This document shows positions 1-64,000 of a DNA stretch of 64,000 bases, piece after piece. The notes beneath the pieces are model-generated. The model was given only the letters and a program-made list of their open reading frames with translations, was not told where the DNA came from and ran no database searches. Where the stretch lies: positions 124,001 to 188,000 of IMG/VR virus record IMGVR_UViG_3300036770_003657; one strand, written 5' to 3'. A program made the position numbers and the translations under genes. Numbering within the stretch: position 1 is the first letter of the stretch; each line of letters begins with the position of its first letter.

Positions 1-1
1 T

Positions 2-613
2 ATGATTATTAATAGTAATCTATTTGTTAATGGTACTACAGTTGAAGTTAATACAGTTCAAACTACAATTGATGACCCAATCATTACTATTGGTGGTGAT
101 GCTCCTGCTACAGACACTAATGGTCAAACTGATCGTGGTATTGAATTCCGTTGGTGGGATCCTCTAGCTCTTGATGGACAAGGTGCAGCTAAAACAGGTT
201 TCTTTGGTTTTAAAGCCAGCACACGTACTTTTACATTCATCCCAAGTGGTCGTAATGAAAATGAAATTTTTATTGGTGATAGCGGTACAAGTGAAGGTGC
301 TTTTGAAGTTCCAAACTTACAGACTGAAAATATTACCACAGCTCTTAATCAGAACCTAAGAATAGCACCAAGTGGTACTGGTACTGTAGTTATTGAAAGT
401 GCTATTACACAAGGTACTTGGCAAGCTGATGTAATTGATGTTGCTTATGGTGGTACTGGTCGTGTAGAATTACCAGAAGGCGGTATATTATTTGGTAATA
501 ATGATGGTCCAGTAGGTGTTACAAATCCAGCACTAGCTAATGGTAGTTTATTACAAAGTGATTTAGGGGGCAGACCATACTTTAGTAACATAGTAGATTG
601 CGGAACATACTAA
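2..613 (+). CDS. Virion structural/fibre protein, C-terminal part (probably 5'-truncated by the window)
   Basis: Frame is open from the window start. Gly/Thr-rich beta sequence with a DRGIEFRW..AKTGFFGF motif and a C-terminal DCGTY end, typical of T4-like phage fibre proteins. Confidence 0.6.
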   Translation: MIINSNLFVNGTTVEVNTVQTTIDDPIITIGGDAPATDTNGQTDRGIEFRWWDPLALDGQGAAKTGFFGFKASTRTFTFIPSGRNENEIFIGDSGTSEGAFEVPNLQTENITTALNQNLRIAPSGTGTVVIESAITQGTWQADVIDVAYGGTGRVELPEGGILFGNNDGPVGVTNPALANGSLLQSDLGGRPYFSNIVDCGTY

Positions 614-623
614 CCAAAATTTG

Positions 624-630
624 TTAAATA
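624..630 (+). promoter_or_regulatory. T4-like late promoter box (TTAAATA)
   Basis: Variant of TATAAATA just after the stop at 613; the same TAAATA core precedes many structural genes in this window. Confidence 0.5.
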
Positions 631-694
631 GTCTGTAAAGGCTTTTTAGTTAAGAGTTGATATGAAACGTGATTCATTATCTATTATCCTGAAC

Positions 695-723
695 AAAAAA
701 GGGTCTGTAAAAGGCCCATTTTT
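695..723 (+). terminator. Intrinsic terminator-like hairpin
   Basis: A6, then GGGTCT(701-706), GTAAA loop, AGGCCC(712-717), then ATTTTT. Confidence 0.55.
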
Positions 724-757
724 GTATGTAGCGACAGAAAGGAGGCAGGGGTTCTAA

Positions 758-2863
758 ATGGCAGCGCAACAACGAGTAGAACTCTTTAGTGGCCGTGTAA
801 AAAAGGTCAAGCCTACACAAGTCAGCGAACAACGCTACGACTTTTTAAAGTTAAGTGAAGCAGAACCAGATCTAGGTGTACCTGAAACTACAGACAGTGC
901 CGATGTAAGACGTATATTGCTTACTGATAAGAATGGCAAACGCTATTGGAGTGACACTGTACAAATTGATGATAACGGTGATTTACAAAGTAGTGGTCAA
1001 ATACAGGCAGACGCTTTCCATACTGAACGATTAGAAGTAACAGATTCAGGACTTAATGCTAGATTTGTTGGTGAAGATATTAATCTTACAACAAATGGTA
1101 ACTTGCAAACCACTGGACTAGTTAAATTTAATAGTGCAATGGGCGTAAACATAGGTAACCCAGATCAAGGTGCTCTAGTAAGTAGAGCAGTTGCAATGAA
1201 TACAGCCACGCCTGTATCAAGAGGAATGGCACAAATGAATTTTATATTAGGTAAATTAGTACCTAAACCACCCCCAAACTTTCCTAAACTTAAAAATGGA
1301 ACTGATCAAACATTAGCTATACAAAATGTTAATAGTTATAGGATGTGTGATTTTGTTCAAACTGATAACACAAGCAGTAATCGTAATGTAGCAGGTGGTA
1401 CTACAGTAACCGTAGTTAGAAGAGCTGCTACTTATGAAACAAATTATATTAATAATTGTGGCCCAGGTGACAGAGGCACAGTAACAATTTATAAAAATGA
1501 TGTTGCTAGTGGCAGTAAAGCGTTAACAGATGGTCTAGTAGAAGATGAAGATGATACATCACCTAACTACTTATTGGGAACAGATAACGGTTTATACAGT
1601 AATTTACGCATAGCTGATGATAAAGATTATGCTCTGACAGCAGATCCAGCTATTGCTCCACTATTTTGGCAGACTTTTGATGCCAGAGCTGAGGGTACAG
1701 TAACAGAAGGATGGAATGAAGTATACATTGAACACGATCAATTGTTTACAGATCCTGTAACAACTGGAACAACTAATCTAGCTTATTGGTATTATGATGC
1801 TAGCACACCTGGCGTTCCAGTATTTTCTTCAGTTACCTTTACACCAAACGGTAGTCCTACGCTATCATATAGTAGTACTATTCCACATTATGCTAATGCT
1901 ACATCATTTACTTTAGGTTTTGATATTAGTAAACTAAGCGGTGATATGTATCCGACTAGCAATACCTTTATTACCAGTGCAGCAGGTGGTGCGTTTGATG
2001 CTCCTACTCCTTTGACATATGCCAGTGCAGGGATAACTACTCCATTACCTAGGAATTATCTAGCAAGTTCAACTTTACCATTAACAACAACTGTGGCAGT
2101 TAAGTCAGGATTTGGTTCAAGTACTAGCCCAGTAACATTGACAGCTCTAAATAGTTATGGAACTGCTACACAAAATTTTACACCAAGTGGTGGTGTATTA
2201 TTTAAAACTGGAACAAGTAATGCAAGTAGTGTAGAAGAGACAAATATCAGTGTGCCAACAACTAGTTTTGGTAGTGGTAGTGGTAATGCATATAGAATAG
2301 TAAATCCAGGTAGTGGTGATAATCCAAGTTTTACAGCCAACGCAGCAGCATTTAATAGCCAGTCAAGTACCCTACAAACATATGATGCAGTGGTAGTTGG
2401 TAGCGGTAGTCAAGGTGTTTTGAAACACGATGCAACAAATTATAGCACAGGGTTTTTACCACCAGGACCAAATTTAAGTGGACAGGATGCAGATCAATAT
2501 TTTACTTTTGCTTTTGTAAGAGGTGCTATTAGTAAGTTTAATATTAACATTACAGGAACTATAAGAGGTTTATGGGTAGCATTACCAGCCAGTAGCATAC
2601 AAACTAGCATTAATAATTGGTTAGATATGAGTCTTCCATATGCTGGTTCAGGTATTCCAGGTGATCAAGGTAGTGGAAATGGTTCAAATGGTTGCAGTAT
2701 TGGTGGTACAATAACTTTAGGAAGTAGTGTAGCTCAAAGTAAAACCTGTACATTTGGTATTGTAAGTAGTTCTAGTACTGGAACTAATGAAATTTATATA
2801 AGAATTAAACTACAGGCAGGTGATGAAGTTACAGCTCTAAGCTTATCAGGAGCAACTAACTAA
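758..2863 (+). CDS. Virion structural protein (701 aa)
   Basis: Long ORF with SD AGGAGG at 740-745; N-terminal LFSGRVK..RYDFL.L.EAEPDLG.P motif; Ser/Thr/Gly-rich beta composition; fibre gene context. Confidence 0.65.
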   Translation: MAAQQRVELFSGRVKKVKPTQVSEQRYDFLKLSEAEPDLGVPETTDSADVRRILLTDKNGKRYWSDTVQIDDNGDLQSSGQIQADAFHTERLEVTDSGLNARFVGEDINLTTNGNLQTTGLVKFNSAMGVNIGNPDQGALVSRAVAMNTATPVSRGMAQMNFILGKLVPKPPPNFPKLKNGTDQTLAIQNVNSYRMCDFVQTDNTSSNRNVAGGTTVTVVRRAATYETNYINNCGPGDRGTVTIYKNDVASGSKALTDGLVEDEDDTSPNYLLGTDNGLYSNLRIADDKDYALTADPAIAPLFWQTFDARAEGTVTEGWNEVYIEHDQLFTDPVTTGTTNLAYWYYDASTPGVPVFSSVTFTPNGSPTLSYSSTIPHYANATSFTLGFDISKLSGDMYPTSNTFITSAAGGAFDAPTPLTYASAGITTPLPRNYLASSTLPLTTTVAVKSGFGSSTSPVTLTALNSYGTATQNFTPSGGVLFKTGTSNASSVEETNISVPTTSFGSGSGNAYRIVNPGSGDNPSFTANAAAFNSQSSTLQTYDAVVVGSGSQGVLKHDATNYSTGFLPPGPNLSGQDADQYFTFAFVRGAISKFNINITGTIRGLWVALPASSIQTSINNWLDMSLPYAGSGIPGDQGSGNGSNGCSIGGTITLGSSVAQSKTCTFGIVSSSSTGTNEIYIRIKLQAGDEVTALSLSGATN

Positions 2864-4263
2864 TGGCTATCGTTGATAAACAAAAGGTTGACCTATTATA
2901 TAAGAAACTTTTTGGTGTAGCCAAGACTGATTTTAATACACTAAAAGGTGCTAGTAACGAGGTTATTCCTAGTCCAGCACTGATTCGTGGTGATACTGTA
3001 TGGACACAGGCTAATAGTATACCAGCCATACCTGCTGTGGTTCCTAATATTGTTGAATACTTAACAATACAGTGTGAACCTGATGATACAACTACACCAA
3101 TAAGTGGAGTATACCCAACTTGGATAGCTAAAGGTGGTAGTCCTTTAGAAAGATTAAAGTATTGGATACCACCTGAGTTTGGATCAGCTTATTTGATCGA
3201 AGTATATATAGGTGATCCTGATAATGGTGGAACAAGAATATTTGATGCTGGTATAAATGATAAAGGTGCTTATTACTTTGACTATATGTCAGGTATTTTA
3301 AACTTTACAAATTATACCGATAATGGTGGTAGTACAAATGTTATCCCAGATGGGTTAAGTGGTAATGATATTTGGGTAAGAGGTTATAGATATATAGGTT
3401 TTGTTGGTATAACAGATCAACAAGAGGGTAAGTTTGGTAACTTGCAACTTATCAATAATACTATAGTTGCCATAAACACTGATATAAATGATGATCCAGA
3501 TACTGGTGATGTAATAATTCAACCTAGATTAGATGGATATGTTAGGCTACAGGGCAGTAGATTTACTCAACATGCTACAGATACGGATACTGATGACACT
3601 TATGATTCAGGTAATCCTTATAATACTATATATGAAAAAACAAGTTTATTGGCGAGAGCCAGTACTCTTAATGGTGAGGAAGTAGAAGTCACACTAGATG
3701 GACTTAGTCCAAGTAGTACAAATAGATTTGTATTGGCTAATGATACAACTTATAAGGTACAGGTCAATATAACTGGTAGACTGGATGGCGGAACAGAAAG
3801 CGCTATCTGGAATATAGATTTTTTAGCAAGCAGAGGAGCTAATGCATCGACGACGTCAATAATTGGAAACACTATAACTGAGAAAGTTGCTGGGTCGCCA
3901 AGTACCGCAGTAACTATAGTTACGGTCGCCGCCGGAAGTTTTATCAATGGTAATGTTTATAAAATTAAGACATTAGGCACAACTAATTGGGCCAGTATAT
4001 CAAGTGATGGTGCTACTAGAGATTATGAAGTGGGTAGTGTATTCACTGCTATAGGTTCTGGCACTGGAGATGGTACTGCTGATGAATATTTAAGCCCTAC
4101 TGATCAACGTACTTATAGTTGGGCAGTAAAAGCAGAAGCAGATACTACTAATGGATTGATTAAAATATTGGTTAAAGGTCCTAGTAAATTGAGTGGATCA
4201 GATCCAGATAAAACCATCAAATGGTTGGCAGCGATAAATACATTGGACATTTATGAGACCTAA
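2863..4263 (+). CDS. Virion structural protein (466 aa)
   Basis: TAATG coupling to the upstream gene; Thr/Gly/Asp-rich; located between fibre-like genes. Confidence 0.6.
   Translation: MAIVDKQKVDLLYKKLFGVAKTDFNTLKGASNEVIPSPALIRGDTVWTQANSIPAIPAVVPNIVEYLTIQCEPDDTTTPISGVYPTWIAKGGSPLERLKYWIPPEFGSAYLIEVYIGDPDNGGTRIFDAGINDKGAYYFDYMSGILNFTNYTDNGGSTNVIPDGLSGNDIWVRGYRYIGFVGITDQQEGKFGNLQLINNTIVAINTDINDDPDTGDVIIQPRLDGYVRLQGSRFTQHATDTDTDDTYDSGNPYNTIYEKTSLLARASTLNGEEVEVTLDGLSPSSTNRFVLANDTTYKVQVNITGRLDGGTESAIWNIDFLASRGANASTTSIIGNTITEKVAGSPSTAVTIVTVAAGSFINGNVYKIKTLGTTNWASISSDGATRDYEVGSVFTAIGSGTGDGTADEYLSPTDQRTYSWAVKAEADTTNGLIKILVKGPSKLSGSDPDKTIKWLAAINTLDIYET
4234..4240 (+). promoter_or_regulatory. Possible late promoter (ATAAATA) for the 81-aa ORF and the giant fibre gene
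   Basis: GATAAATA inside the 3' end of the upstream CDS, 32 nt before the ATG at 4273. Could be chance in AT-rich DNA. Confidence 0.35.
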
Positions 4264-4272
4264 GGAACGACG

Positions 4273-4518
4273 ATGACGTTGCGCTGGAATATTGATTTTA
4301 AGCCCGCAGACGCAGATTTCTGCTATGTCGACACCTACACAACTCATAATTCTAAAACATTCTACGAGAATATTTTTTACTGTAAGCCAGTAAAATATGA
4401 TGTCGATAGCACCCTATTAAATTATAACAATAATAACAAGCTATTCTACTCAACCTATTGGCCAAATAACGATATAACTCGTCATGCTGTAAGCCAAGGT
4501 GGTAGAATAAGCAGATGA
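4273..4518 (+). CDS. Small hypothetical protein (81 aa)
   Basis: SD AAGGA before the ATG; fills the gap between genes; its TGA overlaps the giant gene ATG (ATGA). Confidence 0.55.
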   Translation: MTLRWNIDFKPADADFCYVDTYTTHNSKTFYENIFYCKPVKYDVDSTLLNYNNNNKLFYSTYWPNNDITRHAVSQGGRISR

Positions 4519-7500
4519 GTGTATTAAAGAGATATTTCCAAGGCGTACAAGGAGTCCAAGACGGTTGGCGCTCCATAATGATTGGCGAAAAGGGTGCCCA
4601 AGGTACTCAAGGCCTACAAGGTGACAGCGCAGTTGGTGGATTTTTCTTATGGGAACAAACTACACCAGCTGTAGTTTGGGAAATTCCTCATAACTTAGGA
4701 GCACGAATTGTAGTCGTGCAGTTGGCCAATACCGATGGTGAAAGTATTCAAGAAGGTTTACCAGGTAGTCCATATATAGAATTTATTGATTCTAGTAATT
4801 TAAAGGTATATTTTAGCACAGCTACAGCAGGATATGCAGCAATTACCAGTGGTGGTGGCTTACAGGGTATCCAAGGTATGCAGGGTATCCAAGGTATACA
4901 GGGTGATTTGGGACCACAAGGTATTCAAGGTCGTCAAGGTACACAAGGTTTACAGGGTATTCAGGGTCTAGGTTTTGTATGGCGTGGCCTTTGGAATATA
5001 AACGAAACTTATAATTTTAATGACGTAGTATACTATAATGGTGGTAGCTGGGTAGCCAAACAACCAAATAGTGGTCAAGCAGCTCCATTCCAAGGTAGCG
5101 CATATTGGGATATAATGACAGCCCAAGGACCACAGGGTATACAAGGTGTACAAGGTAGATTTGGTCCACAAGGACCACAAGGACCACAAGGAACACAGGG
5201 TTTACAAGGTGATTTAGGTATACAAGGTATACAAGGTATACAGGGTATTCAAGGTCGAAGCATTATTTGGAAAGGTTATTGGACTGACACTGATGAATAT
5301 TTTATCGGTGATATGGTATACTATAATGGTGGTAGCTGGGTTTCAACTAGAGATGCTAGTTTATCGGATCCAAACATTAATAAAGAGCCATATGTAGGCA
5401 GTCAATTTTGGGATAAGAGTACTAGCCAAGGTATTCAAGGTGTACAAGGCGTACAAGGTGTACAAGGCGTCCAAGGCGTACAAGGTGTACAAGGCGTCCA
5501 AGGTATACAGGGTGTTGGATTCCAATGGCGTGGTACTTGGAGTGCTACTGAAGAATATGATATTAACCATACAGTATACTATAACGGCTTTAGTTATGTA
5601 AGTTTAATAAGATTCAACACTGGAAATAGACCAGATGACCCAGCTCATGATGATAAATGGGATATTGTAGCAGCACAGGGTGTACAGGGTGTCCAAGGCG
5701 TACAGGGTGTACAAGGTGTCCAAGGTGTCCAAGGTGTACAAGGTGTACAAGGCGTTCAAGGTGTACAAGGCGTTCAAGGTGTACAAGGCGTACAAGGCGT
5801 ACAGGGTGTACAGGGTGTCCAAGGCGTACAGGGTGTACAGGGTGTACAGGGTGTACAGGGTATCCAAGGTTTCAGTATTTTATGGCAAGGACAGTGGCAA
5901 AATAATGTAACCTATAATACAAACCACGTTGTTTATTATGATGGCAACAGCTGGATAGCATTAGAGGATGGAATAGAAGGTATACATCCAGGACCAGAAG
6001 ATGATAACGGTTATTGGGGAAGAATGACCGCTCAAGGTATCCAAGGTCTACAAGGTGTCCAAGGTGTACAAGGTGTACAAGGTGTACAAGGTGTACAGGG
6101 CGTTCAAGGCGTACAAGGTGTACAGGGTGTACAGGGCGTACAAGGTGTACAGGGCGTACAAGGTGTACAGGGCGTACAAGGCGTACAGGGTGTACAGGGT
6201 GTACAGGGCGTTCAGGGCGTTCAGGGTGTACAAGGTGTACAAGGTGTACAGGGCGTACAAGGTGTACAAGGCGTACAAGGTGTACAGGGTGTACAGGGCG
6301 TACAAGGTGTACAAGGTGTACAAGGCGTACAGGGTGTACAGGGTGTACAGGGCGTACAAGGTGTACAGGGTGTACAAGGTGTACAGGGTGTACAAGGTGT
6401 ACAAGGTGTACAGGGCGTACAGGGCGTACAGGGTGTACAGGGTGTCCAAGGTGTACAAGGTGTACAAGGTGTACAAGGTATTCAAGGTATTCAAGGTCTT
6501 GGATTTAACTGGAAAGGTGTTTGGGATCCTAATACTACATATTTTACTAATGATGCAGTATTTTATAATGGTAGTGCTTATAATAGTCAATATGATTATA
6601 ATATAGGTAAACGTCCAGATCTAACATGGGACCCTGAAGCATGGAGTATGATTGCAAGCCAAGGTATTCAAGGCTTGCAGGGTGTACAAGGTGTACAAGG
6701 TGTACAAGGCGTACAGGGTGTACAAGGCGTACAGGGTGTACAGGGTGTACAAGGCGTACAGGGTGTACAAGGTGTCCAAGGTGTACAGGGTGTCCAAGGC
6801 GTTCAAGGTGTACAGGGTGTTCAAGGCAATCAAGGTGTACAAGGCGTACAAGGCGTACAAGGTGTACAAGGCGTTCAAGGTGTACAGGGTGTACAGGGCG
6901 TACAGGGTGTACAAGGTGTACAAGGTGTACAAGGTGTACAGGGTGTACAGGGTGTCCAAGGCGTACAAGGTGTCCAAGGTGTCCAAGGTGTACAAGGTGT
7001 ACAAGGCGTTCAAGGTGTACAAGGCGTTCAAGGTGTACAAGGCGTTCAAGGTGTACAAGGTGTACAGGGTATTCAAGGCTTTGGTATCATTTGGCGTGGT
7101 TTATACGATTTTGATACAAGATATTATCAAAATGAAGTTGTATTCTATAATGGCGCAAGCTGGATTGTAAAATATACTGGTGTAGAAGGGGTAACTCCAG
7201 GTAGTGAAAATCCAACTACTGTACCAGGACCAGAGTATAATGATACATTTTGGGAATTATTAGCTAGTCAAGGTATTCAAGGATTACAAGGTGTACAGGG
7301 TGTACAAGGTGTACAAGGTGTACAGGGTGTACAGGGTGTACAAGGTGTACAGGGTGTACAGGGTGTACAAGGCGTACAAGGTGTCCAAGGTGTACAAGGT
7401 GTCCAAGGTGTCCAAGGTGTACAAGGTGTACAAGGCGTACAGGGTGTACAGGGTGTACAGGGTGTACAGGGCGTACAGGGTGTACAAGGTGTACAGGGTG

Positions 7501-10500
7501 TACAAGGCGTACAAGGTGTACAGGGTGTACAGGGTTTACAGGGCGTTCAAGGCGTTCAAGGTGTACAGGGCGTACAAGGCGTTCAAGGTGTACAAGGTGT
7601 ACAAGGTGTACAGGGTGTCCAAGGCGTACAGGGCGTTCAAGGTGTACAAGGCGTTCAAGGTGTACAAGGTGTACAAGGTGTACAGGGCGTACAAGGCGTA
7701 CAGGGTGTACAAGGTGTACAAGGTGTACAGGGTGTACAAGGTGTCCAAGGTGTACAAGGTGTACAGGGTGTCCAAGGTGTACAGGGTGTCCAAGGTGTCC
7801 AAGGTGTACAAGGTGTACAAGGTGTACAAGGTGTACAGGGTGTACAAGGCGTACAGGGTGTACAAGGCGTACAGGGTGTACAAGGTGTTCAAGGTGTACA
7901 GGGCGTTCAAGGTGTACAAGGTGTCCAAGGTGTCCAAGGCGTTCAAGGTGTCCAAGGTGTCCAAGGCGTACAGGGTGTACAGGGTGTACAAGGCGTACAG
8001 GGTGTACAAGGTGTACAAGGCGTACAAGGTGTACAAGGAGTACAGGGTGTTCAAGGCGTCCAAGGTATCCAAGGTATTCAAGGTCGCGGACCTGTATGGC
8101 GCGGTGATTGGAGTTCTACTGAACAATATCAAACAGATGATATGGTATACTATGATGGTAATACTTTTATTGCTATCACAGGCGACGCTACAACAAGATT
8201 CAGTGGTGTAGAAACTAGACCATTATTAAGCCCAGTAGGAGCAGGTTATCCAGGTGATGTGAACGATACTTACTGGAATAGAATGACCGCTCAGGGTGTC
8301 CAAGGTTTACAGGGCGTACAAGGTGTACAGGGTGTACAGGGTGTACAAGGAGTACAAGGAGTACAAGGTGTACAAGGCGTACAAGGCGTTCAAGGTGTAC
8401 AGGGCGTTCAAGGTGTACAGGGCGTTCAAGGCGTACAGGGTGTACAAGGAGTACAAGGTGTACAAGGCGTACAGGGTGTACAGGGTGTACAAGGCGTTCA
8501 AGGCAATCAAGGTGTGCAAGGTGTACAAGGAGTACAGGGTGTACAGGGTGTACAAGGTGTACAGGGCGTTCAAGGTGTACAAGGTAATCAAGGTGTCCAA
8601 GGTGTACAAGGCGTACAGGGCGTACAAGGTGTACAGGGTGTCCAAGGCGTACAAGGTGTACAAGGTGTGCAAGGCGTACAAGGCGTACAAGGCGTACAAG
8701 GCGTACAAGGTATACAGGGTGTACAAGGCGTACAGGGTGTACAGGGTGTACAAGGCGTACAAGGTGTTCAGGGTGTACAAGGTGTACAGGGCGTACAGGG
8801 CGTACAGGGTGTCCAAGGTGTACAAGGTGTACAGGGCGTTCAAGGTGTACAAGGTGTCCAAGGTGTACAGGGTGTACAGGGTGTACAGGGTGTACAAGGC
8901 GTACAGGGTGTACAGGGTGTCCAAGGTGTCCAAGGTGTACAAGGTGTACAAGGTGTACAGGGTGTACAAGGCGTACAGGGTGTACAAGGCGTACAGGGTG
9001 TACAAGGCGTACAGGGTGTACAAGGCGTTCAAGGCAATCAAGGTGTCCAAGGTGTCCAAGGTGTTCAAGGTGTACAAGGTGTACAGGGCGTTCAAGGCGT
9101 TCAAGGCAATCAAGGTGTACAGGGCGTTCAAGGCGTACAAGGTGTACAAGGCGTACAAGGCGTACAAGGCGTACAAGGTGTACAAGGTGTACAGGGTGTT
9201 CAAGGTGTACAAGGTGTACAGGGCGTTCAAGGTGTACAAGGTGTACAAGGCGTACAGGGTATTCAAGGATTTGGATTACGTTGGAAAGGCGAGTACGATC
9301 CTTCCACAATTTACCAACAAAATGATGTAGTTTATTATGACGGTGATAGCTTTATAGCAGTATATCCAATTGACCATTATAATGCACCGTTTGGACAATT
9401 CAGTGGTCAAGTACCAGAATTTACTCCAGGCGATGTAAACACTACATATTGGAATAGAATAACAGCTCAAGGTATTCAAGGTGTACAGGGTGTTCAAGGT
9501 GTACAGGGTGTTCAAGGTGTACAGGGTGTCCAAGGTGTACAGGGTGTACAAGGTCTACAAGGCATTCAGGGACTACAAGGTGTACAGGGTGTACAGGGTG
9601 TTCAAGGCGTCCAAGGTGTTCAAGGCGTCCAAGGTGTACAAGGCGTCCAAGGTGTTCAAGGCGTCCAAGGTGTACAAGGCGTCCAAGGTGTTCAAGGTGT
9701 ACAGGGTGTACAGGGTGTACAGGGTGTACAGGGTGTACAGGGTGTACAAGGCGTTCAAGGTGTTCAAGGTGTACAGGGTGTACAAGGCGTACAGGGTGTA
9801 CAAGGTGTACAGGGTGTACAAGGCGTACAGGGTGTACAAGGTGTACAGGGTGTACAGGGTGTACAGGGCGTACAAGGTGTACAGGGCGTACAAGGCGTAC
9901 AAGGTGTACAAGGTGTACAAGGTGTACAAGGCGTCCAAGGTGTACAAGGTGTCCAAGGTGTCCAAGGTGTACAGGGTGTACAAGGCGTACAAGGCGTACA
10001 GGGTGTACAAGGCGTACAAGGTGTACAGGGTGTACAGGGTGTACAAGGTGTACAAGGCGTTCAAGGTGTTCAAGGTGTTCAAGGTGTTCAAGGTGTACAA
10101 GGCGTACAAGGTGTACAAGGCGTACAGGGTGTACAAGGCGTACAAGGTGTACAGGGTGTACAAGGCGTACAAGGTGTACAGGGTGTACAGGGTGTACAAG
10201 GTGTTCAAGGCGTCCAAGGTGTACAAGGTGTACAAGGTGTACAAGGTGTACAAGGTGTCCAAGGCGTACAGGGCGTACAAGGTATACAGGGCTTTGGTAT
10301 TATCTGGCGTGGAATGTATGATTTCACAACAAGATATTATCAAAACGAAGTTGTTTTCTACAATGGTGCCAGCTGGATAGTTCGTTATACTGGTGTAGAA
10401 GGATTAACACCTGGTATAGATGACCCAACTACAGTACCAGGACCAGAATATAATGACACATATTGGGAATTACTAGCCAGCCAAGGTATCCAAGGATTAC

Positions 10501-13500
10501 AAGGTGTACAAGGTGTACAGGGTGTACAAGGTGTACAGGGCGTTCAAGGTGTACAGGGCGTACAGGGTGTACAGGGCGTACAGGGTGTCCAAGGTGTACA
10601 GGGTGTACAGGGTGTACAGGGTGTACAAGGTGTACAAGGCGTTCAAGGTGTACAAGGCGTTCAAGGTGTTCAAGGTATACAAGGTGTACAAGGTGTACAA
10701 GGTGTACAGGGTGTACAAGGTGTACAAGGTGTACAAGGCGTTCAAGGTGTCCAAGGTGTCCAAGGCGTTCAAGGTGTCCAAGGTGTACAGGGTGTACAAG
10801 GTGTACAGGGTGTACAAGGTGTCCAAGGTGTCCAAGGTGTACAGGGTGTACAGGGTCAGCAAGGTATTCAAGGTCTTGGATTTAATTGGCGTGGAGACTG
10901 GAAAGTAGATGAAGTATATGCCAAGAACGATGCTGTAAGGTATGATGGAACATCTTGGGTTTCTCTAACAAAAGATAATATAGGTAATAACCCAAGGCTT
11001 ACAGAAGGTGTTGAATGGGACGTAATTGCTGCACAGGGTGTACAGGGTGTTCAAGGTATTCAAGGTGTACAGGGCGTACAGGGCGTACAAGGTGTACAAG
11101 GCGTTCAAGGTGTACAGGGTGTTCAAGGCATTCAAGGATTCAGCTTTGTTTGGAGAGGTGAATACGATCACACAGCTGATTATCAACAGAATGATGTAGT
11201 TTATTATAATGGCAGTAGTTTTGTAGCTATTTGGCCAATTAATTTTTATGATGTCATTGGTAGCCAATTCAGTGGTGAAGTACCAGAAGTTATCGGAGTA
11301 TACGGTGAGCCAGGAACATTAAACAGTACATATTGGGCAAGAATGTCAGCTCAGGGCGTACAAGGTGTACAGGGTGTACAAGGCGTACAGGGTGTACAAG
11401 GTGTACAGGGTGTACAAGGCGTACAGGGTGTACAAGGTGTACAGGGTGTACAAGGTGTACAGGGCGTACAAGGTGTACAGGGCGTACAAGGTGTACAGGG
11501 TGTTCAAGGTGTACAAGGTGTACAAGGCGTTCAAGGCGTACAGGGTGTACAAGGAGTACAAGGTGTACAAGGTGTACAAGGCGTTCAAGGCAATCAAGGT
11601 GTACAGGGCGTTCAAGGCGTACAAGGTGTACAAGGCGTACAAGGCGTACAAGGTGTCCAAGGTGTACAAGGCGTTCAAGGCGTTCAAGGCGTACAAGGTG
11701 TACAAGGTGTACAAGGTGTACAGGGTGTACAAGGTGTACAGGGCGTTCAAGGCGTGCAAGGTGTACAAGGTGTACAGGGTGTTCAAGGTGTACAAGGTGT
11801 ACAAGGTGTACAAGGTGTACAAGGCGTACAGGGTGTACAGGGTATACAGGGTGTCCAAGGTGTCCAAGGCGTACAGGGTATACAAGGTTTTGGTATTATT
11901 TGGCGTGGATATTACGACTTCAATACTACATATTTCCAAAACGAAGTTGTTTTCTATGATGGAAATAGTTGGATAGTAAAATACACTGGAGTAGAAGGTG
12001 TTCCTACAGGTATCAGTAATCCAGCAGCAGTTCCTGGACCAACCGATATTGATACTTGGTGGGAAAGATTAAGTAGCCAAGGTATTCAAGGTTTACAAGG
12101 CGTTCAAGGTGTACAAGGTGTACAAGGCGTTCAAGGTGTACAAGGCGTTCAAGGTGTACAGGGTGTACAGGGTGTACAAGGTGTACAAGGCGTACAGGGT
12201 GTACAGGGCGTTCAAGGCGTTCAAGGTGTACAGGGCGTACAAGGCGTACAGGGTGTACAAGGTGTACAAGGCGTACAAGGCGTACAAGGTGTACAAGGCG
12301 TACAAGGTGTACAAGGCGTTCAAGGTGTACAAGGTGTACAAGGCGTTCAAGGCGTACAAGGCGTTCAAGGCGTACAAGGCGTACAAGGTGTACAGGGTGT
12401 ACAAGGCGTCCAAGGCGTTCAAGGCGTCCAAGGCGTACAAGGTGTACAAGGCGTACAGGGTGTACAAGGCGTACAGGGTGTACAAGGTGTCCAGGGTATC
12501 CAAGGTATACAAGGCGGACAGGGTATACAAGGCGTACAGGGCGTTCAAGGTGTACAAGGTGTACAAGGCGTACAGGGTGTACAAGGCGTACAGGGTGTAC
12601 AAGGCGTACAGGGTGTACAGGGCGTACAGGGTGTACAAGGCGTACAGGGTGTACAAGGCGTACAGGGTGTACAAGGCGTTCAAGGCGTACAGGGCGTTCA
12701 AGGTGTCCAAGGTGTACAGGGTGTACAGGGTGTACAAGGTGTCCAAGGTGTACAGGGTGTACAAGGTGTACAAGGTGTACAGGGTGTACAAGGTGTCCAA
12801 GGTGTACAAGGACAACAAGGTATTCAAGGCGGCGGTGTAACTTGGAAAGGCATTTGGAATTCAACAACTAATTACATTGAAAATGATGCAGTATTTTACA
12901 ATGGTAATTCTTGGATCAGCGTATTAGAACCAAATATAGATAATGTACCTAATTTAATGTCAATTTATTGGGACATGCTTGCTAGCCAAGGTATTCAAGG
13001 CTTGCAAGGCGTACAGGGTGTACAGGGTGTACAGGGCGTTCAAGGTGTACAGGGCGTTCAAGGTGTACAGGGCGTTCAAGGTGTACAGGGCGTTCAAGGC
13101 GTACAGGGTGTACAGGGCGTACAAGGTGTACAGGGTGTACAGGGTGTACAGGGTGTACAGGGTGTACAGGGTGTACAGGGTGTACAGGGCGTACAGGGCG
13201 TACAGGGCGTACAGGGCGTACAAGGTGTACAGGGTGTACAGGGTGTACAAGGTGTACAAGGCGTACAAGGCGTACAGGGCGTTCAAGGTGTACAGGGCGT
13301 ACAGGGCGTTCAAGGTGTACAAGGTGTACAGGGTATTCAAGGTGTACAGGGTATTCAAGGTGTAGGATTAATATGGAAAGGTCAGTGGAGTGATTCAGTA
13401 TCTTACATAGCCAACGACATTGTATTTTACGATGGCAGTGCTTATATTTCAGTTCAGTCAACTAACCTAAATAATAATCCAACAATTGAAGATAGATCAA

Positions 13501-16500
13501 CTGAATTTACAACGCCTGGAACTTATACTTGGATAGCACCTCCAGGAGTTACCAGTGTAAGTGCTGTAGCAGTTGGTGGTGGATCTAGACCACAAATAAT
13601 AGGTAGTGGATTCAGCGCCAAGAGTTATGGTGGTGGCGGTGGTGGTTTAGGTTATAAGAATAATATACCAGTCGTTCCTGGCCAAGCTTATACAGTAGTA
13701 GTTGGTAGTGGAGCAGCCACAGGCACATATGGTGATGGTGGTGATAGCTACTTTATCAGTTCAATTACAGTAAAAGGTGGCGGAGCTACTGGCAGCACAG
13801 GTGGTACTTATGTAGGTGATGGCGGTGGTAGCGGTGGTAACGGTGGTGCACCAAACGGAAATTCAAGTGGCGGCGCAGGTGATGGCAGTGCTACATCAGG
13901 TGGTGGTGGTGGTGCAGGTGGTTATAGTGGCAACGGTGGCGTTGGCGGAACTATGTTGGTTGACAGTGGTAATGGAGCCAATTTTGGTGCTAACGGCAGT
14001 GGTGGCGGTGGTGCTGGTGGTGGCGGAAGAAATAGTCACGGTGGCGGCGGTGGCGGTGGTGTTGGTATCTATGGCGAAGGAGACAGTGGACTTGCCAATA
14101 CTACTGCTTATGTACCAAACGTAGGTGGCTGGGGCGGCAATGGTGGTAGTGGTGGTACTACTGGTGGTACTGGAACTCAATCAGGTGTTAATGGTGGTGG
14201 CGGCCTATACGGTGGTGGTGCTGGTGGTGGCTGGGCTGGATATGGTGATGCTGCTGGTGGTGGTGCAGTAAGAATCATATGGGGTGCAGGACGTAGTTTC
14301 CCAAGCACAAACGTCAGTACTGCTAGTGATTTTGTTGAAACATCTACCAATGTTCAATACTGGCAGCGATTTACCAGTCAAGGTATACAGGGCGTACAAG
14401 GTCTTCAAGGTGTACAGGGCGTACAGGGCGTACAGGGCGTACAGGGCGTACAGGGTGTACAAGGCGTACAGGGTGTACAAGGCGTACAAGGTATCCAAGG
14501 TGTACAAGGTGTACAGGGTATCCAAGGTGTACAGGGTGTACAAGGTGTACAGGGTGTACAAGGTGTACAGGGTGTACAAGGTATACAGGGTGTACAAGGT
14601 ATACAGGGTGTACAGGGTGTACAGGGCGTACAGGGCGTACAGGGTGTACAGGGTGTACAAGGTATCCAAGGTGTAAGTATAACTTGGAAGGGAGTTTATG
14701 ATAATGCCGCTCAATATAGCCAAAATGACGTAGTATTTGAAAACGGCAGTAGTTGGATAGCAGTTTATCCATATACAAGTGGAACGTTTAGTGGCATAAG
14801 ACCAGGTGAAACAGTAGGTTGGATCACATATTGGAATATGATGACCAGCCAAGGTATTCAAGGTGTACAGGGTGTACAGGGTGTACAAGGTATTCAAGGT
14901 GTACAGGGTGTACAAGGTATTCAAGGTGTACAGGGTGTACAGGGTATACAAGGTGTACAAGGCGTACAAGGTATTCAAGGTGTCCAGGGTGTACAGGGTA
15001 TACAAGGTGTACAAGGCGTACAAGGTATTCAAGGTGTACAGGGTGTACAAGGTATTCAAGGTGTACAGGGTATCCAAGGTGTACAGGGTGTACAGGGTAT
15101 ACAAGGTGTACAGGGTGTACAGGGTATACAAGGTGTCCAGGGTGTACAGGGTGTACAGGGTATACAAGGTGTACAGGGTGTACAGGGTATTCAAGGTGTA
15201 CAGGGTGTACAGGGTATTCAAGGTGTACAAGGCGTACAAGGTATCCAAGGCGGTCAAGGTATTCAAGGTGTACAGGGTGTACAAGGTATCCAAGGCGTCC
15301 AAGGTGTACAAGGTATTCAAGGTGTACAGGGTGTACAAGGCATCCAAGGTGTACAAGGTGTACAAGGTATTCAAGGCGGTCAGGGTATACAAGGTGTACA
15401 AGGTATACAGGGTGTCCAAGGCATCCAAGGTGTACAAGGTATTCAAGGCTTCCAAGGCACCAAGGGTGAGGGCTTTACATTCTTGGGAGATTGGAGTCCT
15501 GTAACAGAATATATTAAGAATGACAGTGTATACTATAATGGTTCAAGCTATACAAGCACTTACGGTGATATAACATATGCTGGAGGTGGATTTGCTAATA
15601 TTAATCAACGTCCAGGTGAACTAGTAACAATATCAAATGTTAGCCTAACTGCTAGTGGTGTATTCAGTTGCGATAGTGTAAACCTATATAAAGCAGAAGT
15701 TATTAGAGTAAGTGGTACAGTTCCAGCAGGATTTACAATTGAGAATCCAGATAGTCCTGCTCAAGCTCCAACTTACTATACAGCTGGTCAACAAGTTGAT
15801 AATGATTATTATGTAATCACATATCCAAATAATCCAACTACAACCTTTACATTAGGACGTAGTCAATTCTCTGTAGATCCAATTAGTACAACTGGTACAG
15901 GCAGTTTAAGTGGGTTAACATTTAAGGCTGTTCCATGGTTAATTATTAGTGCTCAAGGTATTCAAGGATTACAAGGTGTACAAGGTATACAGGGTGTACA
16001 AGGTATACAGGGTGTACAAGGTATACAGGGCGTACAGGGTGTACAAGGTATACAAGGTGTACAAGGTGTACAAGGTATTCAAGGTGTACAAGGTATTCAA
16101 GGTGGTCAGGGCATACAAGGTGTACAAGGTATTCAAGGTGTACAAGGTATACAGGGTATTATTGGTACTCCAGGTGGTTATACAGCAAATTATAATTGGG
16201 ATAGTAGCACAGCAGTTGCCGATCCAGGTGTAGGTAATGTAACTATTGAGCGTAGTTGGACAGATCAAACTGCTGGTCAAGTTTATATCAATCTTGACAA
16301 GTATGACGCAGATGGACAAGATCGTGCAGCGTGGGTCAATGCTATCAAGTTCTTTGGTAGCGCAAGTAGCTACTATGGTGTTATTACAATTATGCCAGAA
16401 GGTGCTACAAATCAGCGCTGGACCGGTGTTATCACCGTAGTAAATGATCTCAGTACACATTTTAGACTACAGCTAACCTTTGTTGATAGTCAAGGATCAG

Positions 16501-19500
16501 CCCCAACAGTTGGACAAAAATTAGGCGTCAGCTTCCAGCCAGCTGGTCAACAGGGTATCCAAGGCGTACAAGGTATCCAAGGCGTACAAGGTATCCAAGG
16601 TGTACAAGGTGTACAAGGTATCCAAGGTGGTCAAGGCATCCAAGGTGTACAGGGTGTACAAGGTATACAAGGCGTACAAGGCGTACAAGGTATCCAAGGC
16701 GTACAAGGTATCCAAGGTGTACAGGGTGTACAGGGTATACAGGGTGTACAAGGCGTACAAGGCATACAAGGTGGTCAAGGCATACAAGGCGTACAGGGTG
16801 TACAGGGTATCCAAGGTGTACAAGGTGTACAGGGTATACAGGGCGTACAGGGTGTACAAGGTATCCAAGGTGGTCAAGGCATCCAAGGTGTACAGGGTGT
16901 ACAGGGTATACAGGGCGTACAGGGTGTACAAGGTATACAAGGTGGTCAAGGTATACAAGGTGTACAGGGTGTACAGGGTATACAGGGCGTACAGGGTGTA
17001 CAAGGTATCCAAGGTGTACAAGGTATACAGGGTATTCAAGGTTCAAGTATCACGTGGAGAGGCCAATACAGTCCAACAACTGTATACAATACAAACGACG
17101 TAGTATTTGAAAATGGTCAAAGCTGGGTTGGTGTAAGAGGTACAGGTAATAGTCAAACATTAACTAGTGTAGCACACAGCGGTAGTGGTGTGTTTACTTG
17201 TGCTGCTGCTACATTATTTGTTGGTGACCAAGTTACTGTAAGTGGAACAAATGGTGGCAACGTAGTATTACCAGGATACAGTGCTAGTGGTACAAATTAT
17301 TATATTATAGCTACAAATGGTACTACACAATTTACTTTAAGTACTACACTAAACGGATCTGCTGCTACAGCTACCACAGGTACTACAGTCAGTGGATCAA
17401 TGATATTTGTTGTACCAACAGGATTTGGAAATGTAAGACCTAACCTAACACAAACTAATCATTGGAACTTAATGACTAGCCAAGGTATCCAAGGTGTACA
17501 GGGTGTACAGGGTGTACAAGGTATCCAAGGTGTACAGGGTGTACAGGGTATACAAGGTGGTCAAGGCATACAGGGTGTACAAGGTGTACAGGGTGTACAA
17601 GGCATACAAGGTGGTCAAGGTATCCAAGGTGTACAAGGTATACAGGGCGTACAAGGTGTACAAGGTATCCAAGGTGTACAGGGTATTCAAGGTATTACTG
17701 GTTTAGGTATTACTTGGAAAGGAACTTGGACTAGTTCAACAGTTTACAATAGCAATGACGTAGTATTCTACAACGGCAATAGCTGGATTGGTGTACGTGG
17801 AACAGGTAACAGTGTAGCATTAAGTGGTGTAAGTATCGGGGCTAGTGGCGTAATATCCTGTACTGCTACAAGCTTGCCAGCAGGATTCCAAGTAGGTGAT
17901 CAAGTTCTAGTTGCAGGCATTAATAGTGGAACTGGTGCATTACCAAGTTACAGCGCCAGCGGCACTTACTATTATATTATAGCTACAAATGGTAGCACAC
18001 AATTTACCATAAGTACAACAGCTGGTGGTGCTGCTGCTAGTACAACTTCTGGTACTGTAAGTGGTGCAATGACCTTTACTGTAGCAACAGGTTTTGTCAA
18101 TGTCATTCCAAACTTAACTAATACAAACCACTGGAACCAAATGACCAGCCAAGGTATCCAAGGCATCCAAGGTGTACAAGGTGTACAGGGCATACAAGGT
18201 GTACAAGGTGTACAGGGTATACAAGGTGTACAAGGACGTCAAGGTGTACAGGGTGTACAAGGTATCCAAGGTGTACAAGGTGTACAAGGTATACAAGGTG
18301 GTCAAGGCATTCAAGGTGTACAGGGCGTACAAGGTATACAGGGTGTACAAGGACGTCAAGGTGTACAGGGTGTACAGGGCATACAGGGTGTACAAGGCGT
18401 ACAAGGTATACAGGGTGTACAAGGCGTACAAGGTATACAAGGTGGTCAAGGCATTCAAGGTGTACAGGGTGTACAAGGTATACAGGGTGTACAAGGTGTA
18501 CAAGGTATCCAAGGCGTACAGGGTCAGCAAGGTATTCAAGGTTCAGGCTTTAAGTGGCGTGGTGTTTGGGCTCCACAATTTGACTATGCTGTTAGTGATA
18601 TGGTATCACACTTGGGTAGCACATATGTTAGCTTAACTCAGTATCTTCCACAAACACTAGCAAATGTTCAAATTATATCTGCTGGTAAAATAACTTGTAA
18701 CACTCCAACTAATGCATTAAATCCAGGTGATGGTCTTTATGCTATAGGTGTTAAAACTGGAACAGGGTCTATAACTGGTTATAATAGTGCAGGAACAAAT
18801 TATTTCATAACAACAGTTAGCAATAATGCTGGCACTACTACATTAACTTTAAGTGCCAATTATAATCCGTATGTAACAGTTAGTACCACAGCAGGTACAA
18901 GCACTGGTATTACTTTCTACGCACCAACTTTTGTACCAACTAGCTTTACTAAAGATCAATATGATAATGGTCAATCAAGTGTAGGTGCTTGGCAGTTAGC
19001 AGGTTCACAGGGTATTCAGGGTGTACAAGGCGTACAAGGTGTACAAGGTATACAGGGCGTACAAGGTATACAGGGCGTACAAGGAGTACAGGGTATACAA
19101 GGTGTACAAGGTATACAGGGTATTCAAGGTGCAAGCCCAACTTGGAGAGGAACATATACAAGTGGTGTAGCATACAATACTAACGATATGGTATTCCATA
19201 ATGGTAATACATATATGGCCATTTATGGTACAGGTAATACTGTAGCATTAAGTGGTGTAAGTATTGGAGCTAATGGAACATTTACTTGTACAGCAGCAAG
19301 CCCAGCTCTTGTAGTTGGTAATGGTGTTAGAATCGTGGGCGCTGCCAGTGGTACTGGTAGTATTAGTGGTTACACAGAAGGTGCAACTTATTATATCACA
19401 GCTACAAACGGTAGTACAAGCTTTACTTTAAGTTCCACAATCGGCGGTGCAGCAGTAACAACTACTGCTGGTACAAGCACAGGATTAACATTCCAACATC

Positions 19501-22500
19501 CAGTAAGTTTTGCTAATCAAGTTCCAGCAACAGGTCAACCCCCAGTAGTTAATACAACTTACTGGAATCAGATGACCAGCCAAGGTATCCAGGGTGTACA
19601 GGGTGTACAGGGTGTACAAGGTATCCAAGGTGTACAAGGCGTACAAGGTATACAAGGTGGTCAAGGTATACAGGGTGTACAGGGTATACAGGGCGTACAA
19701 GGTATACAAGGTATTCAAGGCTTTAGTGTAACTTACAGAGGACAATACAATCCTGCTACAGTATACACACAGAACGATGTGGTATTTGAAAATGGACAAA
19801 GCTGGATTGCTATATGGCCAATTACAACAAGTACATTTAGTAATGTAAGACCAGGAGTAACAGCAGGTTGGGCTAACTATTGGGGCAACTTAACTAGCCA
19901 AGGTATACAGGGTGTACAAGGTGTACAAGGTGTACAAGGTATTCAAGGTGTACAAGGACGTCAAGGTGTACAAGGTATACAAGGTGTACAAGGCGTACAA
20001 GGTATTCAAGGTGTACAAGGTGTACAGGGTATACAGGGATTAAGTATCAATTGGAAAGGCCAGTTTAATCCTGCTACAGCATATAGTCAAAACGATGTAG
20101 TATTTGAAAACGGCGCAAGCTGGATAGCAAAATGGCCATATGCTAGTGGAACCTTTACAGGAATCAGACCAGGAGTAACAGTAGGCTGGGCTACATACTG
20201 GGATCAAATGACCAGCCAAGGTATCCAAGGTGTACAGGGTGTACAGGGTATCCAAGGTGTACAGGGTGTACAGGGTATCCAAGGTGTACAGGGTGTACAA
20301 GGTATACAGGGTGTACAAGGTGTACAAGGTATCCAAGGTGGTCAAGGTATACAAGGCGTACAAGGTATTCAAGGTGTACAAGGCGTACAAGGTATTCAAG
20401 GTGTACAGGGTGTACAAGGTATACAGGGCTTTAGTGTAACTTATAGAGGAATCTATAACAATGCTACAGTTTATACTCAAAATGATGTAGTATTTGAAAA
20501 TGGACAAAGTTGGATAGCAGTGTATCCAATTACAACAGGTACATTTAGTGGTCAACGTCCAAGTTTAGCAAATACAACATATTGGGGTCAATTAACAAGT
20601 CAAGGTATACAGGGTGTACAAGGTGTACAAGGTATACAAGGTGGTCAAGGTATCCAAGGTGTACAAGGTGTACAAGGTATACAGGGCGTACAAGGTGTAC
20701 AAGGTATCCAAGGTGTACAGGGTGTACAGGGTATACAGGGTGTACAAGGACGTCAAGGTGTACAGGGCATACAAGGTGTACAGGGTGTACAAGGTATACA
20801 AGGTGTACAAGGTGTACAAGGTATCCAAGGTGGTCAAGGTATCCAAGGCGTACAAGGTATTCAAGGTGTACAAGGTGTACAGGGTATCCAAGGATTTAGC
20901 GTAACTTACAGAGGAATATATAATAACGCCACAGTTTACACTCAAAATGATGTAGTATTTGAAAATGGACAAAGTTGGATAGCAGTATATCCAATAACTA
21001 GTGGAACATTTAGTGGTCAACGTCCAAGTTTAGCAAACACAACATATTGGGGTCAGTTAACAAGTCAGGGTATACAAGGTGTACAGGGTGTTCAAGGTAT
21101 TCAAGGTGGTCAAGGTATACAAGGTGTACAAGGTATACAAGGTATCCAAGGTGGTCAAGGTATTCAAGGTGTACAGGGTGTACAGGGTATACAGGGTGGA
21201 CAAGGTATTCAAGGTCGTCAAGGTATACAAGGTATCCAAGGTGGACAAGGTATACAGGGTATTCAAGGTGGTCAAGGTATCCAAGGTGTACAAGGTGTAC
21301 AAGGTATCCAAGGTGGACAAGGTATCCAAGGTGTACAAGGCGTACAAGGTATACAGGGTGGACAAGGTATACAAGGAGTACAGGGTGTACAAGGTATACA
21401 AGGTGGACAAGGTATTCAAGGTATCCAAGGTATCCAAGGATTTAGTGTTACATATCAAGGTGTATACAATAATGCTACAGTGTACACTCAAAATGATGTA
21501 GTATTTGAAAATGGACAAAGCTGGATTGCAATATATCCAGTAACAACAGGAACATTTAGTGGAATACGTCCAGGTGTAACAGTAGGTTGGGCTACATATT
21601 GGGGTAGATTAAGTCAACAAGGTATACAGGGTATACAGGGTGGACAAGGTATACAGGGTGTACAAGGTATCCAAGGTATCCAAGGTGGACAGGGCATACA
21701 GGGTGTACAAGGTATCCAAGGTATCCAAGGAGGCCAAGGTATTCAAGGTATCCAAGGTGGCCAAGGTATACAGGGTGTCCAAGGTGTTCAAGGTATACAG
21801 GGTGGACAAGGTATACAAGGTAGACAGGGTATACAGGGTCAACAAGGACTACAGGGTACACAGGGTCAACAAGGTATCCAAGGACAGCAAGGTACACAGG
21901 GTATACAGGGTCAACAAGGACTACAGGGTACACAAGGACAACAAGGTATCCAAGGTCAACAAGGTACACAGGGTATACAGGGTCAACAAGGATTACAGGG
22001 TACACAAGGACAACAAGGTATACAAGGTCAACAAGGTACACAGGGTATACAGGGTCAACAAGGTACACAAGGACTACAGGGTACACAAGGACAACAAGGT
22101 ATACAAGGACAGCAAGGTACACAGGGTATACAGGGACAACAAGGTACACAAGGTCAGCAAGGTATACAGGGTACACAAGGTCAGCAGGGGACACAAGGTG
22201 TTCAAGGATTCCAAGGATTCCAAGGTTATCAAGGTGTACAGGGTGAACAAGGTATACAGGGTGTACAAGGTATTCAAGGATTCCAAGGATTTATTGGTGA
22301 TCAAGGTACAACAGGTTCACAAGGTACAACAGGTGATACAGGCTTACAGGGATTACCAGGACCACAAGGTACAGATGGACAAACTGGAGCACAAGGTCCA
22401 CAAGGTCCACAAGGTTTAGATGGAACAATTGGAACATTAAGTTTAGCAACATTCAAGAGCGTAGTAGCAGGTGCCGCAAACTTCCAAGACTTCCAAACAG

Positions 22501-22517
22501 CAGTAGCAGCACTATAA
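4515..22517 (+). CDS. Giant collagen-like (Gly-X-Gln)n fibre protein with repeated Trp-rich bead modules (6000 aa)
   Basis: Uninterrupted 18-kb ORF with Gly at every third residue in the tracts ([12 protein letters not shown]). Tracts are separated by 25 W(R/K)G.[WY]..Y..ND.V.(Y/F).G.S[WY]...P...YW modules, one of which holds a Gly-rich domain. Confidence 0.9.
5430..22220 (+). repeat. Degenerate 9-bp coding tandem repeats (GG[T/C] [G/A]T[A/T/C] CA[A/G])n in about 25 tracts
   Basis: Directly visible, e.g. ggtgtacaa/ggtgtacag/ggcgtacaa; variation is mostly at third codon positions. Confidence 0.95.
21828..22043 (+). repeat. 72-bp higher-order repeat x3 ([24 protein letters not shown])
   Basis: Units at 21828-21899, 21900-21971 and 21972-22043 encode the same 24 aa. 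Confidence 0.85.
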
Positions 22518-22531
22518 GGAGATGATGAGTA

Positions 22532-25372
22532 ATGCCAATTAATTTAGATCAGACGGGCCCAGCGCATTTATTAAGCACCGATGAAGATGGTCTGATCCTT
22601 AATGGCAGTCCAGTCATCTCAAAGAGTATTCACGTTAGTGATATCGAACCAAAAACTTATTTTGGTGATACTAATACTAAATTACTTTGGCTAGATACTG
22701 GTGTACAAGGTGTTAGTAGCTTCCCTAACGGTGGAGCAGCCAATTGGATATTGAGAACTAATGGCAATGGCACAGTAAGTTGGATTCCACCTAGTACTTT
22801 AGATGCTACAAAGTTTCATTATAGAACTAGTACTAATAATACAGCACCAGATCCATTAGGTTTAGGTCCAGGATCTGGGTATGTACGATTTGTCAGGGAT
22901 GAAGAAATAGATCCAATGAGTACTGCTACAAAACTTGTAATTAGTAGTTATAGTGTTGCAGGAGATCCTAATTACATTATGGGAGCTACACCTGGAGTAC
23001 CAAGTTATAATGACATTGGTAGTTTTATAAATGGGTTAAGTGCTTATGGTAATAATAGCCGTAGAGGATTTATCAAGGTAGAAAAGGAAAACGATCCTAA
23101 TCATTTTCAAATTTATAGTTTTAGTACCATAGTAGATAGAGTAGGTTGGTTTGAAATTGATGTTGAAATCGTAAGAGTTGAGACTGGGGATGAAAATTTT
23201 CCTAACGATGAGCCAGTCAGTGTGAACTTTAGTGTGGCAGGCCCCGAGGCATTGACTCAAGATTTAAGTAATTATGTCACTTTTACAGGAACTCAAACAC
23301 TAACGAACAAAACTATAACAACACCAATAATTACAGAACCATCAATTAATAATAAGAGCACTATGCTCACTGATGTTGCTATTGGAAGTAATGGGACCTT
23401 CACCTGTAATGCATCTACTCTTAGAGTACATGATGCTTTAAGAGTAACAGGCCTAAATGCAGGCGATGGATCTATTACTGGATACGATGATGTTAGTGCT
23501 GTATATTTTATTACAGCGACAAATGGTACCACAAGCTTTACCCTAAGTGATACTTTAGGTGGCGTAGCCATAACCACAGTCGCAGGAACAGTTAGTGGAG
23601 CAATGACTTTTACAAATAATGTAGGTGGGATAATTTCTTTTGATGATGCTGATCCAACTAATGGTTTTGAAACAAGGTTAACTGTAATTAGTAGCAGTGC
23701 AGATCATAAAATTATACTTCCAGATGCAACTACTACTCTTGTAGGTATTGATAACACTCAAACTTTAACTAATAAGACTATCATTGAGCCAATTATACAT
23801 GATCCTGAAGTAATTATTACAGATGATGATGTTAATATAACCATAAGCAGTAATATTGCAACAAGTTTCAATAGCAGAATTAATACAGCTGATGCTAAAA
23901 CATATAGTTGGGCAACAAATTATTATTTTGATGGCACGAATTGGCTTAAAGATAATGATAATAGAGGTGGATGGCGTCTAAGTAAAGTAGCAGATATAAC
24001 GCTAGATGCTAATAATAAAATAATTTTAGGCTATGCTCCAATAGGTAGTAATGTAGAAGATCAAAAATTAATATTAAATGGAGATGGTCAGTTAGAATTA
24101 ACTTCAAATATAGCTAGTACAACTACAAGCACTGGTACACTGGTTGTTGATGGCGGTGTTGGAATTAGTGCCGATGTTAATATCGGAGGTGATACTAATA
24201 TAACCGGAACACTTGAAGCAGGAGCAATTGAAAGTACACCGATAGGTTTATCATTCAGATCAACTGGCGCATTTACTTCTTTGGCAGCAAATGGTATACT
24301 GCAAGTAACTGATGCTACAGCCAGTATAAATCAAACAACTGGAGCAGCAGTTATTACTGGTGGACTAGGGGTAGGAGGTGCTGCTTATGTAAATGGTCCA
24401 GTATACTTAAATGCTATAGATCCATTAGACGAAACAGAACTAACAGGGTATAGTTTAGTAGTTCAAAATCCACAGGCTAAAGTAAGGGTAGGGCCTAATT
24501 ATATTGATGGTGCTGTAGATTATATTGATATTTTGACACTTGAAGATAACCCAACAATTACTACTACCAGTGTAAATTTTACATTGGATAATTTACAAAG
24601 TGGTGGTAATATTACATTAACTGCTACAGATGCTTCAGTAATAGTAACTGCAAATACTGCCTCTACAGATAAAGTAACAGGCGCATTAAAAGTAGCAGGT
24701 GGTATCGGTGTTGAGTTAGATATTCATGCTGATGATATCTATGTATATGGACAAACTGGATTAAATGACACTGCCAGTCAAGTAGTAAGTCTAGCAGCAA
24801 CTCAAACATTAACAAATAAAACAATTAATGCCCCTACTATTGATGATGTAGTACTTACTGGCACAGTTAGTGCTAATAGTAGCACAGGTATCGCAGGACA
24901 ATTATTATCAAGCACAGGAACTGGTGTCGAATGGGTTAATCCTGTAACTAATAGTGCTGTAGTATTTTATAAAGCCAGTGATCAAAACTTTTTTACAGCA
25001 GCTACAGTTACATTGCCTGCTAGTCCAACTATTGTAGTAGGATCAGATTTTGGTGATATGAATGCTGCTGGTAGTGGAATCTTTACTTTTAGTGTGGCTG
25101 GTACATATCAAATCATTATCAATTACAGTGTAAGTGATACGGGTGGTGGAGCAACTTATCCAACAGTAGATTTTTGGGTAAGAAAAAATAGCGCAGATAC
25201 TATAAAGTATTGTCAAATTTTAACAAATGGTTCACGAAGAGGTGCTGTAACTGAATATATTGAGTTTGATGTAAATGATACTGTACAATGGTATGTCAAT
25301 AGCACATTACGAGTAAACGGCGGTAGCCCTAGTGCTACAGGCAGTAGATTTACTATTGTTCGAGTAGAATAA
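22532..25372 (+). CDS. Fibre/structural protein (946 aa) sharing modules with the giant fibre
   Basis: SD AAGGAG at 22516-22521; LWLDT motif, repeated TQTLTNKT, GGxG(I/V) beta-repeats, and an ATNGTTSFTLS module also present in the giant protein. Confidence 0.75.
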   Translation: MPINLDQTGPAHLLSTDEDGLILNGSPVISKSIHVSDIEPKTYFGDTNTKLLWLDTGVQGVSSFPNGGAANWILRTNGNGTVSWIPPSTLDATKFHYRTSTNNTAPDPLGLGPGSGYVRFVRDEEIDPMSTATKLVISSYSVAGDPNYIMGATPGVPSYNDIGSFINGLSAYGNNSRRGFIKVEKENDPNHFQIYSFSTIVDRVGWFEIDVEIVRVETGDENFPNDEPVSVNFSVAGPEALTQDLSNYVTFTGTQTLTNKTITTPIITEPSINNKSTMLTDVAIGSNGTFTCNASTLRVHDALRVTGLNAGDGSITGYDDVSAVYFITATNGTTSFTLSDTLGGVAITTVAGTVSGAMTFTNNVGGIISFDDADPTNGFETRLTVISSSADHKIILPDATTTLVGIDNTQTLTNKTIIEPIIHDPEVIITDDDVNITISSNIATSFNSRINTADAKTYSWATNYYFDGTNWLKDNDNRGGWRLSKVADITLDANNKIILGYAPIGSNVEDQKLILNGDGQLELTSNIASTTTSTGTLVVDGGVGISADVNIGGDTNITGTLEAGAIESTPIGLSFRSTGAFTSLAANGILQVTDATASINQTTGAAVITGGLGVGGAAYVNGPVYLNAIDPLDETELTGYSLVVQNPQAKVRVGPNYIDGAVDYIDILTLEDNPTITTTSVNFTLDNLQSGGNITLTATDASVIVTANTASTDKVTGALKVAGGIGVELDIHADDIYVYGQTGLNDTASQVVSLAATQTLTNKTINAPTIDDVVLTGTVSANSSTGIAGQLLSSTGTGVEWVNPVTNSAVVFYKASDQNFFTAATVTLPASPTIVVGSDFGDMNAAGSGIFTFSVAGTYQIIINYSVSDTGGGATYPTVDFWVRKNSADTIKYCQILTNGSRRGAVTEYIEFDVNDTVQWYVNSTLRVNGGSPSATGSRFTIVRVE

Positions 25373-25374
25373 TC

Positions 25375-25402
25375 TTGACAATGTAAAAAAAATCTATATA
25401 AT
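25375..25402 (+). promoter_or_regulatory. Sigma70-type promoter
   Basis: Perfect TTGACA (25375-25380), 16-nt spacer, perfect TATAAT (25397-25402), upstream of the glycosyltransferase operon. Confidence 0.7.
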
Positions 25403-25424
25403 ACTAGCATAGATAACTATAATT

Positions 25425-26168
25425 ATGCTAGAATTAGGAATGTATTGCCTATGTTATGTAGGCCGAGAACCAAAAAATTATCAGTATAACCAACACAACT
25501 TAATGTGCGGGTCTGTTAATTATAATCAATTTGACGTTTTAGAAATGCAACGTCGAGGATTCTTAATGGATCATGTGGGTGAAAACATAAGTCATATGAA
25601 TAATGACTTTGGTAGTCTTACAGGATTGTATTGGGTTTGGAAAAATGCTGATCATGACTACAAAGGAACTAATACATATCGTATTTTTTGGAATGAAGAT
25701 TTTAATCTTAGACCAAATACTGTATATATTCCTGAAGCAAAAGATATAGTTACTGCTATAAAAGGATATGCTCCTAATGTAAACAGTGTATATGATCATT
25801 TTAGTCATTGTCATAATAGTTTAGGGTGGCAATTATTATATGGACTTGCTGGTGATCGACGTATACCTATTAGTATAGACATGATTGATGACCTTAGGAA
25901 TTACAAATATCTCATTCCTTTCCACATGTTTACAGCAGATAGAGTAACCTTTAATCGTATTTGTGAAATATTGTTTCAAATATTGTTTGAATTTCATGCT
26001 AATTATCAATACTTTTTACCAGAAATTCATAAACGTACTCAACAAGTAAGATTTTATGATTTTTTTGGTGAAAGAATATTACATATTATCCTAACAAATA
26101 ACTATTATTTTTTAGGAAATACAGATATAAGACATTTAAATATACTGGATATAGACCATCATGCTTGA
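25425..26168 (+). CDS. DUF4422-like putative glycosyltransferase
   Basis: GENISHMNNDFGSLTGLYWVWKN resembles the DUF4422 signature (DNISxxNxxxxELTxxYWxWKN); later GERIL motif. Confidence 0.65.
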   Translation: MLELGMYCLCYVGREPKNYQYNQHNLMCGSVNYNQFDVLEMQRRGFLMDHVGENISHMNNDFGSLTGLYWVWKNADHDYKGTNTYRIFWNEDFNLRPNTVYIPEAKDIVTAIKGYAPNVNSVYDHFSHCHNSLGWQLLYGLAGDRRIPISIDMIDDLRNYKYLIPFHMFTADRVTFNRICEILFQILFEFHANYQYFLPEIHKRTQQVRFYDFFGERILHIILTNNYYFLGNTDIRHLNILDIDHHA

Positions 26169-27414
26169 AAGCAATCGTATACAACCACATTTAGAAAAAT
26201 ATGTAGCCAACCCAACTGATCCAGAGCTTAATTTTATGATGGCTTTGGAATATGATCAAACGGGACAACATGCAAGTGCTGTTAGTTATTATCTGCGTAC
26301 GGCAGAAAGAGCTGAAGATGATTTACTCAAGTATGAATGTTTGATTAGAGCCAGTATTTGTTTTGAAAGACAAGGTAGTAGAAATTTTACTGTAAAAGGA
26401 TTACTACAACACGCTGTGGCCATTATGCCTCATAGACCAGAAGCATATTATCATCTAAGTAGATTTTATGAGCATAAACACGATGACGGTCATTGGAATG
26501 ATACTTATATGATTTCTACTATTGGTGAAAGTGTAGCAGATAATATTAATAGTGGATTACGCACTGATGTTAGCTATTTAGGCAAAGATCATTTAAGATT
26601 CCAAAAAGCTTTAAGTGGTTGGAACTGTGGACTATGCGATGAAAGTCGTAGTATATTCAAAGATCTAATGCGTAGTAAGCAACTTCCAGATGATTATAAA
26701 AAAATTGTGTACAATAATCTTAAGTTTATGAGTGGATATGTAGAGATTCCATTTGATGCTTATGACAAATCTAAATATAATAAATTAAGATTTAAGTTCC
26801 CTGGTGCAGAAAACATTGATGTTAATTACAGTGAAGCATATCAGGATATGTTTGTGCTTAGTATGCTTAATGGTAAAAACTATGGAACATTTATTGAGGT
26901 AGGTGCCGGTAGACCGTTTTATGGAAACAATACAGCCTTATTAGAAAAACAATTTAATTGGAGAGGTATTAGTATAGACTTGGATGAAAGACAGGTCAGT
27001 ACAGAAAGAAGTACACCATTCTTAATTAAAAATGCTTTAGAAATTGATTATGGTAAAATTATTAGAGAATTAAATTTAGGCCCAGTAGTAGATTACTTAC
27101 AATTAGATTGTGATCCACCAGAAGTCACTTTTGAAATACTGAAAAAGATTCCTTTTGATGAATACAAGTTTAAAGTAATAACTTATGAACACGATTATTA
27201 TAATACAGACAAAAAAGAATTAAGAGAAGAGTCTAGAAGATACTTACAATCAAAAGGATATAAGTTAGTGGTAAATGATATTGCTCCTGATGAATGGCGT
27301 AACTATGAAGATTGGTATGTACATCCTGATTATATTGATAAAAGCATATTAGATCGTATGACAGACCTTAGAGATAAGGTTAAGAAGGGCGAAGATTACA
27401 TTTTAGCAGGATAA
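26161..27414 (+). CDS. TPR-repeat plus FkbM-like SAM methyltransferase fusion
   Basis: N-terminal helical TPR-like repeats (PHRPEAYYHLSRFYE); C-terminal YSEAYQDMFV..FIEVGAG..GNNT..LE..WRGISID..VDYLQLDCD. Confidence 0.7.
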   Translation: MLESNRIQPHLEKYVANPTDPELNFMMALEYDQTGQHASAVSYYLRTAERAEDDLLKYECLIRASICFERQGSRNFTVKGLLQHAVAIMPHRPEAYYHLSRFYEHKHDDGHWNDTYMISTIGESVADNINSGLRTDVSYLGKDHLRFQKALSGWNCGLCDESRSIFKDLMRSKQLPDDYKKIVYNNLKFMSGYVEIPFDAYDKSKYNKLRFKFPGAENIDVNYSEAYQDMFVLSMLNGKNYGTFIEVGAGRPFYGNNTALLEKQFNWRGISIDLDERQVSTERSTPFLIKNALEIDYGKIIRELNLGPVVDYLQLDCDPPEVTFEILKKIPFDEYKFKVITYEHDYYNTDKKELREESRRYLQSKGYKLVVNDIAPDEWRNYEDWYVHPDYIDKSILDRMTDLRDKVKKGEDYILAG

Positions 27415-27420
27415 TAGATA

Positions 27421-28200
27421 ATGATTCCAGTAATAGGTACTTGCGTAGTTTTTACAACACATTGGGTAGAACGATTACTAGCCAGTGTAGATTTTCCTGT
27501 GGAGAATTTTCTTATCATTAATAATAATGGTAAAGGTGAGATCACAGAAAATTTAGATGCATTGGCAAAAATTAAAAGACATTTTATTAAAAATGTTCAT
27601 GTTGTTCATATGCCCTGTAATTTAGGAGTTCCTGCTAGTTGGAATCTTATTATTAAAAGTTATATAATGGCACCATATTGGCTAATTGTTAACGATGATG
27701 TAGCATTTGGGCCTGGTATACTAAAGGAAATTTATGATGCAGTCACAGAGGATCCAGAGTTAGGTATAATTCATGCCAATGAAGGAGACTTTAATGTAGG
27801 TAGTTGGGACTTATTTGTATTAAGAGATCATACAGTGGCTAAGTTTGGATTATTTGACGAAAATATGTATCCTGCTTATTGTGAGGATGATGACTATATC
27901 ATGCGTATGATGCATGCCGGTGTTAAGAAAAAATTAGGATTAACTAAAAATTATCTTCATGGAGCAGGAGATAAAACAGAATATCATTTCCATGGTGGTA
28001 ATACACGTAGACACAATCCAGAAATTATGAAAAAGTTGGATGAGGCAAGAGATATGAATATAGAATATCTCACAGCCAAATGGGATAAGCATTGGCGTAC
28101 TTGTTGGCCTACTTTTGAACCATGGCAAGGTCAGCCTCATGTATTAAATGAACAAAGATTTGATTTAGAATTTTTACGTAAGAAATATATAGGATTCTAA
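27421..28200 (+). CDS. GT-A fold (GT2-like) glycosyltransferase
   Basis: NLGVPASWN, LIVNDDV (DxD-like) and GLFDENMYPAYCEDDDY motifs. Confidence 0.75.
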   Translation: MIPVIGTCVVFTTHWVERLLASVDFPVENFLIINNNGKGEITENLDALAKIKRHFIKNVHVVHMPCNLGVPASWNLIIKSYIMAPYWLIVNDDVAFGPGILKEIYDAVTEDPELGIIHANEGDFNVGSWDLFVLRDHTVAKFGLFDENMYPAYCEDDDYIMRMMHAGVKKKLGLTKNYLHGAGDKTEYHFHGGNTRRHNPEIMKKLDEARDMNIEYLTAKWDKHWRTCWPTFEPWQGQPHVLNEQRFDLEFLRKKYIGF

Positions 28201-28631
28201 ATTAGGTTTATAATTTGAAATACTGTTTGTAATTTATTTCTTATTGATTTATTGCTAAAACTACTACGTAATCCTTGATGCAATGGTTTAGGACTCATAT
28301 CTATATTAGTCCAACAATATCCACAGTGTTCATCACTTAGAATAGGAATAAATTCTTTTTCTACTACACATAAAAATGTATGAAAATTGAACACTTTATC
28401 ATTACTTACAAAAGTTTCTAAGGGTATACTTTTTATAATAGTAGGACTGAAACCTATTTCTTCTTTAATTTCTCTGTTTAGGCTTTGCCAAGGATTTTCA
28501 CTTTGTTGGGCAGTACCGCCAACCAAGCTCCAAGTACCTTTATGTTTACCATCTGCTTTTTGTAATAGTAAAACACGTTTTGATTCTTTGCTGTAAAATA
28601 AAGCGCCACTGCAAATAATTTGATCTTTCAT
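28197..28631 (-). CDS. NUDIX hydrolase
   Basis: Nudix box G-x5-E-x7-REIKEEIGF (GGTAQQSENPWQSLNREIKEEIGF). Confidence 0.9.
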   Translation of the reverse strand: MKDQIICSGALFYSKESKRVLLLQKADGKHKGTWSLVGGTAQQSENPWQSLNREIKEEIGFSPTIIKSIPLETFVSNDKVFNFHTFLCVVEKEFIPILSDEHCGYCWTNIDMSPKPLHQGLRSSFSNKSIRNKLQTVFQIINLI

Positions 28632-30256
28632 AAAACTAAACGCCAGCTACCTTTTCTATATTCGCCCTCAAAACTTTTTACCCAAGTTATACCATCCCAT
28701 TTGTATTGTACGTTTGTAGTTATATTAGTCTGGTATCTAATAATGTCACTGCTATTTGTACTATCAAAAACTACAGCCCAATTTGATCCATTCCATTCTA
28801 TAAGATCATTAGCATTGGCTATAAAATCACTGCCGTCTAAATTTTTCCAGGCATCAGGACCATCATCGTTTACATAAATTATATAGGTAATTATATCACC
28901 TTCTTCTGCATCTCTTAATAGTCTTAAAACTAATTTACCATCAATATTTAAATCTTTATAGCTTACAGATGTGTTATTAACAAAAACTTCTATGTCTCTA
29001 ACACGATCAAAATCTATTGTAGTATCAATTCTATTACTACTTACTTCAGCAATTAACGTTTCTCTCAACCCACCACCTATGTTGTTTATAATAAGATATC
29101 TTGTACCAGGTGTAGGAATTGGTAACCCACTATTGGGACCTGTTTCTGTAGGATCAATAATAGCATCAAAAGTTCCTGGACTAGTTCTATTTGATGTAGT
29201 TATATCTGTATTACTTGGGTATGTATCGCTATCCCAATTAATATCTAGTATATCACTGTCTAAAGGATTAACGGCTATAGTTCCAACTACATCAAATCCT
29301 GTACTTTGTAATAAAAATATTTTACTTTCCCCAGCTCTATAAGCATTAGGGTATTTGTCTAATATTTCATACCAATTAACAGGGTTCAAACTGTCTAATC
29401 CTGTTTCTCTTATTCTAAAATTTAAATGACCTTTTTCTGTTGGACTAAAAACTTTGGCTTGTCCATTGAATACTATAATATTATATGGTAGAGGCTCAAC
29501 AGCTATAGGTGAAGGTATTTGATCATACAAGCCAACACTGCCTTCATTGGGATCTTGAACAAATCCTTCAAGATATCCTTCAGCAGGTTCTGTAGAATTA
29601 TTATACATGGTCATAATAATACTAGAAACTACACCAAGTTTTTTAACTTTACTGGGTGGACTGATCCAAATTGGCATACTAAAAGTTAAACTGGCTATAT
29701 CTATAGGTGTATCATTACCAACTGGTATTTGACGATTACTAAAATCAACTTGGTCCAAGTATACTACACTTAAACTAGTCCAATCAATGTAATTGTCTGT
29801 TGTCTGTATTTCTAAACTTGGATTAAACAACATCAATATTTGTTCTAATATTTGTAATTTTTGTTCTGTATTAGTTGCCCATATATCTGCTTTAACTGTA
29901 AGTGTATAAGGACTAGGCATCAATCTTTCTACAGTATAGTTTGAACCTTCAGTGGTGGTATAAACACCATTTTCCACAGCACGTTCTCTAATATGTATTT
30001 TACCTACATATGTAGGATCAGCTAGACGTTCCTTATCCATCTGTAAACCAGTAATATAAACTGCTATACGTGGTGCACCATTAATTTTATTTTCACTATT
30101 CTGTTTGATAAGATTAGCTACTTGACGATCCATATCACCGTACATAACAGGTACTTTACTTAAACGACCGTCACCGAATTTTACTACAAAATTACTGAGT
30201 AATCTTATAGTCTGTACTAGATAACGTCTTATCTGACCATCGTAGAAAAATTGCAT
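28628..30256 (-). CDS. gp15: Tail sheath stabiliser/terminator (T4 gp15-like) with C-terminal extension
   Basis: N-terminal FFYDGQIRRY..KVPVMYG..PRIAVYITGL and PSPYTLTVKADIW; adjacent to gp14 and gp13. Confidence 0.7.
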   Translation of the reverse strand: MQFFYDGQIRRYLVQTIRLLSNFVVKFGDGRLSKVPVMYGDMDRQVANLIKQNSENKINGAPRIAVYITGLQMDKERLADPTYVGKIHIRERAVENGVYTTTEGSNYTVERLMPSPYTLTVKADIWATNTEQKLQILEQILMLFNPSLEIQTTDNYIDWTSLSVVYLDQVDFSNRQIPVGNDTPIDIASLTFSMPIWISPPSKVKKLGVVSSIIMTMYNNSTEPAEGYLEGFVQDPNEGSVGLYDQIPSPIAVEPLPYNIIVFNGQAKVFSPTEKGHLNFRIRETGLDSLNPVNWYEILDKYPNAYRAGESKIFLLQSTGFDVVGTIAVNPLDSDILDINWDSDTYPSNTDITTSNRTSPGTFDAIIDPTETGPNSGLPIPTPGTRYLIINNIGGGLRETLIAEVSSNRIDTTIDFDRVRDIEVFVNNTSVSYKDLNIDGKLVLRLLRDAEEGDIITYIIYVNDDGPDAWKNLDGSDFIANANDLIEWNGSNWAVVFDSTNSSDIIRYQTNITTNVQYKWDGITWVKSFEGEYRKGSWRLVL

Positions 30257-31560
30257 TATAAATCTGCCTTAGGTCTTAGAACCTTACTTAGAGCTTGACG
30301 TTCAGGAACATCTTCGCCATTAATTCTATTTACATTGACGTTGTTAATAAATCCAGTTTTCTGAGTAGTTCTAACCTGCTTCCAATATTCTGGATTCTCT
30401 AAAGGGTTCTTACCTTGGCTTGGAGTGATGGCAACATATTGTACATTGCCGTATTCTATTAGGTCATTGATTACATATGATACTAGATCATTGTAAACAC
30501 CTTTTGGTGTAGCAAAATTAGCACTAGTGTTAGTTAATGTATGACGTATAGCGTCTTCCATCTTAACCCATCTAAAACCATCAAACCTAAATAATCTATT
30601 AGGAGCAAAATCAATGCGTAAAAAATAATCGTTTTTATATGGGTTAGCAGGAAACATTATCCCGTGCCCAAACTGATATCCATTAGGTGGAAATCCATCA
30701 CCTAAAAGATATCCTGCGTATCCACTGCGTATAGCACGACCATGAATTCTACTGGCATCTAATCCTACAGTACTAGCATCAATATCCATTTGATCAGCAG
30801 TTTCAATTACAGGATTGCCCGTAGTTCTATCTATAGCCAATGTATAAAATTGTCTAGTTTCAAAGCCATTCATTGATGCATCTGCTTCAGCTTGGGCTAA
30901 TATGCTATCATTAATTTGTAGTTCTTGACCCTTAGTACTTAAAATATCACGTAGTGTTTGATCTGTATTTTCACCTGCTGGCTGATCTAGTATATCAGCA
31001 AAAGCTTGACCATCAACTATTTTCTTAAGTTTTAATCTATATAAATGTGGCCACCAAGTTTGACTAAATCCTTCACTAGCTCTAGCAACATCCTCAATAA
31101 CAAAATATCGAGGCAGTGCTATGTTATAATCATTTAGAGCAAACTGATCAACAAGATGAGGCAATTCTATTACATCACCACTTAATGGTTTTCGCCCCAC
31201 TGTTCGTATCCAGTCGTTTATATGTACAGTGGCAAATATAGTATCATTATCTATGAATAAGCCAAATTGACTTAGGTTAAAGTCTAAATTTTGTACTTGG
31301 TAATGACCTCTTATTTTATAAATGCTAGGGTCATATTTGCGATCACGATTCTCCAGTAGAAGTAAGTCTTGTATATTACTTTCTTTAGTTTCAGCATAGT
31401 GAGGCTGATCTGCTGTGGCATTTTCTGGAGCCGTATTCGAACCAACATATTTGTGTAGATAAAAATCTGTACCGCCAACTTGAAACATTTCACTGATTTG
31501 ACGATCAATGAATTTGTAGTCATTTCCACGTTCTGGACGATATAAACTTATGCGGGGCAT
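30256..31560 (-). CDS. gp14: Neck protein (T4 gp14-like)
   Basis: Synteny with gp13/gp15; DLLLLENRDRKYD, FGLF..DTIFATVH and GDVIELPHL motifs typical of gp14-like proteins. Confidence 0.6.
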   Translation of the reverse strand: MPRISLYRPERGNDYKFIDRQISEMFQVGGTDFYLHKYVGSNTAPENATADQPHYAETKESNIQDLLLLENRDRKYDPSIYKIRGHYQVQNLDFNLSQFGLFIDNDTIFATVHINDWIRTVGRKPLSGDVIELPHLVDQFALNDYNIALPRYFVIEDVARASEGFSQTWWPHLYRLKLKKIVDGQAFADILDQPAGENTDQTLRDILSTKGQELQINDSILAQAEADASMNGFETRQFYTLAIDRTTGNPVIETADQMDIDASTVGLDASRIHGRAIRSGYAGYLLGDGFPPNGYQFGHGIMFPANPYKNDYFLRIDFAPNRLFRFDGFRWVKMEDAIRHTLTNTSANFATPKGVYNDLVSYVINDLIEYGNVQYVAITPSQGKNPLENPEYWKQVRTTQKTGFINNVNVNRINGEDVPERQALSKVLRPKADL

Positions 31561-31564
31561 AAGG

Positions 31565-31584
31565 TATTTATCAGCAGATAAATA
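31565..31584. promoter_or_regulatory. Back-to-back divergent late promoters
   Basis: ATAAATA on the minus strand (31565-31571) for gp14 and on the plus strand (31578-31584) for gp13. Confidence 0.7.
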
Positions 31585-31601
31585 TCATGGAGACAGCAAA
31601 T

Positions 31602-32366
31602 ATGACTACTACAACAATGCAGGAACGTGAAAAAATCTACAAATATTGTAGACTAATGTTAGGTGATGGGATGGTTGATGTTGAATTAGATCCAGATCAC
31701 TATGAAATAGCCCTAGATCGTGCCCTAAGTCGTTATCGTCAAAAAAGTCCAAATGCTGTAGAAGAAGCTTTTTATTTCTTAGAACTAAAAGAAGATACCA
31801 ATGATTATAGATTGCCTAAGGAAATCATAGAAGTTCGTAGTATATATCGTCGCACTATAGGCAGTAGAACAGCAGGTGGTAGTGGTGGTACACAGTTTGA
31901 GCCATTTAATTTAGCCTATACAAACACTTATCTTTTGAACAGCACTATGTTAGGCGGTATTGCCACTTATGATATGTTTGCTCAATATCAGGAATTAGTG
32001 GGACGTATGTTTGGTGCTTTTATTGAGTTTCAATGGATACCAACTACACATACACTGCGTATCCTACAACGTAGTTATGGTGATGGTGAGCAAGTTTTAA
32101 TACGTGGCTATAATTATAGACCAGATTATATCTTATTACAAGACACCTATGCCAGTCAGTGGTTTAAGGATTATACATTGGCTAATTGTAAATTAATGTT
32201 AGGTGAAGCACGTGGTAAGTTTAGTCAAATAGCAGGACCAGGTGGATCGGGTGGATTAAACGGTGCAGACCTAAAATCAGCAGCTAAAGAAGAAATTGAG
32301 AAGTTAGAAAAAGAAATAGATACCTATGTAGCAGGTGGTACAGGATATACGCTAGTCATCGGTTAA
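31602..32366 (+). CDS. gp13: Neck protein (T4 gp13-like)
   Basis: YCRLMLGDGMVDVELD..ALDRAL motif. Start moved from 31587 to 31602 because SD GGAG (31589-31592) precedes it and 31587 is only 2 nt from the promoter box. Confidence 0.7.
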   Translation: MTTTTMQEREKIYKYCRLMLGDGMVDVELDPDHYEIALDRALSRYRQKSPNAVEEAFYFLELKEDTNDYRLPKEIIEVRSIYRRTIGSRTAGGSGGTQFEPFNLAYTNTYLLNSTMLGGIATYDMFAQYQELVGRMFGAFIEFQWIPTTHTLRILQRSYGDGEQVLIRGYNYRPDYILLQDTYASQWFKDYTLANCKLMLGEARGKFSQIAGPGGSGGLNGADLKSAAKEEIEKLEKEIDTYVAGGTGYTLVIG

Positions 32367-32374
32367 TATATTGC

Positions 32375-32403
32375 TTGACTTTATCAAATAAATCTATTAT
32401 TAT
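32375..32403 (+). promoter_or_regulatory. Sigma70-type (early) promoter of the dNMP kinase gene
   Basis: TTGACT (32375-32380), 17-nt spacer, TATTAT (32398-32403); SD GAAAGGAG at 32408-32415. Confidence 0.7.
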
Positions 32404-32421
32404 CATAGAAAGGAGTAAACT

Positions 32422-33093
32422 ATGATTGTAGGTATTTGTGGCTTGATTGGTAGTGGTAAAGACACTATTGCTGATTATCTTGTTAATTTTCATGAATTTC
32501 GTAGGGAAAGTTTTGCTCGTAGTTTGAAGGATGCAGTAGCAGCCGTATTTGGTTGGGACCGTGACTTGTTAGAAGGTCGAACTAAAGAAAGTAGAGAGTG
32601 GCGAGAACAAGTAGACTTTTGGTGGAGTAATAGACTAGGAATAAAAATTACACCACGATGGGTACTACAGAACTGGGGTACTGAAGTATGTCGTCAAAAC
32701 TTCCACGATGATATATGGATAGCCAGTTTAGAAAATAAGCTACGAACCAGTAAGGATAATGTGGTAATTAGCGATTGTAGATTCCCTAACGAAATCAGTG
32801 CAATAAAAAATGCTAATGGAATAATACTTTGGGTACAGCGAGGTGAATTACCTGATTGGTATGATATTGCCTTGGACGCTAATAGTGGCAATTTAAAGGC
32901 ATTTAATTATATGCAGGATATAGGAATACACCCCAGTGAATGGAAATGGATTGGTACAGAGTTTGACATTATTATTGATAATAATAGCAGTTTAAATAAC
33001 TTATATAATCAAATTGAAAGTGTCATATTAAATAGACTAAAGTTTAGTGTTGATAACAAGGTGACTTTTATATATTCAACCGTATCAGAATAG
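32422..33093 (+). CDS. Deoxynucleoside monophosphate kinase (T4 gp1-like)
   Basis: P-loop GLIGSGKDT; TPRWVLQNWGTEVCR; VISDCRFPNE; HPSE. Confidence 0.9.
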   Translation: MIVGICGLIGSGKDTIADYLVNFHEFRRESFARSLKDAVAAVFGWDRDLLEGRTKESREWREQVDFWWSNRLGIKITPRWVLQNWGTEVCRQNFHDDIWIASLENKLRTSKDNVVISDCRFPNEISAIKNANGIILWVQRGELPDWYDIALDANSGNLKAFNYMQDIGIHPSEWKWIGTEFDIIIDNNSSLNNLYNQIESVILNRLKFSVDNKVTFIYSTVSE

Positions 33094-33104
33094 CCTTATA
33101 AGTT

Positions 33105-33176
33105 GATTTCTCCTAGTTTTAGGCAGCATTTTTTACCAAATCAAGCTAAATACTTGAGTAAGATTTAGGAGAAATC
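33105..33176 (+). promoter_or_regulatory. Anti-SD/SD inverted repeat with a late promoter between the arms
   Basis: GATTTCTCCTA (33105-33115) is the exact reverse complement of TAGGAGAAATC (33166-33176, containing the sheath SD); CTAAATA lies at 33146-33152. Confidence 0.75.
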
Positions 33177-33181
33177 TAAGA

Positions 33182-36100
33182 ATGGCTCAACTTAACTCAC
33201 CTGGCGTCGTAGTCACAGTTGTCGACGAAAGTTTTTATACACCGGCAGCCCCAAGCACAGTACCTTGTATAGTAGTAGCAACAGCAGAAAACAAACCTAA
33301 TGGAGCCAACACTGGTATCGCTCCAGGTACATTAAAAAGTAATGCAGGGCTAGCATACTTAATCACTAGTCAAAGAGACTTATCTGAAACATTTGGAGTC
33401 CCAATTTTTAGGACTGATTCAAATAATAATCCTGTACATGCTGGTGAACAAAACGAATATGGTTTACAGGCTGCTTATAGTTTATTAGGAGTCAGTAATA
33501 GAGCATATGTGGTTAGAGCAGATGTTGACTTAGGTGCATTAGATCCACAAGCACTTGCTCCACAAGCTGAACCAGAAGCAGGTACTTATTGGTTTGACGT
33601 TGTTAAAAGTTCTTGGGGTATTTTTGAGTGGAATGGTGATGTTAAAGGCGTAGGTAGAGGTCAAACATTTACTAAAAAAGTACCAACAATTGTAACAGAT
33701 CCTGCTAAAGTTGATAGTATAACAGGTGCTCCTAAAGCCAGTGTAGGGACAGTAGGTGATTATGCTGTAGTAAGTTTAATGAACCTAGCAACAAGCTACA
33801 GTGGTGCAGATGTGATGTGGTATAGAAATAGTACAGAATGGGTTAAAGTTGGTAGTGATGATTGGCGTATTAGTTGGCCAGCTGCTATTAGTACTAAATC
33901 TACAATTAATATACCAATAGGCGATGACGATCTAAGTATTGAGATTGATGGTGTTTCAGGATTTGATCCTCTAACTGAAACTATTACATTACCAACAGGT
34001 ACTGTTAGTGCAAGTACTATAGCGTCAGCAATTAATACTTGGAGCCCAGGACCACAACCTCTTGTAGAAGCTCGTGTAAATTCTAGTGGCCGTCTTGAGC
34101 TTTATAGTAGAACTGGGAGTTTTACAATAGGTGGAGCAGCAGCCCAACATATAGGAATAAATGCAGGAACTTATAATAGTCCAAAATTAGAAGTAGCTCC
34201 TCATACAAGAGTTCCATTATTTAAAACAGGTGATCCTGCACCAAGACCAACAGGTAGTGTATGGATTAAGACAACAACAGCCAACGGCGGAGCAGAATTT
34301 GCTCTTAAAAAATATAATGCTGATTCAGATATATTTGAATCAATAACAGCTCCGATGTATCCTAATGCAGCAGAAGCGATTTATGCTCTGGATAAAACAG
34401 GTGGTGAAAGATTACCAGTAGGTAGTGTTTATGTAAAAACAAATCAAACAGAATATCTTTATACATACCCAACTAGTGATAAAGGTCCTTTAAGTGCAGA
34501 CTTTAAGTTTTATAGAAAAAACACTATGGGTGCGACCACTATAACTAGTAAGAAAATTGAAAATGCAACACTGGCTCCTAATATTCTTGATTTAGTTTTT
34601 CAAGAAACAAAAGCAGGTATGGCAGGATATGGATCACCTGTAACTGTTACTGTAGAAGTGTATGGTGTTGCAAGCGATGCAGAAGATATTGCTAAGGCAA
34701 TTAATGATCAAACAGATCTAGTAAATGTTAGAGCACAAGTTGATAGTCAAAACAGACTAGTAATTCAACACTTGTTAGGTGGTGATATTAGAATTGAGGA
34801 AAGTAGCGTATCAGCAGAAAAATTAATAACAATTTTATTTTCAGGTCAAAAAAATGCTCAGTTACATGCTAGTGATTTTGATGATTCCACAGCAAGTTTT
34901 CAACCACAATGGGAAGTAAGCCATTGGGATGCATTAAGATTTACAGCAAGTACTGATGCACCAACTACATTAACTTTGGACCAAACATTATGGTATAATA
35001 GTGTAGTTGATGAAGTTGATATTATGGTACATGATGGTCAAAAATGGAGAGGATATAAAGAAATATTCCCACTTACAGACGATAATGGTCCACAAGTGGC
35101 AGCAACTAGACCGCTTACCCAAAGCACAGGATCTCCATTAGTTGATGGTGATTTATGGATAGATACTAGTGATATTGATAATTATCCAATGATTTATAGA
35201 TTTGATACAAGTAGACCAGGAACTACTTTTACAAAGTGGGTACTGTTAGATAAGACAGATCAAAGTAGTGAAGATGGTGTCTTATTTGCAGATGCACGAT
35301 GGACTGATATCGGTGTAGGGGCTACATATGGATCAAGCACTATACAAGAACTTTTACAGAGTAGTTTTGTAGATCCAGATTGTCCAGATCCTGCATTATA
35401 TCCAAAAGGTATGTTGCTATGGAATATGCGTCGCAGCGGTTTCAATGTTAAGAAATTTGTACAAAATTATATCGATGTAAATGAAGTTAATACACGTTAT
35501 GAAGTTTTAGGTATTAGCGGATTTATGATAGATGAATCCATGACTGATTATTATCCACATCGTTGGGTAACAATTAGCGGTAACCAAGAAAATGGTGCCG
35601 GATACTTTGGTCGCCATGCACAACGTAGAGTAGTAGTACAAAGTTTACAAGCAGTAACAAATAGTTCACGTGATATACGTGAAGAAGCCAGAGTGTTTAA
35701 CTTATTATCTTGTCCAGGATATCCAGAATTGATTGGTGAACTAATTAATCTAAACTTTGATCGTGGACTAACAGCGTTTATTGTAGGTGATACACCTGCT
35801 AGGTTAACTCCAGATGCAACAAGCTTAAAAGCTTGGGGTGATAACTTAAGACTAAGTGTAGAGGACAATGAACAAGGTGCTCCTAGTTATGATGAATACA
35901 TGGGTATGTTTTATCCATGGGGATTCACTAGTGACTTGTCAGGACGTAATATTGTAGTTCCACCAAGTCATATGATGCTAAGAACAATAGCATTAAGTGA
36001 TAGTGTAAGTTATCCTTGGTTTGCCCCAGCAGGTACACGACGTGGTGGTATTACAAATGCTAGTAACGTAGGTTATATTGATGACGAAGGCGAATTTGTA

Positions 36101-36547
36101 GTAGTTGCTCTAAATACTGGACAGCGTGATACATTATATGATGTTAAGATTAATCCAATTACATTCTTTACAGGCGCTGGTCTTGTAAACTATGGTCAAA
36201 AAACTCGTGCTAAAAATGCAAGTGCTCTAGATCGTATCAACGTAGCAAGACTAGTAATTTATCTACGTAGGCAGCTAGATATTTTAGCTAAACCATATGT
36301 ATTTGAACCTAATGATAAGATTACAAGAGATGAAATTAAAGGTGCAGTGGAAAGTTTATTGTTAGAACTAGTAGGTCAAAGAGCATTATATGATTATATT
36401 GTAGTGTGTGATGAGTCAAATAATACTCCTGCTAGAATTGATAGAAACGAGTTGTATGTTGATGTTGCTATTGAGCCTGTTAAAGCAGTTGAATTTATCT
36501 ATATTCCACTGAGACTAAAGAATACGGGTGAAATTGCTGGTCTATAA
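33182..36547 (+). CDS. gp18: Contractile tail sheath protein (T4 gp18-like, 1121 aa)
   Basis: N-terminal SPGVVVTVVDES; C-terminal PWFAPAGTRRG, INPI, GQKT, ALDRINVARL, FEPND..TR, PVKAVEFIYI. Confidence 0.95.
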   Translation: MAQLNSPGVVVTVVDESFYTPAAPSTVPCIVVATAENKPNGANTGIAPGTLKSNAGLAYLITSQRDLSETFGVPIFRTDSNNNPVHAGEQNEYGLQAAYSLLGVSNRAYVVRADVDLGALDPQALAPQAEPEAGTYWFDVVKSSWGIFEWNGDVKGVGRGQTFTKKVPTIVTDPAKVDSITGAPKASVGTVGDYAVVSLMNLATSYSGADVMWYRNSTEWVKVGSDDWRISWPAAISTKSTINIPIGDDDLSIEIDGVSGFDPLTETITLPTGTVSASTIASAINTWSPGPQPLVEARVNSSGRLELYSRTGSFTIGGAAAQHIGINAGTYNSPKLEVAPHTRVPLFKTGDPAPRPTGSVWIKTTTANGGAEFALKKYNADSDIFESITAPMYPNAAEAIYALDKTGGERLPVGSVYVKTNQTEYLYTYPTSDKGPLSADFKFYRKNTMGATTITSKKIENATLAPNILDLVFQETKAGMAGYGSPVTVTVEVYGVASDAEDIAKAINDQTDLVNVRAQVDSQNRLVIQHLLGGDIRIEESSVSAEKLITILFSGQKNAQLHASDFDDSTASFQPQWEVSHWDALRFTASTDAPTTLTLDQTLWYNSVVDEVDIMVHDGQKWRGYKEIFPLTDDNGPQVAATRPLTQSTGSPLVDGDLWIDTSDIDNYPMIYRFDTSRPGTTFTKWVLLDKTDQSSEDGVLFADARWTDIGVGATYGSSTIQELLQSSFVDPDCPDPALYPKGMLLWNMRRSGFNVKKFVQNYIDVNEVNTRYEVLGISGFMIDESMTDYYPHRWVTISGNQENGAGYFGRHAQRRVVVQSLQAVTNSSRDIREEARVFNLLSCPGYPELIGELINLNFDRGLTAFIVGDTPARLTPDATSLKAWGDNLRLSVEDNEQGAPSYDEYMGMFYPWGFTSDLSGRNIVVPPSHMMLRTIALSDSVSYPWFAPAGTRRGGITNASNVGYIDDEGEFVVVALNTGQRDTLYDVKINPITFFTGAGLVNYGQKTRAKNASALDRINVARLVIYLRRQLDILAKPYVFEPNDKITRDEIKGAVESLLLELVGQRALYDYIVVCDESNNTPARIDRNELYVDVAIEPVKAVEFIYIPLRLKNTGEIAGL

Positions 36548-36551
36548 AAAG

Positions 36552-36559
36552 TATAAATA
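36552..36559 (+). promoter_or_regulatory. T4 late promoter TATAAATA
   Basis: Exact consensus 21 nt upstream of the tail tube ATG. Confidence 0.8.
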
Positions 36560-36580
36560 ATAAGAACGGAGCAAAGAACT

Positions 36581-37207
36581 ATGGCAATTGCAACATTAAA
36601 TAGATTTACAGTGCCTTTATCAACAGACGCTAGTGCTAGTAACCAAGGCATGTTAATGCCCAAACTCAAATATCGTTTTAGAATTATGTTTGAGAATTTT
36701 GGTGTTACTAGTCCTTCAACAGAGTTGACCAAGCAGGTACAAACAGCAGCTAAACCCACTGTACAGTTTCAAAATATGGTAATTGAGACATATAACAGTA
36801 AAATTAATTATGCAGGTAAACCAACTTGGAATCCAATTACAGTGGTTATTAGAGATGATGCTACAGGTATTGTAAGCAAGTTAGTTGGTGAGCAGATGCA
36901 GAAACAGTTCGATTTCTTCGAACAGGCCAGTGCTGCTAGTGGTGTAGATTACAAGTTCTTAATGCGTATTGAAATAACAGAAGGCGGAAACGGTATTCAC
37001 GTTCCAACTGTATTAGAAACTTGGGAGTGCTATGGTTGCTATATCCAACAGGCTAATTGGCAATCATTGAGTTATGCAGAAGCAGCTCCACAAACAATTG
37101 ACCTTAATATTCAACCAGATAATTGTATCCAAATTCCACAAGGCAGTGGTGTTGGTGCAGCTATTGGCAGAAGTGTGCGTACAATGGCAACTGGTTCTGG
37201 TGCTTAA
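36581..37207 (+). CDS. gp19: Tail tube protein (T4 gp19-like)
   Basis: Follows the sheath gene; PKLKYRFR..AAKPTV..INYAGKPTWNPITVVIRDD..ETWECYGC. Confidence 0.85.
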   Translation: MAIATLNRFTVPLSTDASASNQGMLMPKLKYRFRIMFENFGVTSPSTELTKQVQTAAKPTVQFQNMVIETYNSKINYAGKPTWNPITVVIRDDATGIVSKLVGEQMQKQFDFFEQASAASGVDYKFLMRIEITEGGNGIHVPTVLETWECYGCYIQQANWQSLSYAEAAPQTIDLNIQPDNCIQIPQGSGVGAAIGRSVRTMATGSGA

Positions 37208-37220
37208 TATTAGAACAAAT

Positions 37221-37244
37221 AAAAAGGGGCTTAGGCCCTTTTTT
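37221..37244 (+). terminator. Intrinsic (bidirectional-type) terminator
   Basis: AAAAAGGGGC-TTAG-GCCCTTTTTT after the tube gene. Confidence 0.85.
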
Positions 37245-37281
37245 ATTGACTTTTTATAATAATAGCATATTTTGAACTATA

Positions 37282-37288
37282 CTAAATA
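37282..37288 (+). promoter_or_regulatory. Late promoter box (CTAAATA), 5 nt before the ATG
   Basis: CTAAATA-atatt-ATG(37294); no SD. Confidence 0.6.
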
Positions 37289-37293
37289 ATATT

Positions 37294-38376
37294 ATGGCGA
37301 GTCCGTTTAATGGATTATTGAATCAAATTGGTAATGGGTTATTAAGACCCAAAGGCCAAATGGGTGACTGGCAACATGCTGCTCGCACCTTTGTGGATGA
37401 TTATTTTAGACTAGCTCCTAAAGCCAAGTTTTTATATCATGTCTTTTTTAAGATTAATAGAAGTGCAGTGTTTTTTCAAGCACTTACAGAACGACATCAA
37501 AATGAAGTTGGGTTATTAGTTAAGGCAGTTGAGCTGCCGAAATTCAATATGAAAACTCAAACTTTAAATCAGTATAATAGAAAGAAAGTAGTTCAAACTA
37601 GTCATAACTTCGGACCAATGACTCTACGTTTTCATGATGATAGATCACATATTGTAAACATTTTATGGCAGGCATATTACAAATATTATTATGCAGATCC
37701 AACAACTGCCACTCAAAAGGAAGCGTATCTACGTAATGCTATGAAATCATGGAGTTATGTAAAAGGAGCACACGGGTTTGATAACAATTCATCTATTCCA
37801 TTTTTTGACTATATTAGTTTATATCAGTTAAACAAGAGAGAGTTTGTTCAATATAAACTAATTAATCCAGTAATACAAGCGTTCAACCATGATAATGCAT
37901 CTAGTAGTGATCAAGGAACAGCAGGTGCTGAATGTACTATGACCATAAATTACGAAGCAGTAACCTATGATATGGGAAGTATAAGTGGTGGTAAGGTAGA
38001 AGGGTTTGCACAGGAACACTACGATAAAAGCCCAAGTCCATTAAGTGCTGCGGGCGGCGGAACAGGTAGCTTACTAGGAGCAGGTGGAGTGTTAGAAGGA
38101 GCTGCTGGAGTATTTGGTGCAATTAGCAATATGAATGAAAATGGATATACCTTAGGTGGAATTTTAGATGCGGGTATCGCTGCCAAAAATACTATTGACA
38201 ATGCTAAAAAGTTAAATAAAGCAGGCTTAAAACAGGAAGGTTTAGGACTAGCTACAGGTTTACTTGTTGGCGGCACAGGATTAGCTGTTCAGGCATTAAA
38301 GGGAGTTAATTTTTCAACTCCATCTAGCACACCTAAAACAGAGGCTAAACCCCTTAATATAGACTACGGAACATGA
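37294..38376 (+). CDS. Tail tube-like baseplate protein (gp19/gp54/gp48 fold)
   Basis: LLVKAVELPKF..LNQYNRKK..MTLRFHDD resembles the tube fold; Gly/Ala-rich C-terminus; position after the tube gene. Confidence 0.6.
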   Translation: MASPFNGLLNQIGNGLLRPKGQMGDWQHAARTFVDDYFRLAPKAKFLYHVFFKINRSAVFFQALTERHQNEVGLLVKAVELPKFNMKTQTLNQYNRKKVVQTSHNFGPMTLRFHDDRSHIVNILWQAYYKYYYADPTTATQKEAYLRNAMKSWSYVKGAHGFDNNSSIPFFDYISLYQLNKREFVQYKLINPVIQAFNHDNASSSDQGTAGAECTMTINYEAVTYDMGSISGGKVEGFAQEHYDKSPSPLSAAGGGTGSLLGAGGVLEGAAGVFGAISNMNENGYTLGGILDAGIAAKNTIDNAKKLNKAGLKQEGLGLATGLLVGGTGLAVQALKGVNFSTPSSTPKTEAKPLNIDYGT

Positions 38377-38738
38377 ACACTAATTTACCTTTAAACACAC
38401 AGGATTCAAATAAAGAAGTACGTCAATTTTTTGATAGCTATTTTACTGCTGAAGTAACATTCCCTACAGCGCAAATAGATGCAGTGTTAGGGTTTTTTCA
38501 AAAAAGAGGGTTTGAAGAACAAGCAAGTAGAAGTGTAAGTATTGTACTAATGAATCAAGCTAAAATAGATAATGTTAATGTGTTTGAACTATTAGATAAG
38601 CTAAAAAACTATAATAATGTACAATTGAATAAAGTGGTCACGCAGATACTTAATTTTTATAGAACCAAAACCAGTGTATTGGGTTATAAAACCGTCGTAC
38701 AAGATGACACTTTTGAGAGTCGTAATATTCTTATATGA
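38373..38738 (+). CDS. Hypothetical protein (121 aa)
   Basis: ATGA-coupled on both sides within the morphogenesis cluster. Confidence 0.7.
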   Translation: MNTNLPLNTQDSNKEVRQFFDSYFTAEVTFPTAQIDAVLGFFQKRGFEEQASRSVSIVLMNQAKIDNVNVFELLDKLKNYNNVQLNKVVTQILNFYRTKTSVLGYKTVVQDDTFESRNILI

Positions 38739-39172
38739 GTAAATTTGCCAAAGGTAAATTCACTCCAAAAAATCCAGCAAAATATGTAGGTAATAGAGAA
38801 CCTACTTATCGTAGTAGCTGGGAATGGGCCTTTATGAACTTTTGTGATACGCACCCTAATATACAGCGTTGGGCCAGTGAAGCTGTTAAAATACCCTATA
38901 AAAATCCATTGACAGGAAGACAAACAATATATGTTCCAGACTTTTTTATACAATATATGGATAAAAAAGGTAAACTATTAACAGAAATAATAGAGATCAA
39001 ACCACAAAATCAACAACTTGTAGAGAAGGTAGGTCGTAATAGCGCAAGAGCCAGTGCCTATGTAGTCAATCAAGCTAAATGGGCTGCTGCTAGTCAATGG
39101 TGCCGTAATGCAGGACTAACTTTTCGTGTACTTAATGAAACAGATATTTTCCATCAAGGCGGAGTAAGATAA
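38735..39172 (+). CDS. gp4: Head completion nuclease-like protein (T4 gp4-like)
   Basis: KYVG..PTYRSSWE..FM.FCD..WASE..IPY..YVPDF..EIKP (PD-(D/E)xK type). Confidence 0.85.
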   Translation: MSKFAKGKFTPKNPAKYVGNREPTYRSSWEWAFMNFCDTHPNIQRWASEAVKIPYKNPLTGRQTIYVPDFFIQYMDKKGKLLTEIIEIKPQNQQLVEKVGRNSARASAYVVNQAKWAAASQWCRNAGLTFRVLNETDIFHQGGVR

Positions 39173-39175
39173 ATA
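39169..39175 (+). promoter_or_regulatory. Late promoter box (ATAAATA) overlapping the gp4 stop, 4 nt before the ATG
   Basis: ATAAATA-aggt-ATG(39180). Confidence 0.6.
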
Positions 39176-39179
39176 AGGT

Positions 39180-39659
39180 ATGACTAAGAAATTAGAAGAA
39201 GTACTCAATTTACCTGAAAATAAAAAAATTATTAAGGAAGAGAAGAAGGAACGTGAAAAGCCTGAACCCTTCCTACGTGACATAGCAGAGTTTGACAAGA
39301 TTAGTGCGGCACTGCCACAAGTTAAAGGTCTTGGAGATCTAAGTGATAGTGAGTTTGATGCCCTAGCAGATAGAGCTACTAATGCCTATGATGACCTAAT
39401 GGATCTAGGAATGAATGTAGATTCACGTTATAGTGGGCGTATTTTTGAAGTAGCTGGAACCATGTTAAAAAATGCCATTGATGCGAAAGCAGCTAAAGTA
39501 GATAAAAAGTTAAAAATGATCGAGCTACAACTTAAAAAGGCAAAGTTAGATCAGGATGCTGAGTCAGATGCTAATAAAGGGGTCAATATTCCAGGCGATG
39601 GATATATAGTAGCAGATCGTAATAGTCTGCTTGAAAAACTAAAAAATATGAATAAATAA
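39180..39659 (+). CDS. Probable terminase small subunit (gp16-like)
   Basis: Helical DLMDLGMNV..RIFEVAGTMLKNAIDAK coiled-coil segment; lies upstream of the large terminase. Confidence 0.5.
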   Translation: MTKKLEEVLNLPENKKIIKEEKKEREKPEPFLRDIAEFDKISAALPQVKGLGDLSDSEFDALADRATNAYDDLMDLGMNVDSRYSGRIFEVAGTMLKNAIDAKAAKVDKKLKMIELQLKKAKLDQDAESDANKGVNIPGDGYIVADRNSLLEKLKNMNK

Positions 39660-39676
39660 TGTATATTGGATATAAT

Positions 39677-40234
39677 ATGGCTACTTTTAAGGATTATCTA
39701 GCAGAAAGCAAAAAAGTCTATAACTTTAAAGTCAAAGTTGCAGGTGACTGTGCTCCTAAAGCACATGACATTTTAAAAGTGTCATTAAGTGAGTTTGAGT
39801 GTAATAGTGTAAGCAAACCTAAGCGTACGCCTATTACTGAAACACCTTTAGACTTTCCACATCAAAAGTTTAGTCATATAAACATTTTTGACATTAGTTG
39901 TAATTACCCAACTACCAGTCAAGTAATGGCAGCTAGAGTAGCTGAAGCATTAAAAATAAGCAATGCCTGTGTAATTGTAAAAAGTGAATTTGAAGAATTA
40001 GAGCAAACTAATAACTTAGAAGGATTTAAAAGGATTGGCACTAAAGCAGAATCTATATTGAATAAACCTTTAGAGGATGTTAGTGGACAAGACTTAGTAG
40101 GCGAAAAACGTCTAAGTTTTTTGAAAGAGTTAAACAAAGTTAAACACGCAGGTGAACAAGTTAAAGGTGTAAATGATCAATTATTAGCCAAGAGCGTGCC
40201 TACAGGATCATCACCAGAAAAGAAAGGACGCTAA
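39677..40234 (+). CDS. Hypothetical, probable head-internal protein
   Basis: Start MATFKDYLAES (in-frame ATG at 39677; 39659 abuts the ATAAATA box at 39652-39658). Confidence 0.6.
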   Translation: MATFKDYLAESKKVYNFKVKVAGDCAPKAHDILKVSLSEFECNSVSKPKRTPITETPLDFPHQKFSHINIFDISCNYPTTSQVMAARVAEALKISNACVIVKSEFEELEQTNNLEGFKRIGTKAESILNKPLEDVSGQDLVGEKRLSFLKELNKVKHAGEQVKGVNDQLLAKSVPTGSSPEKKGR

Positions 40235-40235
40235 T

Positions 40236-40820
40236 ATGGATTTTAATAAATTATACAAAAAGATAGCAGATTTAGATCAAGGTCGTCAAATCCTAAAAGA
40301 GAGTGAACAACCTATTGAAGAATGTGGTATGATGGGTATGAGCCCAATGGGTGGTATGGATGATCGTCCTACCACAATGAGTGTAAACATGAATGCCAGT
40401 GGTGCAGAAGGTATTCGTGAACTATTAAACATCCTACAAGGTCAAGGTGATGATATGCCAGGTGGTATGGATGGTCCAGATGGCGGCCCAGCAGGTGTAC
40501 TAGTAGGTATGGATGGCCCAGATGGAGGAGATGATATAGGTCCCGACGGTGCTCCAGATATGCATGATCATGGTGATGAAGATCCAGGTCAAAAACCCAT
40601 GCTTGGTAAAGGTCCAGAAATGGATGAAGAATTTGCTAACACACCATCCCCTAGTATGGGATCAGTAGCTGATATGACTCCAACTGGTGATGATTTGAGT
40701 AGTAAAGGCGGTAATGAGGTTGGTCAAGTTGCAGGCGGTGGTAATCCATATACACAACCAATGGCAGAAAGTCTTCGCGGTAAATTGGCAGCATTATATC
40801 ACGAAATAAAAACTAGATAA
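40236..40820 (+). CDS. Hypothetical acidic low-complexity protein, probable head-internal protein
   Basis: GMDGPDGG repeated twice; ILKES, IEEC and MAES motifs. Confidence 0.6.
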   Translation: MDFNKLYKKIADLDQGRQILKESEQPIEECGMMGMSPMGGMDDRPTTMSVNMNASGAEGIRELLNILQGQGDDMPGGMDGPDGGPAGVLVGMDGPDGGDDIGPDGAPDMHDHGDEDPGQKPMLGKGPEMDEEFANTPSPSMGSVADMTPTGDDLSSKGGNEVGQVAGGGNPYTQPMAESLRGKLAALYHEIKTR

Positions 40821-42403
40821 TGGCCAAGTCGCTTGATGGTGTACTAACCAAAAAAGCACATAAGAAGGAAAAGTACACCGAGGATCAAATAGAACATTTA
40901 TTATTATGTAGTGATCCTGAAACTGGCTACTTACATTTTAGTAAACATTTTTATTTCATTCAACACCCAGTAAAGGGTAAACTATTATTTGAGCCTTTTG
41001 GATTCCAAGAAAGGCTTATGTATGCTTACCATAATCATAGATTCACTGTAAACATGCTACCACGTCAGATGGGCAAGACTACTTGTGCGGCCTGTTATCT
41101 TTTATGGTATGCCATGTTTATTCCAGATCAAACAATCCTTATAGCAGCCCACAAGTACACAGGTGCATATGAAATTATGCAGCGTATTAGATATGCGTAT
41201 GAATTATGCCCTGACTTTATTCGTAGTGGTGTTATTAACTATAACAAAGGTAGTATAGAATTTGACAACGGTAGTCGTATTGTTAGTGCTACAACTACTA
41301 ACAATACTGGTCGTGGTATGAGTATATCCTTACTATATTGTGATGAGTTTGCGTTTGTACAACCTAATATAGCAGATGAGTTTTGGACTAGTATAAGCCC
41401 AACACTAGCCACTGGTGGTCGTGCTATTATCACCAGCACACCAAATAGTGACGAGGATACATTTGCTAACATATGGAAAGAAGCTAATAATAAGTTTGAT
41501 GAGCATGGAAATGAGCAAGAATTAGGGTTGAATGGATTTTTCCCATTTACCTGTAGTTGGAATGAACACCCAGATCGTGATGAAAAATGGGCTAGAGAAG
41601 AACAAGGTCGTATTGGTGAAGAACGATTTCGTCGTGAATATGGCTGTGAGTTCTTGATCTATGATGAAACATTAATTAACAGTATTAGATTAAGTGAACT
41701 TGTAGGTAGAGAACCAATATTTAAAATGGGTCAAACACGTTGGTATAATAAGGTTAATCCTGAAATGTTATATCTTGTAGCAGTTGATCCTAGTTTAGGA
41801 ACAGGTGGAAACTATAGTGCCATTGTGGTATTTGAATTACCTTCATTTAAACAGGTAGCAGAGTGGTATCATAACACTACACCTATACAAGGTCAAATCA
41901 AAGTACTTAAGGATATACTAGATTATCTTGAAGATCAAATGGAAGGCAATACCAATAATATATATTGGAGTATAGAAAATAATACTGTTGGCGAAGCTGG
42001 ACTAGTTGTTATACGTGACTTAGGTGAAGAAAAATTTCCTGGGCTTATGATCAGTGAACCAATACGTAAAGGTCACGTACGCAAGTTTCGTAAAGGATTT
42101 AACACCACGCACAATGCTAAAATTGCTGCCTGTGCTAGACTAAAACACTTAATTGAAACTGGGCAAATGACCATATGTAGTAAGCCCATGATCAGTGAAT
42201 TAAAGACATTTGTTGCTCATGGATTCAGTTTCAAAGCTAAAGAAGGTGATAATGACGATCTTGTCAGTGCCTTATTATTACTGTGTAGAATGAGCGCTCT
42301 AGTAGCAGATTGGGATCCAAGAGTGTTTGAAAGCTTGAGTGGTGTACACAATGAGGATGATTTTATAGCACCATTACCAATATTCCTTTCCCAAAGTTTC
42401 TAA
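40820..42403 (+). CDS. gp17: Terminase large subunit (T4 gp17-like)
   Basis: Walker A MLPRQMGKTT, Walker B LLYCDEFAF, IITSTPN, nuclease AVDPSLG..NYSA and DNDDLV. Confidence 0.95.
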   Translation: MAKSLDGVLTKKAHKKEKYTEDQIEHLLLCSDPETGYLHFSKHFYFIQHPVKGKLLFEPFGFQERLMYAYHNHRFTVNMLPRQMGKTTCAACYLLWYAMFIPDQTILIAAHKYTGAYEIMQRIRYAYELCPDFIRSGVINYNKGSIEFDNGSRIVSATTTNNTGRGMSISLLYCDEFAFVQPNIADEFWTSISPTLATGGRAIITSTPNSDEDTFANIWKEANNKFDEHGNEQELGLNGFFPFTCSWNEHPDRDEKWAREEQGRIGEERFRREYGCEFLIYDETLINSIRLSELVGREPIFKMGQTRWYNKVNPEMLYLVAVDPSLGTGGNYSAIVVFELPSFKQVAEWYHNTTPIQGQIKVLKDILDYLEDQMEGNTNNIYWSIENNTVGEAGLVVIRDLGEEKFPGLMISEPIRKGHVRKFRKGFNTTHNAKIAACARLKHLIETGQMTICSKPMISELKTFVAHGFSFKAKEGDNDDLVSALLLLCRMSALVADWDPRVFESLSGVHNEDDFIAPLPIFLSQSF

Positions 42404-42409
42404 TAAATA
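42403..42409 (+). promoter_or_regulatory. Late promoter box (ATAAATA), 5 nt before the ATG
   Basis: ATAAATA-atact-ATG(42415); no SD. Confidence 0.6.
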
Positions 42410-42414
42410 ATACT

Positions 42415-44616
42415 ATGAGTGCAAATTTCGAACGAATAGCTATAGATTTGGGTCGTCAATTACAGACTAGATTTCCTAGCCTACAAAAAAGTACAGGTGA
42501 TGACAAACCTATAGATGGAGTAAATTTAACGGACAAAGACGCACGTAAGTTTAACTTTGATTTTGTTGATGAAAATGGGCAAAAACTAGTCAATGTCACA
42601 GTAAGCCTTAATGAAAAAGAAGAAGATGGTGATGGTCCAGGATTGGACGTAAGTTGGAATGATCGTGTTAATAGTAGAGCATGGGATAGGTTTATACGCA
42701 GCATATTGCCCAAGTTTGCTCAAACACATGGATTAAATTTTAACGCACAAAATCCTAGTCAAAGTAATCTAGTAAAAAGAAGTTCCGTTGGGGAAGGTAA
42801 GATGAATGAATCAAAATTGTTTGGTACCAGTAAAACTAGCTACCAAGAAATAGGTGAAGCTAAAATTATTGTAAGGCACAGTCAGCCTATTAATTTTAAT
42901 GCTCCAAATGGAAGAACACAGCATATTGAAAACATTTATGTGGAAAACAGCATAGGTGAAAGATTTCGTTATCCTATTAAACACTTGAACGGTGCTAGGG
43001 CAATGGGTCGTCATATTGCAGAAGGTGGCAGCTTCTTTGACGATATTGGAAATTATATTATTGGACTAAGCGAGGAACTCAGTAAGCTAAGAGTGTTTAA
43101 ACACTATGTTGATCGTAGTCCAGTTGTTAGCGAAAGTATGAGCAATATACAAGCTAAAGTTATTGATCGTATTACAGGTATTAAAGAAGAAATACATAGC
43201 TTACAAACTAACAAATATTATGGTCAATTTAAAGAAAGTTTTAGAAAAAGTAAAAATGTTGACGTACCAGAAGATATCTTAAATGATTGGATTGATCGTT
43301 TAACTGTACGCAGTTTTAATGAAGAACTTAAGGATGCGTTTCCATATATCTACAGACTAGTTGATGAAACACAGATACCTATTAAAGAACTTACAGCTGA
43401 TGATATATTGGAAGATGATAAAGAGAAGGAATACGATGACAATGATCCACCATTTGATCCAGACCCACCTAAGAAAAAGAAGGAAGCTGGTGATAAAGCA
43501 GAACACGGTGGACATAGTCGTGCCAAACATCTTGCTAAGAGCGCAATGAAAGATGTTAAAGAATTTAGTACTTTTGAACGTTATCTAAATCAAATTGTCA
43601 GTGAGACAGATGATTTATTCAATGCTGATGAGGAAGTACAAGCACAGGCAATGGAAAGTTTAAAGAATTTATTTGCCAGTGAAGTACCTTTAGGAACAAA
43701 TGGTAATAATGCTGTAGATAGTATATCTGGCGTCATTGATGAGAAAAAGTTGAATAAGGCTTTTGAATTGTTAGCAGAACTTGGTTTAGATGAAATGGAT
43801 GCTAGACCAATCATTAATGAGTTTCTAAAATCATATGATGCAGAAAATGGAACAGATTTAAGTGGGAAGTTAGGATATGAACCAGGAGTTTCATCCACTC
43901 CACCACCTGCACCAGAACCTGCTGCACCACCTCCTGAAGCAGCAGCTCCAGAACCTGCAGCAGCTCCAGAACCTGCAGCTCCACCTCCTGAAGCAGCAGC
44001 CCCTCCAGCAGCCCCACCTGTTGATCCTATGGCAGGCGGAGCAGCACCTGGACCAATGATACCAAATCCAGCAGCTCCACCTATGATGGAGGGAAGGATG
44101 ATGCATCGTATTGTGGATGAAATTTTTAGTAGAGTCAGTGGCTTCTTCAATGAGAACAATGGTACATTTACTATTGGTGAAGAAGGGTTTGTTACCAAGA
44201 TGTGTAAAGAGCTTAAGGAAAAATATCATATTGATCCAAAACATCCTAAGTCAGAAATGTTTGATCGTATGGTAGAAGGTGCCTGTGCTCGTATTATGGA
44301 AAAGATGAAGCAAAAGCATCAAGCAGAAAGTGATCACGCCCGTATGTTAGAACTTTCTGGTATGATGCCAAATCAAGATGTGGCGGAAAATAGAGCTGCT
44401 ATGCTAACACCTGATGAAATGGTCGCTATTTTTACTAAAGAAAAAACCCAGGATCAAATAGATGCAGAAAGAGTAGCGAAAGGTCTTCCACCAAGCAGAC
44501 CAGGTTGGACACCACCACCTACTACAGGACAAGCAAAGAAACCAGTTCAAGGTCAAGGTAATGTTAGAGAAGGTGATGAGTTAGGTAGAGTATTAAAAAT
44601 AGCAGGATTACGATAG
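42415..44616 (+). CDS. Hypothetical 733-aa protein with Pro/Ala-rich linker, probable processed head protein
   Basis: Long ORF; PEPAAPPPEAAA repeats; recurring xES/xEG motifs plus RMLELSGM and RVLKIAGLR. Confidence 0.7.
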   Translation: MSANFERIAIDLGRQLQTRFPSLQKSTGDDKPIDGVNLTDKDARKFNFDFVDENGQKLVNVTVSLNEKEEDGDGPGLDVSWNDRVNSRAWDRFIRSILPKFAQTHGLNFNAQNPSQSNLVKRSSVGEGKMNESKLFGTSKTSYQEIGEAKIIVRHSQPINFNAPNGRTQHIENIYVENSIGERFRYPIKHLNGARAMGRHIAEGGSFFDDIGNYIIGLSEELSKLRVFKHYVDRSPVVSESMSNIQAKVIDRITGIKEEIHSLQTNKYYGQFKESFRKSKNVDVPEDILNDWIDRLTVRSFNEELKDAFPYIYRLVDETQIPIKELTADDILEDDKEKEYDDNDPPFDPDPPKKKKEAGDKAEHGGHSRAKHLAKSAMKDVKEFSTFERYLNQIVSETDDLFNADEEVQAQAMESLKNLFASEVPLGTNGNNAVDSISGVIDEKKLNKAFELLAELGLDEMDARPIINEFLKSYDAENGTDLSGKLGYEPGVSSTPPPAPEPAAPPPEAAAPEPAAAPEPAAPPPEAAAPPAAPPVDPMAGGAAPGPMIPNPAAPPMMEGRMMHRIVDEIFSRVSGFFNENNGTFTIGEEGFVTKMCKELKEKYHIDPKHPKSEMFDRMVEGACARIMEKMKQKHQAESDHARMLELSGMMPNQDVAENRAAMLTPDEMVAIFTKEKTQDQIDAERVAKGLPPSRPGWTPPPTTGQAKKPVQGQGNVREGDELGRVLKIAGLR
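43913..44001 (+). repeat. Coding direct repeat (Pro/Ala/Glu)
   Basis: cagaacctgc(t/a)gc(a/t)ccacctcctgaagcagcagc occurs twice, with shorter ccagaacctgcagc units between. Confidence 0.7.
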
Positions 44617-44635
44617 ATTTAATCTACCTTTTTAC

Positions 44636-44664
44636 TTGATTTTATAAATACAAACGCATACAAT
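44636..44664 (+). promoter_or_regulatory. Nested sigma70-type and late promoters of gp32
   Basis: TTGATT (44636-44641), 17-nt spacer, TACAAT (44659-44664); TATAAATA (44643-44650) lies in the spacer. Confidence 0.65.
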
Positions 44665-44744
44665 ACAAGTATGCGTTTTGTTTGACAGGGCGTCAGACAT
44701 ATAGGCAAATTTTAAACAACATAGGCAAATATAGGAGAAACACT

Positions 44745-45725
44745 ATGGCAACTTTGGCAGAAATTAGGGCAAAACTTAAAGAGCAAGAACTTAAAGGCGG
44801 ATCAACAGGAGGCGGAGACCTCACAATTTATCCCTTCTGGAACTTAAAAGAAGGTGGCGAAAGCACAGTAAGATTCCTTCCAGATGGCGATTCAAGCAAC
44901 ACATTCTTTTGGGTAGAGCGTGCTGTAATCAAACTTGAATTCGCTGGAATCAAAGGTGAAACAGATAACAAAAAAGCAAGTGTACAAGTTCCTTGTATGG
45001 AAATGTATGGCGAATCTTGCCCAATTCTTAATGAAGTGCGTCCTTGGTTTAAGGATCCCAACCTTGAAGCAATGGGTCGTAAGTATTGGAAGAAGCGTAG
45101 TTATTTGTTCCAAGGTTTTGTAGTGGAAGATGGCCTTAAGGAAGATACACTTCCAGAAAATCCTGTGCGTAGATTCATTATTGGTCCACAAATCTTTACT
45201 CTTATCAAAGGTGCTTTGATGGATCCAGAGATGGAAGATCTACCCACTGACGTAGTTAATGGTGTAGATTTTAAACTAATCAAATCAAGCAAAGGTGGTT
45301 ATGCTGATTATGGTACAAGCAAGTGGAGTCGTCGTAGTCGTCCACTAAATGAGAAGGAACAAGCAGCATTAAAAGAGCATGGCTTGTTTAATCTTAAAGA
45401 TTTCCTTCCCAAGAAGCCCACTGAAGTTGAACTCAAGGTTATCAAAGAAATGTTTGAAGCCAGTGTAGATGGTGAAGCATTTGATATGGATCGTTGGGGT
45501 CAATATTACAAGCCCAGCGGAGCAAGTGCCCGTACTGGTGATCCAATGGCTACTGGTCGTAATAGTGATACTACAACAGTAGAAGAGCCAGATATGGATG
45601 AGGACGTTAAATCAACACCTAAGGCAGTGTCTAAACCTGCCCCAAAGGCTACAGATGATTCAAAGAGCCCAGACAGTCGTGCTGGTGACATCTTAGCAAT
45701 GATTCGCAATCGTAACAAGCAATAA
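44745..45725 (+). CDS. gp32: Single-stranded DNA-binding protein (T4 gp32-like)
   Basis: SD AGGAG before the ATG at 44745; STVRFLPD, FWVER, PCMEMYGESCPI, YWKKRSY, GVDFKLIKS.KGGYADY; acidic linker. Confidence 0.9.
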   Translation: MATLAEIRAKLKEQELKGGSTGGGDLTIYPFWNLKEGGESTVRFLPDGDSSNTFFWVERAVIKLEFAGIKGETDNKKASVQVPCMEMYGESCPILNEVRPWFKDPNLEAMGRKYWKKRSYLFQGFVVEDGLKEDTLPENPVRRFIIGPQIFTLIKGALMDPEMEDLPTDVVNGVDFKLIKSSKGGYADYGTSKWSRRSRPLNEKEQAALKEHGLFNLKDFLPKKPTEVELKVIKEMFEASVDGEAFDMDRWGQYYKPSGASARTGDPMATGRNSDTTTVEEPDMDEDVKSTPKAVSKPAPKATDDSKSPDSRAGDILAMIRNRNKQ

Positions 45726-45734
45726 AAAACTATA

Positions 45735-45765
45735 TGACTCGGGCTTTACGCTCGAGTCACCTTTT
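45735..45765 (+). terminator. Stem-loop between gp32 and uvsX (terminator or processing hairpin)
   Basis: TGACTCGGGC-TTTAC-GCTCGAGTCA (10 bp, one G-U) followed by CCTTTT. Confidence 0.7.
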
Positions 45766-45776
45766 GGGAGATTTGT

Positions 45777-46835
45777 ATGGCTACAAAGGCATTCGATTTA
45801 AGTAAATTTCGTAAAACATTAACAAAGAGCATTGATGGACTTGGTGTAGGCTTTAATGATCCTACTGATTGGGTCAGCACCGGCAATTATGCTCTAAACT
45901 ATTTGATTAGTAGTGACTTTAAGAAAGGTGTACCACTTGGTAAGGTCACTGTATTTGCTGGTGAGAGTGGTGCAGGTAAGAGTTATATCTGTAGTGGTAA
46001 TTTGATTAAAAATGCTCAAGAACAAGGTATTTTTGTTGTATTAGTTGACAGTGAAAATGCCTTGGATAAGGCATGGCTTGAAGCGTTGGGTGTTAGCACT
46101 GATGAGTCAAAACTTCTTAAGCTTAATATGGCAATGATTGATGATGTTGCTAAGACTATAAGTGAGTTTATGAAGGAATATAAGGCCATGCCAGAAGATT
46201 CTAAGCCTAAAGTATTGTTTGTAATTGATAGTTTGGGTATGTTATTGACTCCTACTGATGTTGATCAGTTCGAAGCAGGCAATATGAAGGGTGACATGGG
46301 CCGTAAGCCTAAGGCATTGACCAGTTTAGTTCGTAACTGTGTTAATATGTTTGGTAGTCACAATGTAGGTCTTGTTGCTACCAATCATACATATGCTAGT
46401 CAAGACATGTTTGACCCAGATGACAAGATCAGTGGTGGTCAAGGTTTTATATATGCATCAAGTATTGTAGTTGCCATGAAGAAGCTTAAGTTAAAAGAAG
46501 ATGAAGATGGTAACAAGATCAGTCAAGTTAAGGGTATACGTAGTGCCTGTAAGATTATGAAGACTAGATATGCTAAACCTTTTGAGAATATTCAAATTAA
46601 GATTCCTTATGAGACAGGAATGGATCCTTATAGTGGTCTAGTAGACTTATTTGAAGAAAAGGGTATCTTAGTACAGCAAGGTAATAGGCTTAAGTTCGTT
46701 GATAGTACTGGTAAAGAGCATTTATTTTACAGAAAAGAATGGAAAAGTGATAAATTAGATATGATAATGGCGGATTTTCCCAATATCAAAATAAAAGATG
46801 AAGTCATTTTAGAGGAAACTGTAGAACATGAATGA
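45777..46835 (+). CDS. uvsX: RecA-like recombinase (UvsX)
   Basis: Walker A GESGAGKS; VDSENA, VIDSLG, DMGRKPK, ISGGQGFIYASSIV, KTRYAKPF. Confidence 0.92.
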   Translation: MATKAFDLSKFRKTLTKSIDGLGVGFNDPTDWVSTGNYALNYLISSDFKKGVPLGKVTVFAGESGAGKSYICSGNLIKNAQEQGIFVVLVDSENALDKAWLEALGVSTDESKLLKLNMAMIDDVAKTISEFMKEYKAMPEDSKPKVLFVIDSLGMLLTPTDVDQFEAGNMKGDMGRKPKALTSLVRNCVNMFGSHNVGLVATNHTYASQDMFDPDDKISGGQGFIYASSIVVAMKKLKLKEDEDGNKISQVKGIRSACKIMKTRYAKPFENIQIKIPYETGMDPYSGLVDLFEEKGILVQQGNRLKFVDSTGKEHLFYRKEWKSDKLDMIMADFPNIKIKDEVILEETVEHE

Positions 46836-47067
46836 TACACAAATTGGAGAAGTATGGTTATTCTTCAAGGAATATTTGCGTAAGGAAGATATTAGCAATG
46901 CTGCGGAAGCTTTTGTAGATCTATTAGCAGATTTTAACATTAAAGATAAGGTATTACAAGGTGCAGTAGGTTTTGACCCAGACTTAGACACAGCTATTGA
47001 ATATTATTTAGAAGATGATAGTGAAGAAGAATACGAAGAGGATTATGACGAAGACGACGAGTACTAA
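46828..47067 (+). CDS. Small very acidic hypothetical protein (79 aa)
   Basis: Overlaps the uvsX end; 27 Asp/Glu against 5 Lys/Arg. Confidence 0.7.
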   Translation: MNDTQIGEVWLFFKEYLRKEDISNAAEAFVDLLADFNIKDKVLQGAVGFDPDLDTAIEYYLEDDSEEEYEEDYDEDDEY

Positions 47068-47069
47068 TT

Positions 47070-47522
47070 ATGTGGTACTCTAAAATATTAAAAGATATTA
47101 CTGTATTACCTGATGCTATTGATTACTATACTAACGAGTTAAGTGAAGCTAAACTAGATGCTCGTATAACGGGAAATATTGAAAAGGCAGCTGCCAGCAT
47201 GCCTGGTATAGTAGAACATAGGTTTGGACAATTACAGGAAATTGAAGCAATTTTAGAGTACCTCAATATAGAACTAAGACAACTTAAAAGTCAGCATTTT
47301 CGTAAATATTTAGAAAATTATCAAAGAGCATTGAGTAGTAGGGATTGTGACCGTTATGTAGAAGGTGAATCAGATGTAGTTGATATGGAAAAAATCATCA
47401 ACGAGTTTGCCCTTCTACGTAATAAATGGTTAGGAATCACAAAGGCGTTGGATGTCAAGCAGTGGCAGCTAAGTAATGTAATTAAATTACGAACTGCGGG
47501 AATGGAAGATGCAACATTATGA
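47070..47522 (+). CDS. uvsY: Recombination mediator (UvsY-like)
   Basis: Helical 150-aa protein; YLE.Y.RALSSRD.DRYVEGE and KALDVKQWQLSNVIKLR.AG resemble UvsY; next to uvsX. Confidence 0.7.
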   Translation: MWYSKILKDITVLPDAIDYYTNELSEAKLDARITGNIEKAAASMPGIVEHRFGQLQEIEAILEYLNIELRQLKSQHFRKYLENYQRALSSRDCDRYVEGESDVVDMEKIINEFALLRNKWLGITKALDVKQWQLSNVIKLRTAGMEDATL

Positions 47523-47865
47523 ACAAGTAGATAAGACTTGGGGTTATTATCGTGTATTTTACGAAAATGGTCCTGAAACTAAGGTTAAAGAGTTAGTCTG
47601 CAATCCACATAGCAAATTAAGCCTTCAACGACACTTTGATCGTAAGGAGTTTTGGTTCTTTATGGAAGGTGAAGGATATATTAATACACTTAATAGCAAT
47701 GGTGAACTTGTATGTATGGGACCTTATAAACAGTTTGACACTGCATTTATTGACTACGAAGAATGGCATCAATTAGTTAATGAAGGTGATATACCTATAA
47801 AAATTGTAGAAATACAATATGGGCGCAAATGTATAGAAGAGGACATAGAAAGAAAGGTACTATGA
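47509..47865 (+). CDS. Cupin, mannose-6-phosphate isomerase type II C-terminal-like
   Basis: KTWGYY..KVKEL..P..KLSLQRH..R.EFW..WHQL.N..IVEIQYG..EEDIER. Confidence 0.85.
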   Translation: MQHYEQVDKTWGYYRVFYENGPETKVKELVCNPHSKLSLQRHFDRKEFWFFMEGEGYINTLNSNGELVCMGPYKQFDTAFIDYEEWHQLVNEGDIPIKIVEIQYGRKCIEEDIERKVL

Positions 47866-48209
47866 ACGAAGATCTTAAAAAAGTATTTGAAATAGCTAAT
47901 TATATGACCACTTTAAATCTTCAAAAGAGGGAATTATATGAAGAATTTGAGCAGAGCTGTTATTATCATAAAGATGGCCATACATTTAAAGCTTCAGAAC
48001 AAATGATAACCTTTTTAACTTCATTATTAAATAGAAACTTGGAATCTTTCTTAATTTTGGATAGTAACAATGAGCCTTATAACATTGAAAATATTGACGA
48101 ATTTTTAAAAGATATTATAGCAGTACATACTGAAGCAATGAATGCTTATTATTATAGTTACAAAAAATTAGTGCAGCAAAGAAGTGTTGAATCAATAATT
48201 ACAAAATGA
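47862..48209 (+). CDS. Hypothetical protein (115 aa)
   Basis: SD GAAAGG and ATGA coupling support a start at 47862. Confidence 0.7.
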   Translation: MNEDLKKVFEIANYMTTLNLQKRELYEEFEQSCYYHKDGHTFKASEQMITFLTSLLNRNLESFLILDSNNEPYNIENIDEFLKDIIAVHTEAMNAYYYSYKKLVQQRSVESIITK

Positions 48210-49003
48210 ATAATGGAGTTTTAATTTTTGCTCAAAATGGAAATTTTGATTATGTTAAGCTAGCTGAATTATCTGCACTTAGAGTAAAAGAATACTTGGA
48301 CTTACCAGTTAGCTTAGTAACTAATATTAAGTATCAGAATAAAGATAGTGTTTTTGATAAAATTATTAATATAAAGTCTAAACAGTCGCAAATTAGAAAT
48401 ATACACGATGGAAACAATTCAAATAGAGTTAAATGGCTAAACTTTGATCGTCATTTAAGTTATGAACTTAGCCCTTATGACAAAACTTTAGTTATTGATG
48501 CAGATTATTTAGTTTCTTCAAACAATCTAATGTATTGCTTTGAATCTAATAAAGAATTTCTGATCTATAATAAAGATTATTATTTCATTGAAAATGTATT
48601 TGAAAAGAATTTTAAGTATATTAATGAATTTGGAATACCTTTTTATTGGGCCACTGTATTTTATTTTACTAAGACAGAAAAAAATAAATTATTTTTTAAA
48701 TTTATAGAGTATATTAAGGATAATTGGGACTATTATAGGGTGTTGTATTCAATTATAGATAGTAAGTTTAGGAACGACTTTGCTTTTAGCATAGCAATTA
48801 ATCTATTACATAATCAATTATCAAATAAAGAGTTTGGATTTATTCCTGGTAAGCTATTTTATACAATAGATAAAGATAGTTTAATTATGAATGAAAGTGA
48901 AACTATGGGATTTTATCTTCACAATAACTCTTGTGTTAAGACTAAAGGGTTAGATGTTCATGTAATGAACAAAAAAAGTATAGTTAGGGTATTAAATGAA
49001 TAA
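48206..49003 (+). CDS. Putative nucleotide-sugar transferase (GT-A like)
   Basis: GVLIFAQN..YVKLA..SPYDKTLVIDADY (DxD)..YWATVFYF..RNDFAFSIA. Confidence 0.55.
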   Translation: MNNGVLIFAQNGNFDYVKLAELSALRVKEYLDLPVSLVTNIKYQNKDSVFDKIINIKSKQSQIRNIHDGNNSNRVKWLNFDRHLSYELSPYDKTLVIDADYLVSSNNLMYCFESNKEFLIYNKDYYFIENVFEKNFKYINEFGIPFYWATVFYFTKTEKNKLFFKFIEYIKDNWDYYRVLYSIIDSKFRNDFAFSIAINLLHNQLSNKEFGFIPGKLFYTIDKDSLIMNESETMGFYLHNNSCVKTKGLDVHVMNKKSIVRVLNE

Positions 49004-49814
49004 AGGTCATCTTATTTTTGCCCAAAATTCTTCAATAAATTATGTCAGACAGGCGTATGCTCTTGCTTTGAGTATTAAAAAGTTTAATAAAATCAACAAA
49101 GTCTGTTTAGTAACTAATGATGCAGTTCCGTTAGAGTACATTAAAGCCTTTGATCATATAGTTCCTATACCCTGGGGAGATATGTCATCTAATTCTGAAT
49201 GGAAAATAGAGAATAGATGGAAATTAATATATGCTAGCCCCTTCAAAGAAAATTTAGTTTATGATTCTGACATGATTTTACTGAGTAGCAATGATCATTA
49301 TTGGTATCATTTAGATAGTTATGATATAGCATTAACTCAAAATGTTAGAGATTATAAAGGAAATAAAATAACTTCAAGTAATAATCCTTATAGAAAAGTC
49401 TTCTTTAATAACAATTTACCAGATGTTTATTTTGGCTTACATTATTTTAAAAAAAATAGTATAAGTTTTGAGTTTTACAAATGGTTAGAACACATAATAA
49501 AAAATTGGGACTTATTTTCTCAAGAATTTACTAAAAAATCTAGACAAAAAACTGCTAGTTTAGATGTGGCAAGTTCGCTTGCTGTTAATTTTGGGGATTT
49601 TAAAATTGCTAATGATATATTGTCCTTTGTACATATGAAACCTTTAATACAAGGTTGGGAAATAAGTAATATAGAATCTTGGACAGATCATATAATATAT
49701 GATTTTAATCAGAATTGTGTGTTAAGTATGGCCAATACAATTCAATCAGGAATATTTCATTATACTGATGACAAATTTTTATCAAATGATATCATTAAGT
49801 TCTTAGAGAAGTAA
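48996..49814 (+). CDS. Putative nucleotide-sugar transferase, paralogue of the upstream gene
   Basis: GHLIFAQN..YVRQA..SPFKENLVYDSDM (DxD)..YFGLHYF. Confidence 0.55.
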   Translation: MNKGHLIFAQNSSINYVRQAYALALSIKKFNKINKVCLVTNDAVPLEYIKAFDHIVPIPWGDMSSNSEWKIENRWKLIYASPFKENLVYDSDMILLSSNDHYWYHLDSYDIALTQNVRDYKGNKITSSNNPYRKVFFNNNLPDVYFGLHYFKKNSISFEFYKWLEHIIKNWDLFSQEFTKKSRQKTASLDVASSLAVNFGDFKIANDILSFVHMKPLIQGWEISNIESWTDHIIYDFNQNCVLSMANTIQSGIFHYTDDKFLSNDIIKFLEK

Positions 49815-49815
49815 T

Positions 49816-50349
49816 ATGAATAATGAAATTATATTAGAACCTATTATATTACCTACTCAAGTGTTTTATTTATATTATAATAATGAAGGTTATATTACTG
49901 AGTTATTGAATTATAAAAAAGACACTGGAAATTATATTGAGGTTAGTGATGAATTTGTAGTCAGTTTTAGAGAAAGTAATAAAGATCTATCTAATTTTAA
50001 AGTTGAAATTGATAATAGCTGTAGAATTATTAGGAATGATAATTTATATAATCAACGTTTTTATTTTATAATATATGAAACAGATGATATTACAGATTTA
50101 GTTATTCTTATAGGTAAAAAGGAACTTTTGTTTACATTGTCATCTAACTTAGGATATAATTTACAAGATAGTGCAACATTCTCCTTTTATATAGTAAGTA
50201 AAATTAATCCTAATTTTTTACTAGTTAACATTCCTATTAAGTATGGAGATTTAAAAAAAGGATATAGATTTAAATATAAGTTTGACAACCAAAAAGAAAT
50301 AATAACGACAGTCAAATATTTTAATTCTTATAAAATAAAATATGAGTAA
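49816..50349 (+). CDS. Hypothetical protein (177 aa)
   Basis: Operon-embedded ORF; no recognisable motif. Confidence 0.65.
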   Translation: MNNEIILEPIILPTQVFYLYYNNEGYITELLNYKKDTGNYIEVSDEFVVSFRESNKDLSNFKVEIDNSCRIIRNDNLYNQRFYFIIYETDDITDLVILIGKKELLFTLSSNLGYNLQDSATFSFYIVSKINPNFLLVNIPIKYGDLKKGYRFKYKFDNQKEIITTVKYFNSYKIKYE

Positions 50350-51271
50350 AAAAATAAAGCTAATTGATTGTGATTTAATTTATTTAAGTTACGATGAACC
50401 AAACAAAGAACGCAATTATGCTGATTTGAAGAAAAAATTTCCTTGGGCTAAACGTGTAGATGGGGTGCATGGTAGCGATAGTGCTCATAAGGCCTGTGCT
50501 AGACTGGCTGAAACTGATCGTGTAACTATTATTGATGGTGATAATATCGTTAAACCTGAGCTAATGAATCAAGTTATTGAGTTAATTGATACGGCAGATA
50601 CTAGCATATGTGTTTTAAGTTTTCCTGCACAAAATATTATCAATGGTTTAATATATGGCAACGGTAGTATTAAAAATTGGCCTACACAGTTAGTGTTAGA
50701 TATGCGTACGCATGAAAATGCAGATCCCTCTAATGATAAAACACAGGTAGATTTTTGTTGGGAAATAAAATATCTTCAAATGAATAATTGGATGAGTTGG
50801 GTTCATAATAATTCTAGTCCACATCAAGCATGGAGAGCAGGATTTCGTGAAGGTGTTAAAATGAGCTTGTTAGAAGGATCCAAACCTAGTTTAGATAAAC
50901 CATTTGATAAACAGGTACATTGGAAAAACTATCATAGACTACTAGCTTGGATGAACGTAGGTAGTGATGCAGATAATGGACTATGGGCAATTTACGGGGC
51001 AAGGCTAGGATGTTATATGACCTTGCTAACAGATTGGGATCATTTAAATGTTAGGACCTTTAGTTATCTCAATGATTTATATGCTAGAATTCAACCTTCA
51101 AGTACTGAAGCATTAATATTAGAAATTAGTAGATTGGGAAAGGAGCTTAAGGAAGGTCTTGGTATTCTTACAGGTCCAAGTTTTTTAGATGTAGATCAAT
51201 CTAAATATTTTAAGTCTGTATACACTAATCCACCAAGGCTTAAAAGTGATTGGATAGTAGAAAATGTATGA
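50342..51271 (+). CDS. Putative glycosyltransferase-like protein (DGD motif)
   Basis: LSYDEPN..RVDGVHG..AHKACA..IIDGDN..YGNGSIK..AWRAGFREGVK. Confidence 0.5.
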   Translation: MSKKIKLIDCDLIYLSYDEPNKERNYADLKKKFPWAKRVDGVHGSDSAHKACARLAETDRVTIIDGDNIVKPELMNQVIELIDTADTSICVLSFPAQNIINGLIYGNGSIKNWPTQLVLDMRTHENADPSNDKTQVDFCWEIKYLQMNNWMSWVHNNSSPHQAWRAGFREGVKMSLLEGSKPSLDKPFDKQVHWKNYHRLLAWMNVGSDADNGLWAIYGARLGCYMTLLTDWDHLNVRTFSYLNDLYARIQPSSTEALILEISRLGKELKEGLGILTGPSFLDVDQSKYFKSVYTNPPRLKSDWIVENV

Positions 51272-51959
51272 TATGGTCTTCATAAGTTACTCGGAGCCAA
51301 ATGCAGAAGATAATTGGACAAAATTAAAAACAAGGTTTTCTCTAGCAAAACGTGTTCATGGAGTAAAAGGTATACATCAAGCTCATATATTTGCTGCTAA
51401 AAAAGCGTTAACAAATATGTTTTGGGTTATTGATGGTGATGCTGAAATATTAGACACTTTTGATTTTAATTTTAGAATAAAGCAATATGATACCGTTTAT
51501 GTTTGGCGTAGTCTAAATCCTATTAACGACTTAGAATATGGAAATGGCGGAGTAAAGTTATTACCTAGAACAATGACAATAAATATGGATACTAGTAAAC
51601 CAGATATGACTACTAGTATAAGCAATAAATTTGTTCCTATGCATCAAGTTAGTAATATAACACGATTTAATACAGATGAGTTTAATACATGGAAAAGTGC
51701 TTTTAGAGAATGTGCTAAATTAGCAAGTAAGATTATTGACAGACAAAAAGTAGCTGAAACTGAATATAGATTAGATACTTGGTGTAAAATAGGTAAAGAT
51801 AGAACATATGGCATTTATGCATTGGAAGGTGCTATTCAAGGTAAAGCCTATGGGTTGGAATGCATGTCCAATAAAAGTAATTTATCCTTAATTAACGATT
51901 TTGAATGGCTTCGATCAAGATTTAATTTATATTATGAAACAGAACGAATCAAGCAGTGA
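51264..51959 (+). CDS. Putative glycosyltransferase-like protein, paralogue of the upstream gene
   Basis: ISYSEPN..RVHGVKG..AHIFAA..VIDGDA..YGNGGVK..TWKSAFRECAK. Confidence 0.5.
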   Translation: MYDMVFISYSEPNAEDNWTKLKTRFSLAKRVHGVKGIHQAHIFAAKKALTNMFWVIDGDAEILDTFDFNFRIKQYDTVYVWRSLNPINDLEYGNGGVKLLPRTMTINMDTSKPDMTTSISNKFVPMHQVSNITRFNTDEFNTWKSAFRECAKLASKIIDRQKVAETEYRLDTWCKIGKDRTYGIYALEGAIQGKAYGLECMSNKSNLSLINDFEWLRSRFNLYYETERIKQ

Positions 51960-52872
51960 AATAGATTGTTTTTATGGTTTAGAAGAATACTACAAATATA
52001 TTAGGAGATATAATATTAGTAGCTTCATACATGAATTAATTAATCTTACAATATTAGAAGATCCGTATCCGACTTTAAAAAGATTATTAGTTCAAGCTCA
52101 TAATCTTAAAAGTGAAGAATGGGTATATACAAAAAGTGTAACATTTTTTTTAAAATTATTAAAAAAAGAGTATTCACTAGTCGATTTGGCTAGTGTAGCA
52201 AGAAATTACTTTGAAAATGAAAAACTGTTTAGAATTATTCATGCTTATGAACGTAGTGGGAATGATTTACAAGGAATTGCAGATGGATTGAGTAGAGGTC
52301 AAGTCAAAAGTAAAATTTGGCTGATTAAGGAACTTATTCCTATTAAAAAACATTTTGATAATATACTAGTATTAGCTGGATGGTTTGGACAATTTAAGAT
52401 GTTATACGCTAACAGATGTACATATAAAAAAATGCGTATCATTGATATTGATAAAAATAATTGTAAAATTGGTGATGAAATATTTAATAATCAAGATTTA
52501 CAAGATTATAAAGTTAAAAGTATATGCGGTGATATCAATAATTTAGTATGTCATAAAAATGGGTATGAATTTGAGATAGAAAATTTTAAAACAGAGTCTT
52601 CATATAAGGAAAAATATCTTCCTAACTTAATTATTAATACAAGTTCTGAACATATGACTGAGGAATGGTTTTTTCAACTTAAATCTAAAAAGCTAGAAAG
52701 TAACCCACTAGTAGCTATACAGAGTAATAACTTATTTGATATTCCAGAACATATTAATTGTGTTTATAGTATTAATCATATGAAGAAAAAATTTCCTATG
52801 ACAGAGATATTATTTGAGGGAGAGCTTCAGTTAAAGGGATATAAGCGAGTAATGTTAATAGGAAGACCATGA
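51934..52872 (+). CDS. Class I SAM-dependent methyltransferase-like protein
   Basis: SRGQVKSKIWL..ILVLAGWFG (motif I-like), IIDID (motif II), LIINTSSEH. Start moved from the TTG at 51901 to the ATG at 51934. Confidence 0.6.
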   Translation: MKQNESSSEIDCFYGLEEYYKYIRRYNISSFIHELINLTILEDPYPTLKRLLVQAHNLKSEEWVYTKSVTFFLKLLKKEYSLVDLASVARNYFENEKLFRIIHAYERSGNDLQGIADGLSRGQVKSKIWLIKELIPIKKHFDNILVLAGWFGQFKMLYANRCTYKKMRIIDIDKNNCKIGDEIFNNQDLQDYKVKSICGDINNLVCHKNGYEFEIENFKTESSYKEKYLPNLIINTSSEHMTEEWFFQLKSKKLESNPLVAIQSNNLFDIPEHINCVYSINHMKKKFPMTEILFEGELQLKGYKRVMLIGRP

Positions 52873-53093
52873 TAGATTTAGATAAATTAGAACTGCGTGA
52901 TTTACAAAAGGAATCAGCTAGGGCATTGAGTGTTATGGAAGCTACCAATAATAATATATATAAATACAATATACAAGCTTATCATAACAGTCAAAATTGG
53001 TATAAAGCTGTAATAAAGGATTATATAAACCAATATGGAGATTTACCAAGTAAAACTGGACCTGCTAATTCAATAATACTTATTTTAGACTAA
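52869..53093 (+). CDS. Small hypothetical protein (74 aa)
   Basis: ATGA and TAATG coupling to both neighbours. Confidence 0.65.
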   Translation: MIDLDKLELRDLQKESARALSVMEATNNNIYKYNIQAYHNSQNWYKAVIKDYINQYGDLPSKTGPANSIILILD

Positions 53094-54268
53094 TGCTTTA
53101 TACATATCAAGAAATAAAAACAGTTCATCTAGAAATTACAGATTCTTGTAATGCTGCTTGTCCTATGTGTGCAAGGAATATTAATGGCGGAGAGGATAAT
53201 CCCCAGATGCCTAACACTGAACTAAGTATAAATGATATTAAAAAAATTTTTAAACCTATATTTATTAAACAACTTGAAAGAATATATATGTGCGGTAATT
53301 ATGGAGACCCAATTGCCGCTAAGGATACACTAGAAGTATTTGAATATTTTAGGCAGCATAATGAAAAGATTATGCTTAGTATGCATACCAATGGTAGTGC
53401 AAAAAAATCAGAATGGTGGACAAAGTTAGCTAAGGTATTAGGTCGTAAGGGATATGTTGTTTTTAGCATAGATGGCTTGGAAGATACTAATCATTTGTAT
53501 AGACAAAATACAATATGGTCTAAAATTATGGAAAATGCACAAGCGTTTATTAACGCAGGTGGTCGTGCTAGGTGGGACTATATTGTATTTGCTCATAATG
53601 AGCATCAAGTAGAACAAGCAGAGTTATTGGCTAAAGAAATGGGATTTGAACGTTTTCAATATAAAAAGTCTGCTAGATTTTTCAGTAATGTAGCAGGAAC
53701 AACTAAAGAAATGCATCAAGCTAGTAATCGTAAAGGTATGCAAACTGCTTTGCTTCAAATACCTTCTAGTCCTAAATATAGAAATGCTGCTTTAGATAAA
53801 ATGTCAGAAGTTGCAAAGGATAATACGGAAAAAATTAATTTCCTACCATCAAGAGTTAAAGATATTGAAGGAACATTAACTAAACAATATTTTAGTAAAG
53901 ATTCTAGTAAAAAAAAGCCAATGGAAAAAGAATGGGATAATGTTCCTATTAAGTGCAAAGTGTCAGAGGAAAAAAGTCTTTATATTTCAGCAGAAGGAAT
54001 AGTGCAACCATGTTGTTGGACAGCTGGCCAAATGTATCTTTGGTATTATGAACCTGAAGGGGGACAAATTTGGGATTATATTAAACAAGTAGGAAAAGAA
54101 AACCTTTCTGCGATACATTACGATTTAGAATCTATTGTAAATGGTAAATACATGCAAGAACTAATACCTAATAGCTGGAGTAAGCCTAGCTGTGCAGATG
54201 GTAAATTAGCTGTTTGTGCTAAGATATGTGGTACAAAATTTGACGCTTTTGCAGAACAATTTAAATGA
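53093..54268 (+). CDS. Radical SAM protein with C-terminal twitch/SPASM-like domain
   Basis: CNAACPMC; C-terminal IKC..SLYISAEGIVQPCCW..C..C...C. Confidence 0.9.
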   Translation: MLYTYQEIKTVHLEITDSCNAACPMCARNINGGEDNPQMPNTELSINDIKKIFKPIFIKQLERIYMCGNYGDPIAAKDTLEVFEYFRQHNEKIMLSMHTNGSAKKSEWWTKLAKVLGRKGYVVFSIDGLEDTNHLYRQNTIWSKIMENAQAFINAGGRARWDYIVFAHNEHQVEQAELLAKEMGFERFQYKKSARFFSNVAGTTKEMHQASNRKGMQTALLQIPSSPKYRNAALDKMSEVAKDNTEKINFLPSRVKDIEGTLTKQYFSKDSSKKKPMEKEWDNVPIKCKVSEEKSLYISAEGIVQPCCWTAGQMYLWYYEPEGGQIWDYIKQVGKENLSAIHYDLESIVNGKYMQELIPNSWSKPSCADGKLAVCAKICGTKFDAFAEQFK

Positions 54269-55251
54269 AACCTATAGCTATAAATTATGTTGATACTAGA
54301 AGGTATGATACAGTATATATAGATTGGACGTTGGGTAATTTTTGCAATTTTAAATGTAGTTATTGTCCAGATAATTTGCATAATAATTCAAATCCTATGG
54401 TAGAAATTGAAAAGGTAAAAAAATTTGTTAAACTAATGTTTGGTCATTATGCAAAACATCTGAATAAAAAATATTTTGTGTTTAATTTAATGGGCGGTGA
54501 ACCAACACTTTGGAAAAGTATAGAACCATTTATCATATGGGTTAAAGAGTATAGTAAAGATTTAGGAATAGTTTCATATATTGAAGTATTAACAAACGCT
54601 AGTAGAACTTTACGTTGGTGGAATGACTATGTAAAATATTTTGACTTTATAAAAATTACTCATCATACTGAATTCGCTAACCCTATTCATACGAGAACAG
54701 TTGCTGATCTTGCTATAGATAATGGAATAAACGCTACAGTGCAAGTTACTATGATACCTGCATTATGGAATAATTGTATAGAACATTTAGATCAAATTAA
54801 ACAAAGTAAACATGAATTCCAAATTGATGTAAAACCTTTACGTTTAGATTTCGGACCTCATCTATACGATTACACATCAGACCAACTTGCTTTCTTTAAA
54901 AAACTATATAGAAAAAATAACATTAAAAGTAGATTGTCAGGATCAATTGGAATGGGAAGTAAATTTTTATTTCCTGATAATACAGAAAAGCAAATTAGGT
55001 ATCAAGACTTGATTTCTAATAAAGAAAACTCTTGGGTAGACTGGAAATGTTGGGCAGGTTTAGATATACTTACTATAAGATCAGATGGATCTCTTAGAAT
55101 GGGAGGTGCTTGTCTAATGAAAGATAATGGGTTTTTTGATAAAAAAATTACAGATGATGATATTGTATTTAGAATTGACCCTATAATTTGTAAACAACAA
55201 TGGTGTAGTTGCTCACCTGATATGGAAACAAGGAAAGAAAATGTTAGATAA
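54265..55251 (+). CDS. Radical SAM protein with C-terminal Cys cluster
   Basis: CNFKCSYC, MGGEPT; WKCWAG..IRSDG..GGAC..ICKQQWCSC. Confidence 0.9.
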   Translation: MKPIAINYVDTRRYDTVYIDWTLGNFCNFKCSYCPDNLHNNSNPMVEIEKVKKFVKLMFGHYAKHLNKKYFVFNLMGGEPTLWKSIEPFIIWVKEYSKDLGIVSYIEVLTNASRTLRWWNDYVKYFDFIKITHHTEFANPIHTRTVADLAIDNGINATVQVTMIPALWNNCIEHLDQIKQSKHEFQIDVKPLRLDFGPHLYDYTSDQLAFFKKLYRKNNIKSRLSGSIGMGSKFLFPDNTEKQIRYQDLISNKENSWVDWKCWAGLDILTIRSDGSLRMGGACLMKDNGFFDKKITDDDIVFRIDPIICKQQWCSCSPDMETRKENVR

Positions 55252-56413
55252 TACAGTAATCTGTATGGTTCCATTTAGAGAATTACACATTAACAATAAT
55301 GGAAAATATAGAAATTGTTGTATACAACAAAATACAATGGGTAAAATTAATTTAAAAGTTAAGGATCCTAATTTGTGGTTTCAAATGCAACAAGACATGG
55401 TTGAGCTAAGAGCTGATTTAGAGCAAAATAAACGTCACTTAAATTGTATTAAATGCTGGAAATTAGAGGATGAAGGGCTATCATCTTATAGAATGAATTG
55501 GAATAATCAATACATATCTAATGGAGATACAGATCTTATACCTAGAATAGAAGTAATTGATTTAAGATTGGGTAATAGATGTAATCTTAAATGCAAAATG
55601 TGTAACTCAACTTGGAGTAATTTGATTTCTTCAGAAGTAGAAGAATTAAAAAAAATAGGAATTGATAATACTTATACTCAAATGCCAGTAATTGGTATAG
55701 TTAAACAATCTGATGATTTTATGGATGGATTATTTAACTTTATAAAACGCACTCCTACCATTAAAGAAATTAAGTTGGCAGGCGGTGAACCTTTTGTCAT
55801 GTCAGAAGTAGAGGAATTTATTCATAGGTTAGTTAAAGAAAATTTGACCAATTTTGAAATTAGTTTACTTACTAATGTGACTATTGTAAAAGATAGAATA
55901 ATAGAGGATTTAGAAAAATTTAAGAGCACTCATATACAATGTAGCATTGATGGTATTGGAAAATATTTAGAATATCAGCGAAGTCCTTCTAAATGGGAAG
56001 TAATTAGTAGAAATTTTGAAAGATTATATAATTCAAAGTTAACAGTAAATTTAACACCTTGCTGGAGTAATTTAAATATACTATCTGTAGCAGATTTTTT
56101 AGAATGGACTGCTAATTTCCCCAAAAGTCATGTTGCATACAACGAAGTAAATAAACCATCATACCTTGATTGGAGATTAGTTCCTATAAAAGAAAGAAAT
56201 GAAGTTATTGATAAATTAAAAAAATTAAAATTACATACTAAAGTACATAGGGATTATACCAAATTAATCAATAAGTTTCAGTATGAAGTAAGAGATTATC
56301 TACAAGAAGAAATAATACAGTATTCTGATGCAATTATAGCATGGAATAGATTCGGTAAAGTACAATATCAAGAGTTATATCCTTGGAACTCAAGAATATT
56401 AAATAGCATATGA
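55241..56413 (+). CDS. Radical SAM protein with N-terminal twitch-like domain
   Basis: CMVPF..NGKYRNCC..CIKC precedes DLRLGNRCNLKCKMC; AGGEPF. Confidence 0.9.
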   Translation: MLDNTVICMVPFRELHINNNGKYRNCCIQQNTMGKINLKVKDPNLWFQMQQDMVELRADLEQNKRHLNCIKCWKLEDEGLSSYRMNWNNQYISNGDTDLIPRIEVIDLRLGNRCNLKCKMCNSTWSNLISSEVEELKKIGIDNTYTQMPVIGIVKQSDDFMDGLFNFIKRTPTIKEIKLAGGEPFVMSEVEEFIHRLVKENLTNFEISLLTNVTIVKDRIIEDLEKFKSTHIQCSIDGIGKYLEYQRSPSKWEVISRNFERLYNSKLTVNLTPCWSNLNILSVADFLEWTANFPKSHVAYNEVNKPSYLDWRLVPIKERNEVIDKLKKLKLHTKVHRDYTKLINKFQYEVRDYLQEEIIQYSDAIIAWNRFGKVQYQELYPWNSRILNSI

Positions 56414-57813
56414 ATAATTCATACCCTTCAAAGACTTGGTGTATACTTCCCTGGGTGCATTTAAGTACAAGACCAGATGGTAGTATGCGTGTTTGTTGTA
56501 CAGCCAATGCAAGTGGTGTAGGACCTAGTAATGATTTTAAAATAGGTGGTCCACAAGTTGGTGTTTTAAAAGATGATCAAGGGTTACCTAGTAATTTAAA
56601 CATATTAGACTTTAAAAGTGCTTGGAATAGTACTTATATGAAAAATGTACGAAAGCAAATGCTAGCGGGTGAAAAGCCTGCTAGTTGTTTAAAATGTTAT
56701 AAAGAAGAAGATGCTGGTCATAATAGCAAAAGAATGTGGGAAACTGAATACTGGAAGCAAAGAGTTAGTATAGATAAATTAATAGAAAATACTGAAGACG
56801 ATGGATCTGTTCCACCTGAGTTAACTTATATAGATTTAAGATTTGGAACTAAATGTCAATTAGCTTGTATTATGTGCAGTCCACATGATAGTTCAGGATG
56901 GATTAAGGATTGGCAAACTGTTTATCCTACATTAGAAAATCAAGGTGTAAAAAAGATTTGGCAATGGGATAATAAAGGTAGTATTAATGGCAGTAGTTAT
57001 AACTGGCATAAAAATAATCCTGTATTTTGGAAACAGTTTTACGAACAAATACCGCACATGCAGCAGGTGTATTTTGCAGGGGGTGAACCTTTAATTATTG
57101 ATGAGCATTACGAAATACTTGAAGAAATTATAAGACAGGGCAAAGCCAAAGATATAGAAATTCGTTATAATAGTAACGGTGTAGAATGGAGGGATGATTT
57201 ATTTGACTTATGGAAACATTTTAAAATAGTGAGATATCATTATAGTGTAGATAGCATAAATTCAATGAATGAATATATCCGCTACCCAAGTAAATGGGAA
57301 AGGACATCTGAAGTATTTAAGATTTTAGATGAACAAACATCTGATAATGTTGAGGTTACTGTAGCCTGTGCAGTGCAAGCGTTAAATATATATTATATCC
57401 CTGATTTTTTACGTTGGAAATTAGAACAAAATTTTAAGAAAGTTAATATGTGGCCGTTAGGTGCTGGAGGAATAAACTATCACTTTGTGTACTGGCCTGC
57501 TTTTTTAAACGTAAAGGTTTTACCTAACTGGTTCAAAGACGAATGTGAAAGAAAATACAAAGAGTTTATACCTTGGTTTGAAAATAACTGGGAGTTATGT
57601 TTAGCTGAAAAAGATAGAGGTAAAGTTTCCAAAGATAAGTGGTTAACTAATTCCTATGGTATTAAACGACTTAGAGGAATGATAAGTTTTATGAAATCTG
57701 AAGATTGGAGTCAACGTTTACCAGAAATGAAAGACTATTTAGAAAAAATTGACAGACACAGAGATACTAGTTTTTATCAAATTTTTCCAGAAATGGCTAA
57801 AATTTTTACTTAG
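56410..57813 (+). CDS. Radical SAM protein with N-terminal twitch-like domain
   Basis: CILPW..DGSMRVCC..CLKC precedes DLRFGTKCQLACIMC; AGGEPL. Confidence 0.9.
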   Translation: MNNSYPSKTWCILPWVHLSTRPDGSMRVCCTANASGVGPSNDFKIGGPQVGVLKDDQGLPSNLNILDFKSAWNSTYMKNVRKQMLAGEKPASCLKCYKEEDAGHNSKRMWETEYWKQRVSIDKLIENTEDDGSVPPELTYIDLRFGTKCQLACIMCSPHDSSGWIKDWQTVYPTLENQGVKKIWQWDNKGSINGSSYNWHKNNPVFWKQFYEQIPHMQQVYFAGGEPLIIDEHYEILEEIIRQGKAKDIEIRYNSNGVEWRDDLFDLWKHFKIVRYHYSVDSINSMNEYIRYPSKWERTSEVFKILDEQTSDNVEVTVACAVQALNIYYIPDFLRWKLEQNFKKVNMWPLGAGGINYHFVYWPAFLNVKVLPNWFKDECERKYKEFIPWFENNWELCLAEKDRGKVSKDKWLTNSYGIKRLRGMISFMKSEDWSQRLPEMKDYLEKIDRHRDTSFYQIFPEMAKIFT

Positions 57814-57821
57814 GATAGTTT

Positions 57822-58829
57822 ATGTACGAATCTTTACACGGAGATCCAATAGTTTTTGCTAAAGTAGAAAAGGATTTAAGATTTCTTCATTCTAGATGGC
57901 AAAAAAGTGATACTTATGCTGAACCTCATGAAGGTTATATGATGCATTTAAGAAATCCTGATGTAGTAGACAATATAGCAAAAAACCTTGAACCTGCTAA
58001 GATGTTCACAGATGAACAAAGTTCTTTTAATCGAGATGAGTTATCTTGGCTTTATGGATTTGCTTTTAGTCAATGTTTGAATGTAAGGCATAATGCAAAT
58101 GGAACAATATTTTTGTCCGGTAATTTACATAAAATTGCCGAAAAGTTTATAGATAAGTTATCTAAAATTTTGCCAGGTTGTGAAAATAGTCCTAGTGTAG
58201 CAGGAAATTTTTTAATTACGCCTAGTCAATATGGTCTTCATACAGATAGTACTAGAGAGACAGATTGGATGGATAGTTTAAATAAAATTTCTGTAAATGA
58301 TTCAAGAAGAAGATATGTGCCATGGAGAAATATTCTAATACCAATATGGATAGGGGGAAACCCAGACACTGTAAGTCATGCTGTATTTTTTGATCAGCGT
58401 CATATAGATTTTGCTCATGTTTATCTTCATGGAAGACCTTACGCTAAGGATCCAGCAACTACATACCCTATTGTTTACAATCATTCTGATGTAGTTTTTC
58501 ATAATGAATTAGGAGAAATTATACCTAATGAGAGAAATCTTTTATCTTATGATAAAGAACATCATAAAAAATATTTGTATTATACACCATATAGCAGATT
58601 AACTGGGTTAACACCATCTTTAACTACAGAATGGATACCAGGTAAACCATTTGTTTTTGATGCATTTCAATTACATGCTACTAATAAAGGTACAGAAGTT
58701 GAATATGGGTATAAACATGTAAGTATAAACAAAGAAGGAAAGGAACTCTCATCAAGAATAGAATTTAAGCATAAAACATGGGACGTTAAAATGGGACTTC
58801 TATTAACTTTTTTACGTGAGGTAGTATGA
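57822..58829 (+). CDS. Putative 2OG-Fe(II) oxygenase-like protein
   Basis: HxD (GLHTDS) and distal His (FVFDAFQLHAT) in a DSBH-like spacing. Confidence 0.5.
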   Translation: MYESLHGDPIVFAKVEKDLRFLHSRWQKSDTYAEPHEGYMMHLRNPDVVDNIAKNLEPAKMFTDEQSSFNRDELSWLYGFAFSQCLNVRHNANGTIFLSGNLHKIAEKFIDKLSKILPGCENSPSVAGNFLITPSQYGLHTDSTRETDWMDSLNKISVNDSRRRYVPWRNILIPIWIGGNPDTVSHAVFFDQRHIDFAHVYLHGRPYAKDPATTYPIVYNHSDVVFHNELGEIIPNERNLLSYDKEHHKKYLYYTPYSRLTGLTPSLTTEWIPGKPFVFDAFQLHATNKGTEVEYGYKHVSINKEGKELSSRIEFKHKTWDVKMGLLLTFLREVV

Positions 58830-60028
58830 AATCTAAAACATTTTGTGTTATGCCTTGGAATAGTATTGCTACTAATGCTTCTGGAATTTATAGAGTTTGT
58901 TGCAATAGTACTCCTGGGAAAAACGTAATTAATGATGATAATGGACAACCAACAAAAATTTTTAAAAATAGTCCTAGCCAAATTTGGAACTCTTATACAT
59001 ATAAAAAAATAAGGGCAGAAATGTTATCTAATGTTCGTCCTGAAATGTGTGAAAGATGTTTTAAGGAAGAAGATTCTGGAATCGAATCTGCTAGAATGAA
59101 TTGGAATAAACGTTGGTATAACGAGTCAAAAAATTACGATGTGATAGAAAAAAATATGGACATTCAGTATATAGATTTAAGATTAGGAAATCTATGTAAC
59201 CTAAAATGTAGAATGTGCAATCCTTACAGTAGTAGCCAATGGGTAGATGAATGGAATCAGGTAGTCGATACTGCTGAACTTGTTCCTAATTTTAAAATTT
59301 CGGATGATGAGAGTGTACGTTTATCTAGCCTAGATTGGCCTACTCGTTCTAAAACTTGGGAAAATATTATAGAAATTGCAGATACTATAGAAGAGATATA
59401 TCTAACTGGTGGAGAACCAACTCTTGCTATAGAGCAATATAAACTATTTGAAATTTTGAAACAAAAAAAATTAACAAAGAAAATTAAGTTAAAATATAAT
59501 ACAAATTTAACAAATATCCCTAAAAAAATGATAGATTATTGGAGATATTTTAAGAAGATTCAAATTAATGCTAGTATAGATGCGTTTGCTGATTTAAATC
59601 GTTATATTAGGTTTCCTACTTCATGGGATATGGTAGACAAAAATATAGAAAAATTTGTAAATATGAAAAATGTTGAAGTACAGTTGCACTGTACTGTTCA
59701 AATGTATAATATATTAAAGCTTCATGAATTATTTGAATGGATGAAAAAGTTTCAATCTATAAAACTGTATTTAAATATTTTAAATCATCCAAGATCTATG
59801 AATATTAGAGTCCTACCAAAAGAACTTAAAATTATAGCAGAAGAAAATTTGCAAGATTATTTAGATCTTCCTAAGGTGGAGCAAGTGATAAAATATATGA
59901 ATGATAAGGATGAGAGTGAATTTTTAAATGAATTTTTTAATTACACAATAAAGTTAGACCAATTACGTAAACAAAATCTATTTAACTTGGTACCAGAACT
60001 AGAAAAATATTATGTTCGGAGCGAGTAA
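58826..60028 (+). CDS. Radical SAM protein with N-terminal twitch-like domain
   Basis: CVMPW..SGIYRVCC..CERC precedes DLRLGNLCNLKCRMC; TGGEPT. Confidence 0.9.
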   Translation: MKSKTFCVMPWNSIATNASGIYRVCCNSTPGKNVINDDNGQPTKIFKNSPSQIWNSYTYKKIRAEMLSNVRPEMCERCFKEEDSGIESARMNWNKRWYNESKNYDVIEKNMDIQYIDLRLGNLCNLKCRMCNPYSSSQWVDEWNQVVDTAELVPNFKISDDESVRLSSLDWPTRSKTWENIIEIADTIEEIYLTGGEPTLAIEQYKLFEILKQKKLTKKIKLKYNTNLTNIPKKMIDYWRYFKKIQINASIDAFADLNRYIRFPTSWDMVDKNIEKFVNMKNVEVQLHCTVQMYNILKLHELFEWMKKFQSIKLYLNILNHPRSMNIRVLPKELKIIAEENLQDYLDLPKVEQVIKYMNDKDESEFLNEFFNYTIKLDQLRKQNLFNLVPELEKYYVRSE

Positions 60029-61254
60029 TGAAACATTTGGTTTGTAGTAAAATGTGGACAGATGTTAATATCAATATTCCCACTAAGGAAATTAAAAATT
60101 GTTGTAAACGTCAATCGGCTAAAATTTCCTTAGAAGATTTAAAAACATATGGTAAAAATATCTTCACTAAACACGAGTTATTAGAAAACGATAAAAGATT
60201 TATGATACAGGAAAACAAGTTACCAGACGCTTGTTATGGTTGTAAAATTACATGGCCAAATTCTCTTTGGTCAGTTTGGAACTTATGGAAGGAAAAAGAA
60301 TGGTCTAAAGATGAATTGTATAGACTAATTGATGAAGATAAGGTATACCAAATAGAAATAATGTTAGGTATTACTTGTAATCAAGCCTGTATGTATTGTA
60401 CAGAATATGTAAGTAGTAAATGGGCAGACATAAAAAGAATTGATATAAAGCCTGATGACGAATGGGAAAACCTCGCTTTAACGAATTTATACAATTATAT
60501 AGAGAATGATAGATATAATGATAGCAACTCTATATTATATAATTTTTTAGGAGGAGAGCCTTTTTTAGAACCTAAGATTTTTGAAGTCATTGAAAATTTA
60601 ATTAAAATTCATAAAGATAAAAATGTTCAATATAAAAGAATTAATATAAACATGACTACAAATCTTAATATCAAACCTAAAACTATTGATAGATATTTAG
60701 AAATGGTTTCAGGCAATCGAGAAATTTCTTGGAGTTTAAGTGCTAGTATAGATTCTTTAGGTAAACAAGGTGAGGAAATTAGAGACGGTTTAATTTTTTC
60801 TAGATTTGAGCATAATTTAGAAAAGATTTATGAATCAAATATGTTTACAACTATAAGTTTGTTACCATCTGTAAGTGCTTTAAGTATACCAAATAAGATT
60901 GATTTAATTAAATGGTTTTTTAATTTGTCTTTTAGATATAAAAAACCTAACGAATTTGGACATTCATTTAATATTGCTTCTAATATTGTTACATGGCCTG
61001 ATGCCATGCACCCAGGTATACTCACTGATGAATATAAGTCTGAAATTGACAAATGTATTAATTACATTGATAATTTAGATTCAACTAGTAATACTCAAAA
61101 ATATAAAAACCATCTTATTAATTTACGTAATATAATTGGTACTAAAAGGCAGACAAGTTATTTGGAAAGTTCAAGAAAATGGTATCAAGATCAAGGTAGA
61201 TTAAAAGGAAAAGATTATTTTGAAATTTTTCCGTTTTTAAATGTAATTTTATGA
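60028..61254 (+). CDS. Radical SAM protein with N-terminal twitch-like domain
   Basis: CSKMW..IKNCC..CYGC precedes MLGITCNQACMYC; LGGEPF. Confidence 0.88.
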   Translation: MKHLVCSKMWTDVNINIPTKEIKNCCKRQSAKISLEDLKTYGKNIFTKHELLENDKRFMIQENKLPDACYGCKITWPNSLWSVWNLWKEKEWSKDELYRLIDEDKVYQIEIMLGITCNQACMYCTEYVSSKWADIKRIDIKPDDEWENLALTNLYNYIENDRYNDSNSILYNFLGGEPFLEPKIFEVIENLIKIHKDKNVQYKRININMTTNLNIKPKTIDRYLEMVSGNREISWSLSASIDSLGKQGEEIRDGLIFSRFEHNLEKIYESNMFTTISLLPSVSALSIPNKIDLIKWFFNLSFRYKKPNEFGHSFNIASNIVTWPDAMHPGILTDEYKSEIDKCINYIDNLDSTSNTQKYKNHLINLRNIIGTKRQTSYLESSRKWYQDQGRLKGKDYFEIFPFLNVIL

Positions 61255-62645
61255 GCAATATCTCTATTAATTTTGTTACAGTAAAACAAAATAGATTAGA
61301 CAAGATACTTTTTGTATTTTGGAATGATTATTTTTATAATTCAAAAAAGTATTCTAATGATTTTAATTATGCCAATGACTTCATGCTTATGACACAAATG
61401 CTATCTAATAGCATGTTATATCATAATTATGATAGAATATTATGTTATAATTTAGAAGAAGCTTTAGAATTAGGACGAGCAGCAGGATTTAAACATGCTG
61501 TAATTCAGACTCCAGGGAGTGTTATTAATAAAAATTTTGATAAAATAATTTTAGATTATGTTAAAAGTAAGGACTATTTTTTAATTGGTCATATTTTAGA
61601 TGGTAAGCCTAAGAACAAATACTTATATATACACGAACAACTGTTTGTTATAAATTTAGAAAAAATATTAAATTTTGATTATATTATTGACAAGGAATGT
61701 AAGACAGAAAGAACATTTAATAATTATATTAGAAGTGAGTATAATTTTCATGATGATTATACACCTTTATGGATTAAGAAAACAAATGGCAGTATTACAA
61801 CAAAAAATTATAATTGGTCTGCTTCATATTTGAGTTATGGACTTGAAGTAGATGGGCTTTTCACATTTAGTCATAATATAAGATCCAGTAAACTGCATAT
61901 GTATCCTGAAAATAAAAACCATAAAGAAACATGGTATAGTGAGATCAATGAAAATAATCAATTAAAAAATATTATAGATAATGCATATAAAGTTGATAGA
62001 ACTAATCATATTTTTAATAATGAGAATTTTTCTAAAATATCAGCAAAAGCAGTTAGTTCTAAAATAGATACGTTAGTCTTGCCTGCTAGTGGATTTTATT
62101 CAGTTCATGCTTTTTCTCATTTTAGGCCTACTAAAATAATTTATTATGATATAGACAATGTTACTCTTAAGGCTAGAAAGTTAATTAATGAAACTTGGAA
62201 TGGTGTTGATAATATTGACTTCGGCGATCTTTCTGTAAATATTTTTCAAGATAAAAATGTCAACAATATACAACTTGTTGATAATGAATGGATTAAAACT
62301 AGAGAAGAAGCTTTAGAAATATGGAAAGATTTTCAAAAAGTTGACAAAGTGTACCATAATATTGATATTATAGAAGATTATGATAAACTTTTAGGAATTT
62401 TGCCTGATAATAATATGTTTATTTGGTTAAATAGTATATATACTTATAGTACAAATATTTGGAACCATAGACCTAGTAAGATATTTAAATCTTATTTTTC
62501 TCTTGTATATAGACTTATTGATTTCAAAAGTCAAATTTGGATAGATGTAAAAGAGCCTATGGGACAATATCGTTGTTTTGAAGTACATAAATATAGTCCA
62601 GATGCTGTAGCTATGTCTTATGCTAATTATAAAAAATTTATATGA
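61251..62645 (+). CDS. Hypothetical 464-aa protein, possible Rossmann/methyltransferase-like C-terminal half
   Basis: ATGA-coupled ORF; LVLPASG..IIYYDID segment. Confidence 0.5.
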   Translation: MSNISINFVTVKQNRLDKILFVFWNDYFYNSKKYSNDFNYANDFMLMTQMLSNSMLYHNYDRILCYNLEEALELGRAAGFKHAVIQTPGSVINKNFDKIILDYVKSKDYFLIGHILDGKPKNKYLYIHEQLFVINLEKILNFDYIIDKECKTERTFNNYIRSEYNFHDDYTPLWIKKTNGSITTKNYNWSASYLSYGLEVDGLFTFSHNIRSSKLHMYPENKNHKETWYSEINENNQLKNIIDNAYKVDRTNHIFNNENFSKISAKAVSSKIDTLVLPASGFYSVHAFSHFRPTKIIYYDIDNVTLKARKLINETWNGVDNIDFGDLSVNIFQDKNVNNIQLVDNEWIKTREEALEIWKDFQKVDKVYHNIDIIEDYDKLLGILPDNNMFIWLNSIYTYSTNIWNHRPSKIFKSYFSLVYRLIDFKSQIWIDVKEPMGQYRCFEVHKYSPDAVAMSYANYKKFI

Positions 62646-63184
62646 TTATTGCTGGTAATAAAAACTATGGGCTCGCTAAAGAATTATATAAATATTATCC
62701 TGATGCCTTTTTTGCTAGTAGAACTACAGGATTTGATTTAACTAATTCTACTGATCAAAAAAAGTTAGCAGATTTAGTTTTGGAAAACAAAGTTTTTATT
62801 AATTGTAGTGCTTTATGGAAGTTTAATCAAACTGTTTTATTAGACATAGTTTATAAAAAATGTTTAGAAAATAGTCATAGACCTTACATAATAAATGTTG
62901 GATCAACAACAGATCGTGTAAAAAAAGGGGGGTCTTGGTTATATAATGCTGAAAAGAAAGCATTGAGAGATTATAGTAATACTTTAGGTATAAATGGAGT
63001 ATGGGATAAGGGACCGAAAGTGACCTTAATAAGTTTTGGGTCATTATCAAATGTACAGCAAAAGCATCCTAGTAGAAAATGTATTCCTATTGATATTGCT
63101 GCTTCCTATATAAAATGGATTTTAGAACAGCCTGAAAGTTTATGCATAAATGAAATAAGTATTGACCCGGTACAGTTTATATGA
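62642..63184 (+). CDS. Short-chain dehydrogenase/reductase-like protein
   Basis: IIAGNKNYGLA, FINCSA, IINVGST, catalytic YxxxK (YNAEK), VTLISFG. Confidence 0.75.
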   Translation: MIIAGNKNYGLAKELYKYYPDAFFASRTTGFDLTNSTDQKKLADLVLENKVFINCSALWKFNQTVLLDIVYKKCLENSHRPYIINVGSTTDRVKKGGSWLYNAEKKALRDYSNTLGINGVWDKGPKVTLISFGSLSNVQQKHPSRKCIPIDIAASYIKWILEQPESLCINEISIDPVQFI

Positions 63185-64000
63185 AAATTAAAATAGGAAT
63201 ATTATTTAATGAACTAAATGTTGATAAGGAAATACTTTTTGTAAGGAATTATCTAGAAAATACATTAAGAGCATTCAATACAGATTCTTTTTTTTGGCAA
63301 AAAATTTCTGATATAGAAGAATCAGTAGACTATTTATTAGTTGTTAAAAATGATTTTGTCATTATAAATGCTGATTTATTTGTTCAAAATTTGATAAATT
63401 TATGTGATAATTCTACTTATGAAACAGAAGAGTTTGTATTTACTAAAAAAAATAATTCTGTAGAAACGAGCAAAAAGTTAGAATTATATTATTCCAGTAC
63501 TTATCTTGCATATGATAGATTCAAAAGAGAGTATGACGGTCACGGTAGTAAATTTTTTTTAAAATATTGGGCGTATAATTCTGAAGTTATACCTTATCAA
63601 ATTCCACCACGAACAGATTGCTTGCTAGTTATAGGTGCAGGATTATTGCCTTTGGCTGCTATATCGCATTTAGAAAATCCTGCTACAATAATTATAATTG
63701 ATCATAATAAAAATTGCATTGATTTTCAAAAATTTTTAATAAACAATTTTGATTACATTAAGAATAGTAATTCTTACCACAATTTAGTTGATAACTATAC
63801 AATAGAAAATAGACAAGATTATTGTAATATCAAAAATAATAATAATTTAGAAGTTATTTTAAAAAATTTAGATAAAATACGGAAAAGATTAAATGATAGT
63901 AATATTTTATATTTTTATAATGATATTACTGAACCAAATTTAGAAATATTAGATATTATAAGAAAATCTAATAACCCATATGTATATTTTAGTAATGTAT
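63181..64000 (+). CDS. Partial ORF running off the window, SAM-methyltransferase-like
   Basis: Translated by hand from the ATG at 63181 (ATGA overlap), no stop up to 64000; LLVIGAGLL..IIIIDHN motif I/II-like. Absent from the supplied ORF track. Confidence 0.6.
   Translation, partial: MKIKIGILFNELNVDKEILFVRNYLENTLRAFNTDSFFWQKISDIEESVDYLLVVKNDFVIINADLFVQNLINLCDNSTYETEEFVFTKKNNSVETSKKLELYYSSTYLAYDRFKREYDGHGSKFFLKYWAYNSEVIPYQIPPRTDCLLVIGAGLLPLAAISHLENPATIIIIDHNKNCIDFQKFLINNFDYIKNSNSYHNLVDNYTIENRQDYCNIKNNNNLEVILKNLDKIRKRLNDSNILYFYNDITEPNLEILDIIRKSNNPYVYFSNV

What the first reader, a model, noticed from the sequence alone, without database searches (positions are those of the whole stretch)
4515..22517. 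6000-aa beaded collagen-like fibre with a micron-scale predicted contour
Seen: one uninterrupted 18-kb ORF. My rough tally is about 2,500 aa non-collagen and about 3,500 aa (~1,150 triplets) Gly-X-Y. Established: a collagen triple helix rises about 0.286 nm per residue. Inference: roughly 1 micrometre of flexible rod carrying 25 binding beads, far longer than T4 long tail fibres; it could act as a fishing-line or net appendage for finding hosts in dilute water or for binding particles or capsule.
Basis: partly seen in the sequence, partly recalled or inferred. Interest (0 to 1): 0.85.

Follow-up and report, generated by a model that had tools for sequence, protein, structure and literature searches.

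The report
Giant beaded collagen-like phage fibre gene
A jumbo bacteriophage from a metagenome encodes a real, evolutionarily conserved 6,000-residue protein made of 27 collagen-like (Gly-Val-Gln)n segments separated by small sugar-binding-type beads, which if it folds as collagen would be a flexible virion fibre about one micrometre long, far longer than any described phage fibre.

Summary
Window 4515..22517 (+) is one uninterrupted 6,000-aa ORF with 1,182 Gly-X-Y triplets (813 GVQ, 212 GIQ) in 27 runs, separated by 26 globular spacers.

It is not an assembly artefact:
- Every 99-mer is unique.
- Synonymous codons inside the tracts are arranged almost randomly.
- Two independently assembled relatives have complete orthologs of 6,481 and about 6,247 aa at the same locus.
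- Other contigs reproduce ten consecutive tract lengths exactly, although synonymous divergence is near saturation (dN/dS 0.09 in the tracts).

The parts are stock modules of viral collagen-like fibre proteins:
- 25 CBM5/12-like beads, five of them with an inserted β-barrel
- one 121-aa knob whose predicted fold recurs in many viral collagen-repeat proteins
- one Gly_rich_2 domain
- a conserved N-terminal module and a conserved 25-aa C-terminal tail

The gene lies in the tail/neck structural module of a ~400-kb T4-like jumbo myovirus.

Best reading: a trimeric, segmented, about 1.0–1.1 µm (contour) virion fibre that acts as a multivalent glycan adhesin. Triple-helix formation, virion location and ligand are all inferred. 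The real reach would be well below the contour length. This is a new, extreme variant of a known kind.

The parts
4515..22517 (+). Giant ORF of 6,000 aa: 27 collagen-like runs and 26 internal globular spacers
   Evidence: Orthologs of 6,481 and ~6,247 aa. dN/dS of 0.09-0.26 against L088.
4273..4518 (+). 81-aa gene whose stop overlaps the giant ORF's start (ATGA). Candidate fibre chaperone or adaptor (inference).
   Evidence: Syntenic in all 8 orthologous loci, with a shared PV(K/R)YDV motif. Start context. No Pfam or PHROG hit.
4515..4856 (+). N-terminal module (aa 1-114): conserved peptide MSVLK(R/Q)Y..W..I(M/L)IG, a 5-triplet mini-collagen, and a ~75-aa beta-rich 'HNLG' domain. Candidate virion-attachment end.
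   Evidence: Conserved in 8 loci, including distant ones. No Pfam hit. ESM Atlas neighbours are ~120-aa viral proteins, some with Collagen.
4857..5261 (+). Invariant proximal unit: 13 triplets, a 51-aa bead, then 15 triplets
   Evidence: Identical lengths in all 8 loci examined.
5262..13367 (+). Proximal half (aa 250-2951): 12 small CBM5/12-like beads separated by runs of 10-109 triplets, most of them long. These run lengths vary between orthologs (the 'tether').
13368..14381 (+). 338-aa block: CBM5/12-like bead followed by a Gly_rich_2 domain. Present only in the window's version.
   Evidence: PF21722 at E = 2e-7, 31.6 bits against a cutoff of 24.3. Absent from c20, c18 and L090 in the layouts; L088 is open at its 5' end there and cannot be scored.
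15474..15956 (+). 161-aa large bead (CBM-like N-terminal part plus an inserted domain). It is the first half of the conserved central landmark.
   Evidence: Present in the window, c20, c18, L088, L090 and L042.
16182..16544 (+). 121-aa knob: a beta-sandwich with one helix. This collagen-associated fold recurs in viral fibre proteins.
   Evidence: AF2 pLDDT 94, pTM 0.86. No significant PDB match. 35 BFVD matches at E <= 1e-3 with TM 0.63-0.85, most of them to viral 'collagen triple helix repeat' proteins.
17049..19583 (+). Four large beads (aa 4179-4323, 4399-4546, 4679-4829, 4875-5023) separated by short runs of 25, 44 and 15 triplets. This is the most variable part between relatives and the candidate specificity region.
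   Evidence: Amino-acid identity to L088 is 0.39-0.89, and dN/dS reaches 0.45. AF2 pLDDT 84. CBM_5_12 and E1_FCCH leads.
19728..21620 (+). Five small beads of 56-58 aa with spacers that lengthen toward the C-terminus (16, 24, 33, 42 triplets)
   Evidence: Amino-acid identity to L088 is 81-98% and dN/dS is 0.01-0.15.
21621..22439 (+). Terminal collagen run of 91 triplets. It is the only run in the distal half whose length differs among close relatives (91, 100, 72).
22440..22514 (+). 25-aa C-terminal tail matching the pattern SLA.FK.VVA....F.DF...VAAL. Candidate trimer-registration cap or distal tip (inference).
   Evidence: The pattern is kept in all 9 C-terminal ends recovered, although the sequence diverges. 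Amino-acid identity to L088 is 28%.
758..4263 (+). Two conserved upstream structural genes of 701 aa (phrog_8578) and 466 aa (phrog_9417), syntenic with the giant gene
   Evidence: The N-terminus of the 466-aa protein matches the 'tail protein' gp134 of Caulobacter phage CcrBL9.
22532..25372 (+). Downstream 946-aa virion structural protein, syntenic in many relatives
   Evidence: Weak phrog_692 and phrog_697 hits. Orthologs follow the giant gene in 9 loci.

Best explanation
The ORF is a genuine, translated gene of a ~400-kb T4-like jumbo myovirus. It encodes a single-chain fibre protein. Three chains most likely associate into a segmented collagen-type triple helix. It has 27 helical segments of 8.6-94 nm, adding up to 1,014 nm. 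The helix is interrupted 26 times by nodes, each made of three copies of a small globular domain.

The conserved N-terminal module and the length-invariant first ~25 nm dock on the virion, at either the baseplate or the neck. Next comes a sparsely beaded tether of roughly 600 nm whose length varies between relatives. A dense cluster of large, fast-evolving beads then sits at about 680-825 nm. These beads are CBM5/12-like with an inserted beta-barrel. The fibre ends in a tail of conserved small beads and a 25-aa cap.

In function it is a long, flexible, multivalent adhesin. Up to 75 CBM5/12-like modules per trimer would make weak, reversible contacts with polysaccharide, such as host capsule or envelope glycan, or glycan-rich particles. 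That would enlarge the capture radius and hold the virion near hosts until the tail machinery engages.

Shown here: the gene's reality, its architecture, its conservation, purifying selection on sequence and on segment length, module similarities, and the genomic context. Inferred: trimer and triple-helix formation, virion attachment and its polarity, and carbohydrate binding.
For: The ORF and its composition are established, and a run hits Pfam Collagen at E = 2e-48.

The context is a phage structural module. gp15, gp13, the sheath, the tube and TerL all lie within 20 kb. TerL is 54% identical to PA5oct-type jumbo phages. The source contig is 399,796 bp.

The gene is real and conserved. Complete orthologs of 6,481 and ~6,247 aa and at least 5 partial ones sit at the same locus. 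dN/dS is 0.089 in the runs, 0.14 in small beads and 0.26 in large beads, at dS of about 1. Ten consecutive run lengths are identical to L088 although nucleotide identity is only 75-87%. The proximal unit 13-[51]-15 is invariant in 8 loci. All 99-mers are unique and synonymous codon order is near random.

The beads resemble CBM5/12. Every bead aligns to PF02839 in the same register (E = 4e-4 to 0.03). The bead profile's best PDB hit is the CBM12 of chitinase A1 (1ED7, E = 7e-4), followed by many chitinase and deacetylase CBM5/12 domains and by the phage A-1(L) short tail fibre 8KE9. The top ESM Atlas cluster for the large bead is a viral CBM_5_12 protein.

The 121-aa knob fold recurs in viral collagen-repeat and tail-fibre proteins. 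Multi-bead proteins form a large family: 8,242 representatives at E <= 1e-3.

Related 'hairy' jumbo myoviruses with long hair-like fibres are known from electron microscopy (PMC7824862, PMC13282480). Collagen-like repeats have long been taken as a tail-fibre signature in phages (PMC1079782).
Against: There is no experimental or proteomic evidence that the protein is made or is in virions.

The tracts are almost free of proline, so triple-helix stability is unproven. From memory, Gln in the Y position is favourable in host-guest peptide studies, and Thr/Gln-rich bacterial collagens are known (PMC8968730).

No single bead reaches Pfam's gathering score for CBM_5_12 (15-20.8 bits against 26.2). 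The profile-to-PDB E-values are only about 1e-3.

A CBM-type fold can be purely structural. In phage A-1(L), the neck-fibre carbohydrate-binding module did not bind the host (PMC10966104).

No cultured phage has a detectable homolog of the bead region, so no virion data can be transferred. The attachment site and the polarity of the fibre are guesses based on conservation patterns.
Confidence: 0.6

Rival explanations
1. Same molecule, different job and place. It is a neck or head 'whisker' or hair coat, not a host-finding tail fibre. In this reading it is the collagenous counterpart of T4 fibritin, or of the bead-chain neck fibres of phage A-1(L). It would tether virions to glycan-rich particles or mucus, or act as an environmental sensor or retainer of other fibres, without recognising the host.
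For: The gene lies where wac and gp12 lie in T4 (T4 gene order from memory), next to the gp13, gp14-like and gp15 neck genes. Its design resembles fibritin: an N-terminal anchor, a segmented trimeric rod and a tiny C-terminal cap. A-1(L) has ~100-nm beaded neck fibres whose CBM does not bind the host (PMC10966104). Hairs on the head or sheath are seen in related jumbo phages.
Against: The upstream partner gene matches proteins annotated 'tail protein'. The fast-evolving large beads look like specificity determinants that track a variable ligand. There is no sequence similarity to fibritin or to neck-fibre proteins.
Confidence: 0.22
2. The Gly-Val-Gln tracts do not form a collagen triple helix. 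They are either disordered entropic spacers or another Gly-every-third structure such as polyglycine-II-type bundles or Gln-mediated beta assemblies. The protein would then be a much shorter, more compact brush or coat carrying lectin-like beads.
For: Only 8 X and 2 Y positions in 1,182 triplets are Pro, and the tracts contain no charged pairs. No trimerisation domain of a known kind was found. The C1q/TNF idea was rejected.
Against: Gly sits at every third residue without a single break across runs of up to 109 triplets. The Y position is near-uniform Gln. dN/dS in the tracts is 0.09 and tract lengths are strictly conserved. That implies an ordered, length-critical structure, not a disordered linker. 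The same knob and beads occur in many viral proteins annotated as collagen repeats.
Confidence: 0.1
3. Assembly artefact or dead gene: the 18-kb ORF results from collapsed, expanded or chimeric assembly of 9-bp repeats, or it is not expressed as one protein (for example it is processed into several shorter fibres).
For: Many IMG/VR contigs break inside this gene. JGI's gene caller did not call it as one gene. Frame is preserved under any indel of 9-bp units, so an open frame alone does not prove correct tract lengths.
Against: All 99-mers are unique. There are no long or higher-order repeats beyond the synonymous-shuffle expectation. There are three complete orthologs of 6,000-6,481 aa. Tract lengths are identical in contigs from other samples despite dS of about 1. 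The beads are under purifying selection. Proteolytic processing can be neither tested nor excluded.
Confidence: 0.05

Closest known systems
Phage collagen-like tail-fibre proteins ('bacteriophage collagen', Smith et al. 1998 as cited in PMC1079782; E. coli prophage EPclA-D, PMC3368898; P-SSM2 orf028)
   Same: Gly-X-Y tracts are combined with small globular phage-fibre domains, the gene lies in the virion structural module, and a trimeric fibre is presumed. The knob fold is shared with cyanophage S-CAM7 and S-H34 collagen or tail-fibre proteins.
   Different: Those proteins are a few hundred to about 1,300 aa with one or a few collagen tracts. This one is 6,000 aa with 27 tracts, is nearly Pro-free (GVQ/GIQ), and has tract lengths conserved under saturating synonymous divergence.
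CBM5/12 chitin-binding modules (PF02839; e.g. ChBD of B. circulans chitinase A1, PDB 1ED7)
   Same: The bead consensus W.G.(W/Y)x5-6Yx2(N/D)DxVx(Y/F)xGxx(W/Y)...W aligns in register with the Pfam profile and with 1ED7.
   Different: All single beads score below Pfam's gathering cutoff. The beads are embedded in a collagen chain and not appended to an enzyme. No binding has been shown. Five beads carry a ~90-aa inserted barrel.
Bead-chain-like neck fibres of Anabaena myophage A-1(L) (PMC10966104) and T4 fibritin whiskers
   Same: These are flexible, beaded or segmented trimeric fibres attached to a myovirus by the N-terminus. The A-1(L) fibre has 16 beads and carries a distal carbohydrate-binding module.
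   Different: The A-1(L) fibre is ~100 nm long and is assembled from about 16 separate trimers of three small proteins. Fibritin is a ~50-nm coiled coil (from memory). Here a single polypeptide spans ~1,000 nm using collagen-type spacers.
Hair-like fibres of 'hairy' jumbo myoviruses (121Q, CBB, Atu_ph07, Y3) and head fibres of Tenacibaculum phages PTm1/PTm5 (PMC7824862, PMC13282480)
   Same: These are jumbo myoviruses, some related to this one by terminase and sheath, that carry long flexible accessory fibres proposed to help attachment in water.
   Different: Their fibre proteins are not defined. No homolog of the bead region was detected in any cultured phage genome.
Collagen-like fibre proteins of giant viruses (Klosneuvirus, Indivirus and Marseillevirus LCMAC collagen-repeat proteins) and Bacillus BclA
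   Same: Collagen tracts are joined to globular knobs to form surface fibrils. The 121-aa knob fold is shared with the giant-virus proteins.
   Different: Hosts and virion types differ. BclA's knob is C1q/TNF-like (from memory), which this knob is not. The sizes are about 5-15 times smaller.

Membership tests
Collagen triple-helix repeat proteins (PF01391) | Uninterrupted Gly at every third residue over many triplets | tested here: met
   27 runs of 10-109 triplets, 1,182 triplets in all. Pfam Collagen hit at E = 2e-48, 162 bits against a cutoff of 27.2.
Collagen triple-helix repeat proteins (PF01391) | Three chains form a right-handed triple helix (CD signature, cooperative melt, protease resistance) | not testable with these tools
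   No multimer prediction or experiment is available. Inferred from the sequence pattern and from selection on tract length.
Collagen triple-helix repeat proteins (PF01391) | Stabilising residues (Pro/Hyp, charge pairs, or Thr/Gln hydration network) | tested here: inconclusive
   Pro is almost absent (8 X and 2 Y positions) and there are no charge pairs. Gln fills 96% of Y positions. Gln/Thr-rich bacterial collagens are known (PMC8968730).
CBM5/12 carbohydrate-binding modules (PF02839) | Sequence match to the family profile above Pfam's gathering score | tested here: not met
   Nine beads were scanned singly and all score 15-20.8 bits against a cutoff of 26.2, with E = 4e-4 to 0.03. All align in the same register.
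CBM5/12 carbohydrate-binding modules (PF02839) | Profile-level similarity to solved CBM5/12 domains, with the conserved aromatic/Gly signature | tested here: inconclusive
   The profile of 25 beads hits 1ED7 at E = 7e-4 and about a dozen other chitinase or deacetylase CBM5/12 domains at E = 0.015-1. The aromatic at the first-Trp position, plus Y13, G23 and the C-terminal W, are conserved. The top ESM Atlas cluster is a viral CBM_5_12 protein at 0.93.
CBM5/12 carbohydrate-binding modules (PF02839) | Binds chitin, cellulose or another glycan | not testable with these tools
Gly_rich_2 glycine-rich domain (PF21722) | Profile match above the gathering score | tested here: met
   aa 2999-3166 of the protein score 31.6 bits against a cutoff of 24.3, E = 2e-7.
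Phage tail/neck fibre proteins (virion structural) | Encoded within the virion morphogenesis module and syntenic with structural genes | tested here: met
   It is flanked by PHROG structural proteins and lies within 6-20 kb of gp15, gp13, the sheath, the tube and TerL. The synteny is kept in relatives.
Phage tail/neck fibre proteins (virion structural) | Physically present in the virion | not testable with these tools
   No proteome or micrograph exists, and no cultured relative has a homolog.
C1q/TNF-like collagen-associated knobs (as in BclA, C1q) | Jelly-roll fold of the globular domain adjoining collagen | tested here: not met
   The confident model of the 121-aa knob (pLDDT 94) has no C1q/TNF hit in the PDB. 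The best match has E = 0.025 and TM of about 0.35-0.41, to unrelated beta-barrels.
T4 fibritin (wac) family | Segmented alpha-helical coiled coil with a C-terminal foldon | tested here: not met
   The rod segments are Gly-X-Y, not heptads. No Pfam or PHROG fibritin hit was found. Only the overall design logic and gene position resemble fibritin.

The most novel reading that the evidence does not exclude
A clade of aquatic jumbo phages builds the longest known viral appendage, a ~1.0-1.1 µm fibre, from one ~0.6-MDa polypeptide that trimerises into a proline-free (Gly-Val-Gln)n collagen. In this reading each helical spacer's length is individually fixed by selection, so the fibre works as a molecular ruler or beaded fishing line. 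It places about 75 lectin-like modules and a cluster of rapidly evolving specificity beads at defined distances from the virion. That would greatly enlarge the host-capture radius or moor the phage to polysaccharide particles.
Probability: 0.35. Interest if true: 0.85.

Novelty: new variant of a known kind. Interest (0 to 1): 0.66.

Why it matters
If the protein folds and assembles as predicted, it changes the scale at which a phage can reach for hosts or surfaces: hundreds of nanometres to a micrometre, against about 30-150 nm for typical tail fibres (from memory).

It would also be a natural, proline-free, recombinantly tractable collagen with tracts of up to 109 perfect triplets. That bears on the open question of what minimal sequence stabilises a triple helix, and on collagen biomaterials.

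Exact conservation of tract lengths in a 9-bp tandem repeat, while synonymous sites are saturated, is a rare and clean case of selection on the physical length of protein spacers.

There is a practical lesson too. Standard gene callers shred such genes (JGI split this one into about 15 off-frame calls plus one 2,344-aa piece), and assemblies often break inside them. Giant repeat fibres are therefore systematically under-reported in viromes.

Tried and rejected
1. C1q/TNF-like identity for the 121-aa knob was rejected. There is no such PDB match. The fold instead recurs in viral collagen-repeat proteins.

2. tblastn of bead-rich regions against 50,697 cultured-phage records found no match: aa 3640-5130 at E <= 1e-5 and aa 5072-5363 at E <= 0.01. 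The low-complexity filter and the short, diverged beads limit the sensitivity of these searches.

3. PDB fold search of the large bead gave only weak hits at E >= 0.011: the Uba1 FCCH barrel and phage tailspike N-terminal domains. I treat the FCCH-like insert as a lead only, supported by the ESM Atlas hit to PF16190 clusters.

4. The word-indexed search for giant orthologs returned 27 proteins of 3,332-6,483 aa. None is full-length or named, and several are animal collagens matching only the repeats.

5. The scan of genome contigs with the N-terminal 204 aa returned only collagen-tract matches in unrelated bacteria. There is no prophage and no host clue.

6. The sample's environment could not be determined from the searchable literature.

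7. Pfam on the last 2,102 aa of the upstream 6,682-aa giant gene, and on the two small genes after it, gave nothing.

8. There are no tRNAs in the window.

9. The off-frame ORFs listed inside the gene were considered as possible real genes and rejected. By coordinates they fall largely within the GVQ tracts, where all six frames are open by construction. Selection (dN/dS of 0.09) acts in the Gly-X-Y frame.
Full report
OBSERVATION

Window 4515..22517 on the + strand is one ATG-initiated ORF of 6,000 codons with no internal stop.

An exact scan finds 27 Gly-X-Y runs of at least 8 triplets, 10 to 109 triplets long. They total 1,182 triplets, or 3,546 aa. The triplets include 813 GVQ and 212 GIQ. 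Gln occupies the Y position in 1,139 triplets, and Pro fills only 8 X and 2 Y positions. A representative run matches Pfam Collagen at E = 2e-48.

The remaining 2,454 aa consist of:
- a 114-aa N-terminal module
- 26 internal spacers
- a 25-aa C-terminal tail

The raised GC content and GC skew of the region simply reflect the GGT-GTA-CAA codons.

IS IT REAL?

Four lines of evidence say yes.

(i) Assemblability. The tracts are near-perfect at the protein level, but they use 16 different 9-mers for GVQ. The longest exact repeat in the 18 kb is 92 bp and every 99-mer is unique.

(ii) No trace of recent slippage or assembler-made duplication. Shuffling synonymous codons gives longest repeats of 59-88 bp, against 92 bp observed. 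Self-identity is flat across lags of 9-90 nt.

(iii) Orthologs. The contig is JGI Ga0310126_0000016, 399,796 bp. IMG/VR holds relatives with the same flanking genes. After stitching overlapping loci:
- UViG_3300022752_000020 carries a complete 6,481-aa ortholog with 1,187 triplets.
- UViG_3300022752_000018 carries a complete ~6,247-aa ortholog with 1,433 triplets.
- At least five further contigs begin or end inside the gene, which is typical of assembly breaks in repeats.

(iv) Selection, measured against L088 from another sample, whose downstream gene is 65% identical:
- Synonymous sites are near saturation (dS of about 0.7-2 in the non-repetitive beads).
- dN/dS is 0.089 in the tracts, 0.14 in small beads and 0.26 in large beads.
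- Ten consecutive tract lengths are identical: 25, 56, 25, 44, 15, 16, 16, 24, 33, 42.
- A 96%-identical relative from a third sample (L085) reproduces the same lengths. Only the terminal tract differs, at 91, 100 and 72 triplets.

JGI's gene caller split the ORF into about 15 off-frame calls plus one 2,344-aa piece. The off-frame ORFs listed fall largely within the tracts and are artefacts of the repeat. A collapse of still longer perfect tracts cannot be excluded without long reads.

ANATOMY

The N-terminus (MSVLK(R/Q)Y..W..I(M/L)IG), a 5-triplet mini-collagen and a ~75-aa beta-rich domain are conserved in eight loci. This module has no Pfam match. Its ESM Atlas neighbours are ~120-aa viral proteins, some of which carry Collagen.

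The next unit, 13 triplets then a 51-aa bead then 15 triplets, has identical lengths in all eight loci.

Twenty-five spacers share the motif W(R/K)G.(W/Y)x5-6Yx2NDxV(F/Y)xNGxS(W/Y)...W...(S/A)Q. They are 24-53% identical to the first bead, so they are diverged paralogs and not copies.
- The nine beads scanned singly all align to Pfam CBM_5_12 in the same register, but below the gathering score.
- A profile of the 25 beads finds the CBM12 of B. circulans chitinase A1 (1ED7, E = 7e-4). It also finds about a dozen other CBM5/12 domains, the Anabaena CIS protein All3316, and the short tail fibre gp33 of phage A-1(L).

Five beads of 145-161 aa carry a ~90-aa insertion.
- The AF2 model (pLDDT 84) has no significant PDB analogue.
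- Foldseek points weakly to the Uba1 region, and the ESM Atlas points to viral PF16190 E1_FCCH and CBM_5_12 clusters.

One 121-aa spacer is a different, confidently modelled domain (pLDDT 94).
- It has no solved analogue and is not C1q/TNF-like.
- Its fold recurs at TM 0.63-0.85 in 35 viral proteins, most of them annotated as collagen triple-helix repeat proteins. These come from uncultured tailed phages, Synechococcus phages S-CAM7 and S-H34, a lambda Stf-like fibre, and giant viruses.

One 338-aa block adds a Gly_rich_2 domain that scores above Pfam's cutoff. It is absent from the complete orthologs.

All C-termini recovered end in a 25-aa tail with a conserved hydrophobic pattern.

PHYSICAL MAP

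At 0.286 nm per residue the helical parts sum to 1,014 nm. The layout is:
- 0-51 nm: closely spaced beads.
- About 96-680 nm: sparse beads on long spacers. These spacer lengths differ between orthologs.
- 682-824 nm: the 161-aa bead / 121-aa knob landmark and all four other large beads.
- To 936 nm: five conserved small beads with spacers that lengthen toward the C-terminus.
- The end: a 78-nm terminal run and the C-terminal tail.

Divergence is mosaic. Small distal beads are 81-98% identical to those of L088, while large beads fall to 39-66% and show dN/dS of up to 0.45.

CONTEXT

The window belongs to a T4-like jumbo myovirus.
- It carries gp15 and gp13 homologs, a 1,121-aa sheath, tube proteins, gp32 and UvsX.
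- Its TerL is 54% identical to that of PA5oct-type phages.

The giant gene is translationally coupled (ATGA overlap) to a syntenic 81-aa gene. It is preceded by conserved 701-aa and 466-aa proteins. The N-terminus of the 466-aa protein matches the 'tail protein' of phiCbK-like phages. It is followed by a 946-aa structural protein.

By position, using the T4 gene order from memory, it occupies the gp12/wac neighbourhood.

INTERPRETATION

The best-supported reading is a virion fibre made of three chains in a segmented collagen-type helix, with trimeric lectin-like nodes.
- The invariant proximal geometry and conserved N-terminus suggest that this end docks on the virion.
- The variable-length middle behaves as a tether.
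- The distal half is length-conserved within the window's clade, and its fast-evolving large beads look like the working end.

The function I propose is long-range, multivalent, reversible glycan adhesion. It is an inference drawn from three things: the CBM5/12-like beads, the known use of collagen-like fibres by phages (PMC1079782), and the hair-like fibres seen on related jumbo phages (PMC7824862, PMC13282480).

Three caveats apply:
- A triple helix without proline is unproven.
It would not be 1 µm.
- A CBM fold can be purely structural. The A-1(L) neck-fibre CBM did not bind its host (PMC10966104).

Rival readings are given in the rival-explanations section: a neck or head whisker, a non-collagen fold, and an artefact or processed polyprotein.

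COMPARISON AND NOVELTY

Every module is a stock part of viral collagen-like fibre proteins, and multi-bead proteins are common. The bead profile finds 8,242 representatives at E <= 1e-3. The 150 best-scoring ones are 330-4,341 aa long.

Five things are new:
- the scale: 6,000-6,481 aa, conserved in three complete orthologs
- the 27-segment design
- the almost pure GVQ/GIQ chemistry
- the segment-by-segment length conservation
- the contour of about 1 µm

No such protein is described in the papers searched, and none is present as a named full-length entry in the protein databases. I therefore rate it a new, extreme variant of a known kind, of substantial but still purely computational interest.

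Noticed in passing
L001:1-6310 (contig Ga0310126_0000016, about 0.8 kb upstream of window position 1): A second giant gene lies two genes upstream of the window start. JGI calls a 6,682-aa product there. Its last 2,102 aa have no Gly-X-Y runs (judged from the orthologous ORFs in c20 and c18) and no Pfam domain. Together the two giant genes take up about 38 kb, or ~10% of the phage genome.
   Followed up: partly
window 4515-22517; L001 and L002 gene tables: JGI's gene calling splits the 18-kb ORF into about 15 small off-frame 'genes' plus one 2,344-aa piece. Many IMG/VR contigs also start or end inside this gene. Giant repeat fibre genes are therefore likely under-counted in protein databases.
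   Followed up: yes
window 25375-28200: A perfect 12/12 sigma-70 consensus (TTGACA, 16 nt, TATAAT) at 25375-25402 precedes a three-gene cassette: DUF4422 (glycosyltransferase-like), a protein with weak sub-threshold TPR hits, and a GT2/galactosyltransferase-like protein. The cassette sits between the fibre genes and the neck genes and could glycosylate virion fibres or host surface. This is speculation.
   Followed up: partly
window 53093-60028: At least five radical-SAM genes lie in this stretch, the first four in tandem with overlapping stop/start and one carrying a SPASM domain. They sit in a low-GC (0.25-0.31) region. The neighbouring ORFs at 48206-52872 and 61251-62645 that were scanned have no Pfam hit.
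   Followed up: no
window 33182-36547 and 36581-38376: The tail sheath is unusually large at 1,121 aa. At the DNA level only its C-terminal ~500 bp matches sheaths of Rak2-like, PA5oct and Atu_ph07 jumbo phages. Two tube-like paralogs (208 and 360 aa) follow it.
   Followed up: partly
window 13368-14381: The Gly_rich_2-containing 338-aa block is an insertion specific to the window's fibre. The complete orthologs c20 and c18 have an ordinary small bead at the equivalent place.
   Followed up: partly
window 4857-22439 (layout): Spacer lengths rise steadily away from two bead clusters. From the N-terminus they run 13, 15, 10, 22, 52, 47, 91, 109. After the last large bead they run 16, 16, 24, 33, 42, 91. 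Similar ramps occur in L087, L090, L092 and c18. I have no explanation for this.
   Followed up: partly
L040, L049, L055 (contigs binned as giant-virus MAGs) and BFVD hits: Bead-like modules occur next to collagen tracts on contigs binned as giant-virus MAGs. The 121-aa knob fold occurs in Klosneuvirus, Indivirus and Marseillevirus collagen-repeat proteins. This suggests either module sharing between phages and giant viruses or mis-binning.
   Followed up: no
L024:6386-16837 (IMGVR_UViG_3300042197_001846): A distinct complete 3,484-aa beaded collagen ORF has 41 short runs (460 triplets, GIQ/GLQ-rich) and 8 beads. It shows that other large architectures of the same parts exist.
   Followed up: no

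Follow-up and report, generated by a model that had tools for sequence, protein, structure and literature searches.

In mycobacteriophages, virions are glycosylated by phage-encoded soluble glycosyltransferases (GTs) whose genes lie next to structural genes, with the capsid or the tail tube as target. Mimivirus has collagen-modifying enzymes and fibril glycans, its collagen being glycosylated via hydroxylysine, and the chlorovirus protein A064R is a multi-domain chain that joins GT and methyltransferase. TPRs occur in protein glycosyltransferases such as FlmG, which acts on flagellin, and O-GlcNAc transferase. The GTs in the host-recognition clusters of pelagimyophages have been read as modifiers of the host O-chain (PMC7029224), and multi-copy clusters of radical SAM (rSAM) genes in T4-like marine phages were noted in earlier genome surveys (PMC5332604, PMC7029224). 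We compare these systems with the window, by which we mean the whole stretch of 64,000 nucleotides analysed here. It is part of a T4-like jumbo phage of ~400 kb, typed by its structural and replication landmarks (gp15, sheath, tube, TerL, gp32, UvsX and UvsY). Our overall reading, to which we give an even chance of being right, is that the phage pairs a multivalent collagen-type fibre with an operon that tailors fibre glycans, and that its rSAM island is a separate matter.

The fibre gene (4515..22517, + strand) encodes 6000 aa in a single reading frame with zero internal stops. Thirty-three Gly-X-Y runs, totalling 1209 triplets, make up ~60% of the protein, and Pfam Collagen (PF01391) matches it with a best E of 1e-44. 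Gln stands at Y in 1142 of the triplets (GVQ 813, GIQ 212, GGQ 29 and GLQ 21), so that the more than a thousand Gly-X-Gln units claimed by the first-pass annotation are borne out, all within one uninterrupted ORF. The repeats are broken by ~27 diverged CBM5/12-like nodes (19 short and several long) and by a Gly_rich_2 domain (~aa 2952-3289), and over its whole length the protein has no more than 5 Cys and 37 Lys. The Ser/Thr-rich distal domains of the same annotation survive in part: five insert modules of 121-161 aa each (residues 3654-5023) are moderately rich, at 18-29% Ser+Thr, but they are not terminal, and the extreme C-terminus is collagen once more. The window opens within a large virion structural gene, whose 3′ end (2..613, +; PHROG 697 structural protein, E = 7e-25; 79-87% identity in relatives) lies directly 5′ of the fibre module. 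Two conserved genes of 701 and 466 aa (758..4263, +; phrog_8578, E = 3e-95, and phrog_9417, E = 4e-31) are always upstream of the fibre gene in relatives (synteny in L092, L099-L102, L109 and L137; 43-81% identity). That the giant ORF might be an assembly artefact was considered and ruled out, both by the divergence of the 19 short nodes (median pairwise identity 39%) and by related contigs with identical gene order and partial collagen ORFs of >2000 aa.

The gene product is a trimeric, collagen-type “beads-on-a-string” fibre, with the CBM5/12-like nodes as its carbohydrate-binding beads. At the standard rise of the collagen triple helix, 0.286 nm per residue, the helix would measure ~1 micrometre if extended. 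Each trimer would display ~80 sugar-binding modules, and it is this number that points to a multivalent adhesin in the tail or neck fibre module.

Starting 14 bp past the fibre gene is a structural protein of 946 aa (22532..25372, +; weak PHROG virion structural matches), syntenic in ~20 relatives, which has in common with the fibre a Ser/Thr-rich insert domain of ~90 aa; by BLASTP, its residues 276-378 are 43-51% identical to four fibre modules. The GT/methyltransferase operon annotated beside the fibre was confirmed at 25425-28200, and comprises three genes. The first (25425..26168, +; 247 aa) encodes a DUF4422/GT111-like glycosyltransferase (Pfam PF14393, E = 2e-24), with a weak PDB match to WbbM (E = 0.009), whose DUF4422 domain is a UDP-Galf transferase of family GT111 (PMC12269835). 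The second (26161..27414, +; 417 aa) encodes a fusion, recognized by profile matches, of a TPR-like domain (aa 1-195; weak Pfam TPR matches) and an FkbM-like methyltransferase half; it aligns over its full length, at 42% identity, with a protein of Synechococcus phage S-SCSM2R. The C-terminal half scores below threshold (Methyltransf_21, E = 0.013), while homologous fusions match FkbM down to E = 8e-24; the sub-threshold FkbM score of the window's own protein counts against fibre tailoring. The third (27421..28200, +; 259 aa) encodes a GT2-like glycosyltransferase, which narrowly misses the Pfam GT2 cutoff (E = 9.5e-5), matches the galactosyl transferases of PHROG 29879 (E = 2e-25), and belongs to a family with 57 ORFs across the TPR loci. 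On the opposite strand, a NUDIX hydrolase gene (28197..28631, -; Pfam NUDIX, E = 2e-16) adjoins the operon in every relative compared and possibly serves nucleotide-sugar turnover. The operon enzymes are soluble: transmembrane prediction gave zero segments in all operon and island proteins wholly inside the window, and only the ORF truncated at 64000 is hydrophobic enough (KD19 1.79) to reach the threshold.

Specific to phages, the TPR-like domain is present as a module in at least 586 viral stretches and is fused elsewhere to many GTs and sugar methyltransferases and to a few radical SAM/SPASM domains. Among 13 long homologues tallied, the partners were FkbM (9), Methyltransf_24 (6), GT17 (3), GT25 (3), GT2 (2), Radical_SAM+SPASM (2), RMNT_CmcI (1) and WavE (1); one locus (L231) encodes a 1301-aa fusion of GT2, GT7C, GT25, GT17, TPR and FkbM. 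From the at least 586 loci, we took the best 80 without reference to collagen, and searched within 10 kb for collagen-like runs. In 43 of these 80 best TPR loci a run of 8 or more Gly-X-Y triplets was found, with Gln the prevailing residue at Y and usually one or two genes off, against 0 of 80 loci of the rSAM island. Profiling of GVQ-collagen against GT and rSAM families, the check proposed by the first-pass annotation, supports in part the operon with its TPR module, and not the island. Outside the window's own clade, the run occurs in 29 of 59 TPR loci. Of 42 loci, 36 have the collagen ORF at most 2 genes from the module, where random placement would give 23.6; a reverse search with a (GVQ)6 DNA pattern returned 82 stretches, at least 25 with a TPR gene; and, counted by TPR-domain cluster, collagen is in the locus in 10 of 17 and adjacent in 6 of 17. 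Aquatic phages commonly have collagen-like tail fibres, and the co-occurrence counts are uncorrected for a matched base rate in module-free fibre regions. The link is recurrent, not obligate.

The same adjacency is seen at finer scale. The order fibre, 946-aa protein, DUF4422, TPR-methyltransferase, GT, NUDIX and gp15 is kept in ~20 related contigs, across which the operon enzymes are 71-93% identical, against 37-67% for two aligned segments of the 946-aa protein. Small phage contigs have GH130-like, TPR, Methyltransf_24 and GT25 genes next to a collagen-like tail fibre whose N-terminus is of the usual tail-fibre type, and the module of DSL-LC02, a cultured Synechococcus phage, sits between a gene for a “collagen-like protein” and the tail-fibre genes. 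The operon is non-randomly associated with collagen-like and tail-fibre genes in several phage lineages, and the recurrent collagen adjacency of the TPR module lends support to a fibre-associated glycan-tailoring module, with the fibre as the presumed target. The three operon enzymes would build a short, methyl-capped glycan on the fibre proteins in the cytoplasm; the likeliest acceptor sites would be the Ser/Thr-rich insert domains common to the fibre and the 946-aa protein, not the Gly-X-Gln helix, and the TPR-like domain may dock the enzymes on their substrate or on one another.

The operon's control region invites another reading. The 52-bp gap before the operon holds a perfect sigma-70-type promoter (TTGACA-16 nt-TATAAT; 25375..25402, +), the sole 12/12 match within 22-38 kb, and its sequence suggests early transcription of the operon by host polymerase. 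The tube gene has a T4-type late motif, a difference that tells against fibre tailoring. From this perspective, the operon might serve in early infection to alter the LPS O-chain or the capsule of the host, perhaps as a means of excluding rival phages, and its adjacency to the fibre would reflect no more than a shared hypervariable host-recognition region. Families such as DUF4422/GT111, GT25, WavE, FkbM and RMNT_CmcI are typical of O-antigen assembly, and the literature leans the same way for pelagimyophage GTs (PMC7029224). However, in this clade the operon belongs to the stable backbone rather than to the variable cargo, its proteins being highly identical across relatives, and the TPR module tightly adjoins collagen-like fibres in unrelated small phages too. 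Moreover, profile and hydrophobicity searches of the window found no flippase, no initiating transferase, no Gtr-type protein and no enzyme that spans the membrane, and docking through a TPR-like domain fits a substrate that is a protein, or else a complex of enzymes. On balance we regard the host-surface role as rather doubtful, and prefer fibre tailoring.

The rSAM island spans ~47.8-67.6 kb, running ~3.6 kb beyond the window end. It holds six rSAM genes in the window and seven in all, four of them with an N-terminal twitch domain. Four genes of 126, 265, 272 and 177 aa (47829..50349, +), in fixed order in 14-24 island loci, have zero matches in Pfam, NCBIfam and PHROG. Then come two paralogous GT-A-fold proteins of 309 and 231 aa (50342..51959, +), with a DxD-type motif (DGD; alignments A4 and A2) and with members of their family in viruses only; with the AF2 model (pLDDT 89.7) as query, Foldseek matches sugar nucleotidyltransferases as well as GT-A transferases (probability 0.9-1.0, TM 0.2-0.39). 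The next protein (51901..52872, +; 323 aa) is a lead for a class I SAM methyltransferase, as judged from Atlas feature and structure neighbours (Methyltransf_11/25/31, TM 0.54-0.66) and a weak PDB profile match to MJ0882. After a 74-aa ORF (52869..53093, +) follow two rSAM genes of 391 and 328 aa (53093..55251, +; Pfam Radical_SAM, E = 7e-10 and 5e-6), with only sub-threshold NCBIfam matches (maturases, MoaA, viperin), and the four twitch rSAM genes of 390, 467, 400 and 408 aa (55241..61254, +), a block that also contains a gene of 335 aa (57822-58829). In the twitch proteins, CxxxCxxC and five N-terminal Cys are invariant. They score 244, 425, 381 and 152 bits against NCBIfam NF033640 (cutoff 170), and AF2 models with Foldseek gave generic rSAM matches only (TM <=0.44). 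The remainder, 61251..64000 (+), is filled by two genes (464 and 180 aa) and by the opening 272 codons of an ORF of 515 aa that starts at 63184. Hence the annotated second island stands as to its rSAMs, GT-A paralogues and methyltransferase-like protein (a Methyltransf_24 protein lies just past the window end), and its oxygenase is the weakest element. The Asp/Asn beta-hydroxylase domain of the cut ORF falls past base 64000, and the window itself offers only a PMI-type cupin (47509..47865, +; 118 aa; Pfam MannoseP_isomer, E = 8e-19). This cupin is a backbone gene rather than an island gene, and follows uvsY in 29 of 80 backbone relatives.

The island is a separate, laterally mobile cassette. 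Its core order (two GT-A, methyltransferase-like, 74-aa protein, rSAM, N-twitch rSAMs) recurs in 80 viral loci, which vary in the additional rSAMs they contain, and our literature search found no published description of this core. Genome-database matches of the family are only to MAG contigs of many unrelated phyla. The site after uvsY is hypervariable: of the backbone relatives with 5 kb or more of downstream sequence, almost all have it empty or otherwise filled. A part for the island in the fibre system, as the first-pass annotation had it, is accordingly not supported: alongside this near-absence in backbone relatives, no collagen-like run lies within 10 kb in any of the 80 contigs, island and TPR module never share a locus among those compared, G+C is 25-31% against 36-41% in the backbone, and the overlapping gene chain joins the island to uvsX and uvsY, not to the fibre genes. 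What speaks for joint maturation of the fibre, with rSAM methylation, epimerisation or cross-links on the Gly-X-Gln helix, is circumstantial. Radical_SAM+SPASM is fused to a TPR-FkbM protein beside the DSL-LC02 collagen-like gene, and likewise in L202, L203, L221 and L224; an orthologue of the rSAM T2 (~50% identity) is directly 3′ of two tail-fibre genes in L050, L054-L058 and L061; L204 and L205 have a homologue of the cupin beside their TPR module; and rSAM cassettes are on record inside pelagimyophage host-recognition clusters (PMC7029224). But the fused rSAM of the DSL-LC02 type has no detectable kinship to those of the island, neither a B12-binding rSAM methylase nor a transglutaminase was found among these enzymes, none of which is tied to fibre Gln, and the fibre is very poor in Cys and Lys. 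The island-fibre link is weak and circumstantial, and we consider joint maturation improbable.

What the island makes is a different question. One possible answer, tentative and with the odds against it, is an autonomous accessory cassette that makes or alters some small molecule (an unusual nucleotide-sugar, a nucleotide or a DNA base modification, for example), on whose product the GT-A-fold proteins, methyltransferases and hydroxylase would act. The fixed core, the virus-restricted family and the position between uvsX/uvsY and thyX are all in keeping with this, as are the up to 12 rSAM genes of T4-like marine genomes (PMC5332604) and the presence of MoaA, viperin and DesII among the nearest structural neighbours of the twitch rSAMs; no recognisable nucleotide-sugar pathway enzyme, DpdA, QueC/D or hydroxymethylase was found in view, however, and the Foldseek matches are generic. 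Since SkfB, SuiB and anSME are also among those neighbours and many of the sub-threshold NCBIfam matches are to peptide maturases, the 74-aa ORF, immediately 5′ of the first rSAM gene, could be taken as the precursor peptide of a RiPP-like pathway. Yet in this protein, found in 37 loci, an alignment of 11 homologues shows even conservation from end to end (17 invariant positions, zero Cys) with no variable core, and Pfam and NCBIfam searches of the island found no RRE/PqqD, protease or exporter, which leaves a RiPP origin very improbable.

Returning to the known systems, three of the island rSAMs lie above the cutoff of the N-terminal twitch family NF033640, with the fourth just below; the family is without any member of known reaction, and its multi-copy clustering resembles that of the surveyed marine phages. 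With prokaryotic and phage collagen-like proteins (PF01391; DSL-LC02 WJZ48255), the fibre has in common uninterrupted Gly-X-Y without hydroxyproline, a tail-fibre module and frequent Gln at Y, but it is larger, more uniform (85% of its triplets are GVQ or GIQ) and regularly broken by the CBM5/12-like nodes. Ten long relatives (3300-10500 aa) were found in 5.8 billion clusters; none equals its Gln uniformity, the nearest having 3351 aa and 492 triplets. Like the giant viruses, these phages have fusions of several GTs with sugar methyltransferases, as in the 1301-aa protein, and glycosylation of the virus's own surface protein is what we propose here; unlike the hydroxylysine route of Mimivirus, this fibre is Lys-poor and no lysyl hydroxylase was seen, nor was sequence kinship to the Mimivirus or chlorovirus glycosylation enzymes found. 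As with FlmG and O-GlcNAc transferase, a helical-repeat domain could bring the protein to be modified to a glycan-modifying catalytic domain, although in the phages this domain is mostly fused to methyltransferases, the GTs being mostly separate genes, and it would be the fibre that it binds. A parallel in layout is mycobacteriophage virion glycosylation, with soluble GT genes beside structural genes and, as proposed, cytoplasmic O-glycosylation of Ser/Thr-rich parts; the window differs in its GT families, its methyltransferase, its TPR-like docking domain, its early-type promoter and its proposed target, the fibre.

The fibre is encoded by a single open frame of 6000 codons (4515-22517, plus strand), in which 33 Gly-X-Y runs, the longest of 109 triplets, contribute 1209 triplets in total. 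Gln occupies the Y position in 1142 of these, the X position is taken by Val in 818 and by Ile in 215, and only 8 triplets read Gly-Pro-Gln. The collagen family model, PF01391, matches six segments of the protein with E values from 4e-13 to 1e-44. Nineteen short nodes of 51-70 aa separate runs, and three segments score 39.6, 44.8, and 34.6 bits (whole-protein scores) with the CBM5/12 model PF02839, for which the cutoff is 26.2. The short nodes share a motif (an early Trp, then Gly, Tyr, Asn-Asp, Val, Asn-Gly, Ser-Trp, Pro, a late Trp, and a terminal Gln), and their median pairwise identity is 39%, a divergence which argues that the array is old and under selection and arose neither by recent expansion nor through misassembly. 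A Gly_rich_2 domain lies at residues ~2952-3289, and between residues 3654 and 5023 nodes carry an additional insert of ~90 aa, giving five modules of 121-161 aa in which Ser and Thr make up 18-29%; the insert domain recurs, at 43-51% identity, in a 946-aa protein whose gene begins 14 bp downstream. With the usual rise of a collagen helix, 0.286 nm per residue, the predicted triple-helical stretches would by themselves reach ~1 micrometre, and a trimer would display ~80 CBM-like modules. Long relatives are scarce: a search restricted to long proteins found only 10 among 5.8 billion protein clusters, none as uniform, the nearest being a protein of 3351 aa with 492 triplets, of which 335 have Gln. 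As a natural collagen the fibre is extreme in design, ~85% Gly-Val/Ile-Gln with regular nodes predicted to bind sugars, and is of interest with regard to collagen folding rules and biomaterials. Two giant-virus MAG contigs in IMG/VR (loci L083 and L096) also contain runs encoding (GVQ)6.

Downstream of the fibre and the 946-aa gene lies the operon of three genes. The first (25425-26168) encodes a DUF4422/GT111-like glycosyltransferase, matched by PF14393 (E = 2e-24, 87 bits) over profile positions 31-218 of 220, which is most of the model. The DUF4422 domain of Klebsiella WbbM is a GT111 UDP-galactofuranosyl transferase (PMC12269835); the direct PDB match of the phage protein to WbbM is weak (E = 0.009), and single-sequence PDB searches with the operon proteins yielded nothing beyond it. 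The second gene (26161-27414) encodes the 417-aa fusion, whose N-terminal half is TPR-like and whose C-terminal half is matched by the FkbM model PF05050 below threshold (E = 0.013, 16.1 bits, cutoff 22.7); the same model is matched by 9 of 13 longer homologous fusions, at best with E = 8e-24. The third (27421-28200) is GT2-like, with a PHROG match to "galactosyl transferase." This neighbourhood is stable, since related IMG/VR contigs keep the order of three upstream genes, a Gly-Val-Gln collagen gene (there in partial ORFs of up to 2267 aa), the 946-aa gene, the operon, NUDIX, gp15, gp14, and sheath. The NUDIX hydrolase gene (28197-28631, minus strand) always abuts the glycosyltransferase operon in the relatives, as ORFs of 144-149 aa (L163-L191 and L204-L206), and could have a putative role in nucleotide-sugar turnover.

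The TPR-like half is the only piece of the operon with homologues, at 33-38% identity, in unrelated small phage contigs, which were found with the (GVQ)6 DNA pattern. There it belongs to a cassette of GH130-like, TPR, Methyltransf_24, and GT25 genes, in some cases with an ATP-grasp gene, immediately beside collagen-like tail-fibre genes bearing the usual tail-fibre N-terminus. Used alone as a query, the TPR alignment matched at least 586 viral stretches, so the domain can serve as a simple genomic marker for locating such modules. In the usual form, the module consists of a GH130-like protein, a TPR-methyltransferase fusion, and a GT259-like transferase. Among the 13 long homologues, the partners fused to the TPR domain are FkbM (9), Methyltransf_24 (6), GT17 (3), GT25 (3), GT2 (2), GT7C (2), Radical_SAM plus SPASM (2), WavE (1), and a rhamnosyl O-methyltransferase (RMNT_CmcI; 1). 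One phage protein of 1301 aa (L231:7382-11284, plus strand) combines GT2, GT7C, GT25, GT17, TPR-like, and FkbM domains and adjoins a collagen-like ORF; it has the look of a multi-transferase "megasynthase."

Co-occurrence with collagen was counted in the best 80 of the at least 586 stretches (1124 kb), taking 10 kb on either side of the match and a run of at least 8 Gly-X-Y triplets as collagen; the runs mostly have Gln at Y. Such a run is present in 43 of the 80 TPR loci, the richest having up to 641 triplets (600 with Gln), and in 29 of 59 when the window's own clade is left out. It is present in none of 80 viral loci that contain the core of the radical SAM (rSAM) island (1445 kb), and those loci never contain the TPR module either. 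The first-pass annotation had proposed co-occurrence with collagen as the check on both sets of enzymes; within these loci it holds for the TPR module and not for the island. Proximity points the same way: in 36 of 42 loci the collagen ORF is the first or second gene away from the module, where random placement within each locus would give 23.6. When the TPR domains are grouped at 60% identity by single linkage, collagen is present in the locus for 10 of 17 clusters and adjacent for 6 of 17, and many of the collagen-free loci end within one gene of the module. The association is recurrent, not obligate. From gene content and gene order, we conclude that the operon belongs to a widespread module predicted to build and methylate glycans, organised around a putative phage-specific docking domain and genomically tied to fibre genes.

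What the module acts on is a separate matter. The best explanation would be that it glycosylates the fibre, a reading suggested by the genomic tie to collagen and to which we give an even chance. The main rival is that the operon enzymes modify the host surface, the customary interpretation of glycosyltransferases in host-recognition regions. The enzyme families have an O-antigen flavour, which keeps this rival in play, as does the promoter: a perfect early-type sigma-70 site (TTGACA-16 nt-TATAAT, 25375-25402) lies in the 52 bp upstream of the operon and is the sole 12/12 match within the 16 kb scanned. Similar sites of the TTGACT type are found upstream of a dNMP kinase gene (32375-32403) and of the gene at 37294. 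A T4-type late motif, TATAAATA, stands upstream of the tube gene (36552) and gp32 (44643); it was matched 5 times where 13 would be expected, and is of use in interpreting those two genes and not the fibre, operon, or island. As to the known phage route to O-antigen modification, the window gave no Pfam match for any Gtr-type component (GtrA flippase, GtrB bactoprenol transferase, or GtrC-type transferase), and a scan of the operon proteins with a 19-residue window at a threshold of 1.6 found no hydrophobic stretch suggestive of a membrane anchor. If glycosylation of the fibre is correct, the host-surface reading of glycosyltransferases in host-recognition regions would need revision.

The presence of the module in two cultured Synechococcus phages makes the question directly testable. 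In DSL-LC02, the order is a collagen-like protein, a "beta-mannosyltransferase," a 717-aa TPR-FkbM-rSAM/SPASM protein, a second FkbM protein, and a 1787-aa tail fibre; the 717-aa protein (WJZ48257, L260:12001-14154) is annotated in GenBank as an FkbM methyltransferase only and also contains the TPR-like, Radical_SAM (E = 1e-8), and SPASM (7e-6) domains. S-SCSM2R encodes a full-length homologue of the 417-aa protein, at 42% identity, beside a baseplate gene. Our literature search found no paper on phage fibre glycosylation, Gly-Val-Gln collagen, or the TPR module.

The island has to be judged against the backbone that carries it. The record is 399,796 bp long, with the window at bases ~124001-188000, and the gene content is that of a T4-like myovirus: a gp15-type sheath stabiliser (28628-30256, minus strand), a tail sheath protein of 1121 aa (33182-36547), and a large terminase (40820-42403), then gp32, UvsX, and UvsY. 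The sheath is of unusual length and has an internal insertion with a flagellin-hook IN motif (PF07196, E = 9e-7). Terminase identity is 54% with Pseudomonas jumbo phage PA5oct and ~50% with both Sinorhizobium phage Phosso and Agrobacterium phage Atu_ph07; the 33-47 kb portion has no nucleotide match among GenBank phages, and the window contains neither tRNA genes nor an Rfam family match. Within the structural and packaging block, between the tube and terminase genes, a 145-aa gene (38735-39172) has a TnsA-like endonuclease domain (PF08722, E = 3e-19); it is kept in 13 backbone relatives at 55-67% identity and therefore is not a sporadic homing-endonuclease insertion. The 733-aa gene right after the terminase (42415-44616), with no Pfam match and a weak PHROG match to "virion structural protein," may by its position encode a divergent portal protein.

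The backbone relatives are the best 80 (76-95% identity) of more than 600 viral stretches matching UvsX, and in these conserved synteny stops at UvsY or cupin. Among relatives with several kb downstream, the island follows uvsY only in L261, which is from the same contig as L011, and a few others have distant N-terminal-twitch (N-twitch) rSAMs; a second close relative, L005, found separately, has the island at the same site. The site, which comes after uvsX, a 79-aa gene, uvsY, and in some cases cupin (window 45777-64000), is hypervariable in this very large T4-like group (L261-L340). Since the island is absent there from nearly all backbone relatives with several kb downstream, the site is a plasticity hotspot and the island behaves as mobile cargo. 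Its core order nevertheless recurs in the 80 viral island loci, with ~5-6 rSAM genes each. The broad rSAM alignment was too diverse for a genome scan, and a narrower one was used, which matched only on MAG contigs assigned to many unrelated phyla. Relatives of the N-twitch rSAM gene at 52-78% identity (L242-L250) are on MAG contigs labelled Neisseriaceae, Crocinitomicaceae, Rickettsiales, Acidimicrobiaceae, Chloroflexota, Verrucomicrobiales, and others, and such contigs are probably phage DNA binned into bacterial MAGs. In cultured phages, the relatives are only 23-27% identical. The cassette appears to be restricted to viruses.

The island is a chain of overlapping genes that starts at 47829 and continues for 3.6 kb after the window stops, with a G+C content of 25-31% against 36-41% in the backbone. 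Four genes with no functional assignment come first. Also encoded are a pair of GT-A-fold paralogues (AF2 pLDDT 89.7), which Foldseek relates to GT-A transferases and sugar nucleotidyltransferases with probability 0.9-1.0, then a class I methyltransferase-like protein and a conserved 74-aa protein. Two rSAM and four N-twitch rSAM genes lie within the window, with three further genes that have no functional assignment (335, 464, and 180 aa) and the start of a 515-aa protein, whose ORF is cut at base 64000 and whose Asp/Asn beta-hydroxylase domain is outside the window; a Methyltransf_24 protein, a 235-aa protein with no Pfam match, and a seventh rSAM complete the chain, then thyX on the opposite strand. 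Three N-twitch copies exceed the NF033640 cutoff of 170 bits (244, 425, and 381) and the fourth falls below it (152); across 21 sequences, the CxxxCxxC cysteines (C149, C153, and C156) and C11, C29, C30, C93, and C96 are invariant. The only ORF above 1.6 in hydrophobicity is the one cut at base 64000 (KD19 1.79), and no island protein wholly inside the window exceeds that value. PHROGs gave no match to island proteins except UvsY, at the island edge, and profiles of three island families gave no meaningful match to PDB sequences. A model of one island rSAM, T2, found only generic rSAM neighbours in Foldseek (SkfB, MoaA, SuiB, anSME, and viperin; TM at most 0.44), so no reaction can be assigned to it. 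The 74-aa ORF was considered as a RiPP precursor and rejected, being conserved along its whole length with no variable core and no Cys; as for other parts of a RiPP cluster, the island searches detected no RRE, protease, or exporter families. The cassette is a widespread, apparently virus-restricted enzyme set with no member of known reaction.

Three circumstantial links connect the island with fibres: T2 orthologues directly follow tail-fibre genes in seven loci, DSL-LC02-type proteins contain the rSAM/SPASM fusion, and rSAM cassettes have been noted in pelagimyophage host-recognition clusters (PMC7029224). A (GVQ)6 run and the island share a contig only in the window's own case, and since most contigs are fragments, contig-level co-occurrence says little. 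The anatomy reported by the first-pass annotation is real; ORF, domain, and family matches bear out the Gln-collagen fibre, the adjacent glycosyltransferase/methyltransferase operon, and the rSAM island. Its proposal that these form one tailoring kit survives for the operon, as a fibre-associated module, and not for the island, which is an independent, mobile, virus-specific cassette and is very unlikely to be part of the same system as the operon. Nothing points to Gln side-chain chemistry on the fibre. We also consider it unlikely that tailed phages have a dedicated fibre-maturation system, in which the TPR-like docking domain would recruit interchangeable glycosyltransferases, sugar methyltransferases, and, in some lineages, rSAM enzymes to Gln-collagen fibres, with T4-like phages having an expanded arm, in the form of their multi-rSAM islands, for radical chemistry on virion proteins or their glycans. 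Were it true, bacterial viruses would have their own equivalent of the machinery that modifies collagen after translation.

Hydroxylysine glycosylation of collagen, as in Mimivirus and animals, needs Lys at Y, a lysyl hydroxylase, and a collagen glycosyltransferase, whereas the fibre has Lys at Y in only 2 of 1209 triplets and 37 Lys overall, and no lysyl hydroxylase domain was in view. Phage collagen-like fibres and viral self-glycosylation are both already known kinds, and the case described here is a variant of both. Should the operon indeed glycosylate the fibre, abundant aquatic T4-like phages and cyanophages would join mycobacteriophages and giant viruses as groups in which virions are glycosylated.

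What the first reader, a model, noticed from the sequence alone, without database searches (positions are those of the whole stretch)
4969..21617. Twenty-five Trp/Tyr-rich bead modules in fixed register along the fibre
Seen: every bead begins right after GIQ/GVQ/GTK-G with xxW(R/K)G.[WY] (Y or F in a few), carries Y..ND.V.(Y/F)(Y/E)NG.S[WY], and ends P...YW...(S/A)Q back into collagen. Subfamilies are visible: [13 protein letters not shown] at about 7078, 10290 and 11886, and FSVTYRG at about 19718, 20427, 20892 and 21439. Established: the aromatic pattern resembles CBM5/12 (ChtBD3-type) carbohydrate-binding modules. Inference: a multivalent glycan-binding array and/or re-registration nodes for the triple helix.
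Basis: partly seen in the sequence, partly recalled or inferred. Interest (0 to 1): 0.7.

Follow-up and report, generated by a model that had tools for sequence, protein, structure and literature searches.

The report
Beaded giant collagen fibre of a jumbo phage
A 400-kb bacteriophage encodes a 6,000-residue collagen-like fibre protein, about a micrometre long if fully extended, that is interrupted 25 times by small domains with the fold of chitin-binding modules; these most likely act as trimer nodes that keep the very repetitive triple helix in register, and sugar binding is possible but unproven.

Summary
ORF 4515-22517 (+) encodes 6,000 aa, about 60% of it Gly-X-Y (1,209 triplets, 813 of them GVQ), with exactly 25 copies of a 54-73 aa module. 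Six copies are enlarged by inserted domains.

The window lies in a 399,796-bp IMG/VR jumbo T4-like myovirus, and the gene sits in its neck and tail module.

The module has the CBM5/12 fold:
- AF2 model pLDDT 90.7; TM 0.73 and rmsd 1.1 Å to the Vibrio chitin deacetylase CBM12.
- Each bead scores below the Pfam cut-off, but the summed score passes it.

The nearest structural matches also include the same fold in solved phage and CIS fibre proteins. One of these, A-1(L) gp33, uses it as a structural joint.

The conserved Trp/Tyr pattern maps to the fold's core and to predicted inter-chain contacts. The CBM5 sugar-binding aromatic pair and the CBM12 Trp are not conserved.

A trimer model of collagen-bead-collagen passes its controls (0.62 against 0.00).

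Two other phage contigs carry orthologues of 6,249 and 6,482 aa with about 25 beads. Bead order is collinear in the N-terminal two thirds and diverges in the last third.

Verdict: a new variant of the collagen-like phage fibre. The CBM5/12 likeness is supported, the registration-node role is plausible, and glycan binding is untested.

The parts
4515..22517 (+). Giant collagen-like fibre gene, 6,000 aa (P0001)
   Evidence: A single open frame. Pfam Collagen E 1.9e-302 and 1.7e-160 on the two halves. The start [10 protein letters not shown] is conserved in two orthologues.
4629..4856 (+). N-terminal globular domain (aa 39-114), candidate virion-attachment domain
   Evidence: Non-collagen segment. 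Matches phrog_21918 at E 2e-8 and viral hypothetical clusters. It is 68% and 44% identical in the orthologues.
4965..5126 (+). Bead 1 (aa 151-204)
   Evidence: AF2 pLDDT 90.7 with the CBM5/12 fold.
5253..5429 (+). Bead 2 (aa 247-305)
5511..5678 (+). Bead 3 (aa 333-388)
5868..6035 (+). Bead 4 (aa 452-507)
6495..6662 (+). Bead 5 (aa 661-716)
7077..7271 (+). Bead 6 (aa 855-919), GFGIIWRG subfamily
8082..8294 (+). Bead 7 (aa 1190-1260)
9267..9470 (+). Bead 8 (aa 1585-1652)
10290..10484 (+). Bead 9 (aa 1926-1990), GFGIIWRG subfamily
10872..11036 (+). Bead 10 (aa 2120-2174)
11136..11354 (+). Bead 11 (aa 2208-2280)
11886..12080 (+). Bead 12 (aa 2458-2522), GFGIIWRG subfamily
12828..12989 (+). Bead 13 (aa 2772-2825)
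13359..14381 (+). Bead 14 (aa 2949-3289), with a glycine-rich domain of about 290 aa inserted in the variable loop
   Evidence: Pfam Gly_rich_2 PF21722 at 31.8 bits, above the 24.3 cut-off. phrog_4474 at E 2e-47. The bead core flanks the insert.
14670..14852 (+). Bead 15 (aa 3386-3446)
15465..15956 (+). Bead 16 (aa 3651-3814), with a beta-barrel insert
   Evidence: It is 74% identical to its positional orthologue in contig C20.
16182..16544 (+). 121-aa non-bead globular module (aa 3890-4010)
   Evidence: Has no bead motif and no Pfam or PHROG hit above noise. Only viral hypothetical clusters match it. It is 81% and 43% identical at the same position in the orthologues.
17040..17483 (+). Bead 17 (aa 4176-4323); the CBM5/12 core is split by a beta-barrel insert of about 95 aa (aa about 4211-4305)
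   Evidence: AF2 pLDDT 84.2. VIA-align matches model residues 6-37 plus 130-148 to CBM5/12 domains at Z about 6. Residues 36-130 match small beta-barrels at Z 5-6.8.
17700..18152 (+). Bead 18 (aa 4396-4546), with a beta-barrel insert
18540..19001 (+). Bead 19 (aa 4676-4829), with a beta-barrel insert; the most divergent bead
   Evidence: Bead profile E 5.4e-7.
19128..19583 (+). Bead 20 (aa 4872-5023), with a beta-barrel insert
19719..19901 (+). Bead 21 (aa 5069-5129), FSVTYRG subfamily
20037..20219 (+). Bead 22 (aa 5175-5235)
20427..20603 (+). Bead 23 (aa 5305-5363), FSVTYRG subfamily
   Evidence: It is 98% aa but only 89% nt identical to bead 24.
20892..21068 (+). Bead 24 (aa 5460-5518), FSVTYRG subfamily
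21438..21620 (+). Bead 25 (aa 5642-5702), FSVTYQG
21621..22439 (+). Terminal collagen tract of 91 triplets with a different composition (GIQ/GGQ/GQQ/GTQ, then GPQ and charged triplets)
22440..22514 (+). Conserved non-collagen C-terminal tail (25 aa), candidate trimerisation or nucleation element
   Evidence: Nearly identical in both orthologues. The role is inference.
22532..25372 (+). Neighbouring fibre gene (946 aa) that carries the same beta-barrel module as beads 16-20
   Evidence: Sequence read directly. Matches phrog_692 and phrog_697 structural proteins.
25425..28200 (+). Three genes just downstream: DUF4422 glycosyltransferase-like, TPR protein and GT2 glycosyltransferase
   Evidence: Pfam. 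Any link to the fibre is untested.
28628..31560 (-). gp15-like tail sheath stabiliser, and a 434-aa structural protein with a C-terminal CBM5/12-like motif
   Evidence: PF16724 at E 2.9e-27. phrog_11591 and phrog_5073. Weak bead match at window 30373-30504.

Best explanation
The gene encodes a homotrimeric collagen-like fibre of a jumbo T4-like myovirus. Its (GVQ/GIQ)n triple helix is cut into 26 segments of 10-109 triplets by 25 in-line domains with the CBM5/12 fold, and by one unrelated 121-aa module.

Shown:
- the gene and its 25 modules;
- the modules' fold;
- the collagen signature;
- the phage structural-gene context;
- conservation of the whole architecture, and of bead order, in related phages.

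Inferred mechanism:
- At each bead the three chains leave the helix, fold into three small beta domains packed round the fibre axis, and re-enter the helix through fixed junction motifs (GIQ-G[FL][GS]xxW[RK]G and [TA][SA]Q-GIQ).
- The beads therefore act as trimerisation and registration nodes, and probably as hinges. They let a nearly Pro-free, sequence-degenerate helix of about 3,600 residues fold segment by segment without slipping.
- The extended length would be about 1 micrometre: 3,627 residues at 0.286 nm each, plus the beads.
- The bead-specific variable loop carries all the inserted domains. Together with the divergent C-terminal third, it is the likely site of any host-surface or polysaccharide contact. 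Adhesion is thus a secondary, multivalent and weak function rather than the reason for the conserved aromatic pattern.
For: Gene and repeats.

Collagen: PF01391 at E 1.9e-302 and 1.7e-160.

Fold:
- The AF2 bead model has pLDDT 90.7.
- Foldseek hits are CBM5/12 domains (4ny2 at TMq 0.73 and rmsd 1.1 Å; also 1ed7, 2d49, SmChiB). They also include phage and CIS fibre proteins: 8kec at TMq 0.80-0.82, 9rkv, 8fqc and 7b5h_AE.
- VIA-align gives Z about 6 for the split core of bead 17.
- The bead profile against PDB sequences finds 7b5h_AE at E 5e-5 and 1ed7 at E 0.0047.

Trimer:
- Three copies of aa 127-231 score ipSAE 0.62 against a best control of 0.00. In the tool's calibration this mark was reached by 21 of 30 solved homomers and 0 of 23 monomers.
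- The runs agree in at least 94% of contacts, and partner pLDDT is at least 82.
- Contacts run along both collagen flanks with a one-residue stagger.
- Between beads they involve W156, G158, N169, V171, Y173, G176-S178, V180, K182 and D199-T202. These include the conserved W6, G8, N19, Y/F23, G26 and S28 of the motif.

Structural precedent: the A-1(L) gp33 joint domain, whose residues 139-165 match the bead profile, binds baseplate wedges. All3316 is Cis13 of the Anabaena CIS.

Phage fibre context:
- The gp15-like gene, sheath, tube and terminase lie nearby.
- The collagen-bead-collagen unit matches PHROG 5073 'tail fiber protein' at E 1.3e-13.

Selection rather than slippage:
- Every 99-mer is unique and 16 (15 listed) different 9-mers encode GVQ.
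- Beads 23 and 24 are 98% aa but 89% nt identical.

Conservation:
- Orthologues of 6,249 and 6,482 aa have 26 bead-profile hits each, the same number as the window gene with its 25 beads.
- Bead order is collinear with C20 over the first 18 non-collagen segments (aa 39-4010), at about 60-82% identity per module.
- The last third diverges, and the C-terminal tail is conserved.
Against: - No experiment or virion proteome shows that the protein is in the particle, forms a triple helix or is extended.
- The trimer result is a model's confidence. Collagen-like peptides resemble solved structures, so a pass may partly reflect memory.
- The trimer model shows few bead-to-bead contacts, so the beads might hang as loosely packed lobes rather than tight nodes.
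- Only 10 of 1,209 triplets contain Pro, so helix stability is unknown.
- Loops are almost as conserved between positional orthologues as the cores are (70% against 76%). That does not mark them as fast-evolving specificity sites.
- Bacterial homologues sit next to GH88 genes, which hints that the family may have a real carbohydrate role.
- Short-read contigs could not confirm the tract lengths.
Confidence: 0.6

Rival explanations
1. One reading: the 25 beads are working carbohydrate-binding modules. The fibre is then a multivalent lectin array that captures host cells or particles through many weak sugar contacts.
For: - The beads have the CBM5/12 fold and a profile-level likeness to that family.
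- Fourteen of 25 beads keep one aromatic at the first position of the CBM5 binding pair.
- The bead loop hosts extra domains, and diversity is greatest in the distal third, as expected for a receptor-binding part.
- Bacterial collagen-plus-bead homologues lie directly upstream of GH88 glycoside hydrolase genes in two unrelated contigs.
- Tandem bead arrays occur in phage fibre clusters with Mtd_N genes.
Against: - The second aromatic of the Y-W/W-W pair is never present, and 11 beads have neither.
- The CBM12 Trp687 position aligns to Ile, Gln or Val.
- The conserved aromatics coincide with core positions (Y265 and W299 of CjCBM5) and with predicted chain-chain contacts.
- In A-1(L) gp33 the domain that holds this fold binds the baseplate wedges; All3316 is the baseplate chain Cis13.
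- The A-1(L) neck-fibre CBM showed no binding to its host.
Confidence: 0.3
2. The beads are docking sites for other phage proteins, such as side fibres, enzymes or capsid and tail surfaces. The giant protein would then be a scaffold or tether rather than a free adhesin.
For: - The fold binds baseplate wedges in the A-1(L) gp33 joint domain, and it occurs in the baseplate chain Cis13.
- The same beta-barrel module is shared among three fibre genes of this phage.
- Bead identity is maintained position by position between orthologues. That fits position-specific partners.
Against: No partner has been identified. Twenty-five distinct docking sites on a flexible fibre have no precedent, and nothing here tests the idea.
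Confidence: 0.08
3. The array is an assembly or annotation artefact: a low-complexity repeat region mis-assembled into one long open frame.
For: - The record comes from a metagenome.
- Logan unitigs of the best-matching run break up in the collagen tracts.
- Other frames also stay open inside the repeats.
Against: - All 99-mers are unique and the longest exact repeat is 92 nt.
- One frame stays open across all 25 distinct beads.
- Two independent contigs carry collinear orthologues of similar size with the same start and the same C-terminal tail.
Confidence: 0.02

Closest known systems
CBM5/CBM12 chitin-binding modules (Pfam PF02839, SMART ChtBD3), e.g. B. circulans ChiA1 ChBD 1ed7, the V. cholerae chitin deacetylase CBM 4ny2 and the S. 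marcescens ChiB CBM5
   Same: Same small beta fold (TMq 0.62-0.74, rmsd 1.1-2.2 Å; Z about 6). Same core Tyr and Trp, and the same Y..(N/G)D.V.Y.G..Y signature.
   Different: - Single copies score below the Pfam cut-off.
- An extra N-terminal xxW(R/K)G strand is present.
- The surface aromatic pair and the Trp687 equivalent are not conserved.
- The domains are embedded in-line in a trimeric collagen helix rather than appended to an enzyme.
- The loop that carries the binding Trp in CBM12 is here variable in length and hosts whole inserted domains.
CBM5/12-like domains of solved phage and CIS fibre proteins: cyanophage A-1(L) short tail fibre gp33 (8kec/8ke9), Anabaena CIS Cis13/All3316 (7b5h), Agrobacterium phage 7-7-1 tail fibres (9rkv) and the phage Milano receptor-binding complex (8fqc)
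   Same: These are the best sequence and structure matches (E 5e-5 to 7b5h_AE; TMq 0.80-0.82 to 8kec). The fold sits in trimeric fibre proteins of contractile tails.
   Different: The matches found here show one such domain per chain, in A-1(L) gp33 within the baseplate-binding joint domain. They lack collagen and are not repeated 25 times.
Collagen-like phage tail fibre proteins (PHROG 5073 'tail fiber protein', PHROG 1806 'collagen like minor tail'; from memory, prophage collagen-like proteins of E. coli and streptococcal phage hyaluronidases)
   Same: Gly-X-Y tracts in phage fibre genes. The collagen-bead-collagen unit itself matches PHROG 5073 at E 1.3e-13.
   Different: The scale differs by an order of magnitude: 6,000 aa, 1,209 triplets and 25 beads. 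None of the 150 best bead-containing representatives is longer than 4,341 aa. The collagen-rich ones have at most about 12 beads by HMM stretches.
Bead-chain neck fibre of cyanophage A-1(L) (gp82-gp81-gp80)
   Same: A long, flexible, beaded fibre on a myovirus, about 100 nm with 16 beads. Its genes lie with the neck genes and it ends in a carbohydrate-binding module.
   Different: It is built from about 16 separate trimers joined head to tail. It is neither a single polypeptide nor collagen, and its bead fold is different.
Non-collagenous trimerisation and register domains of animal collagens (e.g. the type IX NC2 domain; Boudko and Bachinger, cited in PMC8968730), and interrupted bacterial collagens such as S. 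pneumoniae PclA
   Same: Globular or coiled domains between collagen segments that set chain register and nucleate folding. [quoted passage not shown]
   Different: The folds are unrelated. Here one module type recurs 25 times, and the helix lacks Pro/Hyp.
Collagen-like surface fibrils of giant viruses and spores (Mimivirus fibrils, B. anthracis BclA, Pasteuria fibres; from memory)
   Same: Collagen-like adhesive fibres on a particle surface, with glycosyltransferase genes near the fibre genes.
   Different: Those are short (tens to about 150 nm) and have a single terminal globular domain. The repeats here have no Thr or Lys glycosylation sites.

Membership tests
CBM5/12 (Pfam PF02839 CBM_5_12) | HMM score above the gathering cut-off (26.2 bits) | tested here: inconclusive
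   Single beads score 15-22.5 bits, at E 6e-5 to 0.02. Summed over the two halves of the protein the scores are 81.6 and 53.2 bits, above the whole-protein cut-off, but no single stretch passes.
CBM5/12 (Pfam PF02839 CBM_5_12) | Small three-stranded antiparallel beta fold of the ChBD type | tested here: met
   AF2 pLDDT 90.7. Foldseek gives TMq 0.73 and rmsd 1.1 Å to 4ny2, and 0.62-0.64 to 1ed7, 2d49 and 2rts. VIA-align gives Z 5.7-6.1.
CBM5/12 (Pfam PF02839 CBM_5_12) | Two conserved core aromatics (Y265 and W299 in CjCBM5) | tested here: met
   Y16 and W48 are invariant in A1 and align to Y662 of 1ed7 and to the C-terminal Trp. Their core role is taken from PMC8449059.
CBM5/12 (Pfam PF02839 CBM_5_12) | Surface-exposed ligand-binding aromatics: the Y-W/W-W pair in CBM5, Trp687 in CBM12 | tested here: not met
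   By alignment, the first pair position is Y or W in 14 of 25 beads and the second is never aromatic. The Trp687 position aligns to Ile, Gln or Val, or lies in a variable loop. No coordinates were available to check for other exposed aromatics.
CBM5/12 (Pfam PF02839 CBM_5_12) | Binding to chitin, cellulose or another glycan | not testable with these tools
   Needs expressed protein and binding assays.
Collagen triple-helix repeat proteins (PF01391) | Long uninterrupted Gly-X-Y tracts | tested here: met
   1,209 triplets in 26 tracts of 10-109 triplets. PF01391 at E 1.9e-302.
Collagen triple-helix repeat proteins (PF01391) | Three chains in a one-residue-staggered triple helix | tested here: inconclusive
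   The model gives ipSAE 0.62 against a best control of 0.00, with staggered i/i-1/i-2 contacts on both flanks. No physical measurement exists, and only 10 triplets contain Pro.
Phage tail or neck fibre proteins | Sequence match to phage fibre families, and location in the virion structural module | tested here: met
   PHROG 5073 at E 1.3e-13, plus PHROG 9851 and 26419. The neighbours are fibre-like structural genes, the gp15-like gene, sheath, tube and TerL.
Phage tail or neck fibre proteins | Presence in the virion and attachment to the neck or baseplate | not testable with these tools
   The phage is uncultured (IMG/VR record).
Gly_rich_2 domain (PF21722), the insert of bead 14 | HMM score above the cut-off | tested here: met
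   31.8 bits against a cut-off of 24.3, at E 1.9e-7. phrog_4474 at E 2e-47.
T4 fibritin (wac)-type whiskers | Alpha-helical coiled-coil shaft with a C-terminal foldon | tested here: not met
   The shaft is collagen-like, not coiled coil. Only the gene's position near the neck genes and a short conserved C-terminal tail are analogous.

The most novel reading that the evidence does not exclude
A clade of jumbo phages carries a single-polypeptide, micrometre-scale, segmented collagen fibre, longer than the virion itself. In it, 25 CBM5/12-fold trimer nodes solve the register problem of a Pro-free, nearly homopolymeric (GVQ)n triple helix. The position-specific beads and the divergent distal third turn the fibre into a long-range 'fishing line' for host capture. 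This would be the longest viral fibre protein described. It would also be a natural design rule for making very long recombinant collagens.
Probability: 0.3. Interest if true: 0.78.

Novelty: new variant of a known kind. Interest (0 to 1): 0.58.

Why it matters
- **Scale.** If the fibre is real and extended, it is about ten times longer than the phage and giant-virus fibres recalled here. That raises the question of what a 400-kb phage gains from micrometre-long appendages, such as reach, entanglement in biofilm matrix, or capture of hosts at low density.
- **CBM5/12 annotations in phages.** The fold recurs as a structural building block of phage and CIS fibres. This matters for annotation, because 'CBM_5_12' hits in phage fibre genes should not be read as chitin binding.
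- **Collagen engineering.** Alternating short trimer nodes with Pro-free Gly-X-Y tracts suggests a natural way to keep very long repetitive triple helices in register. That is of direct interest for recombinant collagen materials.
- **Spread of the family.** The bead profile finds 8,476 cluster representatives at E up to 1e-3, including bacterial proteins next to GH88 genes. An undescribed collagen-plus-bead architecture is therefore widespread.

Tried and rejected
- **GenBank phages.** Megablast of the upstream 4.6 kb and tblastn of aa 3640-4340 found nothing. tblastn of aa 1-520 found only one bead-sized hit, in a crAss-like phage. No close cultured relative is available. The gp15-like neighbour is at most 36.5% identical to phages Phosso, PA5oct and Atu_ph07. 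The Phosso locus has no collagen gene nearby.
- **Read support.** The best run, a subsurface metagenome holding 0.79 of the sampled words, is kept only as short Logan unitigs. These break up in the repeats and leave holes, so tract lengths could be neither confirmed nor refuted.
- **Identity of the 90-aa insert.** Foldseek on the whole bead 17 gave only weak two-domain matches at TMq about 0.35. VIA-align gave generic small beta-barrels at Z 5-6.8, below the level that indicates kinship.
- **N-terminal domain and 121-aa module.** Pfam and PHROGs gave nothing informative. The Atlas returned only viral hypothetical clusters.
- **Literature.** Searches for collagen-like with jumbo phage, CBM5, ChtBD3 or chitin-binding with tail fibre found no description of this architecture.
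- **Loops as fast-evolving specificity sites.** Core and loop identity between positional orthologues differ little (76% against 70%), so this idea is not supported.
- **Periodic bead spacing.** Tract lengths of 10-109 triplets show no regularity.

Full report
**1. What is there**

The window is bases 124,001-188,000 of a 399,796-bp IMG/VR virus record that CheckV rates complete. The genes around the finding show a jumbo T4-like myovirus:
- a gp15-like tail sheath stabiliser (PF16724, E 2.9e-27);
- a 1,121-aa sheath protein, two tube paralogues, a head-tail adaptor and the large terminase.

The nearest cultured relatives of the gp15-like protein are Sinorhizobium phage Phosso, the Pseudomonas PA5oct group and Agrobacterium Atu_ph07, at only 32-37% identity.

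The finding lies inside one ORF, 4515-22517 (+), of 6,000 codons.
- About 60% of the protein is Gly-X-Y: 1,209 triplets, of which 813 are GVQ and 212 GIQ. Only 10 triplets contain Pro.
- Pfam Collagen scores E 1.9e-302 and 1.7e-160 on the two halves.

**2.

A profile of 19 of them (A1) retrieves exactly 25 copies in this frame, with E from 2.6e-27 to 5e-7. Residues G1, G8, Y16, V22, G26, P41, W48 and Q54 are invariant.

The stated subfamilies exist: beads 6/9/12, and beads 21/23/24/25 together with 15 and 22. Beads 17/18/20 and 8/11 form further groups. Overall the beads are old and diverse, with a mean core identity of 39%.

- GIQ precedes 23 of 25 beads although it makes up only 17.7% of triplets.
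- The exit motif is [TA][SA]Q followed mostly by GIQ.

Six beads are composite.
- Bead 14 carries a Gly_rich_2 domain (PF21722, 31.8 bits; phrog_4474, E 2e-47).
- Beads 16-20 each carry a domain of about 90 aa at the same loop.

There is also a 121-aa non-bead module (aa 3890-4010), an N-terminal domain (aa 39-114) and a short C-terminal tail.

**3. Not an artefact**

- Despite the 9-nt periodicity, every 99-mer of the gene is unique and the longest exact repeat is 92 nt. Sixteen (15 listed) different 9-mers encode GVQ.
- Beads 23 and 24 are 98% identical in protein but 89% in DNA. The repeats are therefore kept by selection on the protein and are not recent slippage.
- Two other IMG/VR contigs (3300022752_000018 and _000020) carry orthologues of 6,249 and 6,482 aa. 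I read each by joining two overlapping loci of the same contig; the overlaps were 100% identical.
- The orthologues have the same N-terminus, 26 bead-profile hits each (as the window gene gives for its 25 beads) and a nearly identical C-terminal tail.
- Many other viral contigs end inside such genes.
- Short-read unitigs could not verify the tract lengths.

**4. What the bead is**

- Each bead hits Pfam CBM_5_12 below the cut-off, at 15-22.5 bits against 26.2. The summed scores of 81.6 and 53.2 bits exceed it.
- Against PDB sequences, the bead profile finds Cis13/All3316 of the Anabaena contractile injection system (E 5e-5). It also finds the ChiA1 chitin-binding domain (E 0.0047), Vibrio chitin deacetylase CBMs and the cyanophage A-1(L) short tail fibre.
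- The AF2 model of bead 1 is confident (pLDDT 90.7).
- Its structural neighbours are almost only CBM5/12 domains: 4ny2 at TMq 0.73 and rmsd 1.1 Å, SmChiB, ChiC and ChiA1.
- The same fold also appears in phage fibre proteins: A-1(L) 8kec at TMq 0.80-0.82, phage 7-7-1, phage Milano and the CIS baseplate.
- In bead 17 (pLDDT 84.2), model residues 6-37 plus 130-148 superpose on CBM5/12 domains at Z about 6. Residues 36-130 form a separate small beta-barrel with only generic matches at Z 5-6.8.

**5. What the aromatic residues do**

The CBM5 literature separates two groups of aromatics (PMC8449059):
- two core aromatics, Y265 and W299 in CjCBM5;
- the surface Y-W/W-W pair that binds chitin.

By alignment, bead Y16 and W48 are the core pair. 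At the surface-pair position, 14 beads have a single Y or W, 11 have none, and the second position is never aromatic. The position of the CBM12 binding Trp (Trp687 of ChiA1; its role is from memory and from the papers listed) aligns to Ile, Gln or Val, at the edge of the loop that varies most in length.

In a model of three copies of aa 127-231, the interface score is 0.62 against 0.00 for the best of three controls.
- In the tool's calibration this mark was reached by 21 of 30 solved homomers and 0 of 23 monomers.
- The runs agree in at least 94% of contacts and partner pLDDT is at least 82.
- Contacts run along both collagen flanks with the one-residue stagger of a triple helix.
- Between beads they involve W156, G158, N169, V171, Y173, G176-S178, V180, K182 and D199-T202. 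Several of the conserved motif residues are among these.

The Trp/Tyr pattern is thus best read as a fold-plus-interface signature, not as a sugar-binding site. This rests on a model and on alignments, and I had no coordinates to inspect the surface.

**6. Precedent for a structural role**

In phage A-1(L) the matching part of gp33 (residues 139-165) lies in the 'joint' domain, which binds the baseplate wedges. Receptor binding maps to other parts of that protein. All3316 is Cis13, a baseplate protein of the Anabaena CIS whose N-terminal 100 residues contain the fold. The distal CBM of the A-1(L) neck fibre did not bind the host.

**7. Evolutionary pattern**

Against the C20 orthologue, the first 18 non-collagen segments (aa 39-4010: the N-terminal domain, the beads up to bead 16 and the 121-aa module) are mostly collinear, at about 60-82% identity per module. 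The exceptions are one local swap and a few segments without a positional match. Collagen spacer lengths differ between the two genes. The last third has different bead types and extra modules. Beads therefore have individual, position-specific identities that are maintained, and the distal third is the variable part, as in other phage fibres. Loops are only slightly less conserved than cores between positional orthologues (70% against 76%).

**8. Spread of the module**

The profile finds 8,476 cluster representatives at E up to 1e-3, and 210 at E up to 1e-30. Single proteins have up to 44 matched stretches. Many hits are 20-48% collagen with 5-12 beads.

Contexts differ:
- a 4,341-aa tandem-bead protein without collagen lies in a phage fibre cluster with Mtd_N genes;
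- two bacterial collagen-plus-bead proteins of about 1,700 aa each lie directly upstream of a GH88 gene.

The GH88 neighbourhood is the best indirect hint of a carbohydrate role.

Within this phage, the module also occurs in a 4,801-aa ORF elsewhere in the genome and in the 434-aa structural protein next to the gp15-like gene. The collagen-bead-collagen unit matches PHROG 5073 'tail fiber protein' at E 1.3e-13. None of the 150 best representatives is longer than 4,341 aa. My literature searches found no description of the architecture.

**9. Most likely mechanism**

The steps below are inference unless a call is cited.
- Three chains form a collagen-like fibre. At 0.286 nm per residue (the established rise of the triple helix), the 3,627 collagen residues give about 1.04 micrometres, plus the beads.
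- A nearly homopolymeric (GVQ)n helix can mis-register freely. Globular trimer nodes every 10-109 triplets, with fixed entry and exit motifs, would nucleate and lock each segment and provide hinges. This is analogous to the register-setting non-collagenous domains of animal collagens (cited in PMC8968730).
- The conserved 25-aa C-terminal tail may start folding, as the foldon does in T4 fibritin. The gene's place beside the neck genes recalls wac, but the shaft is not a coiled coil.
- Any host contact is more likely to come from the bead-specific loops, the inserted Gly-rich and barrel domains, and the divergent distal third.

**10. Verdict**

- The CBM5/12 likeness is confirmed at fold level, with incomplete family membership: the binding residues are not met and the single-domain score is below the cut-off.
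- Glycan binding is neither shown nor excluded.
- The registration-node role is plausible and consistent with the trimer model.
- This is a new, extreme variant of the collagen-like phage fibre, conserved in at least three related jumbo phages.

Noticed in passing
window 53093-61254 (+): Seven consecutive ORFs, six of which match the Radical_SAM family. One of them also has a SPASM domain. They lie in a block of very low GC (25-31%). A run of radical-SAM enzymes like this is unusual for a phage, and its purpose is unknown.
   Followed up: partly
window 25425-28200 (+): A DUF4422 glycosyltransferase-like gene, a TPR protein and a GT2 glycosyltransferase lie shortly downstream of the fibre gene, after the 946-aa fibre ORF. 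This recalls the virus-encoded glycosylation of collagen-like fibrils in giant viruses. However, the GVQ repeats lack the usual Thr or Lys acceptor sites.
   Followed up: no
window 22532-25372 (+), P0155 aa about 283-365; also L010 (G000:C1:47000-66999, minus strand): The beta-barrel module of about 90 aa inserted in beads 16-20 recurs, outside any bead, in the neighbouring 946-aa fibre protein. It also occurs next to a bead in a 4,801-aa non-collagen ORF of the same genome. It is a shuffled module among this phage's fibre genes.
   Followed up: partly
G000:C1:53467-62628 (minus strand; outside the window, locus L010): A second giant ORF of 4,801 aa has no collagen. It contains at least six CBM5/12-like motifs by the Pfam model and two by the bead profile.
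   Followed up: partly
window 30256-31560 (-), P0154: The 434-aa structural protein next to the gp15-like gene ends in a CBM5/12-like motif (bead profile E 0.0022; PHROG 5073 match). It could be a short neck or collar fibre.
   Followed up: partly
L088 8001-14440 and L009 10001-17126: In two unrelated bacterial contigs, a collagen-plus-bead protein of about 1,700 aa is immediately followed by a Glyco_hydro_88 gene. This conserved pairing suggests a polysaccharide-related role for the bacterial members.
   Followed up: no
window 13300-17500: About 14-19% of the sampled 31-mers of this stretch occur in many freshwater, river and lake metagenome runs from other studies. These are presumably the GVQ-coding words. 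If so, similar collagen-like genes with the same codon choices are common in freshwater viromes.
   Followed up: no
window 36581-38376 (+): Two adjacent tail-tube paralogues of 208 and 360 aa follow an unusually long sheath protein (1,121 aa) that has a flagellin-IN-motif insert.
   Followed up: no

What the first reader, a model, noticed from the sequence alone, without database searches (positions are those of the whole stretch)
5430..13360. Near-homopolymeric, proline-free and charge-free (GVQ)n collagen
Seen: tracts of up to about 100 consecutive triplets that are almost all GVQ, with no Pro, Lys, Asp or Glu in the tracts. Established: animal collagens rely on Pro/Hyp and bacterial Scl proteins on charged pairs for stability. 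Inference: stability must come from Gln side-chain ladders, Val packing, the beads, or post-translational modification; alternatively the fold is not a classic triple helix.
Basis: partly seen in the sequence, partly recalled or inferred. Interest (0 to 1): 0.65.

Follow-up and report, generated by a model that had tools for sequence, protein, structure and literature searches.

The report
Giant proline-free (GVQ)n phage collagen fibre
A 400-kb freshwater jumbo phage encodes a 6000-residue "beads-on-a-string" fibre protein whose collagen-type Gly-X-Y tracts are almost pure Gly-Val-Gln; they lack the prolines and charge pairs thought to hold collagen helices together, and selection keeps them that way.

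Summary
Window 5430-13367 lies inside one 18-kb ORF (4515-22517, +, 6000 aa). It holds 12 Gly-X-Y tracts of 10-109 triplets: 665 triplets, 603 of them GVQ, with no Pro, Lys, Asp or Glu.

The tracts are not simple DNA repeats. Third codon positions vary about 30%, while first and second positions vary 2% or less (about 9% at the Val first base). The longest exact repeat is 92 bp. Two full-length orthologues (6247 and 6481 aa) and about 20 more metagenomic phage contigs carry the same design.

The tracts pass Pfam's Collagen cut-off. They are separated by 53-73-aa beads with a CBM5/12-like fold, which is also seen in solved phage tail fibres. The gene sits in the tail/neck module of a T4-core jumbo myophage.

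My best reading is a trimeric collagen-like virion fibre about 1 µm long that carries roughly 28 sugar-binding nodes.

Whether (GVQ)n really forms a triple helix, and what stabilises it, could not be tested here; the one trimer prediction gave no verdict. The architecture is a known kind. The Pro-free, charge-free, near-homopolymeric composition at this length is a new variant and conflicts with current stability rules.

The parts
4515..22517 (+). Single ORF of 6000 aa (P0001): the giant collagen-like beads-on-a-string fibre protein. About 1140-1200 Gly-X-Y triplets make up roughly 60% of the protein.
   Evidence: A purine-rich Shine-Dalgarno-like AAGGTGG lies about 15 nt upstream of the ATG.
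4620..4856 (+). N-terminal non-collagen domain (aa 36-114). It is conserved in the orthologues (44-70% identity). Candidate virion-attachment end (inference).
   Evidence: No Pfam or PDB relative.
5430..5519 (+). GVQ tract, 10 triplets
5679..5876 (+). GVQ tract, 22 triplets
6036..6503 (+). GVQ tract, 52 triplets
6663..7085 (+). GVQ tract, 47 triplets
7272..8090 (+). GVQ tract, 91 triplets
8295..9275 (+). Longest GVQ tract: 109 triplets (101 GVQ, 4 GNQ, 2 GIQ, 1 GLQ, 1 GFG)
9471..10298 (+). GVQ tract, 92 triplets
10485..10880 (+). GVQ tract, 44 triplets
11037..11144 (+). Short GVQ tract, 12 triplets. Its length is conserved in the closer orthologue.
11355..11894 (+). GVQ tract, 60 triplets
12081..12836 (+). 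GVQ tract, 84 triplets
12990..13367 (+). GVQ tract, 42 triplets (last tract of the finding)
5520..12989 (+). Eleven inter-tract beads of 53-73 aa with a CBM5/12-like fold. They lie at 5520-5678, 5877-6035, 6504-6662, 7086-7271, 8091-8294, 9276-9470, 10299-10484, 10881-11036, 11145-11354, 11895-12080 and 12837-12989.
   Evidence: Alignment A1. Pfam CBM_5_12 is marginal, 15-27.7 bits against a 26.2 cut-off. Profile hit to 7b5h Cis13, E=5e-5. AF2 pLDDT 90.7. Fold matches to the A-1(L) tail fibre and to chitin-binding domains and to viral collagen/tail-fibre proteins.
13509..14012 (+). Glycine-rich domain (Pfam Gly_rich_2) inside a 341-aa spacer. It is absent at this place in the two full-length orthologues.
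14382..22439 (+). C-terminal half: 13 more tracts of mixed [15 protein letters not shown]. The beads here are either about 60 aa or about 150 aa, the larger ones carrying a roughly 90-aa beta-rich insert. Pro and charged triplets appear only in the last ~20 triplets.
22413..22514 (+). C-terminal 34 aa, non-collagen and conserved in the orthologues. Candidate trimerisation/nucleation helix (inference).
22532..25372 (+). 946-aa structural protein directly downstream. It is syntenic in 5 of 5 relatives.
25425..26168 (+). DUF4422 protein (I take it for a GT-A-type glycosyltransferase, from my own recollection of the family; not shown by any search here), 77-84% identical in 5 of 5 relatives and always next in line. 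Candidate fibre-modifying enzyme (by association only).
27421..28200 (+). Family-2 glycosyltransferase-like protein (weak Pfam match)

Best explanation
The ORF encodes a homotrimeric, collagen-like virion fibre of a freshwater T4-core jumbo myophage. Three chains are taken to wind their (Gly-Val/Ile-Gln)n tracts into collagen triple helices. Each tract would be a rod of up to about 94 nm (109 triplets at about 0.286 nm per residue). About 28 small CBM5/12-like beads interrupt the rods, three per node. The whole would be a flexible filament of roughly 1 µm with many weak sugar-binding sites that widens the phage's capture radius for its host.

In this model, tract stability does not come from proline or salt bridges. 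It would come from:
- the acceptable intrinsic triple-helix propensities of beta-branched Val/Ile at X and Gln at Y;
- the great cooperative length of each tract;
- clamping and registering of every tract between folded trimeric beads, plus a conserved C-terminal helix;
- a cool habitat that demands only a modest melting temperature.

Shown: the sequence anatomy, the selection on G, V and Q, the recurrence in relatives, the bead fold and the structural-module context.

Inferred: trimer state, triple-helical conformation, sugar binding, position on the virion and the sources of stability.
For: Strict Gly every third residue: 0 of 665 triplets deviate at the two Gly-defining bases, while the synonymous third base varies 33%.

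Purifying selection acts on V and Q. There are 590 synonymous against 72 non-synonymous codon differences, and there is no higher-order DNA repeat.

Beads have diverged to 44-86% identity between orthologues, while the tracts stay above 90% G-V/I-Q. Short tracts keep exactly the same length: 3, 12, 14, 9, 21, 11 and 22 triplets.

GVQ tracts score 39.7 bits on Pfam Collagen, against a cut-off of 27.2.

Every tract ends in GIQ-G(F/L/R/G/V)(G/S), and most start with GIQ-GLQ after a bead ending in Q. This points to defined junctions rather than loose linkers.

The bead model (pLDDT 90.7) superposes on the cyanophage A-1(L) tail fibre (TM 0.80-0.82), Anabaena CIS Cis13 and chitin-binding domains (rmsd 1.1 Å). 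It also matches many viral proteins named collagen repeat or tail fibre.

The gene lies among tail and neck genes: gp15-like stabiliser, sheath, tube, adaptor.

An Atlas cluster of 119 bacterial proteins combines Collagen and CBM_5_12.

The runs that hold the sequence are freshwater, lake, aquatic and subsurface metagenomes from 12 studies.

Literature: recombinant bacterial collagens gain stability with length up to about 150 residues (PMC7824840). Gln is favoured at Y in viral and bacterial collagens (PMC3368898). An MD study lists GVQ-GAQ among the stable stretches of collagen I (PMC9969283).

From my memory of Persikov et al. 2000 (not checked here): host-guest Tm is about 39 °C for Val at X and about 41 °C for Gln at Y, against 47 °C for Pro-Hyp.
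Against: There is no direct structural evidence. The single trimer prediction (ESMFold2, three copies of aa 2090-2310) scored 0.02 and counts as no verdict.

Both factors that reviews call the main stabilisers are absent from the tracts. Additivity from host-guest data predicts only a low-to-medium stability triplet.

Sugar binding by the beads is inferred from fold alone; most beads fall below Pfam's CBM_5_12 cut-off.

No virion proteomics or micrograph exists for this uncultured phage.

Tract lengths are unverified by reads.
Confidence: 0.6

Rival explanations
1. The tracts do form a triple helix, but only after post-translational modification. A phage enzyme (the conserved DUF4422 or GT2 glycosyltransferase-like genes next door, or one of the radical-SAM enzymes further on) would modify Gln, Val or bead residues, and the modification would supply the missing stability or protease resistance.
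For: DUF4422 is 77-84% identical and syntenic in 5 of 5 relatives, better conserved than the structural gene between them. A GT2-like gene lies at 27421-28200. At least six twitch radical-SAM genes lie at 53-61 kb. Glycosylation is a known collagen stabiliser, discussed as such in PMC3368898 and PMC11923368.
Against: The tracts have no Thr, Ser, Lys, Hyp or Asn sequon, which are the usual acceptors. Gene neighbourhood alone is weak evidence. No prolyl hydroxylase or transglutaminase was found. The radical-SAM cluster is 30 kb away in a compositionally different (25-30% GC) region.
Confidence: 0.15
2. The tracts are not triple-helical in the virion. They would be flexible, uncharged, protease-poor tethers (an entropic spring) that merely space the sugar-binding beads. 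The beads or the termini alone would hold the chains together, or the protein would be monomeric.
For: The known stabilisers are missing. Long tracts change length freely between orthologues, for example 51 against 24 and 46 against 78 triplets, as expected of spacers. The trimer prediction gave nothing (formally no evidence either way).
Against: A disordered spacer would not need invariant Gly at every third position, nor near-invariant Gln at Y, over 665 triplets while synonymous sites drift. Tract ends are conserved motifs. Short tracts keep exact lengths. The sequence meets the collagen HMM.
Confidence: 0.12
3. The tracts adopt another ordered fold with a three-residue period, such as a polyglycine-II/PPII bundle or a Gln-zipper cross-beta assembly, or they bundle laterally into thicker fibrils.
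For: The Val/Gln surface is uncharged and amphiphilic, so it could self-associate. Polyglycine-II sandwiches exist in phage adhesins (my recollection of Salmonella phage S16 gp38; not checked here).
Against: PGII bundles need small residues at two of three positions, whereas here X and Y are Val and Gln. A period of three does not fit beta-sheet alternation. The collagen HMM is met.
Confidence: 0.05
4. Assembly artefact or decaying pseudogene: a short-read assembler strung repeats together, and no such protein is made.
For: Many related contigs end inside the gene. Logan contigs break in the tracts. Lengths are unverified.
Against: An 18-kb frame without a stop is present in three independent contigs with matching N- and C-termini and bead order. 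The synonymous-only variation speaks against decay. The 77-mers are 99.4% unique. Flanks match run X1 with zero differences.
Confidence: 0.03

Closest known systems
Phage and prophage collagen-like tail-fibre proteins (e.g. E. coli O157 EPclA-type proteins, PMC3368898; 'Collagen triple helix repeat' proteins of uncultured Caudovirales in BFVD)
   Same: Gly-X-Y tracts are flanked by small globular trimerising domains, Gln is favoured at Y, the genes lie in tail modules, and the same bead fold occurs in many of them.
   Different: Those collagens are rich in Pro at X (48%) and in charged residues (GPK, GER, GET) and are a few hundred residues long. Here Pro and charge are 0% over 665 triplets, one triplet dominates (91%), and the protein has 6000 residues.
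Bacterial collagens of the Scl1/Scl2 type and the recombinant bacterial collagens studied by Brodsky, Ramshaw and colleagues
   Same: They form a triple helix without hydroxyproline, with stability of about 36-39 °C that plateaus with length (PMC7824840).
   Different: Their stability is attributed to Pro at X and to charge networks, and both are absent here.
Bacillus BclA-type (GPT)n and Gram-positive Thr/Gln-rich collagens
   Same: Low-complexity, near-homopolymeric, nearly uncharged Gly-X-Y tracts forming surface filaments. They have a polar uncharged Y residue.
   Different: They carry Pro at X and glycosylated Thr at Y. Here X is Val/Ile and Y is Gln, with no obvious glycan acceptor.
Collagen + CBM_5_12 proteins of Bacillota (ESM Atlas cluster of 119 members) and Megavirus/Tupanvirus collagen-like proteins with the same bead fold
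   Same: The same two-module architecture: collagen tracts plus a ChiC/CBM5/12-like domain.
   Different: They are under about 1000 aa with few beads. I did not examine their triplet composition.
Bead-chain neck fibres and tail fibres of cyanophage A-1(L) (PMC10966104), and 'hairy' whiskers of jumbo phages Atu_ph07 and CBB (PMC6102473)
   Same: Long thin accessory fibres on large myophages, with a bead-chain appearance. The A-1(L) short-tail-fibre joint domain shares the bead fold. Atu_ph07 shares the terminase and the upstream 701-aa gene family.
   Different: None of these is reported as collagen-like. tblastn of two beads against 50,697 phage records found nothing.

Membership tests
Collagen triple helix repeat (Pfam PF01391) | Uninterrupted Gly-X-Y period over many triplets | tested here: met
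   12 tracts of 10-109 triplets; 0 of 665 triplets lack Gly
Collagen triple helix repeat (Pfam PF01391) | Profile score over the curated cut-off | tested here: met
   Pure GVQ stretches score 39.7 bits against 27.2. The C-terminal region scores 144 bits.
Collagen triple helix repeat (Pfam PF01391) | Three chains in a supercoiled PPII triple helix | tested here: inconclusive
   Prediction of three copies of aa 2090-2310 gave 0.02, which counts as no verdict. This needs CD, EM or diffraction.
Collagen triple helix repeat (Pfam PF01391) | Usual stabilisers present: imino acids at X/Y and/or Lys-Gly-Glu/Asp charge pairs | tested here: not met
   Zero Pro, Lys, Asp or Glu in the tracts. These are typical features rather than strictly defining ones.
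Collagen triple helix repeat (Pfam PF01391) | Adjacent non-collagen trimerisation/registration domain | tested here: inconclusive
   Candidates exist: beads on both sides of each tract and a conserved 34-aa C-terminus. Their oligomeric state was not established.
Carbohydrate-binding module family 5/12 (PF02839) | Profile score over the cut-off | tested here: inconclusive
   15-27.7 bits against a 26.2 cut-off; only the segment aa 2100-2300 passes. The bead profile hits the ChiA1 chitin-binding domain at E=0.0047.
Carbohydrate-binding module family 5/12 (PF02839) | Small three-stranded beta fold with exposed aromatic residues | tested here: met
   AF2 pLDDT 90.7. TM 0.73 and rmsd 1.1 Å to Vibrio chitin deacetylase CBMs, and matches to 1ed7 and 2d49. 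Trp/Tyr columns are conserved.
Carbohydrate-binding module family 5/12 (PF02839) | Binds chitin, cellulose or another glycan | not testable with these tools
   Needs glycan array or pull-down
Phage tail/neck fibre | Encoded in the tail/neck structural module | tested here: met
   Neighbours: tail-protein-like 701 aa, structural 946 aa, gp15-like stabiliser, adaptor, sheath, tube
Phage tail/neck fibre | Domains shared with solved fibres | tested here: met
   The bead matches 8kec (A-1(L) tail fibre), 7b5h Cis13, 9rkv (7-7-1 tail fibres) and 8fqc (Milano RBP complex)
Phage tail/neck fibre | Present in virions and attached to baseplate, neck or capsid | not testable with these tools
   Uncultured phage; no proteome or micrograph
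Streptococcal Scl-type bacterial collagen | N-terminal V domain, charge-rich CL region, cell-wall anchor | tested here: not met
   No such domains, no charges in the tracts, and the context is a phage

The most novel reading that the evidence does not exclude
(Gly-aliphatic-Gln)n, with its (Gly-aliphatic-Ser)n cousins in sister phages, is a third, self-sufficient way to stabilise a collagen triple helix. It would be independent of imino acids, hydroxylation, glycosylation and salt bridges, for example through inter-chain Gln amide hydrogen-bond ladders and conformationally restricted beta-branched X residues. Freshwater jumbo phages would use it to build micrometre-long, uncharged, protease-poor fibres. 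If so, the proposed universal salt-bridge 'folding code' of collagens has a large natural exception, and a minimal three-letter collagen is available for design.
Probability: 0.35. Interest if true: 0.78.

Novelty: new variant of a known kind. Interest (0 to 1): 0.6.

Why it matters
Current accounts name two main stabilisers of collagen helices: imino acids and opposite-charge pairs. A recent survey argues that Lys-Gly-Glu/Asp salt bridges are a folding code shared by collagens of all domains of life and viruses (PMC11923368).

Here natural selection has kept more than 600 consecutive-type triplets free of both, in tracts of up to 109 triplets. It has done so across a family of phages from at least a dozen freshwater studies. 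Either these tracts fold by a mechanism that has not been characterised, or a strictly Gly-X-Y sequence is used for something other than a triple helix. Both outcomes would be informative.

The sequence is also the simplest natural collagen candidate I know of (three residues, no modification sites). That makes the question directly testable with peptides and recombinant fragments, and it is attractive for designed, uncharged collagen materials.

For phage biology it adds a roughly 1-µm multivalent fibre to the repertoire of jumbo-phage appendages.

Tried and rejected
1. Trimer prediction of aa 2090-2310 in three copies. Score 0.02, controls not run, no verdict. It is not evidence either way.
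The permitted part, 4001-7200, showed only short Logan contigs that do not bridge tracts, so tract lengths stay unverified.
3. megablast of the downstream 7.5 kb and tblastn of two beads against 50,697 phage records found no match. No cultured relative carries this gene.
4. The word-index protein search with the N-terminal 520 aa found only two convincing long relatives, both unnamed JGI proteins. The rest are generic collagen matches, including animal collagens, and were not followed.
5. PDB sequence searches with the N-terminal domain and the Gly-rich domain found nothing.
6. The AF2 model of the ~150-aa large bead had pLDDT 70, and its Foldseek hits were TM about 0.35. The insert fold is unassigned.
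7. No prolyl-4-hydroxylase-type (PF13640) or transglutaminase-core (PF01841) gene was found in the 400-kb genome, so I dropped hydroxylation and Gln-Lys cross-linking by a phage enzyme as favoured explanations.
8. Recent DNA slippage as the cause of homogeneity is rejected. Synonymous sites are scrambled, there is no higher-order repeat, and the longest exact repeat is 92 bp.
9. The idea that tract composition reflects genome-wide bias is rejected. The same phage has a conventional GPQ/GEQ/GEP collagen, and the rest of its proteome has 6.9% Gly, 6.3% Val and 3.6% Gln.
10. A literature search for GVQ with collagen found no paper on such repeats.

Full report
**What is there**

The finding lies inside one open reading frame, 4515..22517 on the + strand. 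It is 6000 codons long with no stop. A purine-rich ribosome-binding-like motif precedes the ATG.

The window is bases 124001-188000 of a 399,796-bp IMG/VR virus record that CheckV rates complete. The neighbours identify a T4-core jumbo myophage:
- a 1121-aa tail sheath, tail tube, gp15-like sheath stabiliser and head-tail adaptor;
- a large terminase, 54% identical to that of Pseudomonas phage PA5oct and about 50-53% to Phosso and Atu_ph07;
- a gp32-like SSB and a UvsX recombinase.

**Check of the observation**

The protein has 33 runs of at least 4 Gly-X-Y triplets, about 1140-1200 collagen-type triplets in all, or roughly 60% of its length. The stretch 5430-13367 holds 12 tracts of 10-109 triplets.

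Of their 665 triplets, 603 are GVQ, 31 GIQ and 10 GLQ. The residues are G677, Q655, V605, I31, L12, F6, N6, S2 and R1. There is no Pro, Lys, Asp or Glu. The longest tract (8295-9275) has 109 triplets, 101 of them GVQ.

**It is a protein-level feature, not a DNA repeat**

- Each long tract uses 10-16 different 9-mers.
- Over the 665 units, the bases that define Gly and Gln and the second base of Val vary by 2% or less.
- The first base of the X codon varies 8.7% (Val to Ile or Leu).
- The three third-codon positions vary 28-34%.
- Against the consensus unit, 590 codon differences are synonymous and 72 are not. Random single-base changes would give about 26% synonymous.
- There is no higher-order repeat. 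The longest exact repeat in the whole gene is 92 bp, and 99.4% of 77-mers in the region are unique.

This is the signature of old tracts held by purifying selection on Gly, Val/Ile and Gln in this frame. It also means the region can in principle be assembled from short reads.

I could not verify tract lengths with reads. On 4001-7200 only short Logan contigs were laid. They match the unique flanks of run X1 without a difference but do not bridge tracts.

**Relatives**

A bead profile found 76 loci in IMG/VR. About 30 open frames on roughly 20 contigs carry tracts with under 1.5% Pro and under 3% charged residues. In these, X is Val/Ile/Leu/Thr. Y is almost always Gln, or Ser in one lineage (L010, L066). 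Other lineages use GPT/GAT or GDK/GEK.

Two full-length orthologues of 6247 and 6481 aa could be read from overlapping loci of two contigs. They share the N-terminus, the C-terminus and much of the bead order with the window's protein.

Comparing them with the window's protein:
- Beads are 44-86% identical, yet the tracts remain above 90% G-(V/I)-Q.
- Short tracts have exactly the same length (3, 12, 14, 9, 21, 11 and 22 triplets).
- Long tracts differ, for example 51 against 24, 46 against 78 and 108 against 82.

The downstream 946-aa structural protein and a DUF4422 protein (which I take for a glycosyltransferase, from my own recollection of the family) follow the giant gene in 5 of 5 relatives tested. 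The DUF4422 protein is 77-84% identical.

The costly word search found only two further long relatives, unnamed JGI proteins. Nothing was found in 50,697 deposited phage genomes.

Runs that share words with the region come from freshwater, lake, aquatic, lagoon and subsurface metagenomes of 12 studies. Summed contig depth over the tract-coding words is about a hundred times that of the unique flanks. This suggests that such coding sequence is common there, although depth summed over contigs is a poor measure.

**The beads**

The 53-73-aa spacers align with invariant Gly, Tyr, Val, Gly, Pro, Trp and a terminal Gln.

- Pfam CBM_5_12 matches are marginal: 15-27.7 bits against a cut-off of 26.2.
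- The bead profile hits Anabaena contractile-injection-system protein All3316 (Cis13) at E=5e-5. Weaker hits are the chitin-binding domain of chitinase A1 and a cyanophage short tail fibre.
- An AlphaFold2 model has pLDDT 90.7.
- The model superposes on the A-1(L) tail fibre (TM 0.80-0.82), Cis13, and CBM5/12 modules of chitin deacetylases and chitinases (rmsd 1.1 Å). It also superposes on the fibres of Agrobacterium phages 7-7-1 and Milano.
- In BFVD the same fold occurs in dozens of viral proteins named collagen triple helix repeat, tail fibre or ChiC_BD. These include Megavirus and Tupanvirus collagen-like proteins.
- An Atlas cluster of 119 Bacillota proteins combines Collagen and CBM_5_12.

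The architecture, collagen tracts alternating with CBM5/12-like knobs, is therefore a known kind.

In the C-terminal half the beads are either about 60 aa or about 150 aa, the larger ones with a beta-rich insert whose fold I could not assign. A Gly_rich_2 domain (13509-14012) sits in a 341-aa spacer that the orthologues lack.

**How it most likely works**

The pure GVQ stretches pass Pfam's Collagen threshold: 39.7 bits against 27.2. Invariant Gly at every third residue is the one absolute requirement of the triple helix.

Tract ends are conserved. Each tract ends with GIQ followed by G-(F/L/R/G/V)-(G/S). Most begin GIQ-GLQ right after a bead that ends in Q. That points to defined rod-knob junctions.

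I therefore read the protein as a homotrimeric fibre. Rods of up to about 94 nm (327 residues at 0.286 nm, the textbook rise) are joined by about 28 nodes of three beads. There is about 570 nm of helix in the finding's range and about 1 µm in all.

Long thin 'whiskers' are known on related jumbo phages such as Atu_ph07 (PMC6102473). Bead-chain neck fibres are known on A-1(L) (PMC10966104).

A plausible role is reversible, multivalent binding to surface glycans, which would enlarge the capture radius. This role is inferred from fold and context only.

**Stability**

Reviews name imino acids and opposite-charge pairs as the two major stabilisers (PMC13138384). A 2025 survey finds KGE/KGD salt-bridge triplets over-represented in collagens of all domains of life and viruses (PMC11923368).

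But Gln and Thr at Y are already known to be favoured in viral and bacterial collagens, and Gram-positive collagens are poor in charge (PMC3368898, Table 4).

Supporting points on propensity and length:
- From memory of Persikov et al. 2000, Val at X and Gln at Y are mid-to-good guests (about 39 and 41 °C, against 47 °C for Pro-Hyp).
- An MD study lists GVQ-GAQ among the stable stretches of collagen I.
- Recombinant bacterial collagens gain stability with length up to about 150 residues (PMC7824840).

My favoured account combines ordinary propensities, long cooperative tracts, clamping of each tract between folded trimeric knobs, a conserved C-terminal 34-aa segment as nucleus, and a cool habitat. 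None of this was tested.

The single trimer prediction allowed gave no verdict.

On modification:
- I found no prolyl hydroxylase or transglutaminase in the genome.
- The tracts have none of the usual glycan acceptors.
- The conserved DUF4422 and GT2-like neighbours keep a modification-dependent model alive.

The same phage also encodes a conventional 362-aa collagen with GPQ/GEQ/GEP triplets. The Pro-free, charge-free composition is therefore specific to this fibre and not a genome habit.

**Rivals**

- A flexible, non-helical tether fits the length variation of long tracts. It does not fit the strict conservation of Gly and Gln, or the conserved junctions and short-tract lengths.
- Other three-periodic folds are unlikely with Val and Gln at both non-Gly positions.
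- An assembly artefact is unlikely, given three independent intact 18-19-kb frames and the synonymous-only variation.

**Verdict**

The object is a giant collagen-like beads-on-a-string fibre gene of an uncultured freshwater jumbo phage. The kind is known. The extreme Pro-free, charge-free, nearly homopolymeric (GVQ)n composition, its scale and its recurrence under selection make it a new variant. It poses a clean, testable problem for collagen biophysics.

Noticed in passing
L078:3-19172 (= G000:C1:104003-123172), just upstream of the window: A second giant ORF of more than 6389 aa (open at the 5' end of the fetched piece) lies close upstream of the collagen gene. It is not collagen: Ala/Thr/Val/Leu/Asp-rich, with a recurring Cys-x-Arg-Asp-(Val/Ile)-Gly-Leu ... 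Tyr-Asp-Leu motif suggesting many tandem helical domains. A 6904-aa frame also exists in relative G002. Two 6000-aa genes close together in a structural module.
   Followed up: partly
window 53093-61254 (+): A run of at least six radical-SAM genes lies in a 25-30% GC block. Four score far over the cut-off of NCBIfam NF033640 'twitch domain-containing radical SAM protein', and some have SPASM-like parts. Substrate unknown; a phage-borne peptide- or sugar-modifying cluster is possible.
   Followed up: partly
L079:453-1541 (-) (= G000:C1 about 51752-52840): The same phage has a conventional 362-aa collagen-like protein with [12 protein letters not shown] triplets and a beta-rich C-terminal domain. 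This shows that the Pro- and charge-free make-up of the giant is gene-specific.
   Followed up: partly
L080:345-1082 (+) (= G000:C1 about 331544-332281): A third, small (245-aa) collagen-like protein with about 25 mixed G-x-Q triplets, followed by a Cys-rich C-terminal domain.
   Followed up: no
window 13362-14381 (aa 2949-3289): A 341-aa spacer with a Pfam Gly_rich_2 domain is inserted at one node. It has no counterpart at that node in the two full-length orthologues (best identity 0.17-0.21), so it is a lineage-specific domain gain in the middle of the fibre.
   Followed up: partly
window 5430-13367, codon usage: Within the tracts, Gly is GGT/GGC in 99% of codons and GGA in 1%, against 27% GGA elsewhere in the genome. 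Val is GTA in 81% (48% elsewhere), and GTG is almost absent. The phage carries tRNA-Gly(GCC), tRNA-Val(UAC) and tRNA-Gln(UUG) among its 27 tRNA genes, so synonymous choice is not free either.
   Followed up: partly
L010, L066 (IMG/VR contigs 3300011339_000736 and 3300006802_014262): Sister fibres with the same bead use (Gly-Leu/Ile/Thr/Ala-Ser)n instead of (Gly-Val-Gln)n, again with almost no Pro or charge. L041 and L043 have uninterrupted runs of 104-148 triplets of G-(T/V/L/I)-Q. Imino- and charge-free collagen tracts are therefore a class, not a single oddity.
   Followed up: partly
window 25425-28200: A DUF4422 protein, a TPR protein and a GT2-like protein sit between the fibre module and the neck genes. 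DUF4422 is more conserved among relatives (77-84%) than the structural protein beside it (43-71%).
   Followed up: partly
window 4857-7103, Logan contigs of runs X1, X2, X3, X9: Summed contig depth over tract-coding words is in the thousands, against about 16 on the unique flanks, in four freshwater/subsurface metagenomes. Many different G-x-Q-coding contigs are present, so this kind of gene may be abundant in such waters.
   Followed up: no
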